Below, in pieces: positions 1 to 64,000 of a stretch of 64,000 nt of DNA. The stretch is from NCBI RefSeq assembly GCF_902713615.1, contig NC_052176.1, forward strand, positions 2,418,001-2,482,000, read 5' to 3'. The notes beneath the pieces are model-generated. The model saw only the letters and a list, made by a program, of their open reading frames with translations, was not told the DNA's origin and did not search any database. Numbering within the stretch: position 1 is the first letter of the stretch; the number at the start of each line of letters is the position of its first letter. The position numbers and the translations under genes were made by a program. This DNA is from Scyliorhinus canicula. Its lineage: Eukaryota.

Positions 1-482
1 CGAGACGTTAACTCTCTCCACCAGCGCCGCCAGACCACGCGGCCATTTCCCAGCACGTTCTTTCTGCTCATCTTTCAAATCCCCGGCACCCGCAGTATTC
101 CGCTTTTCCCTCTCTCTCGTCGCCAGAGCCACTGCTTGGGCTGCCATTACAGTGAGGCAGTTCCAGTCAGGAGGGGCCGAATGGCAGGCTGCTGTGGCTC
201 AGGATTCCGGGATCCATGGCGCTCCCATCCCTCACTCTGACGAGAGTCCCCGGGGTGATTTGTGTCTGGATTGCTGTGAGGGGGAGAATGTTGCGGAGAC
301 GCTGTGAATGGTGTCAGAGTAAATTCACAGTCCATGGAAATAATTGGAGTCGTTCAAGCACAAATAAATTGGATTTCTTTCTTAAACAGTTGTCAAAAAC
401 CTTGATGAAAACCACATTCAGCAAAGTGTTACCAAATCAGACTGTGACATGAATATCTATGTACATATATATATATATTTAA

Positions 483-845
483 GGGCAGCACGGTAGCATT
501 GTCGATAGCACAATCGTTTCACAGCTCCAGGGTCCCAGGTTCGATTCCCGGCTGGGTCACTGTCTGTGCGGAGTCTGCACATCCTCCCCCTGTGTGCGTG
601 GGTTTCCTCCGGGTGCTCCGGTTTCCTCCCACAGTCCAAAGATGTGCAGGTTAGGGTGGATTGGCCGTGATAAATTGCCCTTAGTGTCCAAAATTGCCCT
701 TAGTGTTGGGTGGGGTTACTGGGTTATGGGGATAGGGTGGAGGTGTTAACCTTGGGTAGGGTGCTCTTTCCAGGAGCCGGTGCAGACTCGATGGGCTCAA
801 TGGCCTCCTTCTGCTCTAAATTCTATGAATAAATCTTCTATGAAT
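483..845 (+). mobile_element. tRNA-derived HE1/V-SINE-type SINE, full length, CR1-like tail
   Basis: tRNA-like head with B box (ggttcgattcc), conserved core GCGTGGGTTTCCTCCGGGTGCTCCGGTTTCCTCCCACA, tail ...aaattctatga. More than 25 related copies or fragments in the window. Confidence 0.85.
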
Positions 846-887
846 ATATATACACTGTTATATGCCAGACAATGGCTAGAACATAAC

Positions 888-1574
888 AGTTATGGGCCAG
901 GGTATAGAGAACCCCAAATTGTATCATGGAGTTCACCTGACCCACAACTTTTACTAGATTGTGGTATGGGGAGCACACGGCCCACTCTACGGGTGTGGTA
1001 CAGCAGAAACGGAAATGTACTTTTTTTCAATCAAAACAATGTTTTTTCTATGAACGCAAGTTAACCTTTTTAAAACATACAGTGAACATCTGAGCAACCA
1101 TTAATTCAAATACAACCCCCAAACACTAAGCCAACCTTTAAGCTTTCCTTTTTAACATCCATACGACTTAAAAACAAAACCTTTATCAAAAGCACATCAG
1201 GTTAAAGTCGCTACTGAGAACATTTGTAATTCTGAATTCACCAAATTATCAAGAGACAGTCTTTGGATGGCAGAGAGAACAGCAGCGCACCTGCTCTGCC
1301 TGGCTTCAGCTCCCACACTGAAAACAAAACTAAAACACACCCTGCAGCAAACAGCCTAAAATGAAAGTAAAAAGCTGACAAGGCAGCCTGGCTCCACCCA
1401 CACTCTGACATCACTGCAGTAATAAACACCCATTTCTTAAAGGTACTCTCACTACAGATATTTATATGGACACCCATTTATAAACACCCATTTCTTAAAG
1501 GTACTGTCACCACAGATACTTATATACACGCCCATTTATAAACACCTATTTCTTAAAGGTACTCTCACATGACA
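888..1574 (-). mobile_element. Solo LTR with 5-bp TSD ATAAC
   Basis: ATAAC at 883-887 and 1575-1579. Ends (a)gttatggg...catgaca. Homologous to 44065-44717. Internal tandem duplication at ~1420-1565. Confidence 0.75.
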
Positions 1575-1930
1575 ATAACACTCTCCCCCCCAGGGTGATG
1601 TACGCACAAAACAATAATTTTCCTGTCTCTCTCTCTCTCTTTAATTATTTCCAATCACCTCTTGATTTCCATTTGTTCGTGATGTTTTCTGTCTCTTTCT
1701 ATCTCTGGGATAGAGGGCAGCACACATTTTTTAAAAATATATTTTTATTCAAGGGCTCTTCAACAAAAATATAAAGATACAGGATGTCAAAAGGACAAGC
1801 AAATAGCATCAGAAAAACATCACATCAACCCAACAAACCAGCCCAACCCTCTGTCCCTCCTGACGCCAATCCCTCAACCACTCCCCATCTCCCCATTTTA
1901 ACTCCCTTCCACCCCCCACCTTGCTGACCC

Positions 1931-2331
1931 TGTTATATTACTCTTTTGCGAATATATCTCGTTAATCTTTGCTTCTGACCCAGCATGGTCTGATTCTGAA
2001 TAAAACCGCGAGCCTTCAACTTAAAGCAAACTAATTGATTGAGTAACAATTGATTAATATTGAGTTTGCACGCTCCACAGAACTATAATCAAGTAATTTA
2101 TATTAAAGTATTAACTAATTCAAACTATAGGTGCTAAACTATGCTGTGATCTATCTATCTAACACTCTGTTGTCTAGTCACTCCTGGCTAGAAGATTCAG
2201 AGAGAGAGAGACCAAGATCCTCTGGGTGTTCGTATTTATAGTCGGATCCAGTGGTGCCCTCTAGTGGTTGTGTTACACTGAGATGTAATCATTAAACCCT
2301 TTAGTTATCGACAGATATACATATCGTTACA
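1931..2331 (-). mobile_element. Solo LTR inserted in the L1-like fragment
   Basis: TGTTA...TTACA termini, flanked by GACCC/GATCC (TSD with one mismatch). Confidence 0.65.
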
Positions 2332-2563
2332 GATCCCTCAATCCTCCTTGAAGGGATCAATAAACGGTTTCCGTCTCCGGTTAGCCCTCTACCGTTACCC
2401 CTCGCAGAGCGAACCGGATCTTCTCCGATCGCAGGAATTCTGCCAGATCACTCACACTAACCCCTGCCTTCGGAGGCGCCGAGTCCCACCAACACAACCA
2501 GACCCATCTCCGGGATATCAGGGAGGCAAAGGCCAATCAAACATCGGTACAAACATCGCCCCC

Positions 2564-2954
2564 TGTCATAATATGCACATTATGAGGTAAAAGCAGGCAG
2601 TGACAGACACCCAGGTGAGCCAATCAACATACAGAACAGAACACGTCCAATCACAAGACAGAACACCAGACACACGAGGCATCAGCACTCCGTCTCTCTT
2701 TCCACTGGTGACAACTGTAGTGACAGTCAGGGTGTACAAATCAGTCAACACCTTCTATATGCGGATCAGAGCTAGCCTGGTCTAGATCGTTAGAGTTAGT
2801 TTACTTAGAGTAGTAGAGTCAACCCACAGGCAGCTGTGTGCTTCGTTACTGAAGTTCGATAAATCTTATTGAACCATCGCCTATGTTTGGTCTATGCTTG
2901 ATCGTTTCACTGCATCGTGTTGCAGTCCGTGTTACCCCAGAGTGAATAACACAA
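2564..2954 (+). mobile_element. Solo LTR inserted in the L1-like fragment
   Basis: TGTCATAAT...AACACA termini, C-rich target on both sides, internal CCAAT and a poly(A)-like signal. Confidence 0.6.
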
Positions 2955-5309
2955 CCCCCACACGCAGACCCTCAGACAACAGGTCCGAGAATCCCTGCCA
3001 GAACCCTCTCAATATTGGATATCTCCGGAACATGGGGATGTGATTCACGCCCCCCCCCCCCCCCAACATCGGTGCACCACCCAAACCTATCTTCCACCCC
3101 CTCAAAAACTCTGCCCACCCTCGCCACCGTCATGCAGGCCCCACTTCAAACTGGATGAGGCTTCACCTCACGCTCGACGAGGACGCACTCTCCCTCCGCA
3201 AGGCCTCAGCCCACGTTCTGGCCCGCACCTCCCCACCCAACTCCTCCTCCCATTTACCCTTCACCTCCTCCGCCAGGGCGGCCCTCCCTCTCCCTCAGCT
3301 CCTGGCAAATACCTTCCCCTCCCCCCCCCTTTTCCGTCCTCCGACAGAAGCTTATCCGGCGGCGCAGGAGACGGCAGCCCCGAGACGGACAGAACCCCTC
3401 TCCGCACACGATCCCGAACCTGCAAGGTACCGCAACCCGTGGGCAACCCGTACATTTCGCTCCAGCTCCTCCAGCCCCGCAAATTTGCCCCCCCCCCCGT
3501 AAAACAAGTCCCTGAAGTATTCGATTCCCGCCTGCCGTCACCCCAGGAACCTCACACCCCGGCACAAAGATATGGTTATCACAGATAGGCACCCACAGCG
3601 ACATGCCCGCCAACCCCAAGTGCTGCTTACGCTGCCCCCACACACCCTCAGAGCCACTGGGCTAACGGAGTACCTGGCCGGCGGGAACGGCAGAGGCGCC
3701 AACAACAAAGCCCTCAAAAGCGTTCCGCGACACCATGCCGCATCCGCCGGTCCCCAAACCCACCTCTCCCCCACAGCCCATTTCCTCACCATCGCAATCT
3801 TTGCAGCTCAATCATTTATCAAATTCGGTAATGCCAGTCCCTCCCCCCCCCCCCCCCCTCGCCCCCCAACGCCTGCGGGGCCTTCCCCGCCCACACAAGC
3901 CCCCGAGGTCAACCCACTGACTTTGCTGAAGAATGACTTAGGGACAAGGATGGGGAGGTTCTAAAACGCCAACAGAAGCCTCAGCCTCACCGTCATTGTC
4001 ACTGCCTGCCCCACGCTCGCCCCACCAGCGACAACAAAACATCCCACCTCCTAAAATCCACCTTCATCCCCTCCGCCAATCGGGCCACGTTCAACCTATG
4101 CAGCTGGGCCAGGCTCCGCGCCAATTGTTAGCACCGCTGTCTCATGGAGCCGAGGTTCGATCCCGGCCCCGGGTCTCCGTCCGCGTGGAGCTTGCGTATT
4201 CATCCTCCGTGTCTGCGTGGGTCTCACCCCTCCCACAACCCAAAAAAAAGATGCGCGGGGTTAGGTGGATTGGCCGCGTTAAATTGCCCCTTCGTCGGGG
4301 GGGGGGAAAAAAAATAACTGGGTGCTCTAAATTTAGTTTGAAAAAAAGGAAAGCTGTCGACCGTCCCAAGGGCGGCCGCCGAATTCGTCCACCGCTAACA
4401 ACGCCCTTGAGCAGAGTTTTCAGCGCAGGTTGTTGGGCGTGGAGTGAGCCTGAAGGCTCCGCAGTGTGGTGCAAACTTGCAACAAGTTAACACAGCAGGG
4501 TTCATCTGCAAAGCGCCTCGGGACACCTTGAGGTCGCGGAAAACCTTTTTTCGACTTTCTTGTTTTAAAGCATTGGGTCTGTTTGACAGCATTCCCCAAA
4601 TACCACAGCAAGGCACGAAGCAAAGTCATAACCGCCAGACAGATCTGAAAGATTTGAGAGACGTCGATTATCTTTTAATGAGCCAGGTTAACTGGGGCCA
4701 GAATGTTTGAAACGCAGCCAAAATAGTGAAGTTCAATATCCACCGATAATTGCCTTCCAAATCATTTTTATTTAGTGACCAAGGAGTTGGCCGCAATCTA
4801 TTCCCTTGGCAGGATTTCTCATGGCTCTCGCCCCCCCCCCCCCCCCCCCCCCCCGACCCAAAGATGTGCAGGGCAGCTGGATCGGCCACGCTAAATTGCC
4901 CCTTATTTGGAAAAATTGGAACAGAAACCGAACGCAAGTCTTTCATCTCATCTCTTGGCAGCAGAGCTTCGCTCCCACCACTAGAGGACAGCAGAGGCTG
5001 TGAATCTGCTGCACAGCTCGCTGGCCCCATCCGGTGGACAAGAGCTCCTACTGCAGCGAATTGCTCTCCGCCAATGCTGCCGAGGAGCCTCGGAGATTTG
5101 CTGCAGTCCCGGCGGTGCAGGGACTGGATCATGCAGGGGGCTTTCACAGTAACTTCATTGCACTGTTAATGTAAGCCTACTTGTGACACTGATAAAGATT
5201 AATATATATCCGCAGTGCAGGACAACGCCCTTCGGCCCATCGAGTCTGCACTGACCGTCTGAACGAGCATCCTACCTTGGCTCATTCACCCCACCCTAAC
5301 ACCACAACC

Positions 5310-6350
5310 TCCCCCAGTGCAGTGAGCCCCCCCTCCCCCAGAGCAGTGAGCCCCCCCCTCCCCCAGAGCAGTGAGCCCCCCCTCCCCAGAGCAGTGAGCC
5401 CCCCCTCCCCCAGAGCAGTGAGCCCACCCTCCCCCAGAGCAGTGAGCCCCCCCTCCCCCAGTGCAGTGAGCCCCCCCAGTGCAGTGAGCCCCCCCCTCCC
5501 CCAGTGCAGTGAGCCCCCCCTCCCCCAGTGCAGTGAGCCCCCCCTCCCCCAGAGCAGTGAGCCCCCCCCTCCCCCAGTGCAGTGAGCCCCCCCAGTGCAG
5601 TGAGCCCCCCCTCCCCCAGTGCAGTGAGCCCCCCCTCCCCCAGAGCAGTGAGCCCCCCCTCCCCCAGAGCAGTGAGCCCCCCCTCCCCAGAGCAGTGAGC
5701 CCCCCCTCCCCCAGAGCAGTGAGCCCACCCTCCCCCAGAGCAGTGAGCCCCCCCTCCCCCAGTGCAGTGAGCCCCCCCAGTGCAGTGAGCCCCCCCTCCC
5801 CCAGTGCAGTGAGCCCCCCCTCCCCCAGTGCAGTGAGCCCCCCCTCCCCCAGAGCAGTGAGCCCCCCCTCCCCCAGTGCAGTGAGCCCCCCTCCCCAGTG
5901 CAGTGAGCCCCCCCTCCCCCAGTGCAGTGAGCCCCCCCCTCCCCCAGTGCAGTGAGCCCCCCCTCCCCCAGAGCAGTGAGCCCCCCCTCCCCCAGAGCAG
6001 TGAGCCCCCCCTCCCCCAGTGCAGTGAGCTCCCCAGTGCAGTGAGCCCCCCCTCCCCAGTGCAGTGAGCCCCCCCCTCCCCCAGTGCAGTGAGCCCCCCT
6101 CCCCCAGCGCAGTGAGCCCCCCCTCCCCCAGTGCAGTGAGCTCCCCCAGTGCAGTGAGCCCCCACCAGTGCAGTGAGCCCCCCCTCCCCCAGTGCAGTGA
6201 GCCCCCCCCTCCCCCAGGGCAGTGAGCCCCCCCCTCCCCCAGGGCAGTGAGCCCCCCCCTCCCCCAGGGCAGTGAGCCCCCCCCTCCCCCAGGGCAGTGT
6301 GCCCCCCCTCCCCCAGTGCAGTGAGCCCCCCCCCTCCCCCAGAGCAGTGA
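5310..6350. repeat. C-rich minisatellite, ~24-bp unit CCCCAG(T/A)GCAGTGAGCCCCCCT
   Basis: Over 40 directly visible tandem units. Confidence 0.95.
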
Positions 6351-6379
6351 GATGGGATTTCTGAATCAGCTGCTGCACT

Positions 6380-6800
6380 GCAGGAACTACATTGACCAGA
6401 AGGCTTTGCGGGCAACGGAGGCGCGCAGGCGCACCAATCGCTACTCCTCAAACCTTTTTAATTTCCATCGCTATTCGGGTCACATGTGTTGTTTGTAGGG
6501 TGATGGGGCTTGACGGGAAAATAAAAGCAAAAAAATGAAGAAGACGAAAAGAATAAATAAACCGTTCGATTTGAAGCTATCGCCGTGGGTGCGCATGCGT
6601 TCCCCGGCGCCCGATCAGAGCGCCTGCGCAGGGTGCCGGCACGGCTGCCAGTTATGCGCAGGCGCAGCCGGGCCCACTCCCGTGTTTGTGCGCAGGCGCG
6701 GGATCTGCTCGAGCCCCGCCCTCCCCCGGATCGAGTTGAAGCTCCGGCGGCGGCGGCGGCGGTGAGTAAGGGAGCGGCGGGGCTGAGGGTGTTTGGGGGG
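6380..6800 (+). promoter_or_regulatory. CpG-island promoter of GPR137 with five NRF1-type sites, a ZNF143/SBS-like motif and a CCAAT box
   Basis: CpG-rich. NRF1-like TGCGCA(T/G)GCGC variants at 6422, 6590, 6619, 6655 and 6689. ACTACATTGACCAGAAGGC at 6386-6404 resembles ACTACAnnnCCCAGAATGC. CCAAT at 6434 and a GC box at ~6714. Confidence 0.75.
6700..6761 (+). other. GPR137: Putative non-coding first exon of GPR137 (start approximate)
   Basis: (GGC)n tract ending in a strong donor GCG|GTGAGT (GT at 6762) within the CpG island. Confidence 0.6.
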
Positions 6801-6804
6801 GGTT

Positions 6805-7555
6805 GGGGGGCAGGGTGAGGGGGTCAAGGGGGGGCAGGGTGAGGGGGTCAAGGGGGTGGCAGGGTGAGGGGGCCAAGGGGGGGCAGGGTGAGGGGGTCAA
6901 GGGGGGCAGGGTGAGGGGGCCAAGGGGGGGCAGGGTGAGGGGGTCAAGGGGGGCAGGGTGACGGGGATCAAGGGGGGCAGGGTGACGGGGATCAAGGGGG
7001 GCAGGGTGAGGGGGTCAAGGGGGGGCAGGGTGAGGGGGGTCAAAGGGTGAGGGGGTCAAGGGGGGGCAGGGTGAGGGGGTCAAGGGGGGGCAGGGTGAGG
7101 GGGTCAAGGGGGGGCAGGGTGAGGGGGTCAAGGGGGGCAGGGTGACGGGGATCAAGGGGGGCAGGGTGAGGGGGTCAAGGGGGGGCAGGGTGAGGGGGTC
7201 AAGGGGGGGCAGGGTGAGGGGGTCAAAGGGTGAGGGGGTCAAGGGGGGGCAGGGTGAGGGGGTCAAGGGGGGGCAGGGTGACGGGGATCAAGGGGGGCAT
7301 GGTGAGGGGGGTCAAAGGGGGCAGGGTGAGGGGGTTGATGGGGGCTGGGTGAGAGGGGTCAAGGGTGAGGGTGGTCATGGGGGGGGCAGGGTGAGGGGGA
7401 TCAAGGGAGGCAGGGTAAGGGGGCAGGGTGAGGGGGGTCAAGGGTGGCAGGGTGAGGGGGGTCAAGGGTGGCTGGGTGAGGGGGCCGAGGGGTCTGGGTG
7501 AGGGGGTCAAGGGGGGGCAGGGTGAGGGGGGTCAAGGGGGGCAGGGTGAGGGGGG
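6805..7555. repeat. G-rich minisatellite, ~24-25-bp unit GGGGGCAGGGTGAGGGGGTCAA
   Basis: About 30 visible tandem units running into the N gap. Confidence 0.95.
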
Positions 7556-8055
7556 NNNNNNNNNNNNNNNNNNNNNNNNNNNNNNNNNNNNNNNNNNNNN
7601 NNNNNNNNNNNNNNNNNNNNNNNNNNNNNNNNNNNNNNNNNNNNNNNNNNNNNNNNNNNNNNNNNNNNNNNNNNNNNNNNNNNNNNNNNNNNNNNNNNNN
7701 NNNNNNNNNNNNNNNNNNNNNNNNNNNNNNNNNNNNNNNNNNNNNNNNNNNNNNNNNNNNNNNNNNNNNNNNNNNNNNNNNNNNNNNNNNNNNNNNNNNN
7801 NNNNNNNNNNNNNNNNNNNNNNNNNNNNNNNNNNNNNNNNNNNNNNNNNNNNNNNNNNNNNNNNNNNNNNNNNNNNNNNNNNNNNNNNNNNNNNNNNNNN
7901 NNNNNNNNNNNNNNNNNNNNNNNNNNNNNNNNNNNNNNNNNNNNNNNNNNNNNNNNNNNNNNNNNNNNNNNNNNNNNNNNNNNNNNNNNNNNNNNNNNNN
8001 NNNNNNNNNNNNNNNNNNNNNNNNNNNNNNNNNNNNNNNNNNNNNNNNNNNNNNN
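7556..8055. other. Assembly gap (500 N)
   Basis: Run of n characters. Confidence 1.
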
Positions 8056-8540
8056 CCCTGCACCACAATGAGTTCCTGCACTGATGGCCCCCGGGTGTGC
8101 CTCTGGGCACTCCTTCCTGTCTTTCGTTTGCCCGACGCCGACCGGGCTTCTGGAGCAACTGCTCCCGTCGGTAGGAGCATCCCAGCGGGGTCGCCTTTCC
8201 GGCATGTCCTGGCGGCAGCCTGGAGTCGTCCAACATCCCCCCCGTCGACTCGCAGGAGTTCCCCGGCTTGCGAGGGACCAGGAGGGCGGCAAACGCAACG
8301 GGAGACTTTGTCGGGGTCATGCAGGGGCCGAGTTGGGGTGTCGGACGGGGTGGGGCCGCCACAAAACCGCCCAACAGCTCATCCGCCCCCCCTCCAGCTC
8401 ACACCTTGCCCTGACTGCGGCCGAGTCCGTGCATTGGACTTCCCAGCCATCCTCCGAACCCATCGACCTGCAGCGGAAATGAGTCGCCCTCGAACCTGGG
8501 GGGGGGGGGGGGGGGGGGGGGGGACCGGCTAAGAAGAAGA
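8056..8540 (+). mobile_element. Degraded RTE-clade LINE 3' end
   Basis: Remnants resembling VRMPDxRLPKQLL, FRHVL..SNIP and a C-terminal CPDCGRV...LRTH zinc knuckle. Ends TAAGAAGAAGA. Confidence 0.65.
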
Positions 8541-9899
8541 GCTCCTGTCCTTAAGTCCGCAGACCTGTCATCCCTCCCTCAGCCGTGGCCCAGAACTACA
8601 ATCGGACCGTCTAATCAGATGCGTGGTTGGTTAAATGCAGAGTAAAACAAACCGCCGTCTCCATGGCCCTTGGGGAGCGATCGACCATCTTCGGCTGAAT
8701 AAGGGGGCGGGTTTCCTGTTGCGGGTCTAGGTATCGCTTTGTCGTCCTGAAGATTTGTTTGGGTCGAGCAATAAAGCTGCTGGGTCCCGAGGGTGTGGAA
8801 GGGTTAGGGTTTTGGGAATGCGACCGGTTTACTGATCGGCAGGCCGCTTTATCTTCCTCGTCGTCAGTACTGTAACGCCATCGCAATGCTGCCCACCTTG
8901 GCCACTAGCCCCCAGCAGCCACTGAACTTGGCCCAGAGGGTGCCCTGTTGGACGGGATTGGATTTGTTTATTGTCGCACGTACCCAGGTACGGTGAAAAG
9001 TATTTTTCTGTGAGCAGCTCAACAGATCGTTCAGTACATGTGAGTCGTCCGCTGCTGCCACGTCCAGCTTCGTTGGGGGTTTCTTTTTTTGACTGTAGTT
9101 CTGGGACAGGGCAGAGAGAGGGGTGGCTGAGAGCAGAATGCATGCCACGACACCGAGCGGGGGTCGGTTCCAGCCTCCGGTGGGGGTTCCCCTTCGGGCC
9201 CAATCCCGACATTCACACATCCCGGGCAAGCTGTCGGGGCGAGAAAGCCACTTACGTAATGGCTGAATAATAATGGTGCAGACGAGGCCCTTCGGCCCAT
9301 CGAGTCCGCGCCGACGGAACGATTTGCTTTTTGCCGCTCCCTGTTGTTTCCCGTTCACCGCTCTGTAAACGTCTCTAATTCGCCCGAACCGTCCCGGTGG
9401 GCCGGATTCCCCGCAGTGCCAGCGATTCTCTGCCGGGTTGGGGGAATTGGCTTGTTGGCAATGGGCTCCTTAAACCGGGGAAAGCAGTAGAGGGTTCGGT
9501 GTGCCGAACGGCGGGAGCTGATGGCTCGAGGTGCAGAGTCGCATCGGGTGGGTGTGATTGCCGGCGTTGTGATTTCGCCCAGGATTTCAGAAGGGTCTCG
9601 TTAGACTCGGAAGAGCATTAAAAGTGATTTGTTATCTCCTGCACCCTGTGATGATTTGATCGCTTAAACCCACACTCCTAATCATTTGCTACCGACGTTG
9701 ATTTGATTATAAATGCAATCCAAGCTGGCGTTGTTATCGCTGGAAGGTGTGCATTTTATTTCCCCCCCCCCAAATTCCCCCCCCCTCCTGACTCAGTTCC
9801 CGGGGAAACGGGCACAGTAATTGCGCTCGATCATTGAGTTTTCGCCAAAGGGCTTTCCCCATTTCTGTCACGTTCCTTTCCCTGAAAATGCCCAACCCT

Positions 9900-10030
9900 G
9901 TCCTTGCCGACACAAATCAGTGTTGGACTTTGTCCAGATCAAAACTGGAATACTGCGAGCAGATTCTGCCTCCATATTTGAAGAAGGCTATACGTGCACT
10001 GGAGGAGGTACCGAGAACGTTCAGTAGATT
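9900..10030 (+). mobile_element. Degraded CR1 RT fragment
   Basis: LSRSKLEYCEQILPPYLKKAIRALEEVPRTFSRL resembles [34 protein letters not shown]. Confidence 0.65.
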
Positions 10031-11226
10031 GTGTCCTTCCCCCCCCCCCCCCCCCCCCGGCCTCGGCCTCCACATTCTCCCCGTGTCTGCGTGGGTTTCC
10101 TCCGGGTGCTCCGGTTTCCTCCCACAGTCCAAAGGTGTGCAGGTTAGGGTGGATTGGCCGCGCTAAATTGCGCATTAATGTCCAGGGATGGGCAGGTTAG
10201 ATTCTGGGTTACAGGAATAGGGCGGGGTGGAGTGTAAATGGGTAGAGTGCTCGTTCGAAGGGCCGGCGCAGACCTCGATGGGCCGAATGGCCTCCTTCTG
10301 CACTGTCGGGATTCAATGATTCTGTGAACCGTGGCGAGTTTTTGCGGTGCATCTTGTAGACGGGACACACGGCTGCCACTGTGCGTCGGTGGGGGAGGGA
10401 GTGAATGTTTGTGGGTGGGGGAGCAATCAAGCGGGGCTGGATGAAGGTCTGACTTTACTCAAAGGGTTGTTAACTTTTGGAGTTCTCTACCCCAGAGGGA
10501 TGCTCCGTTGTTGAGTGCAAACGAGGCCGGGGTAGGAGGATCTTTGGTGTCTCAGGGAATTAAAGTCACAGGATGTGGAGAGTGCAGCCAAGTCCTGAAA
10601 CAGCCACATTGGCGCTGAATGGTGGAGCAGTCTCGAGGGGCCGAATGGCCTACTCCTGCTGCGGTCTTGCGGGAGAGGCCAAGTGTCCCGAATGATCTGA
10701 GCCCCGACACTGAGTGGGAGCGGAGCGCGACGCTGCCGAGCTTTGCTTCTTGCCCTGCCGGGGAAGCGCCGCGCGCCGCGTTGTCCAGTCTGGGTTACAG
10801 GACGGTGACGAGAAACAGTCTCTGTCTCTCCCAGGCCCAACACCGCAAAAGCCGTGTTTGCCATTGCAAGGTTACGCAGCGTGCGATGGAACAAAGACCG
10901 AAAACTCTGGGGGTACAGAACAGCTCTGTGGAGAGGGAGGGATAGAGTCCCCGTGTTTCGAGTCTGATGGGAGGCTGCAGACCTGAAGAGTTAACTCTGT
11001 TCCCTTCCAAGTCTGGAGAGTTTCCCATCATTTTCCGTTATTTTAGAGTCCGACATCCGCGGCATTTTACTCGTGCGGTATTAATCTGTGGCGGGCTGCT
11101 GCGTGCAAGTGATGCTCTTTAAATGTGACCTGTTGAGGATTGACGAAGGCGGGGGAAGGGTGTCTCGTCTCTTCTGGCTTCCCCGACAAAATTTTTTTTT
11201 AAAACCCCCACGTTTGTGACTTGCAG

Positions 11227-11452
11227 GCTTCCTGTCCGATTGGTCTTCCTCGCTGTGAGCTTGCTGTTTCTGACGGTCAACCTGACCTGTGCCTTGCTCG
11301 TGAAGATCCAGCACGCGGAGACCAAAAACGTTGTCCTGGTCCGGGTGATCATCAACGACTCGCTGTTTGTCGTCTGCGCCATCACTCTGGCGGCCTGCCT
11401 CTACGTCATTGCTAAAACCTCGCCCTCGACCAGTATCTACCTGGAATCCAAG
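11227..11452 (+). CDS. GPR137: GPR137 internal coding exon (LPVRLVFLAVSLLFLTVNLTCALL...SPSTSIYLESK)
   Basis: ttgcag| acceptor and AAG|gtaac donor; 226 nt, phase 2 to 0. Peptide matches the GPR137 family (SLLFLLVN, NDSLFVICA, STSIYLEAK). Confidence 0.93.
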
Positions 11453-12897
11453 GTAACGCAGCCGTGGCTGGCGGGTTCATGAAATGTTTTCAAGGTAACG
11501 ATCGATAGTTTTTTTTTGTTCGAAGAATAAAGGGTTCGGACGGGAAAGTGGAGCCGAGTCCACAAAAGATCAGCCATGGTCTCATTGAATGGCGGAGCAG
11601 GCTCGAAGGGTGGCCTGCTCCTTGTTCTTGTGACCCCCCCCCCCCCCTATGGCGGGGTGTTCTCACTTGGGGGTGGCGATGTCTGTGGGTGTGGGGGGTG
11701 GGGCGCTCAAACCCGATTTGAGATCGGGGCACCCTTTCGAAACGGCGCCCCAATCTCTTGAGGAACCAGCCTCGCCGGCGGGGTCACCTCCCTGCTGCAG
11801 AACAAATTTCCAATTGTAGGCTAGACGGGAGGGGGGGGCAACTCCCCAAGACCCAAAATAAGCGACAAGTGTGGGTGAATCCAGCTCTGGAACTCGCCCA
11901 AAAAACCCAGTGGAAAACGCCCCGCCCAAAATGACACTGGGTGAATCTCGCCCATTATCTCTGTCTCTCCACGGATGGTGCCAGACCTGCTGAGCTGTTC
12001 CAGCATATCCTGTTTCTGTGCAAGACCCACCCTTTGCCTGCCTCAGTGCAGTAATTTGAAACCTCTGCGTAGTTTCCTGATCAGAAATGTGTGAAGGATA
12101 GGGTGGACAGACGGATTACACTTTTTGTCATGGGCGGCAGCGGTGGTTAGCACCCGCTGCCTCACACCGCCAGGGACCCGACGTCCGTCCCGGCCTCGGG
12201 TTGCTGTCTTGTGCGCGGAGTCTGCACCTCCTTCCCCCGTGCCTGCGTGGGTTTCCTCCGGGTGCTCCGGTTCCCTCCCACAGCCCAAAGAATGTGCCGG
12301 TCTATGCGGGGGTGGGGGGGGCGGGTGAGTGGGGCGGGTGAGTGGGCCTGCTCTTTCGGAGGGTCAGTGCAGAGGGGCCGAATGGCCTCCTCCTGCACTG
12401 GAGGGATTTTAATAAACGTTGAGACTTGGCATGTCCAGGGAGAGGTTACTGCTACCCGCCGCTGGTCTCAAAGTTGCCCCTTGATGTCAGTACTTCACAG
12501 CCAAATAGCCAGTGGGTTCAAAACTGAAATGTCATTCTCACCAACCCTGGCTGGAGAACTCAAGCTCTTGGCCGGTGGCAGCCGAGGGTGATTGCTTCGC
12601 TTTGGGGCTTTGCAATGTAGGCCCCCTGGACCAGCCGTAAACTACCGTCTTTAACCCCAGCAAAGTGTATGCCAGCCTGGCCTGGCAGCTCATCTTCCCG
12701 GACGGGAATCTGGATAGAACGACTCTGAATACATTACTTGACGTGTTTGTGGAGGGAAGCTGGGTAAACGAGGGCTGATGTGTCAACTAGGAGTGGCCTG
12801 TTCCTGTTCTTAATACGTTCTCTCTCTCGTGTGTGTGTGTGTGTGTGGAACTGAAATAATTTTGTTTATAATCTGACTTTTCCGCTGTTTTCCTCAG

Positions 12898-13044
12898 GGA
12901 ACATCGGTGTATCAGACCACAGCTGTGGGAGCGTTGGTAATCCTGCTGTATGCAAGCCGAGCCTGCTATAACCTCGTCGCTGTCATGCGTTTCCCGGACT
13001 CCCACGACAGCTTTGATTACGGCTGGTACAATGTCTCTGACCAG
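12898..13044 (+). CDS. GPR137: GPR137 coding exon ([26 protein letters not shown]...[11 protein letters not shown])
   Basis: tcctcag| acceptor and CAG|gtaacc donor; 147 nt. Contains the [11 protein letters not shown] and FDYxWYNVSDQ family motifs. Confidence 0.95.
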
Positions 13045-13374
13045 GTAACCGTGTGGGATCTGAACGTTTTACATTCCCTCCCGTTAACCGCGTGCCACTC
13101 GGCTGTCCACCTTCGTGTCCCAGCTGGTGGTTAAGGGGTTGAGTGGGGTTGAAACACCGGTCCTGAGTGGTGTCTTATTTGTTTGCAATAATGTGAGGGA
13201 CACTGTACAGCCCCGTGATGAACCAGCCCTGTCGCTGCGTGAGCAGTTGATACAGAAAAAGGAACAAGAGAAGAAACAGATCGCACAGAAAAGACTACCA
13301 TGCAGTGTGACGCTTCAGTATATATTTTATTCAGAAATTTTTCAATTTGTAACATGCAAAAAGCTCAAGCAGAT

Positions 13375-13695
13375 AGAACATGCAGTGCAGAAGGCGGCCA
13401 TTCGGCCCATCGAGTCTGCACCGGCCCACTTAAGCCCTCACTTCCACCCTATCCCCCATAACCCAATAATGCCTCCTAACCTTTTTGGTCACTAAGGGCA
13501 ATTTATCACGGCCAATCCACCTAACCCGCACGTCTTTGGGCTGCGGGAGGAAACCGGAGCGCCCGGAGGAAACCCACGCAGACACGGGGAGAACGTGCAG
13601 ACTCCGCACAGACAGTGACCCAAGCCGGGAATCGAACGTGGGACCCTGGCGCTATGAAGCAACAGTGCTAACCACTTGTGTTACCGTGCTGCCCC
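13375..13695 (-). mobile_element. HE1/V-SINE-type SINE
   Basis: Reverse complement of the 483-845 family. Confidence 0.85.
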
Positions 13696-15053
13696 AGATT
13701 GAGACTATTTTTATAAAACTACCTCACAACCCAGCCCCATCGTTCCCATATTTATTCAAACGCCCCCCCCCCCATTTGCTGACGACATCAGATCCTTAAC
13801 GAAGATAATTAACGGCATCCAGTTCCAGTAGAACCCCCTCCTGCGATCCGAATTTCAATTTGAAACATGCAAAAAAACTCAAACAGAGAACATATAGTGC
13901 AGAAGGAGGCCATTCGGCCCACCGGCGCCCTTACTTCTTCTTTCAAATGCAGGAGTCCCGACAAATCCCTCCAGCCTCAGGCAGCACCCCCCACTCCCAG
14001 TCCGTGCAACAACCGGCTCCGGGTTATCAGAGAAGCCAGGCAACTCTCCAACTCCACCACTTTTCCATTGGCATAAAGGGACGAAAAAGCCCGAATCCCC
14101 AAGCAGGAGCCGCCTCATGTGCGATCGTTCACATCATGGCCGCTACGGGAAGTCACCGTTCAGTCCATTAATAACCGAACACCGTTTTATCCGCTGTTAC
14201 CTCTTGTTCCCAAAATATACCCCTGAACCCGGAGACCCCGCCCTTTCCCCAAGCAACATCCAATTTTAGTAACGCTATAGGTCAAATCCAGTTAATAGTT
14301 ACCACACAATACCGCTTGGGTGATCAATTCCGGGAAACGTCCCTTCCAGGTTCAGCGAAGGCACAAAGCTGCGTCTTTCGGAGGAAAATCTAAAATCTGC
14401 CATGGACTCTTAACTGTTAGGTGGAACAGGCCTCCTTAGCTCTGATCATATGTGGAACTCGCCTGTCTGACTATTGGATGGAGAGCTCGCCTCCTTCCCC
14501 AATGTGGGTGCTGGCAGTTATGCTTGTTCAGTCTCTTCATTATCCCTCCCTGTGGATTCGGCTGCCTGCCGCTCTCAAATTCTTCGCTGTTAGAAGTCAT
14601 CATTTGCATAGCCCCACCGATCTCTGGTGAACAACGTTTCGGATATGGCCATTCGCACCTCAGTGACTCTATAGACGCCTGCTGAACTTGTCGTTGGGCA
14701 AACCGCGCCTCGTCATTCCCCTAGGCGCCTGCTAGTCTTGTTACTTGTCCGTCGTTTTGTTCACTGCTAACCGCGTCAATTTCCCAAGTTCCTGACGGTG
14801 AGGCTTGAACCCGCAGCCCCGTGACTCTTTGGGTGGGGGGGGGGGGGAATGCGGACAAGTTATTGTTTTCAGGAGATGGGAGAAAATGATCAGTGTTCCG
14901 TTTGAGGCGATGTGCAACACTGTTGGAGTGCCACATTCCTCCACAGATCCTATCACTCTTTGGGGCTCGCTGCCAATGCGTGTTTCTGTGTGCGGGGGCG
15001 GATGTTTTCCTCGGAAAAATAAAACTTTTTTTTTGTTTCCGTTTCTGAAACAG

Positions 15054-15182
15054 GCTGACCTGATGTCGAATCTCGGGGACAAAGGTTACCTTGTGTTTGG
15101 TTTCATCCTCTTCTTCTGGGAGCTGCTGCCGACGACGCTGCTGGTGTTGTTTTTCCGAGTTCGGAGGCCAGCTCAGGACCTG
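15054..15182 (+). CDS. GPR137: GPR137 coding exon ([43 protein letters not shown])
   Basis: aaacag| acceptor and CTG|gtgagc donor; 129 nt. Contains the WELLPTTL motif. Confidence 0.95.
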
Positions 15183-15584
15183 GTGAGCCGAGTGGAAAGT
15201 CTTCTTCTCCTCCTCCTCCCCCCCTTCCTCCCGTGGTGACCTGCGCTCCCGAGGGAGTTCCAAAGTGAGCTGCAGCCGGTCGTCCGCCAACTTTAATTTG
15301 ACCCCGCCGCCCGCCCGCCGCCTGTCCACAGGGCTGGTACAGAGGAAGAGCTGAACTCACCCCCGCCCGTCCCGGAGGAAGCCCGCCGTGGCTTCACGTT
15401 TGCAGAAATAGGCCACTCGGCCCGGCAGCTCCATGCTGGGGATTGATGCTCCTCCAGCGCTCACTTACTTCACCTGCCGCCCCCCCCCCCCTCCTCTCTC
15501 TCTCTCTCTCTCCTCCCCCCCCCCCCCCCCCCCCCCCCGTCTGCATTTCCCGCCATTCCTTTCTCCTCCCGACCTGCCAACCTC

Positions 15585-15790
15585 GGCTGGTTTAGCTCGG
15601 TGGGCTAGACCGCTGGTTTGCGATGCCGAACGAGGCCAGCAGCGCGGGTTCAATTCCCGCACCAGAATTCTGAATTCTCCCTCCGCGTACCCGAACAGGC
15701 GTCGGAATGTGGCGACTAGCGGCTTTTCACAGTAACTTCGCTGCAGTGTTAACGTCAGCCTACTTGTGACAATGAAGGATATTTATTTAT
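15585..15790 (+). mobile_element. tRNA-derived SINE with a different head and the ...CTTGTGACAAT(A)AAG tail
   Basis: Head GCTGGTTTAGCTCGGTGGGCTAGAC...GGTTCAATTCC fused to the tail seen at 25380-25510. Confidence 0.7.
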
Positions 15791-16074
15791 TTACCTTCAT
15801 CCCCGCCCCGCGCGCGCGCGCACTGCACCCCTGGTCACCTATTTGCACTCATCGTATCTTCGAGCCCTTTGTGCTTTTTATGGATGGGTAAACGGGTTGG
15901 CAGCCACTCTGTGCACAGCAACGGGAAATAGCTGAGTCACCGGGTTTCAGCTGACCTGTGGCATCGCTTTTGGGCCAAGGGGTTTGTTTTATTATTTCAA
16001 TAGGAAGTGGGGCGTCCCTGGGCAAGGCCAACATTTATTGCGCATCCCTAATTGCCCTTGAACTGAGTGACTAA

Positions 16075-16450
16075 TAGAGTCATAGATGTTTACAGCGTGG
16101 AAACAGGCCCTTCGGCCCAGCTGGTCCATGCCGCCCCGTTTCTACTGTATCACTAAGTTAGTCCCACTTGCCCGCATTTGGCCCATATCCCTCTATACCC
16201 ACCCTGCCCATGTAACTGCTTTTTAAAAGACAAAACCATACCCGCCTCTACCACTGCCTCTGGCAGCCCGTTCCAGACCCTCACCACCCTCTGTGTGAAC
16301 AAATTTCCCCTCTGGTCTCTTTTGTATCTCTCCCCTCTCACCTTTAACCTATGCCCTCTAGTTTTAGACTCCCCTCCCTTTGGGAAAATATGTTGACTAT
16401 CGACCTCATCTATGCCTCTCATTATTTTTTTATAAGAGGTCTATAAGACT
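16075..16450 (-). mobile_element. CR1 LINE 3' end
   Basis: ORF 16153-16422 contains ESKTRGHRLKVRG...FTQRVVRVWNGLP. Confidence 0.9.
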
Positions 16451-16692
16451 TGCCACACAGTCAAGGAGTCGACCACATTGCCGTGGGTCTGGAGTCCCAT
16501 GTAGGCCAGATAGGGTAAGCAGGGCAGATTTCCCTTCGCCAAAGTGTAGCCGATGTTTGTTTTTTACGACAATCGATCGTTGTCAGGGTAGACGTTACTG
16601 AGCTTTATAATTCCTGATTTTATTAATTGAATTTAAATTCTACCAGCTGCCATGGTGGGGTTCGAACCCATGCCCCAAACCCTCCCTGCAGG

Positions 16693-16990
16693 GCAGAAGG
16701 AGGCCATTCGGCCCATCGAGTCTGCACCGACCCACTTAAGCCCTCACTTCCACCCTATCCCCGTAACTCAATAACCCCTCCAAATCTTCTTGGTCGCTAA
16801 GGGCAATTTATCACGGCCAACCCACCAAACAAGCACATCTTTCAGGACTTGTGGGAGGAAACTGGAGCGCCCGGAGGAAGCCCACGCAAACACGGGGAGA
16901 ACGTGCGGACTCCACACAGACAGTGACCCAAGCCGGGAATCGAACCTGGGACCCCGGCGCTGTGAAGCCACTTGTGCTACCGTGCTGCTT
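16693..16990 (-). mobile_element. HE1/V-SINE-type SINE
   Basis: Same core as other copies. Confidence 0.8.
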
Positions 16991-17675
16991 AAACACGGGC
17001 CTGTGCCTCTGGATTACTAGCCCGCTGACATTACCATTACGTCGCCGTCGCCCCCTTTTTTCCTTGCAGTAGCGCCGTAGCGATCTGAGTTATTAGCTTG
17101 TTGTGTGCGGCACGATTATCAGAACTAAAAACGGAGGAGAGCAAGGCGGCAGAAACGCCGCTGCGCCTTTGCCGTGCACCGTTCGTATATCAGGGTGCAT
17201 TTTCCGTGCGGCGTTGAGCTTGTTCCTGTAACGACGCAGGTGCACTGGGAGAATTCGGCGCTCCTGTTGGAATCTTTACCATCCGCTTGAACCGAGCGAC
17301 CAATCCTCTGTTCGTTCGGAGGGATTTTAAAATGGCAATCTGCAGTGACACACCTGGGAAATGTAAGTAGGCGTGCAAGGAGCTGATCCACCTGAGCTGG
17401 GCTCTGCGCGCTGGGCAGCGTTTCCCATCCCAATGGTGTGAGCAACGGCAGGAGAGCTGGGCAGCAGGTAGAGTAGCTGGACAGTGCAGTCTGAGCGGAA
17501 ACGGTGCAGGGGAGGTTGACTCGAACGTGATGGCGGCGGCCCAGGGGAGAGAGAGCCACCGACGACCCTTGAGCGTTATAACGACTGTTGAATTGATTGG
17601 AAATTTGAGCTGTGTGGGGATTGCGCCTGGGCATAATTGTTGTGGGCTCTGATACGTTTTGCTATTTTCCCGCAG

Positions 17676-17797
17676 GCCGGAACCGCTATAATTAATGGCC
17701 AGAGCTTTGCTTCCCGCTCGTACTTCTTTGACAACCCCCGTCAGTTTGAAGGTGATGACTCTGCGTGGGCTGTGGGATCACAAAGTGAACACGGCAG
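17676..17797 (+). CDS. GPR137: GPR137 coding exon (AGTAIINGQSFASRSYFFDNPRQFEGDDSAW...)
   Basis: cccgcag| acceptor and CAG|gtatac donor; 122 nt. Contains the NGQxFASRSYFFD motif. Confidence 0.93.
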
Positions 17798-18214
17798 GTA
17801 TACGCTCATCTCTTTGTATTCATTCCTCCTGCTTTTTAGTTTTGTGAAAGGGAAATTCATTCGAGTCCTTTGAGGTTGAACCAAACAGGGTGGATAAAGG
17901 GGACCCAGTCGATGTGGTGTAATTGGATTTCCAAAAGACATTTGGAAAGGTGTTGCTTCATATTCTTTCGTGGGACGTGGGCGTCGCTGGCCGGCCCCAG
18001 CATTTATTGCCCATCCCGAATTGCCCTTCAGAAGGTGGTGGTGAGCCCCCGCCTTGAACCGCTGCAGCCCGGGTAGTGTAGGTACACCCACATTGCTGTT
18101 AGGGAGGGAATTCCAGGATTTGGAAAGTGTCACATAATTTACTGCAGAAGATAGAGTTGGGGGTGATCATGGATTGGCTAATTGACAGGAAACCGAGAGT
18201 GGGGAGAAATGGGT

Positions 18215-18772
18215 CATAGAACAGTACAGCACAGTACAGGCCCTTCAGCCCACGATGTTGTGCCGACCATTTATCCTAATCTAAGATCAACCTAACCTAC
18301 ACCCCTTCAATTTACTGCTGTCCATGGGCCTGTTTAAGAGTCGCTTAATGTCCCTAATGACTCTGACTCCACCACCTCTGCTGGCAGTGCATTCCACACA
18401 CCCACCACTCTCTGTGTAAAGAATCTACCTCTGACATCTCCCCTATACCTTCCTCCAATCACCTTGAAATTTTATCCCCTCGTGACAGCCATTTCCACCC
18501 TGGGGAAAAGTCTCTGGCTATCCTCTCTATCCATGCCTCTCATCACCTTGTACACCTCTATCGAGTCACCTCTCTGCCTCCTTTGCTCCAGTGAGAAAAG
18601 CCCCAGCTCCCTCAACCTTTCTTCATAAGACATGCCCTCCAGTCCAGGCAGCATCCTGGTAAATCTCCTCTGCACCCTCTCCAAAGCCTCCACATCCTTC
18701 CTATAATGAGGCGACCAGAACTGGACACAATATTCCAAGTGTTGAGGTCTAACCAGGGTTTTATAGAGCTGC
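18215..18772 (-). mobile_element. CR1 LINE 3' fragment
   Basis: LYKTLVRP(Q)HLEYCVQFWSPHYRKDVEALERVQRRFTRMLPGL and a CR1-type tail. Confidence 0.9.
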
Positions 18773-18809
18773 AGATGTGCGGCGACCGCCCTTACAGGAA
18801 ATCCCCCGC

Positions 18810-19120
18810 ACCATGGTGCAGTGGAATGGCACAGGGTCCGTGTCCCCCCCCACCATCGCGCAGTGGAACGGCACAGGGTCCCCCCCCCCCCCCCCCACCA
18901 TCGCGCAGTGGAACGGCACAGGCCCCCCCCCCACCATTGCACAGTGGAATGGCACAGGGTTCCCCCACCCACCATCGCGCAGTGGAACGGCACAGGGTTC
19001 TCCCCCCCCCACCATCGCGCAGTGGAACGGCACAGGCCCCCCCCTCCCCCCCCCACCATGGTGCAGTGGAACGGCACAGGCCCCCCCCCCCCACCATCGC
19101 GCAGTGGAATGGCACAGGGT
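18810..19120. repeat. Minisatellite ACCATCGCGCAGTGGAACGGCACAGG with variable poly-C spacers (~8 units)
   Basis: Directly visible tandem units. Confidence 0.9.
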
Positions 19121-19513
19121 GGAAGTCTTTATGCTCTCTTTTTTAGCAAAAATCGAATAAACAAAAACGAACCGCCCCTTTAAAGTGCAGCTTTTTCATA
19201 TTATTTTATTCTCGTCAAACAAAAATCAATAAATTAAGCGAAAGTGACCGGGGGTGACGGCCCCTAACGGGGGCGCCGTAACTACAACAAAACATCAAAG
19301 GAATCTTGGCGGACTAAAAACCAAAATATCAGTTCCAGGGGTGATGATGCCACCCCCGCGACGCCCACCTGTCACCGAAGGCCTGGCGTTTGTTTCCCTT
19401 GTACGTGTTCGAGGTATTTAATTGGCCGGTGCCCTCCGCGTGTGTTATCTTTAACCCTGACGGTACGGTGGCAGCAGCGTCAAAACCCACTCTCTCCCTC
19501 TTCCCTTCTCCAG

Positions 19514-19685
19514 TTTGTCCGGCAGCCTCCAGCGGAACGGCTGGTACGGCACCGAGAGGAGCAACGCTGAGCCGACCTGGTACGAGGGTGTATCCCAAGC
19601 AGCCACCGCGCCGTTACTCTTTGCCCGGGACCACGTGCAAGGCACCAACTATTATCACACCTTCTACTCCACTCCGCAGACGTAG
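19514..19685 (+). CDS. GPR137: GPR137 last coding exon (SLSGSLQRNGWYGTERSNAEPTWYEGVSQAATAPLLFARDHVQGTNYYHTFYSTPQT*)
   Basis: Polypyrimidine tract plus ctccag| acceptor; phase 2 matches the previous exon. The WYG...TxPLLF...YSTPQT C-terminus is GPR137-type. Stop TAG at 19683-19685. Not in the supplied ORF track. Confidence 0.9.
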
Positions 19686-20829
19686 AGTTTCGTGGCATTC
19701 CATTGGGACACTCCATGGCCCCCCCCCCCCCTGATTCGACGAGCAGCTTGTTTTATTTATTACTATTGTGAACGAATCGTCTTTCGGAGGGAACGGGGAC
19801 AGCTGATTGAATCTTAAGCTAATTAGCCAAACATGTATGTTGTTTTTTTACCGTGTTTTTAAGCTGACCTCCCAAGAGCCAGGCATCACACCGAGCGCCC
19901 TCAACCCCTGGGTGCCCCTGTTCGAAAATACCTTTGTGGAAAGTTGCCGATGGATAGAGGCTGCCGTTGCCAAAGGAAGGACTGAGCTGGTGGACGCTGC
20001 CGCAGAGCCGGTTTTCCGCCTGTCCGGCATCCTCGGGTCAGCCAAGTTCTCCCCGCCTATTTGTCTCGAGCTTCCAGCCGGCGTCGTGGGCTGGTGGCTC
20101 CCCCTGCGCCCGAGTCAACGGGCTGCGTACGGGAGGTTACAGGTGAATGTGGACGCGGCCACAGCGGCCCCTTCCCTCCCCGGCGTGCAGCGCGACACCC
20201 GTCCCCGTCGAAGTCGGCGGAGCCAATTGCCGTGGGGGGGGGGGGGGGGGGGGGGGGCGCCGGCAGAGGCGGTTTCGCGTCCCTGCTCGTGGTGTCCCGA
20301 TTTCACACCCCAGGCGGCGAGAGATTGCCCCCCCCCCCCCCTGCAGCTCACCTCGGAGTCGATCGTGAACCCGCGGGCAGAATATCGCAACGCCTCAGTT
20401 CAATTAGGTTAACTTCACAACGAGTTAAACCATTTTACCTGTGGGTTTTGGTGAAGGGTTGATCGAAAAGAGATTAAAACTACCCGGGACCAAAATGTAC
20501 CTAACTTGCTGGACCTTGTGTCTAAATTACAGGGAAATTAGAGTCTGGGGTGGGGGTGCGGGGGGGTAAAGGGATGGAGGTAAGTGGGGTTAACCACCGG
20601 TAAGATGCGCTCAGCCCATATTGATCTTGCAAGGTATGATACTTCAAGGAGCAATGTTGGGATCGGCTATCCAGAGACGCGCCGGTTTAAGGGGCTGTTG
20701 AAATTTGAGCTTAGTTGTAGGATTGGTGCTGATTGTGGAGGGAATTCTGGCCAAAGCTGATCCCACCCTCTTGTTTCCCATGCGGCGGAATATTCTTTGT
20801 AGCCTGGACCACCGGATCGGAAGAAGATG

Positions 20830-21060
20830 CTGGTGGCGCAGTGGGTTAGCCCTGCTGCCTCACGGCGCCGAGGTCCCAGGTTCCATCCCGGCCCCGGGTC
20901 ACTGTCCGTGTGGAGTTTGCACATTCTCCCCCCCTCCCCCCCCGTGTCTGCGTGGGTTTCACCCCCACACAACCCAGGGTAGGTGGATTGGCCACGCTAA
21001 ATTGCCCCCTTAATTGGAAAAAATGAATTGGGTACTCTAAATTTATTTAAAAAAAAGAAA
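20830..21060 (+). mobile_element. Short-tail SINE inside the GPR137 3'UTR
   Basis: tRNA head plus core; tail AATTGGGTACTCTAAATTT followed by an A-run. Confidence 0.8.
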
Positions 21061-21711
21061 GATGCCAGGACCTTGTGGGCCCTGTGTTTACCTCACCCCT
21101 ACCCCGGGGTCGGTGAGAGCAACGGCAACGTCCCTTTCCGCTGCCCCCAGCGTAAACCTGCTAACTCCACGTGGATCAGGACCCTGCCCTGGGTGCCTCA
21201 CCGCCACCCTGGCTGGCCTAGGTGCTCACTAAGCCAGCAGATGTCTCAGCCACGTGATTTTTTTCTTTTTCCTGAATAGCTCAGAGCCGCTTCATGTCAA
21301 GTTGCATATCCGACGGACGCACGCGTCGGATACAACCAAACAATAAGGATTTGATAAACGTACCCAGGTACCTTGAAAGGTGATGACACTGTGGATGAGC
21401 CCCTCCCCACCCCCCGAAATACCACATGGATATATTTTCAAAGTCTTCTCATTTCTTACGGGGCAGCGTTGGCAGCTTCAGTTGAAGCCTGACCAAATCT
21501 GTATGAAGTTTGCACTGTTTTTTTTTTTTTTTATTCCTCCCTCCATACAGTGGCATTTACACTCGCGTCTCCCCCTCCCAAGCTTCAACTTCAAACCCGC
21601 CGCGCTAGAATCGCGAAGGAATACTCCCCTATTTATATCGAATGTTCTTTTTCTGCCGAAACCATTGTTCCGTCTCTCCAATTCCCTCACTGACAAGCGT
21701 AGGCAGTCGGT

Positions 21712-21757
<46 letters not shown>

Positions 21758-22243
21758 CCCCCCCGCCACCCCGGCACAGATGGTGAACTGCCCGTTACCG
21801 TTCCCTACACCGTCTGCTGCGCCTTCGCCTGCCCTGGGGTCTGACCAAGGCGACCGGAGCTGGAGTTCGTTTTGCCGCCCGGACGCGAGAGGAATGAAGA
21901 TGGATTAACCTTACTAACTTTTATATTTTAGGTTTTACTACTCACTTTCCCGCCGTAGTTTTTATATCTGTAGCCCTGTAGCAGCACAGCTGACATGAGG
22001 AACTCTGTCTCTCGGTGGAGACAGCAGATGACAATAATGACCGAGCACTTGTGACCTAGTTGCCTGTGGCACAGTGGGTTGGAGTAAAGCACTGATAGCA
22101 CTGTGTTCCCATATTTAATATATCTGACTATGCGTAACGCAACCTTTTTTTTTTTTGATGAGCGTCTTATACCGCCTGACAGAGCACAGTTTTCTTTCTG
22201 AATTTGTAATGGTTACTGTACTATAACTCCTGGAAGGTATTTT

Positions 22244-22360
22244 AATAAAGATTTCTTCTACCAACTTCCTGCGAGGACCGATCATTTCACCGACGCGAGT
22301 GAATCCCTGCAAACCAAACTGTTGCCTTTTTTGCCAGCTACAAATATGGCAATCAATAAA
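22244..22360 (+). terminator. Candidate polyadenylation signals of GPR137 (AATAAA at 22244 and 22355)
   Basis: Two AATAAA hexamers at the end of an AU-rich 3'UTR-like stretch, each followed by U-rich sequence. Confidence 0.5.
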
Positions 22361-22394
22361 GTTGCCCTTCTTTCTTTGGAGATCGATATTATAT

Positions 22395-23177
22395 TGCTTT
22401 CGGAGTCGGCAGGTATCAAATGATACCGCCACACGGTTTAACCGGATATCGATCAAAGAGCCAAACAACCAGTTGGTTAGTTCCAGATCAACTTACACAT
22501 GCAACATAAACCCTACTAGTTAAAGTACACCTAACAACTATAACAACCTGTACTTAACTTCAGGCACCCGGCTTAGGTCAGAGGAACAGTGGCTGCTGTT
22601 CAATTCTGTGTCTATCGAGTCTGGAGAAGTAACGGCTGCTCAGCTGGGTTCATCCATCTGGTAGCGAGCGTTGAACTTGGACTCGCTTCTGGTGGGGCTG
22701 CGATTGGAGATGGACTTTGCCGAAGCGCCAGGTCCAAGAGAGATCGAACACATGTCAGTTTCTCTCTTTATCCTCGGGGGAGTTTCGCGCTCTTTTGGGC
22801 GGTCCTTCGGTTTGGACCCCATTAATTGGGCAGTTCTCGATCACTGCCTTCGATCTGAGCCAATAAAGGGGCGGGTGCCTTGATGGCTGGGCGAGTCCTA
22901 AGCTGTCATCGACCGTGTTGTTTAGGCTTCCTGAGTAATGGGAGTGGCGCTGAAATGTCTGGATTTGTATCGGTTACCTGTGTATCAATCCTTTATCTTA
23001 CGGAGATGGGCCATTAAAATGCTAACCAGTTGGGGGTTTCGATGCTGTCTGGATTCTCTGCTCACAAATATACATTCAGGCTCTGTGCCTGCCTGAACCT
23101 TACATTGTCCACATTTCCCTTTAGGCTTTGCGAACATCCATGTTTCTTGTTATCAGTGGCCATCCCAGATGGCTACA
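22395..23177 (-). mobile_element. Solo LTR (ERV/Gypsy-like)
   Basis: Minus strand starts TGTAGCCATCTGGGATGGCC and ends ...AAAGCA. No clean TSD seen. Confidence 0.55.
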
Positions 23178-23773
23178 AAGCCATTTAAATCACTCGAACC
23201 CGCCTCTTTGCTTCGAGCGCAGCGTGCCCGCTTACCTAGACGTCATGGCAGACTCTTCCCGCCTCCCCTCTTTCGTTGCCAGTCGCTGGTAAATAGCCGA
23301 CGCTCTCCTCTGTGAAAATGCATCCTCCCCGGGTCCCTGCCGTGTCAGAAGCTAAAGGTGGCTTGCAAATTCTCCCCGTGTCTGCGTGGGTTTCACCCCC
23401 ACACAACCCAAGAGGGTAGGTAGATTGGCCACGCTAAATTGCCCCTTCATTGGAAAAAAAATTGGGTACTCTAAATTTTTTTTTTTAAAAGGACATTAGA
23501 TTTAGTTTGATAAACAATGTTATTTATTACTAACGCTACACTTAACGAATAACTAAGATCACTACAGTTGGAAATAAATGTCTAACACTAACTTACTTCA
23601 GAGTTACTCTTAATGTGCAACTGCGATCAACTCCTTACTAACACCTTGTCCCGGAACACACGGTCTGTCCGGGTCGCGTGCCTGCACGCTTTCGCCACCT
23701 GGTAGTCGGATGCTGGAACAACAAGTTATACGTTTACTATTATCTACATACAGGTGACAATCTACTTATTACA

Positions 23774-26130
23774 TAGAATTTACAGTGCAGGAGGAGGCCA
23801 TTCGGCCCATCGAGTCTGCACCGGCTCTTGGAAAGAGCACCCTACCCAAGGTCAACACTTCCACCCTATCCCCATAACCCAGTAACCCCACCCAACTCTA
23901 AGGGCAATTTTGGACACTTAAGGGCAATTTATCACGGCCAATCCACCTAACCTGCACATCTTTGGACTGTGGGAGGAAACCGGAGCACCCGGAGGAAACC
24001 CATGCAGACACGGGGAGAACGTGCCGACTCCGCACAGACAGTGACCCAGCGGGGAATCGAACCTGGGACCCTGGAGCTGTGAAGCATATGTGCTACCCAC
24101 AATGCTACCGTGCTGCCCCTATATCATCGCAGCATCCTCGCTGTTAGGTCGGGATTTCATGCTTTTCCATAAAGTCCTCTTGTTTGGTTGATTTCTGTTC
24201 CGTGCCAGGTTTGGGAGATGGATCCTCTTTTGGGGGGAGGTGGGGGGGTGAAGAGGGAAAATAACACCTTTTTTCCCCCCCTCCCCTGCCTGAGAATTTC
24301 TTTGCTCCACATTGATTTGACTCGTCCACATTTAACCAGTGTGATGGGTTAGTCAGCAGATTAATCTCGAGTTAACTGCTGACTTGGACAATATGGCCGG
24401 GAGAGGGAATAGTAAGAGGGTGTGACGTGACGCGCAAGGGAGGCTTCTAATTATTTATATGGATCATTTTGAGGATTATTTTAGCTCGCTTTATTAAGCC
24501 ATCTTTGCACTGAAATGTTTAGTGATTTGTGTCCACTGATGGCTTTGACCCTAGGGCGACGTGGTGGCACAGCGGTTAGCACTGTGGCCTCAAGGCGCCA
24601 GAAACCCGGGTTCGATTCCGGCCTGGGGTCACTGTCTGTGCGGAGTCTGCACGTCCTCCCCGTGTGTACGTGGGTTTCCTCCGGGTGCTCCGGTTTCCTG
24701 CCACAGTCCAGAGATGTGCAGGTTCGGTGGACTGGACGTGCTCAAATTGCCCCCTTAAGTGTCCAAAAAAGGTTAGGTTGGGTTACGGGGAGAGGTCGGG
24801 GTTTGGCCCCAGGTAGGGTTCTCTTTCAAAGGGCTGGTGCAGAATTTACAGTGCAGAAGGAGGCCATTTGGCCCATCGAGCCTGCACCGGCACTTAAGCC
24901 CCACACCTCCACCCTATCCCAGTAACCCCAACTAATCTTTTTTTGGACACTTAAGGGCAATTTAGAAATCCACCCAACCTGCGCTGGGAGGAAACCCACG
25001 CAGACACGGGGAGAACGTGCAGACTCCGCACAGACAGTGACCCAAGCCGGAAATCTAACCTGGGACCCTGGAGCTGTGAAGCAACTGTGCTATCATACTG
25101 CCCGACGAGATAAGGAGGAATTTCTACTCCCAAGGGTAGTGAATCTATCTTTACCGCAGAGGCTGGGTCGTTAAGTGTTCACGGCCGAGATAGACAAGAT
25201 TTTAATCAGTGAGAGAATCGAGGCACTGTTGCTTCACAGATGCAGGGACCCGGGTTCGATTCCCGGCTTGGGTCACTGTCTGCGTGGAGTCTGCACGTTC
25301 TCCCCCTCCCGTGTCTGCGTGGGATTCCTCCGGGTGCTCCGGTTTCCTCCCACAAGTCCCGGAAGACGTGCTTGTTAGGTGAATTGGACATTCTGAATTC
25401 TCCCCTCTGTGTACCCGAACAGGCGCCGGAGTGTGGCGACGAGGGGCTTTTCACAGTAACTTCATTGCAGTGTTAATGTAAGCCTACTTGTGACAATAAA
25501 GATTATGATTATAAGGCGGGAAAGTGGAGTTGATCAGATCAGCCATGATCACATTGAATGGCGGCGGAGCGGACTCGAATGGCCGACTCCTGCACCTTGC
25601 GGTCTTGAGTGAGAATTTAAGATAAAGAGAGATGAGCAAGCAATTAACACCAGGCTCTGGAGCGAGCCTCTTGGTCTTCAGCCCATGTTGTAATAAAATA
25701 AACTCTTGAATTATTTTTTTCCCACCATCAAATGATAGGTGTTTCAGGTATGAACTTTGCAGGCCTTTGAGGTAAAATTGCTGCACGCAGTTGCTTGCCT
25801 GTCGTGTTCGCAAGTGTAAAATATTATTTAATCATGAGAGTGTTTGGAGTGCGCGTCAGATATTAATCTTTATTGATGTCACAAGTAGGCTTACATTAAC
25901 ACCGCAATGAAGTTACTGTGAAAAGCCCCTAGTCGCCACATTCCGGCGCCTGTTCGGGTACACGGAGGGAGAATTCGGAATGTCCAATTCACCCAACAAG
26001 CACGTCTTTCGGGACTTGTGGGAGGAAACCGGAGGAAAACCCACGCAGACACGGGGGGACGGACAGTGACCCGAGCCGGGAATCTAACCGGGGACCCTGG
26101 CGCTGTGAAGCCACAGTGCTAACCGCTGTG
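23774..26130. mobile_element. Cluster of SINE copies (23774-24118 -, 24554-24842 +, 24841-25103 -, 25222-25510 +, 25865-26130 -)
   Basis: Repeated SINE core in alternating orientations. Confidence 0.8.
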
Positions 26131-26377
26131 CAGCCGTAAAACCGCAATGAAGTTACTGAGAGAACAGGCAAGGATGACGAATGAGGACTCTTTTCCCCCC
26201 CCCCCCCCCCCCCCCCCCCGCCTTCCTGTGGTGTGTGGGCGTCGCTGGGGGAGGCACAGCATTTGTTGCCCATCCCTAATTGCCCCTTGTCACTGGGCGT
26301 CCCGCTTGGGGCCCATTCCAGAGGGGGGGCGGTTAGGAGTTGACCACATTGCTGTGTGTGTGGGGGGGGGGGAGAAG

Positions 26378-26610
26378 AGGAGATCTCGAGTCACATGTAG
26401 GCCAGACCAGGGATGGGGGGTGGGGTGGGGGGGAGGAGATCTCGAGTCACATGTAGGCCAGACCAGGGATGGGGGGTGGGGTGGGGGGAGGAGATCTCGA
26501 GTCACATGTAGGCCAGACCAGGGTAGGGGGGGGGGGGGGGGGGGAGGAGATCTCGAGTCACATGTAGGCCAGACCAGGGATAGGGATGGGGGGGGGGGGG
26601 GGGGGGCAGA
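26378..26610. repeat. Four tandem GGAGATCTCGAGTCACATGTAGGCCAGACCAGGG units with poly-G spacers
   Basis: Visible repeats; single-copy versions of the unit occur at ~16490 and ~58250. Confidence 0.85.
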
Positions 26611-27094
26611 TTTCCTTCTCTAAAGGGGGCATTAACGAACCCGATGGGCTTTCACAATCGACGATGGTTGTCCTGGTCACCATTACGGAGACCGAGCTTT
26701 ATAATTCCGGATTTCAACTCATAGGCTTCAAGGCGAGTGGTGGGAAGGCTTCGAAAGAAAGACCCGTGCGGTAAACATTTAATCGGACGTTGTCCAGGCT
26801 CCTCCGCCATTGGAGATGGTCAGCTTCTACCTACTGTCCCCACCCTTTATTTTAAACACCTTCTATTTAATTGTTCAGGTAAAACCAGCCCCACGTTGTG
26901 GTGTAAAAGGGAGGCAGGTAGCCACCCCAGTGTACGCTTTTAACGATTGACGGGCGGAGTTTGAGATATAAGACTCTGGGGCCTGTTCTGTGAGCCGGCA
27001 TCTGGGATCGTGGGACCAGCTCGCATTGTGAGCTAATGCTGAGCTGCAGTGGTCATGTTGTGTCGCACAGAGTCTGAGGAATCATGGCCTGAAG

Positions 27095-27464
27095 TGTTGG
27101 CTGGTGTAGGCTTGAGAGATGAACAGACACTTCCAACACTGATGAAGGTTCAACTCAATTTTATTAACTAACTTCTAACTAACTAACACACGATGTCTGT
27201 GGGTCTAAATGATGCTAACTTACACTAGAGACCCAAGCCTTGTCCGAACCAGTTGATTCTCTAAGCACGTGGTGTGAGTCTGTGCTGGGCTGGATGAGTT
27301 CCTGTTACACTCAGAGGCAGCACCCAGAATGAGCGGGAACCGTGGTGCCCTCTGCCTTTATAGTGCGTGTATTCTAACTGGTAATTGGCTGCGGTGTTTG
27401 TACATGTTGATTGGTCCCTGTGTGTGTCCATCAGTGTGCGTGTCTGCACCATGATATACTGGAC
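27095..27464 (-). mobile_element. LTR-like element abutting a SINE
   Basis: TGTTGG terminus; TTTATT and TTTATA correspond to poly(A) and TATA signals on the minus strand. Confidence 0.55.
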
Positions 27465-30400
27465 ATAGACATAGACATAGAATTTACAGTGCAGAAGGAG
27501 GCCATTTGGCCCATCGAGTCTGCACCGGCTCTTGGAAAGAGCACCCTACCCAAGGTCAGCACCTCCACCCTATCCCATTACCCCATAACCCCACCCAACA
27601 CTAAGGGCAATTTTGGACACTAAGGGGCAATTTAGCATGGCCAATCCACCCTAACCTGCACATCTTTGGACTGTGGGAGGAAACCGGAGCACCCGGAGGA
27701 AACCCACGCAGACACGGGGAGGATGTGCAGACGTCCTTGTCGGATGGCCTGATTTGTGTTACGAGAACACTTGTCGCTAAAGCTATTAACTTTTTTTTTT
27801 ATTTAGAGTACCCAATTTTGTCCAATTAAGGGGCAATTTAGCCTGGTCAATCCACCCACCCTGCACATCTTTGGGTTGTGGGGCTGAAACTCACGCAGAC
27901 ACGGGGAGAATGTGCAAACTCCACACGGACAGTGACCCAGGGCCGGGATTCGAACCCGGGTCCTCAGCGCCGTAGGCAGCAGTGCTAACCACTGTGCCAC
28001 CGTGCCGCCCCTTACAAACGGTTTATTACCACAGCCAGTCAGCGGACTCTACTTATACTAATGAGACTCCTGGTGGCCAGTGGGTGAATTACAACACGAC
28101 CGTGATATCATTACAGATTCCTCGCGGACGTGTACTGTTGGCCATCCTGCGTCGACAGGGGAGAAAGAAAGATACTTTTCCTACCTGTCCCCCTCCCCCT
28201 GTCCCTTGACCCCCCCCTTGTCAATCGAAGATCTGTCCTTTGTGGGTCTCTTGGTCGTAATAAATGACGCAACGGGACTGGAGGATCTTCAAAACGGGCC
28301 GAGGTGACGGAATGGTGGCACCTCAGAGACTAGACCGTTCGGCCCATTCGCCTCGTGTTATTCCCCGACTTCTCCCCATAGCCCCGGCACGTTCTCTCTT
28401 CCCAGAACGAGCATCCGATGCCCCCTCGAATGCCTCAACTGGACCTGCCTCCACCCCGCACTCGGGCTGCGCATGCCTGATCCCAACTACCCGCGAAAGG
28501 GTGTTCCACGTACCGTTCTATCCACTCTTTCCGGACCCCCTCGTCATTTTGAATACGTCCAGGAAATCTCCTCTACCCCCGCCTCTACCTCCTCCAAGGA
28601 AAACAGTCCATACTTAACCTTAATAATAACAATCTTTATTAGTATCACAAGTAGGCTCGCATTAACACTGCAATGAAGTTACTGTGAAAATCCCCTCGTC
28701 GCCACATTCCGGCGCCTGTTCGGGTACACGGAGGGAGAATTCAGAATGTCCAATTCACCCAACAAGCACGTCTTTCGGGACTTGTGGGAGGAAACCGGAG
28801 CGCCCGGAGGAAACCCACGCAGAGACGCGGGGGGAGAACGTGCAGACTCCGCACAGACAGTGACCCGCGCCCGGGAATCGAACCCTGGTCCCTGGCGCCG
28901 TGAAGCAACAGTGATAACCACTGTGCTACCGGGCCGCAATCTTACCTAGGGCACGGAAGCTCCTTATCCCCGGAACCATTCTCCTGAATCTGTCTGCTTG
29001 TGGAACGCAACGCGCGCACGGGCGGGGTCCCGAGGCACAGCGCGCCCTCTCTCGCCCCGCGGTGGAGGGGCGGCCTGGCCAGGGCCCGTGGGGTTTCGGC
29101 CAAGGAGGGGGAGAACACTGGCCCTTTTAAGACTGGGGACAAGACTTCTTCATGCGCACGCGGGTGGCTTTAATCACTGGCCAAACCAGTTTAGGATCGC
29201 TTTGAAATATTACCCAACTTTCCTGCTTTCCCAGCGCACACCCATGTTTTGGCAGAGCCTCCCGTCGTCGGAAGCTCTGCGTCACCTCTTCCCCCAAGAG
29301 GCCCCCCCCCCCCCCCCCCCCCCCCCTCCCGCCTGCCCCCGGGTCTGCGAGAATTCCTCGGTGTGCGATTTGGAAAATCAGGCAAGTCAGCCCGGTTAAT
29401 TTTGATTTGGCTCACGTGTTCTCTGGGGTGGGTGAGATTGTGCTGACGGAGGAACCCTCTGGTCGTGCAGCTTGCGCGCTCCGGAGGTTGCAGCCGACGC
29501 ATCTCTGGCCGAGGTTCGCCTGGGCGTGGGGCCCCCGGGGGGGGGGGGGGGCAGCCTTTTCTCGCTGCGCCCCTTTCCCAATATTTGTGGCCGAGCCCCC
29601 CGTGTTTGATTTCGCCTCCCTCGCACTGCAGCCTGCAAACATGATTTTTTTTTTCCCAAAACTGAGGTGTTTGCCGCTGGGGAGTTGCTTTTTATCCTTC
29701 GGCGGCCTGGGCTTTGGAACGGCAGCTTTTGCGGCTGTCAGTCCTGAAGCCACTTGTCAACGTTTACACCTTCACCTGCTTCATTTCCGGCAGGTTGCTG
29801 AGCTGGGGGGGTGGGGGGGTGGGGGGTGCATCTCCAATCCCAGAACAAATCAGGCTTCACCCCAGATGGGACAAAGGATCCAACCAGTCGGTGGGGGGGG
29901 GGGGGGGGGGGGGAGGCTCTCAAACACACCAGTGTCTAAATTTACCATTCCACAGGTGGCGCAGCGGGTTAGCACTGCTGCCTCACGGCGCCGAGGACCC
30001 GGGTTCGATCCCGGCTCCGGGTCACTGTCCGTATGGAGTTTGCATATTCTCCCCCGTGTCTGCGTGGGTTTCGCCCCCACACCCGAAAGATGTGCAGAGT
30101 AGGTGGATTGGCCTCGCTAAACTGCCCCTGAATTGGAAAAAATTAATTGGGTATTCTAAATTTATTTTAAAATAATAAAAATTATCATTCCAGGTCCGCT
30201 AATCACTCAATCTTGCCAGAGGGGAGACTCCAAATTGGAGACACAGATGCCACGGGACGGCCGGCGCAGGAGGGGGAATCAAATTGGAGGCCAAGACATG
30301 GTTTTCCGACTCTCTTATCTCGGAAGGTAGAACGATAGAATGTAAGAAGCAGGAGAGGATCACTTGTATCTCGCCTGTCGAGCCGACTCCGCTAGTCAGT

Positions 30401-30561
30401 AGGGCCATGGCTAATCTGTTGCCATAGGGGCGGCACGGCGGAGCAGTGGTCAGCGCCGCTGCCTCACGGCGCCAGAGACCCGAGTTCGATTTCAGCCTCG
30501 CGTGACTCTGCGGAGTCTGCACGTTTCCCCCCCCCCCCCCCCCCCCCCCCCGCCCCGTGTC

Positions 30562-31046
30562 TGTCTTGTTATGCTCTTGGCGTAGCATAGGCTGCTTCCT
30601 TGATGTTCACTCTGACAAAGGAAGGTTCAGACGTGGAGATAACTTCTACACGTTTATTAAACCATTTACAATTCTCCTACTCGGATTAGCCACTACTGTT
30701 AATCCTTCTATAGCTACTCAGACTGACGAACCAGTCTGCTACAATCCACGTGGTGGGTGTGATGTTGAATCAACCCTGTGTCTGTACTCACTGAGTGTCT
30801 CCACTGGAAAGAGGAAGATCATGTGTGCTGTGTCCTTTATACATGGGTTGGTGTAATGCCCCCCCCCCCCCCCGTGGTCATGTCACCTCTGTGTGTATCG
30901 TGAATGCCCATTGGTCGTGTCCTACCTTACTGACCTATTGGTTGAGTGTCTGTGTGTCATGTCTCTGGTGCTCCCTCTAGTGTCTAGCTAGTCTACGTGT
31001 ATTTACATTAACCCCTTGTGTATCTACAGTGATGCATATCACCACA
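30562..31046 (-). mobile_element. Solo LTR nested in a SINE, 5-bp TSD GTGTC
   Basis: TG...CA termini. GTGTC at 30557-30561 and 31047-31051. The SINE (30427-31270) resumes exactly after the LTR. Confidence 0.85.
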
Positions 31047-31633
31047 GTGTCTGCGTGGGTTTCCTCCGGGTGCTCCGGTTTCCTCCCACAGTCCAAAGAA
31101 GTGCAGGTTAGGTGGATAGGCTGTGCTAAATTTCCACTTAGTGTCCAAAGATGTGCGAGTTAGGTGGGGTAATGGGGTAGGGCGGGGGAGTGGGCCTATC
31201 TGGGGTGCTCTTTTAGACGGCCGTGCAGACTCGATGGGCTGAATGGCCTCCTTATTCACTGTAGGGGTTCTATGTTTCCCGTCCATATCCCATTATAATA
31301 ATAATCGCTTATTGTCACGAGTAGGCTTCAATGAAGTTACTGTGAAAATCCCCTAATCGCCACATTCCGGCGCCTGTTCGGGGAGGCTGTTACGGGAATT
31401 GAACCCGCACTGTTTAGCCCACTGTGCTAAACCAGCCCCTTATTCCCTGGGAGACCAAAAATCTGTCCATCCCATAGCCTGAAATATATTCATCCCTTGG
31501 AGATAGAATTCAAGCCTGTTCCAAAAAGTTTATAGGCCATGATTTCCTTTCGAAATATAATTCAACTCGTACCCAACATGGGAGGCTGTGCCACAATTAG
31601 TTATTGAATCAGGGGCTACAAATAGTTTGAAGA

Positions 31634-32852
31634 TATTATGATCCCGAATCAGATCCCAACATTTGCCCAACAAGGGCAGCACGGTAGCATTGTGGATAGC
31701 ACAAATGCTTCACAGCTCCAGGGTCCCAGGTTCGATTCCGGCTTGGGTCACTGTCTGTGCGGAGTCTGCACATCCTCCTCGTGTGTGCGTGGGTTTCCTC
31801 CGGGTACTCCGGTTTCCTCCCACAGTCCAAAGGTGTGCAGGTTAGGGTGGATTGGCCGTGATAAATTGCCCTTAGTGTCCAAAATTGCCCTTAGTGTTGG
31901 GTGGGGTTACTGGGTTATGGGGATAGGGTGGAGGTGTTGACCTTGGGTAAGGTGCTCTTTCCAAGAGCCGGTGCAAACTCGATGGGCCGAATGGCCTCCT
32001 TCTGCACTGTAAATTCTATGATAATTTATGATTTGCTCGGATACCAGACTAAATCCCCCAATACTTTGATTTATGAGAGGAAAGGATTATTTGCTCTAGG
32101 AGTGACTCCACCCAAAAATGATAGATTGGTAGATCACTAAGACAAATGGTAGACATGGACGATTGAAACATATATTGATTACACAGAATTAAACTAATTT
32201 TAACATTATACAAGAAATAGCTTATATACCAGTTAAACAATGCTTAACAATAAAATATAACACTGACTCCCAACTGCTATCTTTTATCTCCAATCAAGCA
32301 AAACCGATTTCAGGTCAAAATCCTCTTTTAAATACAGTTAGAAAATGCAGGAATAATTGCTGTATAGGGATGTCTTGAAGAAGCTGCTTTGAGAGAGAGA
32401 GAGATCCTTCAGGAGCCAGCCTGTAGATTCTTGCCTGTGTCAAACTATTGTTTAAATCCCCAACATTTGGCAAAAAGCTCCTGTTCTGTTCGCAGCAAAA
32501 TATTAGACTCTTCACACGTTGCTCCTTCCCCTGGCTCCTCCCATTAATTACATCATCTCTATTGCACTGACTGGGTTATGACCATCTTACTAAGGCCTCA
32601 ATTATCTAAATCCCAGCGGACCTTCTTTCTGTCAACAAAATTCCATTGCCCCTATTTAGGTAAACACTATTCATGGTTGGGATGAATGATCTATCCTTTA
32701 TGATGCTTTAATTACCCCTTCTGTAGCCCCAGTGTCGTTTAAACCAGGATTTAAAAAAACCTGACGAGCAGATATAGACACACACGCACTAACCCAGATT
32801 TTTAACCATTGCCGATACATATAAAATGTGTGAAACTCCTACATTTATCACA
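31634..32852 (-). mobile_element. LTR interrupted by a full-length SINE (31674-32022 +)
   Basis: Ends CCTACATTTATCACA, like 51721-51736. Start resembles the 62416 fragment (...CAGATCCCAACA). Confidence 0.6.
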
Positions 32853-34449
32853 AAGGGTTACTACCTGCAAAGGAAGAGTATGCAACTGGGATAACAGTAA
32901 ATAGCTACATCTTGCGGTCTTATCAAGGCAGCTTTTGAATCAGTAAGGGAATCGAGGGTTATGGGGAGAAGGCGGGAGTTGAGAATCATCAGATCAGTCA
33001 TTATCTCATTGCATGGAGGAGCAGCCTCGATGGGCTAAATAGCCTACTTCTGCTCTTATGGTCGAAGATGGCTTCCTCTATGTTGATCGTCATTTCGGAA
33101 TTTCTAAATTGCAAATGCTTTTCTTTATTTCTTTTCTGCTCACCTATCTGGGTTCCTTAAAAACGTGACTACCTTCAGGAATAGGGAACGGACTCTCCAT
33201 CAAGCTTCCCCCTTTCGCCCCCCCCCAAAAAACCCATGCATTTAATCCCCTCTTTGTACCGCCTACTTCAGCGGTCTTGTCCACTAACCTAATCCACAGA
33301 GGGATTGTGATCAATTTTAAGCCGCGATTGAGCAGAGAACCGAGACGGTGCTTTTTGAGCTGTCGGATCAAGGCCCAATTACTGTCTCAGCCGGTTGTAA
33401 GCAATCGCACAGCAGGATGTGTACAGTGGGCGAGTTTCCCTGGTACCCTGGGCAATGTTTATCCCTCGACGCACATCTCTGAAACAGCTGGGAACCACCC
33501 TCCCACACACACACACACACACTAGGCCATCTGGCCCTTGTTCATAAGATGGCTATATCTTTGTTGCAATCCCTCCCAGCTGTAGTATAATAACCAACAC
33601 ATTTTCCACCCTCCTTTAGTTCGAAGAAGAGTCAAACGGAGTCGGAACGTTAACTCTGTTGTCTGCTTCTACAGGTCGGTCCGACCCGGATCAACTATTC
33701 TGTTTACCGTGAAAAGCCAATTAAATCAAATGTACTTTCTTCACCCCAGAGAGTGTTGGTCTGTGCAATTGATCACCGCAGGAAGTAGCTGAGGCGAAAA
33801 CACTGTACGTCTCCAAGAAGCCGGTCGAAAAGGCACTCGGGGGGGGGGGGGGGGGGGGGGGGGTGGGAGGACTTGGGGGTGGTGAAGGGGGGAAAGTGGG
33901 ATAATAATAATAATCATCTTTATTGTCATAAGTAGGCTTACATTAACACCGCAATGAAGTTACTGTGAAAATCCCCTCGTCGCCACATTCCGGCGCCTGT
34001 TCGGGTACACAGAGGGAGAATTCAGAATGTCCAATTCACCTAACAAGCACGTCTTTTGGTATTCGTGGGAGGAAACCGGAGCGCCCGGAGGAAACCCCGC
34101 GCAGATATGGGGGAGAACGTGCAGACCCCGCACAGGCAGTGACCCAGCCGGGAATTGAACCCGGGTCCCTGGAGCTGTGAAGCAATAGTGCTAACCACTG
34201 TGCTACCGTGCTGCTATTGAGTTGGACGATCGGCCGTGACCGCGAGGAACGGGTGGAGCGGAGCAGGTTCGAAGGGCCGAACGGCTCTCCCTGCAGCTCC
34301 CGGTTATGATGCACCACCCAGTTGAATTGCCGGTGTCTGTGGTCCGTGAGGAAACAACGATCGAATCCGGGTACGGGTATGTGTTGGGGCATTGGCATTT
34401 GGGCCGTTGCCATGGGCAGCCAGTTTGGATGGGATGCCGAGGGGGGGCC

Positions 34450-35160
34450 TGAGGGGAACCTCCCTTTATCCAATCAGAGCGCTCCATTTGAGTAAAGGGG
34501 CGGGGAGAGGGACCTTTATCCAATCAGAGCGCTCCATTTGAGAAAGGGGGTGGGGTGAGGAACCTCATCCAATCTGCGCTCGTCCCCTGAGAAAAGGGGC
34601 GGGATAGGAGGTGCCGCCGTCCAATTGGCGCGGTCAGCAGCGAGAGGCGGGGCCAGAAACTCCGCCCCCTCCGCTTCATCCAATCAGCAGCCGGCGCTGG
34701 GTAAAGGCAAGTGGGATTGGCTCACCGCGTCATCCAATCAGCTGCCCTGCGCTGGGTAGCGGCTGGGGGAGTGACCCAACATCTCATCCAATCAGCGACC
34801 TGCGCTCGGTACGGGCAGGGGGAGGACCACCGCCTCATCCAATCAGTGCCCTGCGCTGGGTAGACGCAGGGGGAGACTGGCTGACCGCCTCATCCAATCA
34901 GCGGCCGGTACTGGGTGGAGGCCGAATGGGGGCACCGCCTCATCCAATGAGCGGGTGGTGGAGGGTGTGACTGATGCCATCATCGTCCAATCCGAGTACA
35001 GGGTAGGTGGAGAGAGTGCGCGCGTGGCCGCTCTTTTATCCAATCGGCGCACCGCGGCAGAGGGGGCGGGGAGAGGGGGGGGGCCAGGCCCTCATCCAAT
35101 CGGCGCACCGGGTCTCGAGGAGGGCGGAGCTGGTGACGTCATCCACTTAGCGCGGGCGGC
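34450..35160 (+). promoter_or_regulatory. Promoter of the CENPF-like gene: array of 13 CCAAT (NF-Y) boxes, GC boxes and a CRE
   Basis: CCAAT begins at 34470, 34520, 34569, 34621, 34680, 34734, 34788, 34839, 34894, 34944, 34987, 35040 and 35096. TGACGTCA at 35134-35141. CpG island extends to ~35800. Confidence 0.8.
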
Positions 35161-35203
35161 GGCGGGCGCGAGCTCCGAGTGAGCAAAACAAGACCCCAAC
35201 AGG
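35150..35203 (+). other. CENPF-like: Putative non-coding exon 1 of the CENPF-like gene (start approximate)
   Basis: Donor CAGG|GTGAGT (GT at 35204) just downstream of the CCAAT array. Confidence 0.6.
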
Positions 35204-37039
35204 GTGAGTTCCCGCCTTTCCCTCTCAAACCGTGTGAAGAAAAACAATTTTTAAAGTATTTTTGTTTTCAAAACGCGTTAATTTGACCGTCGGTGAGGAA
35301 ACCGCGGTGGGGGTGGGGGTGGGGGTGGGGGTGGGGGAGGGGCTGCTTTTTAAATGTTTTCACCTCAACGATTTTTTTTTCTGCCGTCAACCGACGGCGG
35401 CGACGACAACCTAACCTGCTGGGCCGGGCGGATTCGGGAAGCCCATTGGCTGGCGGCCGCCCGCCTGTCAATCAAAGAGGGCCACGTGGGAGCCGCTCCG
35501 CCCCCTGCCGGGCAGGTTTGGTTGCGCGGGGCGGAGGGGGCGGGGCCTGTACCCGCCCTCGCCCACACAACGTGGGGAGCCAAAGGCAACAGGGATGTGG
35601 TGGACCGAGGGGCAGCTTGGTGGCCATGCCCGGCCTGGTCGGATAAACCACCCCCTCCCCGCCTCGGGCGTGCCCTGGAAGGATAAATGGGCACGCAGCG
35701 GAGATTTAATCCACTCAGGAAATTAAATCCCCAGTTTGTGGATCCCACGCGGCGCAGGAAGAGGACGTTCATCCCGTCGGGTCTGCGCCGACTCCGTGAA
35801 AGGGCGCCCTGATCCCCCGCCGCCCTATAACCTGCACATCCCTGGACTCTTCAGGGGGAATTTGGTGCGGCCGATCCACCTAACCTGCGCATCTTTGAAC
35901 TTGTGTAGGAGAAAACCAGAGCGCCCGGAGGAAACCCACTTATTGTCACAAGTAGGCTTACATTAACGCTGCAGTTAAGTTACTGGAAAAGCCCCACGTC
36001 GCCACATTCCGGCGCCTATTCGGGTACATGGAGCGAGAATTAAGAATATCCAATTCACCTGACAGCACGTGCACACGCTCCACGGACCGTCGCCAGAATC
36101 AATCCCGGGCCCGTCATTTAAAAAAAAATTTAGTGTACCCAATTCATTTTTACAATTATGGGGCAATTTAGCATGGCGAATCCACCTACCCTGCACATCT
36201 TTGGGTTGTGGGGGCGAAACCCACGCAAACACGGGGGAGAATGTGCAAACTCCACAAGGACAGTGACCCAGAGCCGAGATCGAATCTGGGACCTCGGCGC
36301 CGTGAGGCTGCAGGGCTAACCCACTGCGCCACCGTGCTGCCCTGCAGATAGTATGTTTATATCTCACTGGGTAGCACGGAGGCGCAGTGAGTTAGCATTG
36401 CGGCCTCACGGCGCCCAGGTTATCCTCACTGTCCCAGCGTCCACCGCACTCTGGGGTAGCGAATTCCACGGATTCACAACTCCCTTTTAAATTTGCTACC
36501 TCTTATCCCGAGACTATTACTTCTCGTTCTCGAATGCCCCTCAAGAGGAAGCATCCGCTCCACATCTGCTTTATCTTGTGTATCACAACTTGATCGCCCC
36601 TCATTCTTCTAAACTCTCATCTCTCTTCACAAGATAAAGCCCTCGTCTCTGCTAGTATTTTTCCGACGCTTAGCTGTGCACGAACCCTGATTGTACCTCC
36701 ACACTGTGACCCACCCTCCCTGCCAAATTAGTTCCCCCCCCCCCCCACCCCACCGCGAGGTCCTATTTCAATTCTGGTGCGACCCACATGACTCGTACAG
36801 GTCCCCAGAAATGGACCCGGTGTTCCAGGAAACTAAAGCCGTCCCTCCACCATCTCTTTAGCCACGCATTGATCTGGTCTGTCCTCCTATCCCCACACTC
36901 CCCAACACCTGGCACCGGGTGTAATCCGGAGTTTACAGCCTTCTAGGTCCTGCGGTGTCTTTCCACAGATGCCCGCTCGGGATGTCCCGAAGCACTTTTC
37001 AGCCGATGGAAATTGTAGTCGTCGTTCAAGTGGAGGCAG

Positions 37040-37330
37040 TATGGCAGACAGGAACAGCTTCTTCCCCACAGCTACTAGACTCCTCAACGACTCCCCCTCA
37101 GACTGATTTATTTCCTGTAAGAACACTATTCACAACGCCCTATGGTGCTCTTGCTCATGTATTTGCTTTGTTTGGCCGCTTGTTCCGCACTGTAACCAAT
37201 TACGTATTTGTCGATGTACTTTGTCAATTATTCTTTTGTCTATTGAGTACGTACTTAGTACGTTCCTTTGGTCGCAGAAAAATACATTTCACTGTACTTC
37301 GGTACATTGTGACAGTAAATCAATCAATCA
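37040..37330 (+). mobile_element. Rex1/Babar-like LINE 3' end
   Basis: NSFFPTATRLLN remnant and tail GTGACAGTAAATCAATCAATCA. Confidence 0.65.
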
Positions 37331-37574
37331 GCAGCAAGCCCCCGCAAGCAGCAGAGTGGCAATGGACAGATTTTACCATTGTGATGCAGACTGAGCCATA
37401 AATATTGTCCGGTGCATCAGCGACAGCATCCCTAACCATCTTTTGAAATAGTGCTGGAGGATCTTTTTAGATCTGGTTCAGAGTGCAGATAGGGCTTCAT
37501 GGTGGCGCAGTAGTTAGCACCGCTGCCTCACAGCGCCAGGGACCCAGGTCCAGTTCTTGTCTTGGGTGACTCTG

Positions 37575-37750
37575 GAGTAAGACGTTTCACAACACCAAGT
37601 TAAAGACCAACAGGTTTATTTGATATTACAAGCTTTCAGAGCGCTGCTCCTTCATCAGGCGAAGTGGAGGCAGGTTCAGAAACACAGTTTATATAGGTAA
37701 AGGCACAATTGCAAGATAATTACAGATGTGAAGAATGGTTGGAAGATGTG
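37575..37750 (-). mobile_element. Penelope-like terminal fragment with a minimal hammerhead motif, nested in a SINE (37492-38000)
   Basis: Minus strand reads CTGATGA-AGGAGCAGCGCTCT-GAAAGCTT, then AATAAA and GGTGTTGTGA. Confidence 0.65.
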
Positions 37751-38594
37751 TGGAGTTAGCAGGTTCTCCCTACGTCAATGCATATTTCCTCCGGGTGCTA
37801 CGGTTTCCTGCCACAGTCCAAAGATGTGCAGGGTAGGTGGATTGGCCATGATAAAATTGCCCCTTAGTCTCCAGGGGTGTGTAGTTTGGGTAGGGTTGCG
37901 GGGTTAGGCTGGGGTAGTGGGTCTAGGTAGGGTGTTCTTTCGGAGGATCAGTGCAGACTCAATGGGTCGAATGGCCTCTGACTGCGCTGTAGGGATTCTC
38001 TGGTTCACTTGTCTGTGGGCTGGGACTTCAACGAGCGACTTCCTGGCTGCGATGGGTGAGGCAGAATTCTTTTTGTTTCTGGATAAATCACCAAATCTTT
38101 AGTGGCAGAGAGTTGGTACCATTCCAATGTGTTCGATCGAAGCCCAAAACATATGGGACCGGACAGAACTTGTGCATGCAAAAAAAAAACTCTCATCAGA
38201 AGTGTGCTAAAGTGGATCATACAGCAGAATTGTTTTGTACGTGTCCGCAGTCTTTTTAAAATTTTTAAACCACCGTTCGATGCCAAACTCGATTCCTGCC
38301 CGTCGTGTACAAAACCAGATGACTGATTTCCCTGGTGCCGATTCTACTTGAGCTCCTGGGGTTTGTGAATTCTGACTGGCTTGAAAGCTGTTTGACCCTC
38401 GGAAGCCTATTACCATGAGCAAACGAGCAGAATGTGAAAGAGGGAGTGAGACCGTACTCTATTATCAGCCTGCTCTGGAATGACTTTCCACTGCCGATAT
38501 CGCCCCGCTTTCTGTGCCACTTCTGGTTTTTGTGAACGGGGTTTTTGCTTTTCTCCTAGGCCTGATTGTCGATCGATGTCGTGTCCCAGCGATC

Positions 38595-38756
38595 ATGAGT
38601 TGGGCACCGGAGGAATGGAAATCCGAGCTACCCAGCAGAGCCCTGCAGAAGATCTCCGAGTACGAGAGCCAGCTGGAGAAACTGAAGAAAGAGCGGCACC
38701 AGAAGCAGCTTCAACTGGATAGTTTAGAAGTCACGTTCCAGAAACAGAACCACAAG
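38595..38756 (+). CDS. CENPF-like: CENP-F-like exon 2, start of CDS (MSWAPEEWKSELPSRALQKISEYESQLEKLKKERHQKQLQLDSLEVTFQKQNHK); exon begins at 38560
   Basis: Matches the CENP-F N-terminus MSWALEEWKEGLPTRALQKIQELEGQLDKLKKE. ctcctag| acceptor and AAG|gtgatt donor. Confidence 0.95.
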
Positions 38757-39690
38757 GTGATTTTTTTTTCTCTCTTCCCCCCCCCCCCCCCCCCCCCCCT
38801 TCGCTCCGTCTCACGGCCCTTAGTTTTCAGCGGGCTGTTGTCGGGTGCGAGGGAAAGTGAGAATCGTGATGAGCCAGGTCCATCGGTTCACCTTCCTTCT
38901 ACCGTCCCGCTCGTTGAGTGACACAGCAATAATGGAGTGTAGCATTTTTTTTAACGGTTCAGGCAGTGAATGATGGGAATTAGAAATGTGTCACCTCTCG
39001 CATGAATCACCAATGGGGATTTACGCCAATAGCATCCATCCAACGTGATTGAGATGTGTGACGGTGAGGGCAAAGACGTGGGAAGGAAAAAGAGGTTCTC
39101 TTATCCCCCCCCCAAGAGCATTAGCCTGGGACCTCTGAATCACTAGTCCAGTGACATTGCCTCTTCCCCACCATCTCCCCTAAAATACACCCTGTTCTGT
39201 GTATGTCACTGCATTTGGGAATTAGGTGAAGTTAAACGGCGTTTACATGGATCCTTGCGTTTGTGTAACGCCTCTAACAGCTTGACATTTCACATCTCAA
39301 TCAGGCTAAAGTTAATTTTAGCGAGATTATGCGAATGTACGGATTCGGCACAGGAATAGGACACTCTGCTCCACGATTCAATATGGTCATGGCTGACCGA
39401 TTGTAACCTCCCGCTTACCCCCGGTAACCTTTCAACCTCTTCTTTTATCAAAGAATCTTATCTACCGCCACCGTAAAAATAATCAAAGACTTTGCTTCCA
39501 TTGACTTTTGAGAGGCTAAATATTCCCCTCAGCTATGTCCTGAATGGACGAGCCTCCTTATTTTTGAGTAGTGACACCCCAATTTTAGTTATTACTGCAT
39601 ATGCACCCTGAGTGGCGTTCGCCTGCTCTCCTGAGTGCATCACCTGCAACCTGCTGCTGATTTTATTATGCCACTTGTGTTATTTCTAAG

Positions 39691-39887
39691 CTCGAGGGCG
39701 AACGCAGCGAGAATGCAGCCTTGAGGAGAGAGACGCAGGGCCTGACGGAGGCCCGCAACAGCCAGGAGAAGGCGCAGCAGAGGCTGTGCCACGAGATCCA
39801 GGTGAAGGAGGCCCTGGTTTGCAGCCTGGAGGGGCAGCTGCTGGCCACCAAGAAACAGATCGACGGCCTGGAGCAGGAACTAAAGAG
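39691..39887 (+). CDS. CENPF-like: CENP-F-like exon 3 (LEGERSENAALRRE...HEIQVKEALVCSLEGQL...LEQELKR)
   Basis: tctaag| acceptor and GAG|gtacca donor; 197 nt. Contains the CENP-F N-domain motif HELQVKE...LEGQL...LEQELKR. Confidence 0.93.
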
Positions 39888-40601
39888 GTACCATCTCGGC
39901 GTGTACTAGGGTGGCCACCGAGTGGCACAAAAATTGGATGAGGTGGGCAAGGTTGGGGGTGGGAAGGGGAGCCTCCACGTGTGAATGTGGGCGATGTGAA
40001 TGTTGGCCTTTAAATGGTGTGCAGACGTCTGTACCATTATTTAATGCAGCAGTAAGTCAGGTGAGTGGAGATGGAGTGTGCGCAGTATTTCTTGCCTGGG
40101 GCTCAGCTGTTGATTTGTAATTGTTCTGGTGACACGAGAATATTTAGTCGAGGATGAGAAATTGAAAACATCTTGACCTTCGATCTCACTATCTCTCTCT
40201 CTCGCTGTTGCGATTTATCTTGCGTTTCCTGCTGCAGCTACTATAGGCGCTACTCTGTGCAGTTTTGGCTTTTGTTCTGTCGCAACTGCGGGACCCGTCT
40301 GCTCCCGATTACTCTTAACTCATTCATTGCCGGGTCTGCAGAAACTGTTGGGCTCCTCTCCTCTCTCTCAGCCTCTTCTTCCTGCTTTTAAAGCTGCCAG
40401 GGACCGGTGTCCCCTCATTGCATCGGTTTCTTCTTTTCCCCCTTCACCTCTGCTCTGTCCAACCTCGGTGGTGTGCCCCTTGCACCCACCGGCTGCACTC
40501 CTTCATCCCGGTCTCTCAATATTAGTAATTTTAAGGTTGTTTGTTTTTTTTTAAACGGGAAAGGCGTCTTAACACACAGTAAAACCGTGGAATGATTTCA
40601 G

Positions 40602-40717
40602 GCTGGAAGCTGAGCTTGAGCGGAGTCGAAGATCCTCAACCCCTACAGAATGCCAGTTCCACCTTACTCCGGCTAAGACCTACCCTGGGTGTACCACGCT
40701 CAGCAGTGCAAATGAGG
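40602..40717 (+). CDS. CENPF-like: CENP-F-like exon 4 (LEAELERSRRSSTPTECQFHLTPAKTYPG...)
   Basis: tttcag| acceptor and G|gtaagt donor; phases 2 to 1 fit both neighbours. ELERS and TP motifs present. Confidence 0.88.
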
Positions 40718-41520
40718 GTAAGTTTTAACAGCTGAAGACCGGCGAACCTGTGTGGGGCATTTTATTTTTAAGCTTCTGCTGTGATCTTGAGACATCCGGT
40801 TACCCCGGCGGCCGGGACGTCATCTTTCCGAAGGGGACTGTCCGAAGAGAGAGGTTTCCAGGATTGCGTGAGGGGCGAAGCGCACGCTCTTCGCCGTCCC
40901 AAAATTGTGCTTCAACTCTGACCTTACCTGGTTCATTGAGCCAAAGTTCTCCTCGTGTTAGTTCTTCGAAATTTCACACTCGTGTCATTTCTATGGATCT
41001 GACCCAACCCCACCTCTTGTAGGATGACTGCTTCCAGGGGACAGAGAAGACAATCCTTCCATCAGCTGCAACGGGATTCAGATCCCTTTTCAAGCCCTGG
41101 GTTGGCGAGAAAAAATTTGTTGTAATTGTAACTTTATAAATCCCCTTTATCCAATCCTCATAAGCACCAGATGAGCTAAAACCAACTTTGTCTTTAAGCC
41201 AATGGGTAAGGAGTACCACGCGCTCCTTCACAGGGTGGCCTATATATATGTCAAGGGGTTAAAAGTTTCCATCTGGCAGACATTAGAGAGATAGGGAGTG
41301 TTGATGGGGCAGGAGGAGGTTACGCAGGTAGGGAGGGATGTAGGGGCTGGAGGAGGTTACAGAGATGGGGGGGGGTTGAAGGGGCTGGGGTGGTTACAGA
41401 GATAGGGTTGTAGGGGCTGGACGAGGTTACAGAGATAGGGAGGGTTGTAGGGGAGGGAGGAGGTTACAGAGATAGGGAAGGGTGTAGGTGCTGGAGGAGG
41501 TTACTGAGATAAGGAGGGAT

Positions 41521-42603
41521 ACATAGAACAGTACAGCACAGAACAGGCCCTTAGGCCCTCGATGTTGTGCTGAGCATTGTCCGAAACCAAGATCAAGCTA
41601 TCCCACTCCCTGTCATTCTGGTGTGCTCCATGTGCCTATCCAATAACCGCTTGAAAGTTATTTAAGTGTCCCGACTCCACTATCACAGCAGGCAGTCCAT
41701 TCCACACCCTAACCACTCTGAGTAAAGAACCTACCTCGGACATCCCTCCTATGTCTCCCACCCTGAACCTTATACTTATGCCCCCTTGTAACAGCTACAT
41801 CCACCCGAGGAAATAGTCTCTGAGCGTCCACTCTAACTATCCCCCTCATCATCTTATAAACCTCTATTAAGTCGCCTCTCATCCTCCTCTGCTCCAAAGA
41901 GAAAAGCCCTAGCTCCCTCAACCTTTCCTCATAAGACCTATCCTGCAAACCAGGTAGCATCCTGGTAAATCTCCTTTGCACCCTTTCCAATGCTTCCACA
42001 TCCTTCCTATAGTGAGGTGACCAGTACTGCACACAATACTCCAAATGTGGTCTCACCAGGGTCATGTACAGTCGCAGCATAACCCCGCGGCTCTTAAACT
42101 CAAGCCCCCTGTTAATAAACGCTAACACACTATAGGCCTTCTTCACGGCTCTATCCACTTGAGTGGCAACCTTCAGAAACCTGTGGACATGAACCCCAAC
42201 ATCTCTCTGTTCCTCCACATTCCTCAGAACTCTGCCGTTGACCCTGTAAGCCGCATTCAAATTTTTTTCCCAAAATGAATCACCTCGCACTTATCAGGGT
42301 TAAACTCCATCTGCCATTTTGCGACCCAGCTCTGCATCCTATCAATGTCTCTTTGCAGCCTACAACAGCCCTCCACCTCATCCACTACTCCACCAATCTT
42401 GGTGTCATCAGCAAATTTACTGACTCACCCTTCAGCCCCCTCCTCCAAATCATTGATAAAAATCACAAATAGCAGAGGACCCAGCACTGACCCCTGTGGT
42501 ACACCGCTGGTAACTGGTCTCCAGTCTGAGCATTTTCCATCCACCACCACCCTCTGTCTTCTATGTGATAGCCAGTTACTTATCCAATTGGCCAAATTTC
42601 CCT
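41521..42603 (-). mobile_element. CR1 LINE 3' ~1.1 kb
   Basis: [21 protein letters not shown] (ORF 42425-42637) and LVRPHLEYCVQYWSPH (ORF 41709-42290). Confidence 0.92.
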
Positions 42604-43631
42604 CTAATTTGTAGGGGCTGGAGTCAGTCGGTGACACAGATAGGGAGGAGTGAGGCTATGAACGGCTTGCAAAACCAAGAAGAGAACCTCAAAATCAGGG
42701 CATTACTGGACACGAAAGCAATGTAGCGAGCAGAGGGGTGATTTCTACATGTTGGGTTCAGTACGGAGTGAGGACCAAGAGTTTTAAAACCCCGGAGAGG
42801 GCAAGAGGACATTTCTGCTTGGTACTCCTCGATTTGCCCGAGTCGAGGCGGTGGTTCTCTTGTCTTCTTTCCAACTCCCCAATGACTCCAAAAATCAGAA
42901 TTCAAAATCCTAGCCCCAACTCTGCAACCTTTGACTTGCTGTCTCGGTGTGCAGACAAAGAAAAAAAAAATAACCTGGTACAGTGGGTTAAACATACACT
43001 CTGGCTGCTCATTATACCTTTTAACCCACACCCTGGCTGTTGAGAAATGCAAGATGTGGTGTGTTAACCAGGAACTTTAGCTTTGTAGAAAATGCTGGGA
43101 GTGTCCAGCAGGTGTGGAGGCTGAGTTGTATGTTTATGAGGCAAAAGGGCTGCTTTCCCTCCTAAAGCTTTCTTTCCACTTTCTTTATGAAGATGCCGTT
43201 TTGATTTTGTTTCTGGCAGACCAGTGTGCTGCTGTGGTACCTCTTGGTGTTTGAACCGCTGAATCAGCTTTCCCACCTCAACAGCAGACTGTCTTAACAG
43301 CCCCTGGAAGAACTGACTCTTTGAGTCCCTGCCCCTGACAGGGGTGGGAGAGCTGGAATTACCGGTGTGAATGTCGGGCTGGCTTCAGATTTAGTTCAAA
43401 GATAATTCACTGACTCGAGATATGGGTGCTGCTGTCTTGAAGGCGCTCTCACTGTGCCGCATGGGTAGGGAGCCTGCTAGGGTTTTGCCCCAGCGGCAAC
43501 GGCTGGCATTTCCGTGCTCCTGCGTGTCTTGCCCTTACGTGCACGTGCTGGATGTTGCGGGGTTTCAGGCTGCGGTTCCCAAAATGCCGCTGCAAATTGT
43601 GATGTTTGCCACTCCGTTTTCTGATCTGTAG

Positions 43632-43723
43632 GTTCGAAATGGGACGAGCTGCAAGAAAGGTACAACCGGGAGGTGGAGGAGAAGAAGAGACTAGCCTCTG
43701 AAGTGAAAACTCTGAAGCTGCAG
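43632..43723 (+). CDS. CENPF-like: CENP-F-like exon 5 (GSKWDELQERYNREVEEKKRLASEVKTLKLQ)
   Basis: ctgtag| acceptor and CAG|gtctgt donor. Matches CENP-F SKYEDLKEKYNKEVEERKRLEAEVK. Confidence 0.92.
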
Positions 43724-44064
43724 GTCTGTATGATCTGGAGGTGGGGTGGCATTGTTATCTAATATAGCATTCGGTTCTCGTGCTGACAAGACCATAAGTG
43801 AGAAATTGCAGACGGTATCTATTAATCCCCCGTTATGTCGAGTTTCATTTCAGTTCCCCTGTACTGAGAAAGCAGGTCAGAAATTTCAGAGATGTGAGGG
43901 AGGTTCACCGATGCTGTTCCCGCTTTTCCTTCCCTGTTTGAGGAATGGTTTTCATTCATGTCCACTGTCTACTCTTCAGACCCCCTTCCCCTGCCCCCAC
44001 CCCCCGCCCAATCAGTTTCTCTGCTCCTTACGTCTGCGGGTGCTGCATCTTCTTCAGCACCTTG

Positions 44065-44717
44065 TGTTATGGGCCAGGGTGTAGAAAACTCCAAAGTATA
44101 TCATGGAGTTCACCTGACCTACAACTGTTTATTAATTTTGATTACGAGGAGCTCAAGGGCCTGCCTTTCAGGTGTTATTCAACAGAGGCCTTAAGCACTT
44201 TTACTCAAAAAAGTTTATTCTACAAGTTTAGTTGACATTTTTATGAAAACAAACACAGGCATTTTTATCAACTACCAGCATAAATGTCCCACACAGCTAC
44301 AGTACTCTATATATAACCCGTAATAAATTTCCCCCTTAAACTGTTCCAATTTAATAACAAGATCCCATAAACCAGAAAACTCTTTTCATAGGTGTGGCCC
44401 AGCGCACAGCATTCAGGACCTGGTTTACGGCAGGTTTGAATTCCTTCCAGAAAGCAATTGTTTCTTTTAAGATATCAAGTAGTCTGGAAACAGCTTTCAA
44501 ACTGAAGGTAGCGGGACACTCCACACTACTTGTCTGTCTGAATACAGCAGCCAAGTGTGAAAACGAAAGCAAAATACTCAGAGCCACAAAACAGCCCCAA
44601 ACCCAAAGCGAAAGCAAAACCAACTCCCAGAGCCACAGCCCAGCTGCACCCACACAATGACATCACTGAAGCCATGTGATAAGAGGAAACATTTCTTAAA
44701 GGGACACTGCCGTGACA
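44065..44717 (-). mobile_element. Solo LTR, same family as 888-1574
   Basis: Shares TGTTATGGGCCAGGGT...TCATGGAGTTCACCTGACC...GACA. Confidence 0.75.
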
Positions 44718-45024
44718 CAGTTTTGTGTGTGCATTTGGGTTTGGTGAGTTTAAAAGTTGAGGCTGATCCTCACTCGTAATTCATGCATAGAAATTGGCCG
44801 AGGAAATTTTGTCCCTGACGAGGACACGATGCTGCTTGGCTATGATGCATTCCACAGTGGAATAACCAGTCAACACCCATTGTGGAGACTGGGAAATTTA
44901 CGGCAGGGCTACTATTGCCGTGAGCCCCTCAAGTCAGCACCTTCAGGCTGGGGTAGAGAAGGTTCTCTCGGTCTCCTGTTGCAGCAGAAAGCATGGTTGT
45001 TCACTGAATGTTCTTTGGCCTAAG

Positions 45025-45336
45025 GTTCAACAGTTGCAATTCAGCAGCAACAAGAGCCACCGCGAAAGTGCTCCGCAGCAGATTCGAGCCTCCACGCTTT
45101 CCTGGCAGCCGGAGAAATCGCCCACCCGTGTGCCTGAGAGTCCCGGTGGGCGAGGGCCGCCTTCCTCCGTATTCCCGTGGGAGCCGCCGCGGACGCCTCC
45201 ATACTGCAATTCCAAAAGCCCGCAGCAGACTGACAACAAACCAATCACCTTGGATCGGAGTCCAGGAGCGGCCAACCCGGTCAGCGCCAGGAGCCTGGAA
45301 ATTCGCAACTGCAGGAATTGAGGGACGAAAACCGAG
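45025..45336 (+). CDS. CENPF-like: CENP-F-like exon 6 (VQQLQFSSNKSHRESAPQQIRASTLSWQPEKSP...QELRDENR), with an apparent 1-nt frameshift
   Basis: cctaag| acceptor and GAG|gtatgt donor. The 5' frame gives the HRxxAxxQ..SWQxEKxP motif but stops at TGA 45319. The 3' end QELRDENR is in another frame. Length is 312 nt but 3n+1 is needed. Confidence 0.8.
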
Positions 45337-45829
45337 GTATGTGTGACGCTCCCCTGTTTTATTGCGTTGTCATTTTGATTTCCACTGTCCTCTTCACCTT
45401 GCAGGTTCTGCCCACGTTCCTGCTCAGGCAGTCGGGGGAGGCATCCATAACCTGCGAGGTGCAGCAAGAGATTCCGAGATGGTAGAAACCTGGCACCCAG
45501 AAGGGGCTCAGCCCCGCAGTTTAAAAGCAGAATGTTCTGGAAAACACTTAGCAGGCCTGGCAGCATTGACGGAGAGGGAAAAAAAACGGATTAACGCTGA
45601 CAGTGCAGGTTATGGATACCTTTCCCTGAGGAAGTTGGACATCTATTGGTTTAGAAGCGAGTTCAGAACCCGGTGTGTGTATTGCCATATTTGTGTGAAG
45701 CTGGAGTTGAGAGAATTCATACGATACTTTGCAGAGATGCGGATTGAAGTAAAAGACGGAAGCTGAGTAAATATTGGTTGTCTTAAATTTGGGTGTGCTG
45801 AACATAATGCTTTGACGAAAACAAAGGTA

Positions 45830-46940
45830 TGATAAGCCAAAAGGCATTCGATAAGGTGCCACGATAAGGTCAACAGGCAAGATAAAGGCTCATGGAGCAA
45901 CATGCTAGCGGATTAATTAGCGCGCAGTAAGCAAAGGGTAGGCATAAATGGTGCATTTTCAAGTTGGCAGGCGTTGAACCGTGGAGCGCTGTGAGGATCA
46001 CCGCCCGGGCCTTGGCTGTTTACAAACTATATTGGTGACTTAGATGAAGAGAGCAAGATTAATGTATCTTGCATTTACTGATGATACAGAACTAGATGGA
46101 CAGATGAGCTCGAGGGAAGACACAGAGACGGGTTAAGTGAGTGAGCCGCAAGATGGCAGGTGGAGTATCATGTGGGGAACGTGCAAAGTTATTCATTAGG
46201 GTTGTAAGAAAAGCAGATTTTAAAAGGTGCGAAACTTGCAAGTGATGTTCAGGGAGACTTGGGTGAGCTCGTCCAAGGAATGCAGCCTTAGCATAATGGG
46301 CACACAAGCCAAATAGGAAGGCGAGCGGCAAGTGGGCCTTTATTGCAAGGGGATTGGCGGAGAGGAATGAAGAGGTCTTGCCACAGTTGTACAGGTGTTT
46401 TGGTGAGACCACATCTGGAATACTGGCCGCAGCTTTGGTCTCCACACCTTAAGAATCGGGAGCGGCAGGGCGAAGGTTCAGAGGGTTGGTCCCTGGGTGA
46501 GTGCCTTGTCCTACGATGAGAGGCGGTGTAAATTGGCCCTATATTCTCTGGGAGAAGAATAAGAGGCGATGTGATGTCCTCAATGTACAAGATTCCAAAA
46601 GAGGCTTGACCAGGGTGGATACTGAGAGGTTGTTTTCTCTGGCTGAGGAATCTAGAACTGGGGCACACCCGGAAATGGGGGGGGGGGGGGGGGTCTAATT
46701 TAGGGCCGAGAGGAGGATTTCTTCTGTCGTTTGTGAATCTTTGGAATGCTCTCCTCCAGAGAGTGATGGGTGCTCCATTGGTGAATATATTTAAGGCCAA
46801 GATGGACAGATTGTTGCCCTCAGCGAATCGAGGGATATGGGGGGCAGGTGGGAAAGTGAAGTTGAAGCCCAGGGGCAGCCACATAAGCACTGAGTAGCGA
46901 AGCTGGCTCGACGGCCTGCATGGCCGTCTCCTGCTCCAGT
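45830..46940 (+). mobile_element. Degraded CR1 LINE
   Basis: KAFDKVP remnant at ~45840, LVRPHLEY-like at ~46400, CR1-type 3' UTR. Confidence 0.75.
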
Positions 46941-47125
46941 CTGTCATCTGGTGAAGTTTAAGTTAATTTTTCTTGGAATGTGAAAATAGAGTGCAGGTAG
47001 GTTTCAGATGATGCACAATCTCTTCTACAGAGCCCTTGTTGTTTTGCAGTGTGAAAGACCTTACCGAGTGTGATATATTATTTTTTTAAATGTTTTTACT
47101 TTGCCTTCTCTCTCAATTGTTCCAG

Positions 47126-47328
47126 TGCTGCAGTGTACGATGTCCGAGCTGGAGGTCTGGGTTCAGTCGCAGGAGAAAGAGATTAAAAATCACCTGAACA
47201 AGCTGCAGGAAGTGCAGTCGCTGCTGGAGAAATCCAAAGCAGAGCTGGCGATGAAAGAGCAAGCTCTGAGTAAGAGCAGGGATAACCTAACCAAAGCAAC
47301 AGTGCAGCAGGAGCAGACCAGGAACAAG
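47126..47328 (+). CDS. CENPF-like: CENP-F-like exon 7 (VLQCTMSELEVWVQSQEKEIKNHLNKLQEVQSLLEKSKAEL...)
   Basis: ttccag| acceptor and AAG|gtttgg donor. Coiled coil resembling CENP-F ELELRLQGHEKEMKGQVNKFQELQ. Confidence 0.92.
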
Positions 47329-47767
47329 GTTTGGACCCCACCCCCATTCCCATGATCTCTGAGCACAATCCCGTTTGTATAAAGCACAAGGGGGCTGGTG
47401 CGAATGGGTGATTTACAGCATTAAATACTGGGCTTCAATCTCTGGGATCTCTATTCAACGCCAGTTTATATATTCAATGGGATAAAAATCTTCCCTCCCT
47501 GTCCCCTCCATTTGTTGCTGCAGGAATTATTTACAAAATGAGCTTGGCACAGCCTCGACGCAGTTATTTGTGATGGTGGAGACTCGCGTCAGCTGTTGGC
47601 GATCTCTGTAGGCGAAGCCACCGGAAAAGTAATTGCAAAGTGTTGTGCGGTTACAGTAGGGGAGACTCTTTGGACGTTGGGGCTTTATTTTGGTAAAGCA
47701 GAAGGAATTGCACTCTGCGTGTGGTTTGTGCTCTGTCTCATTCAACTGAAGATCTTTGATGTGACAG

Positions 47768-48302
47768 AATAGAGGGAGCTTTATTCTGTATCTAACCCTG
47801 TGCTGTACCTGTCCTGGGAGTGTTTGATGGGGATAGTGTAGAGGGAGCTTTATTCTGTATCTAACCCGTGCTGTACCTGTCCTGGGAGTGTTTGATGGGG
47901 ACAGTGTAGAGGGGGCTTTACTCTGTATCTAACCCCGTGCTGTACCTGTGCTGGGAGTGTTTGATGGGGACAGTGTAGAGGGAGCTTTACTCTGTATCTA
48001 ACCCCGTGCTGTACCTGTCCTGGGAGTGTTTGATGGGGACAGTGTAGAGGGAGCTTTACTCTGTATCTAACCCCGTGCTGTACCTGTCCTGGGAGTGTTT
48101 GATGGAGACTGTGCAGAGGGAGCTTTACTCTGTATTTAACCCCGTGCTGTACCTGTCCTGGGAATGTTTGATGGGGACAGTGTAGAGGGAGCTTTACTCT
48201 GTATCTAACCCCGTGCTGTACCTGTCCTGGGAGTGTTTGATGGGGACAGTGTAGAGGGAGCTTTACTCTGTATCTAACCCCGTGCTGTACCTGTCCTGGG
48301 AG
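47768..48302 (+). repeat. 69-bp satellite array (~7.7 units) AGAGGGAGCTTTACTCTGTATCTAACCCCGTGCTGTACCTGTCCTGGGAGTGTTTGATGGGGACAGTGT
   Basis: Visible tandem; gives the 23-aa periodic ORF 47850-48305. Confidence 0.95.
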
Positions 48303-48376
48303 CATTATTATTAAAAATTATGTTCTGATATGACAAATATCGGGTTCTGATGTTCGTGATTTATTTTTATTGCTAG

Positions 48377-48502
48377 TGTTCACTTCTGGAGCAGAAGCTG
48401 AAGCAGGTTTCCGAGGACCTGAACTGTCAAAGGCAGAATGCAGAAAGTGTCCGACGCCTGATGGAGCAAAAGTCTAAGGAAAAGGAGAAAGAATACCAGC
48501 AG
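48377..48502 (+). CDS. CENPF-like: CENP-F-like exon 8 (CSLLEQKLKQVSEDLNCQRQNAESVRRLMEQKSKEKEKEYQQ)
   Basis: tgctag| acceptor and CAG|gttagg donor. Contains the LEQKLK..EDLxCQRQNAES motif. Confidence 0.95.
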
Positions 48503-48909
48503 GTTAGGGTGGTGGTGGGGGGGTCACTAGCACAAATGCATTCACTAATCCTTCCATTGCTGATCACACTCCTGCAGTGCACTGCAATTGTCACCACTTT
48601 GCGAGCTCTTCATTTCGCTCAAGTGTATCCATTTTAAGTTGAGAGCCAGTGCCGCCTCACTCGGGTTCAGGAGCTGGCTCCCGGACTGCAATTGGGTTTT
48701 TTCACAACGGAATGGACTCCGTAATACACGGCCTGTGGGGACGTGTACTCTGGACTGCTGTCAGAAGTGTGGTAAATGCATTATCAATGCTGGCAGCTTG
48801 CCCGCTCGGGTGACCCGCACCCAGGAGGCTGGAGTTTGCCTCCTGTGATAGGGTGCACCTTTTATGCGTCACACCAATTCTATTGCTTGGTGTTTTCATT
48901 TGTGGTGAA

Positions 48910-49197
48910 TGTAATATATATATGATATGATAATTCACACTGTCTTTGTAAGCGCAGTAGCGCTATCCTATCACTAGGGGGAGTAGCTCTGGGAGTACTC
49001 AGGAACTTGTACTGGGCTCCACCCTTGGCTCCGCCCACGACTCCTCCCTGTAGTGCAGCTGTATAAATACCCTTGCCCAGAGTCAGCCTGAGTTCACTAA
49101 GAGTTCATCAACGGGTAACAGGCTGGCTCTGAAGTAAGTCGATTAAAGCCTAGATTCATATCGGAAACACGTGTCTGGTGAACTGATGGTTCCATCA
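48910..49197 (+). mobile_element. Small solo LTR
   Basis: TGTAAT...CCATCA termini, TATAAA at ~49063, ATTAAA at ~49142. Confidence 0.6.
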
Positions 49198-49276
49198 GTG
49201 TTAATTGCAGAAATGTTAACAGGCGAATGACCATGCAAAGGTGTCTTTGTGGTTTTCTCCCTCGCTGATTTTGTAG

Positions 49277-49405
49277 GACCTGTCGGACCAGCAACGTGCG
49301 TACCGGAACCTGGAACATCAGTGCAAGCAAGAGAAAAACCAACTAAACCAGGAGATCCAGAAGCTCAAGTCTGAACACCTGGCGTTGCAGTCTGCAGTCG
49401 ACAAA
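49277..49405 (+). CDS. CENPF-like: CENP-F-like exon 9 (DLSDQQRAYRNLEHQCKQEKNQLNQEIQKLKSEHLALQSAVDK)
   Basis: ttgtag| acceptor and AAA|gtaagt donor; 129 nt in frame. Confidence 0.92.
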
Positions 49406-49602
49406 GTAAGTGAAGCTAAGGTGACTGAAATCGCACAATGGGCAGATTGATTCTCAGCTGGCATTTAAAGAAGGAGCTTCGTGATCAGGGTCACTTTTTT
49501 TTTAAATGAGTGAGTCAGTCTCTTAAAGCGGGGCTTCCATTCAGCTGGTTGTGGGTTTTTTGTGTCTCTTCGCTGAGTTTGAGGGGAAGCTCAATGATAT
49601 TC

Positions 49603-51736
49603 TGTTATGTTCATCAGGAAAAAACATTGGGGCGATGCAGTGGTTAACACTGCAGCCTCACGGCACCGAAGACCCGGGTTCAATCTCGGCCCAGGGTCAC
49701 TGTCTGGAGTTTGCACATTCTCCCCGTGTCTGCGTGGGTTTCACTCCCACAACCCAAAATATGTGCAGGATAGGTGGATTGGCCACGCTAAATTGCCCCT
49801 TAATTGGAAAACAAAAAGAATTGGGCACTTTAAATTTAAAAAAGAATCGGGGAGAATGTGCAAACTCCACACAGACAGTGAGCCTAGAGCCTGCTAACCA
49901 CTGCACCACCGTGATGCCCCAATAATTTTAATTTTGTAAGATTGTGAGGAAAGGATACCCAGATCCAAGGAATTATTTCACCCAAAAATAGGGATATGGT
50001 AGATTGGAACAAACTATATTGCTTTTTTAAAATAAATTTAGAGTGCCCAATTTTTTTCCCCCTCCCAATTAAGGAGCAATTTGGCGTCCCCAATTCACAT
50101 CTACACTGCACATCTTTTTTCTTTGGGTTGAGGGGGTGAGACGCACACAGACACAGGGAGAATGTAAAAACTCCACACGGACAGTGACCCGGGGCCGGGA
50201 TCGATTTTCATTTCACTTCCTCGGTGCCGTGAGGCAGGAGTGCTAACCACTGTGCCACCGAGCCACCGCAGACAAACTATTGCAAACACATTATTAGAAT
50301 ATCTTTAACACCAGACAAGAAAATACCTCACATGTACCCCTTAAACCAGTGTTCTTCAAACTTTTTTTCCGGGGACCCATTTTTACCAACCGGCCAACCC
50401 TTGGGACACAACCCGGCCGACCTTCGCGACCCACCATTTTCTCTGACCTTGTTTGCTGCTGACAAAAATGGAGGAAATGGTTTTGGGTCCCTTTGGCCCT
50501 CGTACACGCTCCTCCAATGGAACCTGTTGGATGAAAGTGAATGTCGGAAAGTATGGAGTCTCCCATCTGTCCAAAGTTCTGCATTTTTTTCCTGTAAAAT
50601 GTTATCAAATAAAATCCCCCCCGAACTTGTAAAAAATAAATAAAAAATAAAATGAGTAAAATAAATGAAAAAAAAGAATAAACCCCCCCAAAATGAATAA
50701 AATAAATGAAAAAAACGAATAAACCCCTCCGAACTTGTAAACAAAACAAAATGAATAAAATAAATGAGAAAAAAAATTAAATGAATAAAATAAATGAATA
50801 AAAACCACTACAGAACTTGTAAAACAAAAAAGCTGCAACAGTTTAAAAAAATAACGGCCGCAATGCGCGATTGGGAGCGCCGCGGACAACGGCTCCGCGA
50901 CCCTCCCGACACCAGCTCGCGACCCACCCGTGGGGTCGCGCCCCCGACTTTGAAGAACACTGCCTTAAACAATGCTAATCAATACAGTGACACTAACCCT
51001 TTGTTAAAATAAATTTAGAGTACCCAATTCATTTTTTCCAATGAAGGGCCAATTTAGCGTGGCCAATTCACCTACTCTGCACATCTTTGGGTTGTGGGGG
51101 CGAAACCCACGCAGACACAGGGAGAATGTGCAAACTCCACACGGACAGTGACCCGAGGCCAGGATCGAACCTGGGACTTTGGCGCCATGAGGCAGCAATG
51201 TTAACCACTGTGCTGCCCCAACACAATAACCCTGAACAGTTATCTTTAGTTCTACTCTATAGAACCATCTCCGACCTCAATCCACTTTTAAATACACTTA
51301 GCAGACTGAGACGTACTGGCTTAAGAGTTGTTCTTTGAGACTGTTTAAAGAGATTGACCTGAATCCTGTCAGGACAATGGAGATATCTCCAGCTCAAGTC
51401 TTCAGAAACTGTCTTCACGGTTTGACTTCCAGGAACCAGTTGAACAATCTCTGCTGCTCTGCTAAACTGCCTGGTGCTCTTAGCGCCTCCCATTAGTTAC
51501 ATGTTACCCAGCTGAAACACTATGCCTAGTTAACTACTCCACAGGGACCCCTTTTAATCTGAACAAAAATCCATTCGCCGACGATGTGTTGATTGCTCCC
51601 CTGGCTCCCGAATAAGCTTAGCTGCCTTGCAAACCAGGATTTTTTTTTAGAAACATTACCGTAGCAGCCACACATACACTAACGCAGGCTTGCACCAAGT
51701 ACATGTAACATATCTGAAATTCCTACACTCATCACA
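49603..51736 (-). mobile_element. LTR fragmented by nested SINEs and a hAT MITE (left boundary uncertain)
   Basis: End CCTACACTCATCACA matches 32838-32852. SINEs at ~49628-49920, 50030-50270 and 51005-51220. Confidence 0.5.
50347..50962. mobile_element. Non-autonomous hAT (Charlie-like) DNA transposon
   Basis: Perfect 14-bp TIRs CAGTGTTCTTCAAA / TTTGAAGAACACTG. Perfect 8-bp TSD CCTTAAAC (50339-50346 and 50963-50970) with central TA. Confidence 0.92.
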
Positions 51737-52236
51737 AGCAGTTGAAGAGGACGTTGCTGTGGTTGTTGGGAGGGAGGAAGACGGGGGAAGCAACTTACAC
51801 TGACGAGAGTCGTGTTGCCGGCGTGCAACACAGCCATCGGTGCCAAATTACTTATCTCCGTGCTGCACAACCTCTGGAATCCTTTTGCATTATTGCTTGT
51901 ACGGAACTGTGGATCAGCCTCCACCCTCATCCGGGCTTTTGTTGAATGGTCTCGGACGACCAGCATGGAGAGCGCTTTATTTTTCATTTTCTTAAATTAC
52001 CGTGTCCCGTCGAACAGAAACGAACTCGTCAATCCTGTGCAGAACCTTCTTGTGAAATGCTTGTGGTTAAACGCTTGCCGGTTTCATTTGGATGTTATTG
52101 ATAAGCGGGATGGACGAAATTACTGGGCATTTTCTAATCTTGTCGATGCCCTGACAAATAAAGGAGTTTTTCTCGGCCGCGTGGTTCTGTGTCTTCCGGG
52201 GTGGCGCTTTGAGCTGACGCAGCTTCTTTCTGACAG

Positions 52237-52359
52237 ATGGCAACTCGGAAGCAGCTGGTGGACAGGGAGCTGGAGGAAGTCAAAGCTAATTTTCACTGCG
52301 CAGAGAAGGAACTCGAAAGCCGCCAGAGGAAAGGGGACACTCTGCAGAAAAGTCTCCAG
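52237..52359 (+). CDS. CENPF-like: CENP-F-like exon 10 (MATRKQLVDRELEEVKANFHCAEKELESRQRKGDTLQKSLQ)
   Basis: tgacag| acceptor and CAG|gtgatg donor; 123 nt coiled coil. Confidence 0.9.
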
Positions 52360-52529
52360 GTGATGTTTAATGTGGGTCCTGCAACGTTTAAACAAACTTT
52401 CCTTCCAGTGTTTCTAGATTTTCTGCTGTTAGTAACGCATGGACTGGAGTACGTCAATTAGCCCGTGGGATCAGTTACACCGTTCAATTACATCTTCTAA
52501 CCCATAGCCCTTAAAAGTATAGGCGCTGT

Positions 52530-53440
52530 TGTGCTTTCTTGGTCGTAGCGTCGATGTGGGTGCACCAGGACAGATTGTTGGTGATGTGCACATCTAGAAG
52601 TTTGTACGATACTTCTCCTGAAGTCAATGACCAGCTCCTTAGTTTTGCTGAGATTGAGAGAGAGATTGTTGTCATTACACCACGCCACAAAGTTCTCTAG
52701 CTCCCTCCTGCACTCTGACTCATTATTGTTCGAGATCCAACCCATTGCGATCATGTCATCAGCAAACTTGTAGATGGAGTTGGAGCCAAATGTTGCCACA
52801 CAGCCATGTGTGTATAGGGAGTATAATAGGGGGCTAAGTACGCAGTCTTGTGGGGCCCTGGTATTGAAGATTATCATGGGGGAGGTGTTGTTGTTTACCC
52901 TTACTGACTGTGCTTTGTGAGTCAGGAAGTTGAAGGGATCCAGTTGTAGGGAGAGGAGCCAAGTCTTAGGTTTTGGAGTTTTGATATGAGCTTGGCTGGG
53001 ATTATGGTGTTGAAGGCAGAGCTGTAGTCAGTGGACAGGAGTCTGACGGAGTCCTTGTTGTCGAGATGCTCCAGGGATAGTGTAGGGCCAGGGAGATGGT
53101 GGACCCGTTGTGGCGGTATGCAAATTGCAGTGGATCCAGGCATTCTGGGAGTATGGAGTTGATGTGCTTCATGACCAACTTCATAACGATAGATATCAAG
53201 GCTACCGGATGGTAGTCGTTGAGGCATGCTGCCTGGTTCTTTGGCACTTGAATGATGGTGGTGGTCTGGAAGCAAGTGGAAACTTTGGAACGGAGTAGGG
53301 AGAGGTTGAAGATGTCCGCGAACACAGCCGCCAGTTAGCCCGCGCAGGAACTGAGTGCACAACCGGGGACTCCGTCTGGACCCATTGCTTTCCACAGGTT
53401 CGCTTTCAAGAACGGGTCTCAAGACTGCCCTCATTGCCCA
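52530..53440 (-). mobile_element. Rex1/Babar LINE RT fragment
   Basis: APQDCVLSPLLYSLYTHGC...KFADD and [10 protein letters not shown]...LDPLQFAYR motifs. Confidence 0.85.
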
Positions 53441-53678
53441 ATAGGAGGTGCAGGGGAAGCAAATGAGGGTAGGGTGGGATGGAGAGAGGGAATAGTCTAA
53501 TGAGCAGACATCCAATCTGACTTAACCCAGGATTGTGTGCTGGTGTCTAAATATGTTGCTGCGACATCAAGGTTATTGGTGTTTAGGCACTGATTGTTGT
53601 AGGTGGATCAATAGCAGTTTCCAGAGTAACTCGCTCACCTTGTTCACTTTCTGTTTTTGACGTTTCTTTTCCTTTCAG

Positions 53679-53814
53679 GAAGCGTTGAAGGAGAAAGACA
53701 ACTTCAGTACCTGGCAAACCCAAAGCACTCAGAGAACCACGCACCTGGAAGCGAAGCTGAAAAGACTGGAGAAAGAGCTAACTCTGAATCAGAGATCGAG
53801 AGAAGAAATGAAAG
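53679..53814 (+). CDS. CENPF-like: CENP-F-like exon 11 (EALKEKDNFSTWQTQSTQRTTHLEAKLKRLEKELTLNQRSREEMK)
   Basis: ctttcag| acceptor and AAG|gtcagg donor; 136 nt, phase 0 to 1. Confidence 0.9.
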
Positions 53815-54411
53815 GTCAGGGCTCTTACTGTCCTGGTTATTCCTGATGTATGTTGTCCCCTAGTGAAGTTGTTGTCGAAGAGTAACAGTGCTAAACGCTG
53901 GGCCCTCAGCTTGAGGTGAATGTCAGGCTCACTTCCCGAATGCCGAATAAAATGACAGATAGTTAGCTTTGTGCTGTGCCTTCTGGTCTCCCACAGGCCA
54001 CCGTTTGGAGGTTCCGTCCTGTCGCATTGGGATAGGACAGGATAGACCTCTGAATGGGTGCGAGCAAGGCAGTCTGCCCATTAACACGCCGACACTATCT
54101 GACTTTCCGGACTCTCCTCTGTTTGCACAACGGGAGTAGGCCTGTGTCCTTTGTCAATTGAGAAAAGTGGAAAAATTGGGCTTGTTAAGCAGCCTTTCAG
54201 TGTCAGGAGACTGAATCATGGGATGTCTCTCTGACAATTAACAGTGCGTTCACAAGCTTACTGACCCACTGACCGATTATAGTGATCGTTTGGGCAATGC
54301 AAAGTCCAATGCTATGGCAGTAAGGGCAGGTGATAAAGGATCGTTATTGCTATTCTGACTCTGGGCATCATTGCCATATACAACCTTAAACGTGTATTGT
54401 TTCAATTTTAG

Positions 54412-57374
54412 CTGAGAACCTGATTCTTGCAACCAAACTTAAAGATCTTCAACAGGATCATGAGTTCCAACCGAACTCCGGGAATGCGGATCTTGCAGCG
54501 TTGGTGTGCGAATTGACTAAGAAGGATCGTAATGAGATCGACAAGTGTGAACCGGACGAAGACAGCCATCAGTCAAACAATGTGCAGTCTGTCGGAATGG
54601 CGACAGTTGTAGGGTGGCCGGTGAAGGTCAGAGAGGAGGAAATGTTGGATTCAGTGGAAGGAAGTCAACTTGGAGAATTGATGGTGACGTCTGTCCTCTC
54701 AGACCAAGACAGTGAGGCCAACCTCGAGGAAGACTCAAGTTTTACCACCAAAGTAAAATTGGAAGTTGTGCCAAGTGGAGCATTGACAGAAACCCGCGGC
54801 TCGGAAGAAGCAAGGGACGTGTTCTCAGATCCCGAAGAGAAAACGGGGGCGCAGCCCCACGGCTTTGAGAAAGAAACTGAGGAAGCAGGTGGGGCAGAAG
54901 CTGCGGTTGCACCTGGTGACCACACAGAGAAGGGCGAGGCAATGATTGACTGGCTTGACAAACCAATCACCGCGTCCTGGCATTTCGGAGGACGCGAGGT
55001 GGAATTGGACGAAGTAAAAACAAAAAATCAGATGCTACAGCAAGAGCTGGATGAGCTGAAACAAACGCTTGACAGTAAAGTGATTGAAGACCAGAGAAAC
55101 CAGCAGACTGTTGCAGAACTGAGGCGGAAGCTAAAGCAGGTGATGCAAAGGAACGCCGCAGAGGCCGAGTCCCCCACTGCACTGGTCACTTTGCAGGCAG
55201 GGCAAATCAGTGCCCTGGAAAAAGACCTGGAGCACGAGAGAACCAAGGTGGCCAAAATGCAAGAGAGCAATAAGATACTGGAGCTGGAATGCAGCAAAGT
55301 ATCCGAGCTTGCTAGAACCAGAGATGCCGGATCAGACGGCGATGAAATTCAGATCCTGCAGAGTGCTGCGTCTAAGAAGATGCAACAGCTTGAGCAACAG
55401 ATTGTGGAACTTAACTGTGAGAAGAGTTGCATTGAGGAGATCATAAAGGCAAATGGCCGGCTGGACGTTGTTGCTGCCGCGGACGAGAGGGGGGACCTTC
55501 TTCTGGAATGTCTGGAGCACGAAGATGTCCGAAACCTCGAATTTGACGCAATGCCTTCAAACCATCTGTGCTGCGACCCGGGAGAAATGCTGGGGCGGAA
55601 GCTGGAGGAGGAGAAAACCCGTTTTGTGGAGATCATGAAGGGGGGCGACGGAGGCGGCCAAGGGAAAGGCAATCGAGAGCTCTTGTTCGAGTACTTTAAG
55701 CACAAGGTGGTCGAGCAACTTGAGTTTGACGAACGGCTGCTGGAGCATCAGAAACTCCTGGGTGAACTTCAGAAAATGTGCGACGAGCTGGCGGCAGGGA
55801 AGGAGCAAGAAGAGCAAGCGAAAAGGCAGGCGCAGGAGAGGTTTGACCATCTGCAGGCCAGAATTCACCGGGAGACACAGCAGTTAACAGTGGCGCTGGA
55901 AGTTCAAAGTAAGAACATTGAGGGACTTCTCCTGAGCATGGAAGAGAAGGACCACACCATTCAGGTTTTAAATGAACGCCTGCAAGATGCTTCAACGGTG
56001 CTGATACGCCTCCAGAAAGAGAATTGCGAGCTGAAAGCTAACTGTGAGACAGTTTGGGAAACATCCACGCAGAAGTGCGTCGACAATGCAGGTCTCCCCG
56101 AGGATATCGTGCTGGGGCAACCCAGTGGTGCACCGTCCCCTCAGGCCAAACGACATGAAAATGGTGGCCTGCTGTCCATGGGCGGGCGAGCCCTCACAAT
56201 CGAGGGAAGGCCTGCTGATGGGACCGTCCAAAATTCAGAGACCGGCTACGATGAAAACGTGTGTGATAACTCGTTGCTCCTACCTATTGAGCAGGCAATC
56301 CGTTTGATTCTGACCCAGGAGGATCAATTCAAAGAACCAGAGGAGCGCGGTTCTGCTGTCAGGAAGATGCCAGAACTGAACGAGGACCCTGCTAAACAGG
56401 AGCAGCAGACAACAAAAATCGAAGCCAGCCGCTGTGAGGCATCGCCAATCGGACCAAAGGAGCAGAGGGCAAGCTCTGTCCCATCTACCAGCGCTCCCTC
56501 GGGCAAATCAGGGATTACCTCTGCAGTTATTTGTGCGCGACAGAATATTCAGCTGACGCAGAACGCTGAAAGCCTACGGCCGCGTAAGGAGCAGAATGAT
56601 GTGGCGGGCAATGACGCCGATCAGAGACAGAGCATCAGATGTCCTGGTGGTTTGCAGATGAAGATCGGCGAGCTGCAGGAGGAGTCGGTGAGCCTACACA
56701 CCAAGACATCCCCGGGCGAAGCTGAAACACCGACTGAGAAGGGAACAACGGAAACTGCCGACTCTAAATTTGCTCTGGTTTTAGGAGAAAAGCAGTCAGT
56801 TGGTGAATTGAGAACCGAGGCAGAGCTGATTGAAGAAGTGGAAAGGGTGACTGGCAGATTTAATGAAGCCTTAAAGGTCTCAGAAGAGGAACGCCAAAAG
56901 ACAGAAGAATCAAACCAGAAAGTGGTTGGCGCTTTGAACGAAGAATTGAACTCCTTGCACAAAAGATGCACGATTCTGGAACAAGAGAGGGAGTGTCTCT
57001 GTGCGGAAGTCCGGAAAGCCCAGGAGGCAGCCGGCGAAATGCAGTACGAGAAAGAAGGCTTAATGGAGGCAATCCAATCCAGCGAGGCTCTGCTGAGAGG
57101 GAGCACCGAAGAGAAAAACCACCTGGAGCGAGAGTTGGAGGCCCTGCGAGAGTGGAGGCAGAAGGGCCTGGGAGACGGCCCTCCCCGGCAAGCTGGAGAG
57201 GAAAGCGGCCAGGAGGAACGGCAAGCATTGCGGGGGACGCAGGACCAAATGCTGGAGCTGGAGGACAAATGCAGGGCGTTGAACAGCGAGGTGGCGAGTG
57301 CAAAGCTCACCCAGGAGCAGATTCAGGAAGAGTTGGAGAAAGCCCAGACTGAGAAGTCTGAGCTACAGTGCCAG
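54412..57374 (+). CDS. CENPF-like: CENP-F-like giant exon 12 (~988 codons; acidic low-complexity and coiled-coil segments)
   Basis: ttttag| acceptor, phase 1, continuing into the 977-aa ORF 54501-57434. CAG|gtactg donor. Open for 2.96 kb. Confidence 0.92.
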
Positions 57375-58427
57375 GTACTGTACAGTTTTGTTCTCCCTTT
57401 TATTTATCCGGATTCTCCCACTATATTTTCCTGAAGGGGCCTAACGTTGCAGGGCTCTGACTCCATGCATGGATATGCCCAGGGTTTAAGCGAGGCCGTT
57501 TCCGTCCCCTGTTCTGCTTCATAGCAGAAAGCCTTGTATTTACACAGCACCATTCCATGACCAGGATGGCTCAAAGACTTTTATTTACAGCCAGTGTAGT
57601 GTAGGAAATGTTAGTATATTTATTATCCTACCTGCCTCCACTTTTCACGTGACTGGTTTGCATTGCCCTGGGGTTGAGTCGAAAGTCCTTTTGAGATCAG
57701 TCTGGGATCTGGGGGATCTTGAGGGTTGGGGTTTGGTCGCATCTGGACTGTCTCTGGGAGTCTTGCAACAGACGGCGCAGGGCAGTAGTTGTTACCACCT
57801 TTATAAATTTTAATTAATTTTACATCACGTTGGAAGAGTTTATAGAACCACCAAACGTGTCTATATTTAGACAATTCTGCGCAGTAATGAGGGACATTAA
57901 AATAAGGACCCATTCACCCTCTCACTCAGTGAAAGGTCCCTCTGCACTGTTTTGTAAAGAATATAACAGCCATCCCTCGTGCCCTGGTCAATAATTAACC
58001 CTCTGGTACCATCACAGTGATCTAATTATTTGCTGTTTGTGGGGGCTTGACATTAACAACTTGGCTGCCGCGTTACAATGGCGACAATTACTTCATTGAC
58101 TGTAAACTCCTTTGGAATGTCTTTTTTAAAATTATTCATTCATGGAATGTTGGCGTCCCTGGCTGGGCCAGAATTTGTTGCCCATCCCTAACTGCTCCTT
58201 GAACTGAGCTGCCAGGCATTAAGAGTCTACCTTGTTGCTGTGGATTTGGAGCCACATGTAGGCCAGGCCGAGTAAGGGAGGCAGATTTCCTTTGTGAACC
58301 AGGTGGGTTTTTAATGAAAATTGACCCAAGTGCTTTCATGGACATCGTTAGATTTTAAATTCCAGGTTTTTATTGAATTTAAATTACACAAGCTACCGTG
58401 GTGGGATCCGAACCCGGGTCGCCAGAG

Positions 58428-58725
58428 CATGGTGGGTTAGCATTGCTGTCTCACGGTGCCAGGGACCCGGGTTCGATTCCAGCCTTGGGTGACAGTGTGG
58501 AGTTTGCAAGTTCTCCCGTGTCTGCGTCGGTTTCCTCCCACATTCCAAAGATGTGCAGGTTGGGTGGATTAGCCATTCTAAGTTGCCCTTCGTGTCCAAA
58601 GACTTGTGGGTTTGGTGGGGTTATAGGGATAGGGCGGAGGAGTGGGCCCAGTTAGGGCACTCTTTATAAGGGTGGGTGTAGACCCGATGGGCCAAATGGT
58701 CTCCTGCACTGTAGAGATCCTATTG
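58428..58725 (+). mobile_element. Older SINE copy
   Basis: Diverged head, core and tail. Confidence 0.7.
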
Positions 58726-59459
58726 CCCTAGGTCTGTGAATTACTAGTCCTGGGGTAATAATACTCCCCCATCACCTTCCTTATGGTCATGAAAGGTGCT
58801 TTATAAATGCTGGCCATTTCATTCTCCAAAGCAAATTTTTGTTCAAAGTTTCATTATACGGTTAAACCATTTAGTACTTCAAAAGAGCGGGGCGACTTAG
58901 CTTCTCGTGTGGACATTCCATCTGCACAATTGTGATTATGACTTTTTAAAATCCCATATCAAAATGTGAACCGCCTTCCATCTCTCTCCACCCTCCCTTT
59001 TTCTCCCCCACTGAAATCTTCTCCAGCTCCCGGATAGCCAAACCCATGGTTCCATTCTTTGTGTGTGCGATGGCCGACGGGACAATATCAGTACGACATT
59101 GTGACTGGTTGCTGTCACAGCTGACTGTGCACCCCATCTCACTGATCCTCCCAGCCAGGCAGCAATTATGAGGTGAAATTCTGACCTGATTTCCCCTCCC
59201 TCCTGGAGAGGCACTGAGGACAGATTAGTTCCTTGGCTTCTCTGCTGTTGAGCTCTGCCAACTGGGCAAAAGGCCTGAAATTGAAAGCTCTCTGGTGCCT
59301 GTGACTCGGTTCCACCCTGACACACCCACTAGCTGAAGCGCCAGAGCCTTTTTTTTGCTCTGTATGCGTATGCTTCTCCAAGTCATGCTTCCAGTCCATG
59401 CAAAAATAATACACAAGAAGTAGGTGCACATTTATCACCCGTTCGAATGGTGCTTGCAG

Positions 59460-59619
59460 GTTGACCGTCTGCAGAAAGTAGCTGCCGAGCTGGACAGAGA
59501 AAAGATGGAACTGCAAGCCAAATTGAAGCAGTCAGAGAGGAGCCCTGTAGGCAAGGAGGAGATTCTGCACGAGAATGGCCTTCCTGAGGACCACCTGCCC
59601 ATCGGCAGCCAGCAGCTAG
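59460..59619 (+). CDS. CENPF-like: CENP-F-like exon 13 (VDRLQKVAAELDREKMELQAKLKQSERSP...)
   Basis: ttgcag| acceptor and TAG|gtaccg donor; phase 0 to 1 bridges exons 12 and 14. Confidence 0.85.
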
Positions 59620-61277
59620 GTACCGTGTGAATGACCTGTCATACATTATTATTCCTCATCAATTTGGTGGTGGCAGCTATTGTGTAGGAAGGCGGCGGGC
59701 TTTCGGAAACTTTGGGATCTCCCATTTACTGGAGGATTCTCCTTTCATTTGCAGACGGTCAACAGGCCATTTGTTTCAGCACGATTCGCCACTCTTCAGC
59801 TACATGTCCAAATACAGAAAGACCTGGACAATGTCTGGGCTGACAGGTGGCAAGTAACATTAGCACCACACCCAAGTGCCAGGCAATGGCCATCTCCTAT
59901 AGAACTAGGCCAGTCATATAAATACTGTGGCTACAAGAGGAGGTCAGAGGCTGGGAATCCTGCAGAGAGTAACTTGCCCCCTGACTCCCCTCCCCAAAGC
60001 CTGCGAGGCACAAGTCAGGAGTGCGCTGGAATAAGTGTTTGCTTTTGTGACTGATATTGTAAGAGGGTGAGCCTACGTCGCGATAGCTGAATGCTGTCTG
60101 CGTGCCAAATTCCCCTCCCCCTCAAGAACGTGAGTATGTAACTAGGTGAATACCTCTGCATTGAGAGAGTGTTTCATCGTGAGAGGTGCAGCTTTTCAGG
60201 CCCCCGTTTGTTTAAGGAGGGGCATTGCACAATTCGCATGTAGCTGTGCCAGTGTCTGGCCAACTTCCATCCGTCAGCTAACGTTGCTGAAAGTCAGCAT
60301 TGCTGCCACTTCTGGTTCCTTGCACCAGCCCGAAATGAGCTGCAGTGTTTGTCTACATAACAGTGCTAACTGCCTCTCCTAAAGTAATCGACTGTCAACC
60401 AAGTTAGAACAAACCCCCCCCCCCCAGTGAGTCCTGCCTGCAATTTGTCCCGTTCTCCTCCAGTTTGCCTCTGTACCAGGCCAATAGTTATTGAATAGGA
60501 AACTAGTCGAGACGTTTCTGAAGGAGGGTGATGGCAATACCGTCCTTGGGTACAGGCAGCTTGAACTGGTTCCTGAAAGTCACACCTTAAGTTCAAACTT
60601 TGTAAGTCGGAAGCGATTTTCCCAGAGGAACTAATGTACAGGTTGGGGAGGGGGGGAATTGTTCCTGATCCAAGGAAAGAAATCAGCCACGGGGCGCCCG
60701 GCGGATTTGAATGCTCTCAACTCCTTGCCCTGTCAACTCGCTGAGGTGACTGTTGATTGCCGCATGTCTCAGCACAAGTTCCTCGTTTCGCGTGGGGGAT
60801 ATAACAAAGCAGTTCTATTAGTCAGTTGCCAATTTAGCCATGAACGTGTGCGAGTCTGAGCGCTTATTAAAAACAACACAAGTGCATAAATGCATTTGGT
60901 TGTGCCAAAACAATTTAAAAGAATAAAACACCCGTTTCCAACCTAATAAAGCGGGTTCAACTAGTCCAGCTATGCAGAGGGGTGGCGCTAAACGTCAATG
61001 AACGCTATAAAGTCAAGATGGGGTGACGGTATACAAATGTAAGTGCCGTTCATCGTATCTCGAACGTCATAAAGCCAAGGACTGTCTATATTGTGAATTA
61101 GTAAATTCTCGTGTGCACTTCATTTTCGCACGAGTTCTTTGCACCTGTGGTGAACATGATGAAACATACATCAACTGCAAAATGGAAACCGAAACAAATT
61201 CTCATTAAGTTCTTTCCCATGGGGATTTAACCTGTCAGAAGGATTTTATAACGGAAAATTCTTGCTTTTCCTTTCAG

Positions 61278-61799
61278 CTCCGGCGCAAATCACAGCAAGG
61301 AAGCTGGGGGCTGACCTGGAAGCTTTGAGACAAACCCTTCAAGAGAAAAGTGAAGAGGTTGATCGCAATCTGTTCAACTTTTCCGACCTGGAGAACAAGC
61401 GTCAAGAGCTACAGGCTGCCAACAAGATCCTGTTTAAAGCTGTCAATCACCTTCATCAATGCAAGGCTAAAACTCTCAACGGTGACCCATTGAATGCCGT
61501 AGGTTCGGACCCACAGACCCCGACTGAAGATGGGAAGCCAGTCGCTAGACAGACGATTGGCAGAGAGCCTGCCCAGGCAGGTGAACGGGACCAGACTAAG
61601 ACCAACCTGAGGTCAAAGGGGCGCTCTGATCTTGCAGGACGCTTACCGAGGTTAAATCCTGCAGAGCTCATGATGAAGATCAGTGCCGCTGATCTCGCTA
61701 CTCGAATACAACGGAATCGGCAATTCAGGCATCACCTGTCTGTGGCGTTTGATGAAACAGAGTACGAACCATACGGACTGCCTGATGTGGTGCAAAAGG
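61278..61799 (+). CDS. CENPF-like: CENP-F-like exon 14 (...LQEKSEEVD...HHLSVAFDETEYEPYGLPDVVQKG)
   Basis: ctttcag| acceptor and AGG|gtaggt donor. EYEPYGLPDVVQKG matches the CENP-F C-terminal EFEPEGLPEVVKKG motif. The gene continues past the window. Confidence 0.92.
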
Positions 61800-61849
61800 G
61801 TAGGTTGCGAGCCTCGTTTCAGGGCATGCACGGCACAGTGTTGGAAACA

Positions 61850-62330
61850 GTAAAGCTCTCTCTGCATGACTCCCCACCAAACACTCCCAGGAAAGGTACA
61901 GCACTGGGTTACATACAGAGTAAAGCTCCCTCCACACTGTCCCCATCAAACACTCCCAGGACAGGTACAGCACGGGGTTAGATACAGAGTAAAGCTCCCT
62001 CTACACTGTCCTCATCAAACACTCCCAGGATAGGTACAGCACGGGGTTAGATACAGAGTAAAGCTCCCTCTACACTCCCCATCAAACACTCCCAGGACAG
62101 GTACAGCACGGGGTTTGATACAGAGTAAAGCTCCCTCCACACTGTCCCCAACAAACACTCCCAGGACAGGTACAGCACGGGGTTAGATACAGAGTAAAGC
62201 TCCCTCTCCACTGTCCTCATCAAACACTCCCAGGACAGGTACAGCAAGGGGTTAGATACAGAGTAAAGCTCCCTCTACACTGTCCCCATCAAACACTTCC
62301 AAGGCAGGTATAATACTGGGTTAGATACCC
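61850..62330 (-). repeat. 69-bp satellite array (~7 units), inverted relative to 47768-48302
   Basis: Reverse complement of the same unit. Confidence 0.95.
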
Positions 62331-62590
62331 AGTCTTCGCCAGTGATACCTTTCTCTCCATGGGTTAAGTAATTAACTGTCACTCAGTTGGGGAGAGTAGT
62401 GTTGTGGTATTGTCTGTTAAGATACCGGACCAGATCCCAACATTAGTTTGAATACAGGAAAGGAACCCACAAATACTTGTTTTCAATTTGTAAGACTGAG
62501 GAAAGGATACTTCATGCCGGAGTGATTCCACTGACAAATAGGGATGTTATATTAAAACAAACTATTATTAACGCAGGATTAAACAAATTA

Positions 62591-64000
62591 ACATAAGAAC
62601 ATAAGAACTAGGAGCAGGAGTAGGCCATCTGGCCCCTCGAGCCTGCTCCACCATTCAATGAGATTATGGCTGATCTTTTGTGGACTCAGCTCCACTTTCC
62701 GGCCCGAACACCATAACCCTTAATCCCTTTATTCTTCAAAAAACTATCTATCTTTACCTTAAAAACATTTAATGAAGGAGCCTCAACTGCTTCACTGGGC
62801 AAGGAATTCCATAGATTCACAACCCTTTGGGTGAAGAAGTTCCTCCTAAACTCAGTCCTAAATCTACTTCCCATATTTTGAGGCTATGTCTCCTAGTTCT
62901 GCTTTCACCCGCCAGTGGAAACATCCTGCCCGCATCTATCCTATCTATTCCCTTCATAATTTTAAATGTTTCTATAAGATCCCCCCTCATCCTTCTAAAT
63001 TCCAACGAGTACAGTCCCAGTCTACCCAACATCTCCTCATAATCCAACCCCTTCAGCTCTGGGATTAACCTAGTGAATCTCCTCTGCACACCCTCCAGTG
63101 CCAGTATGTCCTTTCTCAAGTAAGGAGACCAAAACTGAACACAATACTCCAGGTGTGGCCTCACTAACACCTTATACAATTGCAACATAACCTCCCTAGT
63201 CTTAAACTCCATCCCTCTAGCAATGAAGGACAAAATTCCATTTGCCTTCTTAATCACCTGTTGCACCTGTAAACCAACTTTCTGTGACTCATGCACTAGC
63301 ACACCCAGGTCTCTCTGCACAGCGGCATGCTTTAATATTTTATCGTTTAAATAATAATCCCGTTTGCTGTTATTCCTACCAAAATGGATAACCTCACATT
63401 TGTCAACATTGTATTCCATCTGCCAGACCCTAGCCCGTTCACTTAACCTATCCAAATCCCTCTGCAGACTTCCAGTATCCTCTGCACTTTTCGCTTTACC
63501 ACTCATCTTAGTGTCATCTGCAAACTTGAACACATTGCCCTTGGTCCCCAACTCCAAATCATCTATGTAAATTGTGAACAATTGTGGGTCCAACACGGAT
63601 CCCTAAGGGACACCACTAGCTACTGATTGCCAACCAGAGAAATACCCATTAATCCCCACTCTTTGCTTTCTATTAATTAACCAATCCTCTATCCATGCTA
63701 CTACTTTACCCTTAATGCCATGCATCTTTATCTTATGCAGCAACCTTTTGTGTGGCACCTTGTCAAAGGCTTTCTGGAAATCCAGATATACCACATCCAT
63801 TGGCTCCCCGTTATCTACTGCACTGGTAATGTCCTCAAAATATTCCACTAAATTAGTTAGGCACGACCTGCCCTTTACGAACCCATGCTGCGTCTGCCCA
63901 ATGGGACAATTTCTATCCAGATGCCTCGCTATTTCTTCCTTGATGATAGATTCCAGCATCTTCCCTACTACCGAAGTTAAGCTCACTGGCCTATAATTTC
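62591..64000 (-). mobile_element. CR1 LINE (RT domain and 3' end), running off the window
   Basis: ORFs 63603-63986 and 62817-63596 (DFQKAFDKVPH, KFADDTK, LVRPHLEYCVQFWSP). One in-frame stop near 63603. (ACATAAGA)n tail. Confidence 0.95.

What the first reader, a model, noticed from the sequence alone, without database searches (positions are those of the whole stretch)
35150..61799. Compact second CENP-F paralogue linked to GPR137 (possible whole-genome-duplication ohnologue absent from mammals)
Seen: CENP-F-type N-terminal exons, one 2.96-kb exon, two further exons, then the C-terminal EYEPYGLPDVVQKG motif at only about codon 1750. Known: human CENP-F is ~3100 aa and lies on 1q in the same region as GPR137B, while GPR137 is on 11q13 with no CENPF neighbour that I know of. 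Inference: this is a separate, roughly half-length CENP-F ohnologue that kept both terminal domains but lacks much of the central coiled-coil/repeat region. That would make it a largely uncharacterised kinetochore or microtubule-linker protein.
Basis: partly seen in the sequence, partly recalled or inferred. Interest (0 to 1): 0.75.

Follow-up and report, generated by a model that had tools for sequence, protein, structure and literature searches.

The report
Shorter second CENP-F gene in catshark
The small-spotted catshark carries, beside its normal 3,400-residue CENP-F, an intact and transcribed 1,782-residue sister gene that arose before sharks and bony vertebrates split; it survives in sharks, rays, ray-finned fishes, salamanders and caecilians, was not found in mammals, and has never been studied.

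Summary
The window is Scyliorhinus canicula chromosome 31. It holds 13 of the 14 coding exons of the gene RefSeq calls "centromere protein F-like" (CENPFL). The last exon lies 3 kb past the window.

- **Two loci.** The canonical CENPF (3,411 aa) lies on chromosome 1, next to KCNK2.
- **Truncated RefSeq model.** The 1,484-aa model comes from a 1-nt deletion in the assembly. Spliced transcript contigs from four studies all carry the missing A. With it the protein is 1,782 aa and has a full CENP-F N-terminal domain.
- **Age.** In a rooted ML tree, elasmobranch CENPFL groups with short CENPF-like proteins of bichirs, sturgeons, teleosts (zebrafish name si:dkeyp-115e12.6), salamanders and caecilians. 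That clade is sister to all gnathostome CENPF. An AU test rejects a shark-only duplication (p = 5e-6).
- **Block duplication.** Ten exon sizes match between the two genes. Neighbours are paralogous: RD3–CENPF–KCNK2 against RD3-like–CENPFL–KCNK4-like in carp, and GPR137–CENPFL–RBM4 in shark.
- **Architecture.** CENPFL keeps the N-terminal microtubule-binding region and an invariant Miro-binding motif. It lacks the leucine-zipper repeats and the CaaX tail.

The function is inferred, not shown. The gene is annotated in databases, but I found no paper that characterises it.

The parts
11144..11479 (+). Exon of the upstream neighbour, a GPR137-family gene (context, not part of CENPFL)
   Evidence: One search finds 67% and 59% identical paralogous exons at C6:179.74 Mb and C2:56.63 Mb. 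One search shows that each of those two lies about 40 kb from an ERO1 gene, as human GPR137B and GPR137C do. By elimination this copy is GPR137 proper. The family assignment rests on my recollection of the human GPR137B sequence; Pfam has no model for it.
34463..35141 (.). Array of about 50-55-bp units, each with a CCAATCAG box, followed by a TGACGTCA site. Putative promoter.
Evidence: Its role as the CENPFL promoter is inferred from position only.
35150..35205 (+). Putative non-coding first exon
   Evidence: A CAG|GTGAGT donor lies at 35205/35206. Transcript contigs extend 49-91 nt upstream of the ATG. The join itself was not observed.
38595..38756 (+). Coding exon 1 (ATG; 162 nt)
   Evidence: PF10481 positions 1-55 at 78 bits.. 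The size equals CENPF exon 1 on C1.
39691..39887 (+). Coding exon 2 (197 nt)
   Evidence: PF10481 positions 54-122 at 74 bits. AG/GT boundaries and the same size as in CENPF.
40602..40717 (+). Coding exon 3 (116 nt)
43632..43723 (+). Coding exon 4 (92 nt)
   Evidence: Its splice to exon 5 is seen in contigs of 4 runs. Same size as in CENPF.
45025..45336 (+). Coding exon 5. The reference lacks one A after 45237, giving an apparent frameshift.
   Evidence: Searches show the frame change. In one search all four runs, at 100% of depth, have an A inserted behind 45237. With it the ORF is continuous.
47126..47328 (+). Coding exon 6 (203 nt). The RefSeq model starts at the ATG at 47140.
48377..48502 (+). 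Coding exon 7 (126 nt)
49277..49405 (+). Coding exon 8 (129 nt)
52237..52359 (+). Coding exon 9 (123 nt). It is skipped in one Mustelus isoform.
53679..53814 (+). Coding exon 10 (136 nt)
54412..57374 (+). Large exon 11 (2,963 nt). Fast-evolving central coiled coil with one conserved block near residue 1021-1050.
59460..59619 (+). Coding exon 12 (160 nt)
61278..61799 (+). Coding exon 13 (522 nt). It ends in the CENPFL-specific block and the first half of the Miro-binding motif (...EYEPYGLPDVVQKG). The final exon (FADIPSG...stop) is outside the window at equivalent 67066-67172 (L018:3066-3172).

Best explanation
**What it is.** This is CENPFL, an intact, transcribed, 14-coding-exon paralogue of CENPF that encodes 1,782 residues.

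**Origin.** It arose with its neighbours by a block duplication before the last common ancestor of jawed vertebrates. One of the two early vertebrate whole-genome duplications is the most likely source. It has been kept in elasmobranchs, non-teleost and teleost ray-finned fishes, salamanders and caecilians. It is not found among annotated proteins of amniotes, frogs, coelacanth or chimaeras.

**How it likely works (inferred).** It is a parallel coiled-coil dimer.

- Its first 550 or so residues correspond to the microtubule-binding N-terminal region of CENP-F.
- Its last 70 or so residues carry an invariant copy of the CENP-F motif that inserts into the ELF pocket of the mitochondrial GTPase Miro.
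- It would therefore link Miro-bearing mitochondria, and possibly other cargo, to microtubules in dividing cells.
- It lacks the CENP-F modules for Nde1/Ndel1 binding (leucine-zipper repeats), the basic C-terminal microtubule-binding tail and the farnesylated CaaX end.

**Shown versus inferred.** Gene structure, transcription, orthology, age and domain content are shown here. Microtubule binding, Miro binding and cell-cycle role are inferred.
For: - **Identity and second locus.**
- **Transcription and intact frame.** One search shows GT..AG joints for exons 4-5-6-7-8 in contigs from 4 studies. It also shows contigs of 3.3 and 6.9 kb, and an extra A at 45237 in all four runs. One search gives the 1,782-aa ORF.
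- **DNA-level duplication.** Exon sizes are 162, 197, 92, 203, 126, 129, 123 and 136 nt in both genes.
- **Age.** In the careful ML tree the CENPFL clade (elasmobranch plus bony) has support 97/98 and the CENPF clade 98/98. Both repeat the species tree inside. The AU test rejects a single chondrichthyan clade (delta lnL 83, p = 5e-6).
- **Shared derived C-terminus.** All CENPFL share the same C-terminal block and none has CaaX. All canonical proteins, and the crinoid outgroup, end in CxVQ or CKIQ.
- **Synteny.** Shark C1 has RD3 (248.3 Mb), CENPF (252.8 Mb), KCNK2 (253.5 Mb) and a nuclear-receptor gene (255.5 Mb). Carp has STX5, RD3-like, CENPFL and a KCNK4-like gene within 38 kb. Sole has STX5, RD3-like and CENPFL. 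Shark and Hemiscyllium have CENPFL followed by RBM4.
- **Function.**
  - N-terminal residues 1-555 are 42-43% identical to CENPF residues 1-550.
  - The residues that PMC10897228 reports as contacting Miro (F2989, D2991, I-L-R 3001-3003) are all present in GFADIPSG...ILRR.
  - This block is the best-conserved part of the protein, at 61-67% identity to bony-vertebrate CENPFL against under 15% in most of the centre.
Against: - No experiment or structure prediction of binding was possible here.
- The outgroup branches are long, and the lamprey sequence is placed only weakly (81/65). The duplication therefore cannot be assigned to 1R or 2R, and the root is soft.
- L and B are both fast-evolving, so long-branch attraction between them is conceivable. 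The shared C-terminal block and the 11q13-type neighbours argue against it.
- KCNK4, ESRRA and STX5 were not detected on shark chromosome 31. The shark locus itself therefore shows only GPR137 and RBM4 as 11q13 markers.
- Absence from amniotes, frogs, coelacanth and chimaeras rests on annotated proteins only.
- The one zebrafish mention (a G2/M module) is probably an orthology-converted human gene list, not an expression measurement.
Confidence: 0.8

Rival explanations
1. A lineage-specific (elasmobranch or chondrichthyan) duplicate of CENPF that shortened afterwards. On this view the resemblance to the short bony-fish proteins is convergent or a long-branch artefact.
For: In sequence searches started from the shark protein, only elasmobranch proteins appear as close relatives, followed by a sharp drop to canonical CENPF. 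No chimaera CENPFL was seen. Both short-protein groups have long branches.
Against: The AU test rejects one chondrichthyan clade (p = 5e-6). Elasmobranch and bony CENPFL share a specific C-terminal block upstream of the Miro motif and the same truncation point without CaaX. Both lie among 11q12-13-type genes: GPR137 and RBM4 in shark, STX5 and KCNK4-like in carp.
Confidence: 0.04
2. A decaying pseudogene or N-terminally truncated gene. On this view the frameshift in exon 5 is real, and only the 1,484-aa product of the RefSeq model, without the CENP-F N-terminal domain, is made.
For: The reference sequence has the frame break. RefSeq models the protein from the exon-6 ATG.
Against: Contigs of four runs from four studies all carry the extra A at 100% of depth and splice exon 4 to 5 to 6. 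Exons 1-5 have no other stop. The N-terminus is 80-90% identical among elasmobranchs. Full-length models exist in 10 or more other species.
Confidence: 0.03
3. An ancient paralogue produced by a small segmental duplication before the gnathostome ancestor, not by whole-genome duplication.
For: Only three paralogous neighbour pairs were shown here (RD3, CENPF, KCNK). GPR137B/C and CENPF are on different shark chromosomes. The lamprey placement is unresolved.
Against: Human 1q32-41, 11q12-13 and 14q share many further gene families: KCNK2/4/10, ESRRG/A/B, GPR137B/-/C, MARK1/2/3 and PTPN14/21. This is established knowledge and was not tested here. It is the pattern expected from the vertebrate genome duplications. 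The neighbours found here fit that pattern.
Confidence: 0.1
4. The gene is the same ancient paralogue, but the protein works mainly as a second kinetochore-corona or nuclear-envelope protein, redundant with CENP-F. On this view the conserved C-terminal motif serves another partner, for example Rb, as the Pfam name suggests.
For: CENPFL residues 1583-1773 align at 32% identity with the human region that spans the end of the BUB1-binding coiled coil and the motif. The promoter-like CCAAT array is typical of G2/M genes.
Against: The segment before the motif is poorly conserved among CENPFL. Farnesylation contributes to CENP-F kinetochore recruitment (PMC6028960), and the CaaX box is absent. The residues kept invariant are exactly those reported to contact Miro.
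Confidence: 0.25

Closest known systems
CENP-F / mitosin / LEK1 (canonical CENPF; here S. canicula protein P0132 on chromosome 1)
   Same: - Full CENP-F_N domain (PF10481).
- 42-43% identity over the first 550 or so residues.
- Collinear C-terminal coiled coil.
- PF10490 motif with the Miro-contact residues.
- Identical sizes for eight of the first ten coding exons.
   Different: - About half the length (1,782 against 3,411 aa).
- No PF10473 leucine-zipper repeats, which form the Nde1/Ndel1-binding region.
- The central 725 or so residues are unrelated in sequence.
- The protein ends about 20 residues after the motif, so the basic C-terminal tail and the CaaX farnesylation box are missing.
- It has its own conserved block just upstream of the motif.
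Zebrafish si:dkeyp-115e12.6 and RefSeq 'centromere protein F-like' of bichir, sturgeon, teleosts, caecilian and salamanders
   Same: - Same clade in the tree (97/98).
- Same C-terminal signature and the same lack of CaaX.
- Similar length, mostly 1,400-2,200 aa.
- 11q12-13-type neighbours.
   Different: - Only 25-60% identity in the conserved N-terminal windows, and almost none in the centre.
- Immediate neighbours differ: STX5, RD3-like and KCNK4-like in carp, against GPR137 and RBM4 in shark.
- No functional paper was found for any of them.
Miro clients with an ELF-pocket motif (CENPF, TRAK1/2, MYO19; PMC10897228)
   Same: A conserved Phe next to an Asp, followed by an I-L-R strand, in a short conserved segment at the end of a coiled-coil protein.
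   Different: Binding has not been tested for CENPFL. The other clients are motor adaptors or motors, whereas CENPFL would bind microtubules directly.

Membership tests
CENP-F family | N-terminal CENP-F_N domain (PF10481) | tested here: met
   Exons 1-2 score 78 and 74 bits in the genome scan. Full-length orthologues match positions 1-304 at 265-286 bits. The reads-corrected catshark ORF has the same N-terminus.
CENP-F family | C-terminal PF10490 motif (Rb-binding / Miro-binding segment) | tested here: met
   73 bits in the catshark protein. The motif is split over exon 13 and the final exon.
CENP-F family | Internal leucine-zipper tandem repeats (PF10473) | tested here: not met
   There is no PF10473 hit in any of the three CENPFL tested, whereas Callorhinchus CENPF scores 110 bits. 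The precomputed domain lists agree.
CENP-F family | C-terminal CaaX farnesylation box | tested here: not met
   All CENPFL end without CaaX. The canonical proteins checked, from human to a crinoid, end in C-x-V/I-Q; the one exception was an alternative-isoform catshark model.
CENP-F family | Common descent shown by collinearity and shared intron positions | tested here: met
   Collinear BLASTP segments at both ends. Equal exon sizes for exons 1, 2, 4 and 6-10.
CENP-F family | Kinetochore recruitment through BUB1, and microtubule binding | not testable with these tools
   Only weak sequence alignment to the BUB1-binding coiled coil.
Vertebrate whole-genome-duplication ohnologue pair | Duplication node older than the shark/bony-vertebrate split | tested here: met
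Vertebrate whole-genome-duplication ohnologue pair | Paralogous neighbours around both copies | tested here: met
   RD3 and KCNK2 flank CENPF on shark C1. RD3-like and KCNK4-like flank CENPFL in carp. GPR137 and RBM4 flank it in shark. Only a few genes were examined.
Vertebrate whole-genome-duplication ohnologue pair | Timing relative to cyclostomes and assignment to 1R or 2R | tested here: inconclusive
   The single partial lamprey protein joins the canonical clade at 81/65 only.
Miro ELF-pocket clients | Conserved Phe/Leu with an adjacent acidic residue and a downstream beta-strand, in a conserved segment | tested here: met
   G-F-A-D-I-P ... I-L-R-R is invariant or near-invariant in all CENPFL. 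The criteria come from PMC10897228.
Miro ELF-pocket clients | Physical binding to Miro | not testable with these tools
   No Miro sequence could be obtained for a complex prediction.

The most novel reading that the evidence does not exclude
CENPFL is the dedicated mitochondria-to-microtubule (Miro-binding) member of the pair. After the duplication the two jobs of the ancestral protein were partly divided between the copies. Where CENPFL survives, canonical CENP-F is free to lose the Miro motif. This appears to have happened in skates (segment absent) and rays (degenerate). Amniotes lost CENPFL and had to keep both jobs in one 3,100-residue protein. If so, fish and shark CENPFL give a natural separation-of-function allele for the poorly understood mitochondrial role of CENP-F. 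Zebrafish CENPF disease models would also be buffered by a hidden paralogue.
Probability: 0.25. Interest if true: 0.65.

Novelty: new member of a known kind. Interest (0 to 1): 0.5.

Why it matters
CENP-F is studied almost only in mammals, which have a single gene. There, its kinetochore, nuclear-envelope, dynein-regulating, ciliary and mitochondrial roles are hard to separate.

- **Natural experiment.** A conserved half-length sister protein keeps only the N-terminal microtubule-binding region and the Miro motif. That shows which modules can work on their own.
- **Zebrafish models.** Zebrafish work on CENPF, including models of human CENPF ciliopathy and microcephaly, should take the paralogue si:dkeyp-115e12.6 into account, because it could compensate.
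- **Genome evolution.** This is a clean example of an ohnologue lost from amniotes, with the ancestral position next to GPR137 and KCNK4 still recognisable.
- **Annotation.** The catshark RefSeq model is truncated by a single-base assembly error and can be corrected.

Tried and rejected
- **Atlas search.** A protein-atlas search with the GPR137 exon gave nothing useful. Pfam has no model for it.
- **11q13 markers in the shark genome.**
  - Scans for Menin, BAD and the Syntaxin-5 N-peptide found nothing. The Menin scan ran on a reduced filter, so these blanks say nothing.
  - PLC-beta_C, K2P and nuclear-receptor scans found no member on chromosome 31. KCNK4, ESRRA and PLCB3 could therefore not be placed beside the shark gene.
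- **Neighbours in other species.** Look-ups for Amblyraja and one Solea isoform found no record. Those for Narcine, Gouania, Erpetoichthys and Rhinatrema returned no neighbouring genes within 10 kb. tblastn of the shark GPR137 and RBM4 exons against the fetched fish and ray loci found nothing.
- **Literature.** Searches for a CENPF ohnologue, for 'centromere protein F-like' and for si:dkeyp-115e12.6 found no paper on the gene. The only mention is a G2/M gene list that looks like a converted human list.
- **Cysteine test.** I checked whether a cysteine needed for mouse and human CENP-F kinetochore targeting is kept. It is not conserved even in chimaera CENPF, so it is uninformative (read by eye, not a tool result).

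Full report
**Where we are.**
- The window is G000:C31:2418001-2482000 of a 4.22-Gb genome. Protein matches identify the species as Scyliorhinus canicula.
- The largest open frame of the region (54390-57431) is 100% identical to a RefSeq protein named 'centromere protein F-like', 1,484 aa, on a 12.1-Mb contig.

**Checking the observation.**
- Stop-to-stop frames on the + strand show a series of CENP-F-like pieces starting with MSWAPEEWK at 38595. The motif EYEPYGLPDVVQKG starts at 61760.
- I mapped the catshark, Mustelus and Heterodontus proteins onto the DNA, refined the splice sites, and threaded the RefSeq protein exactly. This gives 13 coding exons in the window. One of them is 2,963 nt (54412-57374), and the last one in the window ends at 61799.
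- The gene continues beyond the window. A PF10490 hit and the reading frame place the last coding exon (FADIPSG ... KSV, stop) at window-equivalent 67066-67172.
- The protein has no CaaX box.

**A frame break that is not real.**
- Relative to the Mustelus protein, the catshark reference changes frame inside exon 5 near 45237. This explains why RefSeq starts its model at an ATG in exon 6 and why that model lacks the N-terminal domain.
- I laid contigs of four public runs from four different studies on 43500-49499. Every run has an extra A behind 45237 at full depth.
- The same contigs join exons 4-5-6-7-8 at GT..AG borders. They are up to 3.3 and 6.9 kb long, with 616-658 nt lying upstream of exon 5. 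That length is what exons 1-4 plus a short 5' UTR require.
- With the A restored, the ORF is uninterrupted and encodes 1,782 residues. The gene is therefore intact and transcribed. The spliced form shows that these contigs come from RNA.

**A second, full-length CENPF exists.**
- Scanning the whole genome with PF10481 and PF10490 finds a better-scoring locus at C1:252,805,916-252,921,021.
- Mapping the chimaera CENPF onto 140 kb of that region shows all N-terminal exons, two large exons and the C-terminal exons. A three-exon block also appears repeated.
- RefSeq has a 3,411-aa 'centromere protein F' on that contig.
- All 13 elasmobranchs for which both proteins turned up have both a 3,100-3,600-aa CENPF and a CENPFL model of 1,300-1,840 aa.
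- Eight of the first ten coding exons have identical sizes in the two catshark genes. The duplication was therefore at the DNA level, not by retroposition.

**How old is the duplication?**
- Searches started from the shark protein found close relatives only in elasmobranchs.
- An exhaustive HMMER search with the chimaera N-terminus recovered a further set of proteins, 33-44% identical and mostly 1,400-2,200 aa.
- Their records name them 'centromere protein F-like' or si:dkeyp-115e12.6. They come from reedfish, sturgeon, many teleosts, a caecilian and two salamanders. Several of these species also have a canonical CENPF.
- The same search supplied a lamprey protein and a crinoid, a spider and a copepod as outgroups.
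- I built an ML tree of the first 620 or so residues (56 sequences, LG+C20 PMSF). It has a canonical CENPF clade (98/98) and a CENPFL clade (97/98).
- In the CENPFL clade, elasmobranch sequences are sister to bony-vertebrate sequences. Amphibians and ray-finned fishes are arranged there as in the species tree.
- Forcing all chondrichthyan sequences together costs 83 log-likelihood units (AU p = 5e-6).
- All CENPFL share a block upstream of the motif and the same end point without CaaX. The canonical proteins checked and the crinoid protein end in C-x-V/I-Q, apart from one alternative-isoform catshark model.
- No protein with the CENPFL signature in the inspected hits came from an amniote, frog, coelacanth or chimaera. 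This is absence among annotated proteins, not proof of loss.

**Synteny.**
- *Upstream of the shark gene.* A GPR137-family exon lies in the window (11144-11479). It has two paralogues elsewhere, each next to an ERO1 gene, as human GPR137B and GPR137C are (my knowledge). The window copy is therefore GPR137 proper.
- *Downstream of the shark gene.* The next gene is an RBM4-family gene; its best solved relative is RBM4B (E = 2e-20). Hemiscyllium has the same CENPFL-to-RBM4-type order. Both neighbours correspond to human 11q13.
- *Bony fishes.* In carp the CENPFL orthologue lies between STX5 and an RD3-family gene on one side and a K2P channel 4.6 kb away on the other. The first exon of that channel is most like KCNK4. 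Sole shows STX5, RD3-like and CENPFL.
- *Canonical gene.* The shark CENPF lies between the only RD3 gene detected (4.5 Mb upstream) and a KCNK2-type channel (0.6 Mb downstream). A nuclear-receptor gene lies further on, as in human 1q32-41.
- *Conclusion.* RD3/CENPF/KCNK2 and RD3-like/CENPFL/KCNK4-like form a duplicated block. This fits the well-known 1q/11q13/14q paralogy (established knowledge) and hence a whole-genome duplication.
- *Weak points.* I could not place KCNK4, ESRRA or STX5 on shark chromosome 31. GPR137B/C are not on the CENPF chromosome in the shark.

**What the protein keeps and loses.**
- Pfam finds the full CENP-F_N domain and the C-terminal PF10490 motif, but no leucine-zipper repeats.
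- BLASTP shows collinear similarity at residues 1-555 (42-43%) and from about 1280 to 1773 (23-32%). Nothing significant lies between.
- Conservation among CENPFL is high at the N-terminus, in one central block (1021-1050) and, most of all, in the last 70 or so residues.
- That last segment contains G-F-A-D-I-P ... I-L-R-R. PMC10897228 reports that CENPF F2989, D2991 and I-L-R 3001-3003 are the contacts with the ELF pocket and GTPase-1 strand of Miro. All of them are kept.
- PMC6028960 places the CENP-F microtubule-binding sites in the first 385 and last 187 residues. It also notes that farnesylation contributes to kinetochore recruitment. CENPFL has the first site but not the second, and it cannot be farnesylated.

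**Most likely mechanism (inferred).** CENPFL is a coiled-coil dimer that binds microtubules with its N-terminus and Miro with its C-terminus. I estimate about 55-60% that both bindings hold. A kinetochore or nuclear-envelope role remains possible.

**Novelty.**
- The gene is present in RefSeq and Ensembl-type annotation under generic names.
- The library holds no paper that describes a CENPF paralogue or studies si:dkeyp-115e12.6. The one mention is in a G2/M list that probably derives from human CENPF by orthology.
- The finding is therefore a real, ancient and uncharacterised member of a known family. It is of moderate rather than high surprise, because ohnologues lost from amniotes are common.

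Noticed in passing
G000 genome-wide; examples L003 (C6:148755270-148758830), L007 (C15:94321177-94324557), L008 (C9:34179575-34182913): About 120 dispersed PF10481 hits with stops are copies of a repeat of 1.5 kb or more. The repeat carries an intronless piece of the CENPFL mRNA (CDS nt about 103-560, spanning exons 1-4). It is 76-79% identical in DNA, and 61-67% identical in protein to CENPFL against 37-40% to CENPF. A mobile element seems to have captured a spliced CENPFL fragment and amplified it.
   Followed up: partly
window 45237-45238: The reference assembly lacks one A (AAA instead of AAAA) compared with transcript contigs of four studies. This single base truncates the RefSeq protein model from 1,782 to 1,484 aa and removes its CENP-F_N domain.
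   Followed up: yes
window 34463-35141: Tandem array of about 50-55-bp units, each with a CCAATCAG box, ending in a TGACGTCA site just before a putative non-coding exon. It is the likely CENPFL promoter, and CCAAT boxes are typical of G2/M genes. It was already noted by the scan as s1-240215.
   Followed up: partly
Proteins P0158, P0151 (skates), P0139-P0141 (rays), P0053 (Callorhinchus); alignment: The canonical CENPF models of skates lack the segment GFADIP...LRRTT. Those of rays have it degenerate. The chimaera has Ser in place of the key Phe. Shark CENPF and every CENPFL keep it. This could be division of labour between the paralogues, or skipped exons in the models.
   Followed up: partly
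G000:C1:252883500-252907600 (L024, L033, L025, L034): In the canonical CENPF gene, a block of three exons (chimaera residues about 2472-2627) appears two to three times in tandem. This may explain why elasmobranch CENPF is 3,200-3,600 aa long.
   Followed up: no
window 61800-62310: Directly after exon 13 the same frame stays open through a tandem repeat that encodes variations of ...SPSNTPRTGTARG.... It lies in the intron and is not in the RefSeq protein.
   Followed up: no
window 5200-7550 and 7556-8055: A G+C-rich minisatellite open in several frames on both strands, followed by a 500-N gap that was left untouched. It lies upstream of the GPR137-family gene.
   Followed up: no

What the first reader, a model, noticed from the sequence alone, without database searches (positions are those of the whole stretch)
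34470..35141. Promoter built from a phased array of 13 CCAAT boxes about 52 bp apart
Seen: thirteen same-strand CCAAT motifs, mostly CATCCAATCAGC, with spacings 50, 49, 52, 59, 54, 54, 51, 55, 50, 43, 53 and 56 bp. Each is followed by a G-rich, GC-box-like spacer. Spacers have diverged while the CCAAT core is invariant, and the array ends in a perfect CRE just before exon 1. Known: G2/M promoters usually carry 2-3 NF-Y sites about 32 bp apart. Inference: an old tandem repeat has been domesticated into a high-valency NF-Y/Sp array phased at about five helical turns, with selection preserving only the motif.
Basis: partly seen in the sequence, partly recalled or inferred. Interest (0 to 1): 0.7.

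Follow-up and report, generated by a model that had tools for sequence, protein, structure and literature searches.

The report
Shark CENPF-like promoter with 13 CCAAT boxes
In this shark, the single CCAAT box in front of a centromere-protein-F-like gene in three other sharks and rays has been copied into 13 evenly spaced boxes just upstream of the transcript start; the boxes stayed intact while the DNA between them drifted, an unusual but not unprecedented way to build a promoter.

Summary
Thirteen same-strand CCAAT boxes lie at 34470-35100 with exactly the reported spacings, where 0.77 are expected by chance. They sit in a decayed 50-56 bp tandem repeat inside a CpG-rich island.

The gene downstream is an elasmobranch "centromere protein F-like" gene. 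Spliced contigs from three studies join 35203 to 38560, and their 5' ends lie at 35114-35141. The array therefore directly abuts the transcribed exon 1.

T-CCAAT-N-N-G is invariant in all 13 units. The other columns are only 45% identical on average.

New here: the orthologous promoters of a skate, a sevengill shark and a zebra shark each carry one composite CRE+CCAAT element and no repeat. The array is thus a lineage-specific amplification of the gene's own CCAAT element, not an old anonymous repeat put to use. The ancestral proximal box has decayed to CCACT and now lies inside exon 1.

Helical phasing is not supported: the spacing SD is 4 bp. Only 5 of 13 spacers hold a true GC box. NF-Y binding and function are inferred, not shown.

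First readers of this scan noted similar CCAAT arrays at other promoters of the same genome. Those notes are unchecked.

Verdict: a real feature, a new variant of a known kind, of moderate interest.

The parts
34406..34420 (+). RFX X-box-like motif (GTTGCCATGGGCAGC). It marks the ancestral upstream edge of the promoter; the array lies between it and the CRE.
   Evidence: Pattern search. The skate has the perfect palindrome GTTGCCATGGCAAC 89 bp upstream of its CRE (L002 8476). Heptranchias has GTTGCCCTGGGAAAC 22 bp upstream (L001 7954).
34463..34613 (+). Array subfamily A: units 1-3, period 49-50 bp, CCAAT at 34470, 34520 and 34569. The spacers carry GC or GT boxes.
   Evidence: Units 1 and 2 are 90% identical.
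34614..34672 (+). Unit 4, a singleton: CCAATTGG at 34621, palindromic, so CCAAT reads on both strands. It holds two GC boxes.
34673..34979 (+). Array subfamily B: units 5-10, period 50-55 bp, CCAAT at 34680, 34734, 34788, 34839, 34894 and 34944. There is no GGGCGG core, only G-runs. This is a younger internal expansion.
   Evidence: (tree of units).
34980..35032 (+). Unit 11, a singleton: CCAAT at 34987.
35033..35133 (+). Array subfamily C: units 12-13, period 56 bp, CCAAT at 35040 and 35096, each with a GC box. These are the two boxes nearest the transcript start.
   Evidence: They lie 14-74 bp upstream of the 5'-most transcript contig end at 35114.
35134..35141 (.). Perfect CRE, TGACGTCA. 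It is the ancestral partner of the CCAAT box.
   Evidence: It is invariant in all four species in alignment A1.
35143..35147 (+). Decayed ancestral CCAAT box of the 14th, proximal unit. It now reads CCACT.
   Evidence: Alignment A1: the other three species have CCAAT at this column..
35114..35203 (+). Non-coding exon 1. The 5' end is a lower bound taken from contig ends at 35114, 35134 and 35141. The GT donor is at 35204.
   Evidence: read laying joint 35202/3 to 38559/60 with GT..AG in X2, X13 and X14, three studies.
35390..35530 (.). Conserved block in intron 1: one inverted CCAAT (35445), CTGTCAATCA (35465), CACGTG (35483) and invariant GGTTTGGTTG (35515). It is a possible second cell-cycle module or alternative promoter.
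   Evidence: Alignment A2 and motif positions. No transcript depth over 35393-35790.
38560..38756 (+). Exon 2, with the start codon at 38595 (MSWAPEEW...).
   Evidence: Pfam CENP-F_N, E = 2.9e-22. Contig pieces. Sequence.
39691..39887 (+). Exon 3.
   Evidence: Pfam CENP-F_N, E = 1.5e-18. Contig pieces.
34192..34821 (.). Separate low-level transcript over the distal half of the array and 270 bp upstream. Its strand is unknown.
   Evidence: X2 630-nt contig at depth 8.45, against 99.6 for the mRNA contig. There is zero depth on 34822-35140 and on unique intron bins. Only runs of study P2 hold the array's words.

Best explanation
The array is a lineage-specific tandem amplification of the gene's own proximal CCAAT-box element. 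It now forms the roughly 650-bp upstream promoter of an elasmobranch 'centromere protein F-like' gene.

Shown:
- Thirteen same-strand CCAAT boxes lie about 52 bp apart.
- T-CCAAT-N-N-G is invariant while the spacers have decayed.
- A spliced non-coding exon 1 starts at or just after the last unit.
- Three other elasmobranchs carry one composite CRE+CCAAT element here and no repeat.
- The original proximal box has decayed to CCACT and lies within the transcribed 5' end.

Inferred:
- Each box binds the NF-Y trimer. The flanks fit NF-Y's preference, and 52 bp leaves room for all sites to be occupied at once.
- Purifying selection has kept the boxes intact.
- The cluster holds a long nucleosome-free, CpG-rich region open and drives robust transcription from the start sites at its 3' edge. 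Sp/KLF-type sites in some spacers would help.
- As units were added, the start site moved upstream of the ancestral CRE/CCAAT, and the old box became dispensable.
- Cell-cycle timing probably depends on other elements, such as the conserved intron-1 block.
For: - Array and statistics. Thirteen boxes are seen against 0.77 expected, P = 3e-12.
- Core versus spacer, all 13 units: TCCAAT and G at +3 have 0 changes. The 38 other alignable columns average 3.58 parsimony steps, none is invariant, and their mean pairwise identity is 45%. A column shuffle gives p about 1e-5.
- Core versus spacer, conservative test: counting only changes within the three unit subfamilies still gives P = 2e-4 to 2e-5 for five unchanged sites.
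- No unit in the series of 13 has lost its box, because no spacing is doubled.
- NF-Y-type flanks: 10 of 13 units match CCAATSR, the NF-Y expression used in PMC4492089, and 13 of 13 have G at +3. CAG directly 3' of CCAAT is described as optimal for NF-Y in PMC12065363.
- Gene identity: Pfam CENP-F_N on exons 2 and 3 and the Rb-binding C-terminus. Full-length relatives are named 'centromere protein F-like' in 13 elasmobranchs.
- Transcript evidence: the GT..AG joint 35203 to 38560 appears in three studies, with contig 5' ends at 35114-35141.
- Orthologues: one GGTGACGTCA[C/T]CCAATCAG element and no 50-56-bp repeat in Heptranchias, Amblyraja and Stegostoma.
- The units share the TCATCCAATCAGCG core with the zebra shark's single box, including the T at -1 that skate and sevengill lack.
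- NF-Y keeps promoter nucleosome-depleted regions open and fixes start-site choice in mouse cells (bioRxiv 10.1101/369389).
Against: - There are no binding, accessibility or reporter data for this species, so NF-Y occupancy is inferred from sequence alone.
- Three other elasmobranchs run the orthologous gene with one box, so 13 are clearly not required.
- Spacing is irregular (43-59 bp), with no significant helical phasing.
- The unit alignment is anchored on the motif, which inflates the contrast between core and spacer.
- The spacers show no significant similarity to the ancestral sequence downstream of the box (z <= 2.4). The exact duplicated segment is therefore unknown.
- Start sites come from ends of assembled contigs, not from 5'-end mapping.
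- No conserved canonical CHR (TTTGAA) was found near the start, so cell-cycle control of this promoter is unproven.
- The nearest relatives (Carcharodon, Mustelus) could not be read, so the array's age is unknown.
Confidence: 0.6

Rival explanations
1. It is a neutral promoter minisatellite. Slippage or unequal exchange in a GC-rich CpG island happened to copy a segment holding the CCAAT box. Only the one or two boxes nearest the start matter, and the rest are passengers whose cores have survived by chance, recency or local low mutability (CCAAT holds no CpG).
For: - The array is lineage-specific, and one box suffices in three other species.
- Spacing is irregular and unphased.
- Parts of the array are young: units 1 and 2 are 90% identical.
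- First readers noted several other CCAAT arrays at promoters of the same genome (unchecked). This could reflect a general tendency to form minisatellites.
- The spacers are rich in CpG and G-runs, which mutate and slip faster than CCAAT.
Against: - Seven core columns have no change in 13 units, while none of the 38 other columns is invariant.
- The conservative within-subfamily test still gives P = 2e-4 to 2e-5.
- The two singleton units 4 and 11 have lost nearly all other similarity yet keep CCAAT and G at +3.
- The one box that did decay is the one now inside the transcribed region.
Confidence: 0.25
2. The array is functional, but its main factor or target differs from the reading above. 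Either another protein reads TCCAATNNG, or the distal units act as a divergent or antisense promoter or as an enhancer for another transcript rather than for the CENPF-like mRNA.
For: - T at -1 is invariant, although it is not a typical NF-Y preference.
- A separate low-level transcript covers 34192-34821 and is not joined to exon 1.
- Array words are held only by runs of one study.
Against: - T at -1 is already present in the zebra shark's single box, so it is inherited and need not be selected.
- The invariant positions, all five of CCAAT plus G at +3, are those NF-Y reads.
- No gene was found on the minus strand upstream within the window.
- The transcript's strand is unknown.
Confidence: 0.1
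3. The array is the repeated 5' head or LTR of a transposable element that inserted in front of the gene, as in ERV9/LTR12 or the CR1 elements with CCAAT-bearing monomers noted elsewhere in this genome.
For: - SINE copies flank the region (very high read depth at 34000-34200 and 35800-36390).
- Scan note s1-278430 describes CR1 heads with CCAAT monomers in this genome.
Against: - The unit core equals the single-copy orthologous promoter box of other species.
- The array lies between the ancestral X-box-like motif and the ancestral CRE.
- The 14-mer core occurs nowhere else in the 64 kb.
- Read depth over the array is single-copy-like, unlike the flanking SINEs.
- There is no element-type ORF or terminal structure.
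Confidence: 0.03

Closest known systems
G2/M-type NF-Y promoters (CCNB1, CCNB2, CDC25C, CDK1; TOP2A with five inverted CCAAT boxes)
   Same: These are TATA-less, CpG-rich promoters. They carry several CCAAT boxes with CCAAT[C/G][A/G]G flanks close to the start site. The gene here bears the name of a mitotic protein whose mammalian namesake CENPF is a FOXM1 target (PMC4492089).
   Different: The known cases have 2-5 boxes, typically 31-33 bp apart (PMC4982600), plus a CHR element. Here there are 13 boxes about 52 bp apart, all in one orientation, made by tandem duplication, and no conserved canonical CHR was found. The classical 31-32 bp pair exists in the intron-1 block of the other three species, not in the array.
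ERV9/LTR12 and MER-type retroviral LTRs bound by NF-Y
   Same: They carry many good CCAAT boxes, more than 1 per 100 bp, often CCAATCAG, in repeated sequence that acts as a promoter or enhancer (PMC12065363, PMC4982600, PMC5085097).
   Different: Those are dispersed retroviral elements. This array is single-copy, grew in place from the host gene's own box, and has no element features.
Promoter VNTRs whose units carry a factor site (from my own knowledge: TYMS 28-bp repeats with USF E-boxes, MAOA uVNTR, ALOX5 GC-box repeats)
   Same: Tandem units in a promoter each add one binding site.
   Different: Those have 2-6 near-identical, polymorphic units. This one has 13 old, strongly diverged units in which only the site survives. 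Polymorphism was not tested here.
Monomer arrays at the 5' end of LINEs (mouse L1; CR1 with 131-bp CCAAT/octamer monomers in this genome, scan note s1-278430)
   Same: A repeated promoter module, each unit with a CCAAT box, lies upstream of the transcript start.
   Different: Those are element-borne and nearly identical between units. This one is a host-gene promoter with diverged units.

Membership tests
NF-Y-dependent multi-CCAAT (G2/M-type) promoter | Intact CCAAT pentamer with NF-Y-favoured flanks (CCAAT[C/G][A/G]G) | tested here: met
   13 of 13 units have CCAAT, 10 of 13 match CCAATSR, and 13 of 13 have G at +3.
NF-Y-dependent multi-CCAAT (G2/M-type) promoter | Boxes lie within about 100 bp upstream of the transcript start | tested here: met
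   Boxes 12 and 13 lie 74 and 14 bp upstream of the 5'-most contig end at 35114. Exon 1 is spliced to exon 2 in three studies. Contig ends are only a lower bound on the start site.
NF-Y-dependent multi-CCAAT (G2/M-type) promoter | Two or three boxes about 31-33 bp apart | tested here: not met
   Array spacing is 43-59 bp, mean 52.2. A 31-32 bp pair exists only in the intron-1 block of the other three species.
NF-Y-dependent multi-CCAAT (G2/M-type) promoter | CHR (TTTGAA-type) element, with or without a CDE, near the start | tested here: inconclusive
   There is no TTTGAA on the plus strand in 34000-35700. An inverted TTCAAA lies at 35267, TTTAAA at 35250 and 35349, and TTCGAA at 34268. None aligns as conserved in A1.
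NF-Y-dependent multi-CCAAT (G2/M-type) promoter | NF-Y occupancy and cell-cycle-periodic expression | not testable with these tools
   No ChIP, ATAC or synchronised-cell data were available.
Tandem-repeat (minisatellite/VNTR) promoter element | Head-to-tail units of constant period | tested here: met
   TRF finds periods of 50 and 55, with 73-82% matches. The best single period is 52.4 bp, R = 0.89.
Tandem-repeat (minisatellite/VNTR) promoter element | Copy-number variation between individuals | not tested
   Reads were laid on transcript runs.
Transposable-element-borne NF-Y array (LTR12 type, LINE monomers) | Part of a dispersed element with its own ends or ORFs | tested here: not met
   The core 14-mer occurs only in the array within 64 kb. 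Read depth is single-copy-like, unlike the flanking SINEs. The core is orthologous to a single-copy promoter box.
Helically phased site array | Site positions share a phase modulo about 10.5 bp | tested here: not met
   Rayleigh R = 0.23-0.49, p = 0.04-0.49 for periods of 10.0-11.0 bp, uncorrected. The spacing SD is 4.1 bp.

The most novel reading that the evidence does not exclude
Selection-maintained tandem amplification of NF-Y sites may be a recurrent mode of promoter evolution in this shark lineage. Several other CCAAT arrays are noted at promoters of the same genome. In this gene the array would have replaced the ancestral logic of a single CRE+CCAAT plus a twin inverted-CCAAT pair. The start site would have stepped upstream as units were added, and the old box decayed inside the 5'UTR. 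The result would be a roughly 650-bp platform coated by histone-like NF-Y trimers every 52 bp in place of nucleosomes.
Probability: 0.2. Interest if true: 0.7.

Novelty: new variant of a known kind. Interest (0 to 1): 0.5.

Why it matters
This is a clean natural example of binding-site turnover by tandem duplication. One conserved site became 13, the copies kept only the bases the factor reads, and the original decayed.

If NF-Y really fills the array, it offers a natural test bed for two questions: how site number and spacing affect promoter output, and how they affect nucleosome exclusion.

Together with the other CCAAT arrays noted in this genome, it hints that sharks may often build promoters this way. 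That is directly testable with existing shark genomes and embryo ATAC or CUT&RUN data.

Tried and rejected
- Helical phasing was tested and is not significant.
- Transposable-element origin is rejected on orthology, single-copy depth and the absence of other copies in the window.
- Homology of the spacers to the sequence downstream of the ancestral box is no better than for shuffled spacers. The limits of the original duplicated segment stay unknown.
- Closer relatives could not be read. Two isoform look-ups were not on record.
- I searched the protein collection with the 119-aa frame that runs through units 4-10, hoping to catch translated arrays of relatives. It found nothing.
- Raw RNA run X20 gave almost no reads on this gene, so there is no true 5'-end mapping.
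- X2 was first suspected to be an accessibility library because of its small size. It carries spliced contigs and is therefore RNA.
- Both run searches returned the same organism only.
- A search of earlier findings by sequence was blank.
- The run of N near 7560-8080 was left untouched.

Full report
**1. The observation**

The plus strand carries CCAAT at 34470, 34520, 34569, 34621, 34680, 34734, 34788, 34839, 34894, 34944, 34987, 35040 and 35096.

The rest of the window has 73 plus-strand CCAAT in 63.3 kb. That makes 0.77 expected in 672 bp, with P(>=13) = 3e-12. No other 672-bp stretch on either strand has more than five.

The boxes are the best-kept part of a decayed tandem repeat. TRF reports periods of 50 and 55 with 73-82% matches. 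The repeat finder gives families of 50-, 51- and 36-nt copies.

Its box reads CCACT (35143-35147), and its left flank forms the perfect CRE TGACGTCA at 35134-35141.

The region is a CpG-rich island: 34200-35800 has GC 0.63 and CpG observed/expected 0.82.

All spacers are G-rich. Only units 1, 3, 4, 12 and 13 hold a GGGCGG-type core, and units 2, 9 and 10 hold GGGTGG.

**2. Which gene, and is this its promoter?**

The reading frames at 38595-38756 and 39691-39885 match Pfam CENP-F_N (E = 2.9e-22 and 1.5e-18). The frame at 61262-61978 matches the Rb-binding C-terminal domain of CENP-F.

The 977-aa exon at 54501-57431 finds full-length proteins of about 1720-1840 aa. Their sources name these 'centromere protein F-like' in 13 sharks and rays. 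The closest is Carcharodon, at 63% identity on the large exon and 92% on the N-terminus.

I laid public runs of the same organism on 34000-39950. A GT..AG joint from 35203 to 38560 appears in three runs from three studies. Single contigs run exon 1, then exon 2 (38560-38756), then exon 3 (39691-39887).

The 5' ends of these contigs lie at 35141, 35134 and 35114. Transcription therefore starts at or upstream of 35114. That is 14 nt after the 13th box and upstream of the CRE.

Contig ends are not mapped start sites, so this is a lower bound. Unique intron bins have zero depth, so contaminating DNA is not the source.

One run (X2) also holds a separate 630-nt contig over 34192-34821. Its depth is about 8% of the mRNA's, and there is nothing between 34822 and 35140. 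Only runs of that one study hold the array's words. Its strand is unknown; a divergent upstream transcript is one possibility.

**3. Core against spacer inside the array**

I aligned the 13 units. T-CCAAT and the G three bases after it are identical in all of them. The 38 other alignable columns have a mean pairwise identity of 45% (range 26-87%), and none is invariant.

On a tree built from the non-core columns, those columns need 3.58 changes each on average, while the seven core columns need none. Shuffling columns gives a run of six invariant columns in about 1 of 100,000 trials.

This alignment is anchored on the motif, and spacers of different subfamilies may not be homologous. I therefore repeated the count inside the three clear subfamilies only (units 1-3, 5-10 and 12-13), using a lower bound on changes. 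A site then has a probability of 0.12-0.18 of being unchanged in all three. That gives 2e-4 to 2e-5 for the five CCAAT sites, before allowing for the choice of position. The singleton units 4 and 11 are not counted in that test, yet they also keep the box.

No spacing is doubled, so no unit inside the series has lost its box.

The flanks fit NF-Y. Ten of 13 units match CCAATSR, the expression used for NF-Y in PMC4492089. CAG after CCAAT is called optimal for NF-Y in PMC12065363.

From my own knowledge, NF-Y needs all five bases of CCAAT. Two trimers can sit together once the boxes are about 24 bp or more apart, so 52 bp allows full occupancy.

**4. Phasing**

The positions fit a 52.4-bp period well (R = 0.89), which simply restates the repeat. 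Modulo a helical turn they do not line up. R is 0.23-0.49 and p is 0.04-0.49 for periods of 10.0-11.0 bp, without correction for trying six periods. The spacing SD is 4.1 bp, about 0.4 of a turn. 'Five helical turns' is a coincidence of the mean.

**5. Other species**

DNA around the orthologue could be read for three species: Heptranchias perlo (L001), Amblyraja radiata (L002) and Stegostoma tigrinum (L003).

In each, 1.4 to 4.4 kb upstream of the start codon, there is one composite element GGTGACGTCA[C/T]CCAATCAG followed by GC-rich sequence. This aligns with window 35129-35184 (alignment A1).

None has more than two plus-strand CCAAT within several hundred bases, and none has a 50-56-bp repeat.

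These species represent a batoid, a squalomorph and a galeomorph lineage. The single box is therefore ancestral, and the array arose on the branch leading to the window's species, after its split from the carpet sharks.

The units carry TCATCCAATCAGCG, the same core as the zebra shark's single box. This includes the T before CCAAT, which skate and sevengill lack. The units thus descend from the local box.

In the window the ancestral box itself reads CCACT, at a column where the other three species have CCAAT.

A motif resembling an RFX X-box lies upstream of the CRE in skate (a perfect palindrome) and sevengill. In the window it lies 64 bp upstream of the first array box. The array therefore sits between two ancestral landmarks.

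I could not show that the spacers derive from the sequence downstream of the ancestral box. I could not read the closest relatives either.

**6. How it most likely works**

Shown:
- The array and its lopsided conservation.
- Its position directly upstream of a spliced exon 1.
- Its origin by amplification of a conserved CCAAT element.
- The decay of the original box.

Inferred:
- NF-Y binds most or all units.
- Selection has kept the boxes.
- The cluster keeps a long CpG-rich stretch free of nucleosomes and fixes initiation at its 3' edge. NF-Y does this at mouse promoters (bioRxiv 10.1101/369389).
- The start site moved upstream of the old CRE/CCAAT as units were added, which freed the old box to decay.

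I put 0.6 on this whole reading. I put about 0.9 on the structural and evolutionary part alone.

The main rival, at 0.25, is a neutral minisatellite in which only the nearest boxes matter.

Cell-cycle timing is not explained by the array, because no conserved canonical CHR was found. A conserved block in intron 1 (35390-35530) is a candidate for that role. In the other three species it carries two inverted CCAAT boxes 31-32 bp apart, the classical spacing. In the window only one remains. No transcript depth was seen over it.

**7. Comparison with what is known**

- It works like a multi-CCAAT NF-Y promoter. It fails that family's usual spacing, and a CHR could not be confirmed.
- It resembles the CCAAT-rich LTR12 and MER elements bound by NF-Y (PMC12065363, PMC4982600), but it is not element-borne.
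- It resembles promoter VNTRs, but its units are old and diverged.

First readers of this scan noted other CCAAT arrays at promoters of the same genome:
- a roughly 51-bp array at a bidirectional promoter;
- about 30 boxes at 26 bp in front of FAN1;
- 14 x 30 bp in front of V genes;
- a 91-bp ISRE-X-CCAAT module.

I could not check these. If they hold, the process is recurrent in this genome. That makes this single case less singular and the phenomenon more interesting.

**8. Verdict**

The feature is a new variant of a known kind. Interest is 0.5.

Noticed in passing
window 35390-35530; L003 5990-6135; L001 8390-8515; L002 8985-9115: A conserved block in intron 1. The three other species have two inverted CCAAT boxes 31-32 bp apart, the classical G2/M spacing; the window keeps only one (35445). 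The block also holds CTGTCAATCA (a PBX/MEIS-type site, in the window and the zebra shark), CACGTG, and GGTTTGGTTG invariant in all four species. No transcript depth was seen over it. It may be an alternative promoter or a cell-cycle module.
   Followed up: partly
window 34406-34420; L002 8476-8489; L001 7954-7968: An RFX X-box-like motif lies upstream of the CRE and CCAAT. It is a perfect palindrome, GTTGCCATGGCAAC, in the skate. The ancestral order X-box, CRE, CCAAT recalls the X1-X2-Y module of MHC class II promoters. It was not found in the zebra shark.
   Followed up: partly
window 35114-62000; loci L001-L003: The gene is the roughly 1720-1840-aa 'centromere protein F-like' form of elasmobranchs. 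It is flanked upstream by a GPR137-like gene and downstream by an RRM-RRM-zinc-knuckle gene. Elephant shark and coelacanth also list a CENPF of about 3000 aa, so this may be an old paralogue rather than the strict orthologue of mammalian CENPF.
   Followed up: no
window 34192-34821: A separate low-level transcript covers the distal half of the array and the 270 bp upstream. It is seen as contigs in runs of one study and is not joined to exon 1. It may be a divergent upstream RNA; its strand is unknown.
   Followed up: partly
window 33960-34215, 35790-36390, 37780-37980: SINE-type dispersed repeats flank the promoter and lie in intron 1. Read depth there is thousands of times that of unique sequence, and their frames translate to the recurring 'GFDSGLGHCLCGVCT'-like peptide.
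   Followed up: no
L002 8518-8533: The skate promoter has its own small tandem duplication, of the CRE half-site (TGCGTCA x 2.3), just upstream of the composite element.
   Followed up: no
window 5282-6451 and 7142-7560, next to the N run at about 7560-8080: Long simple-sequence or minisatellite arrays give open frames of '[10 protein letters not shown]' and 'GGRVRG' type. They lie beside an assembly gap, which was left untouched.
   Followed up: no
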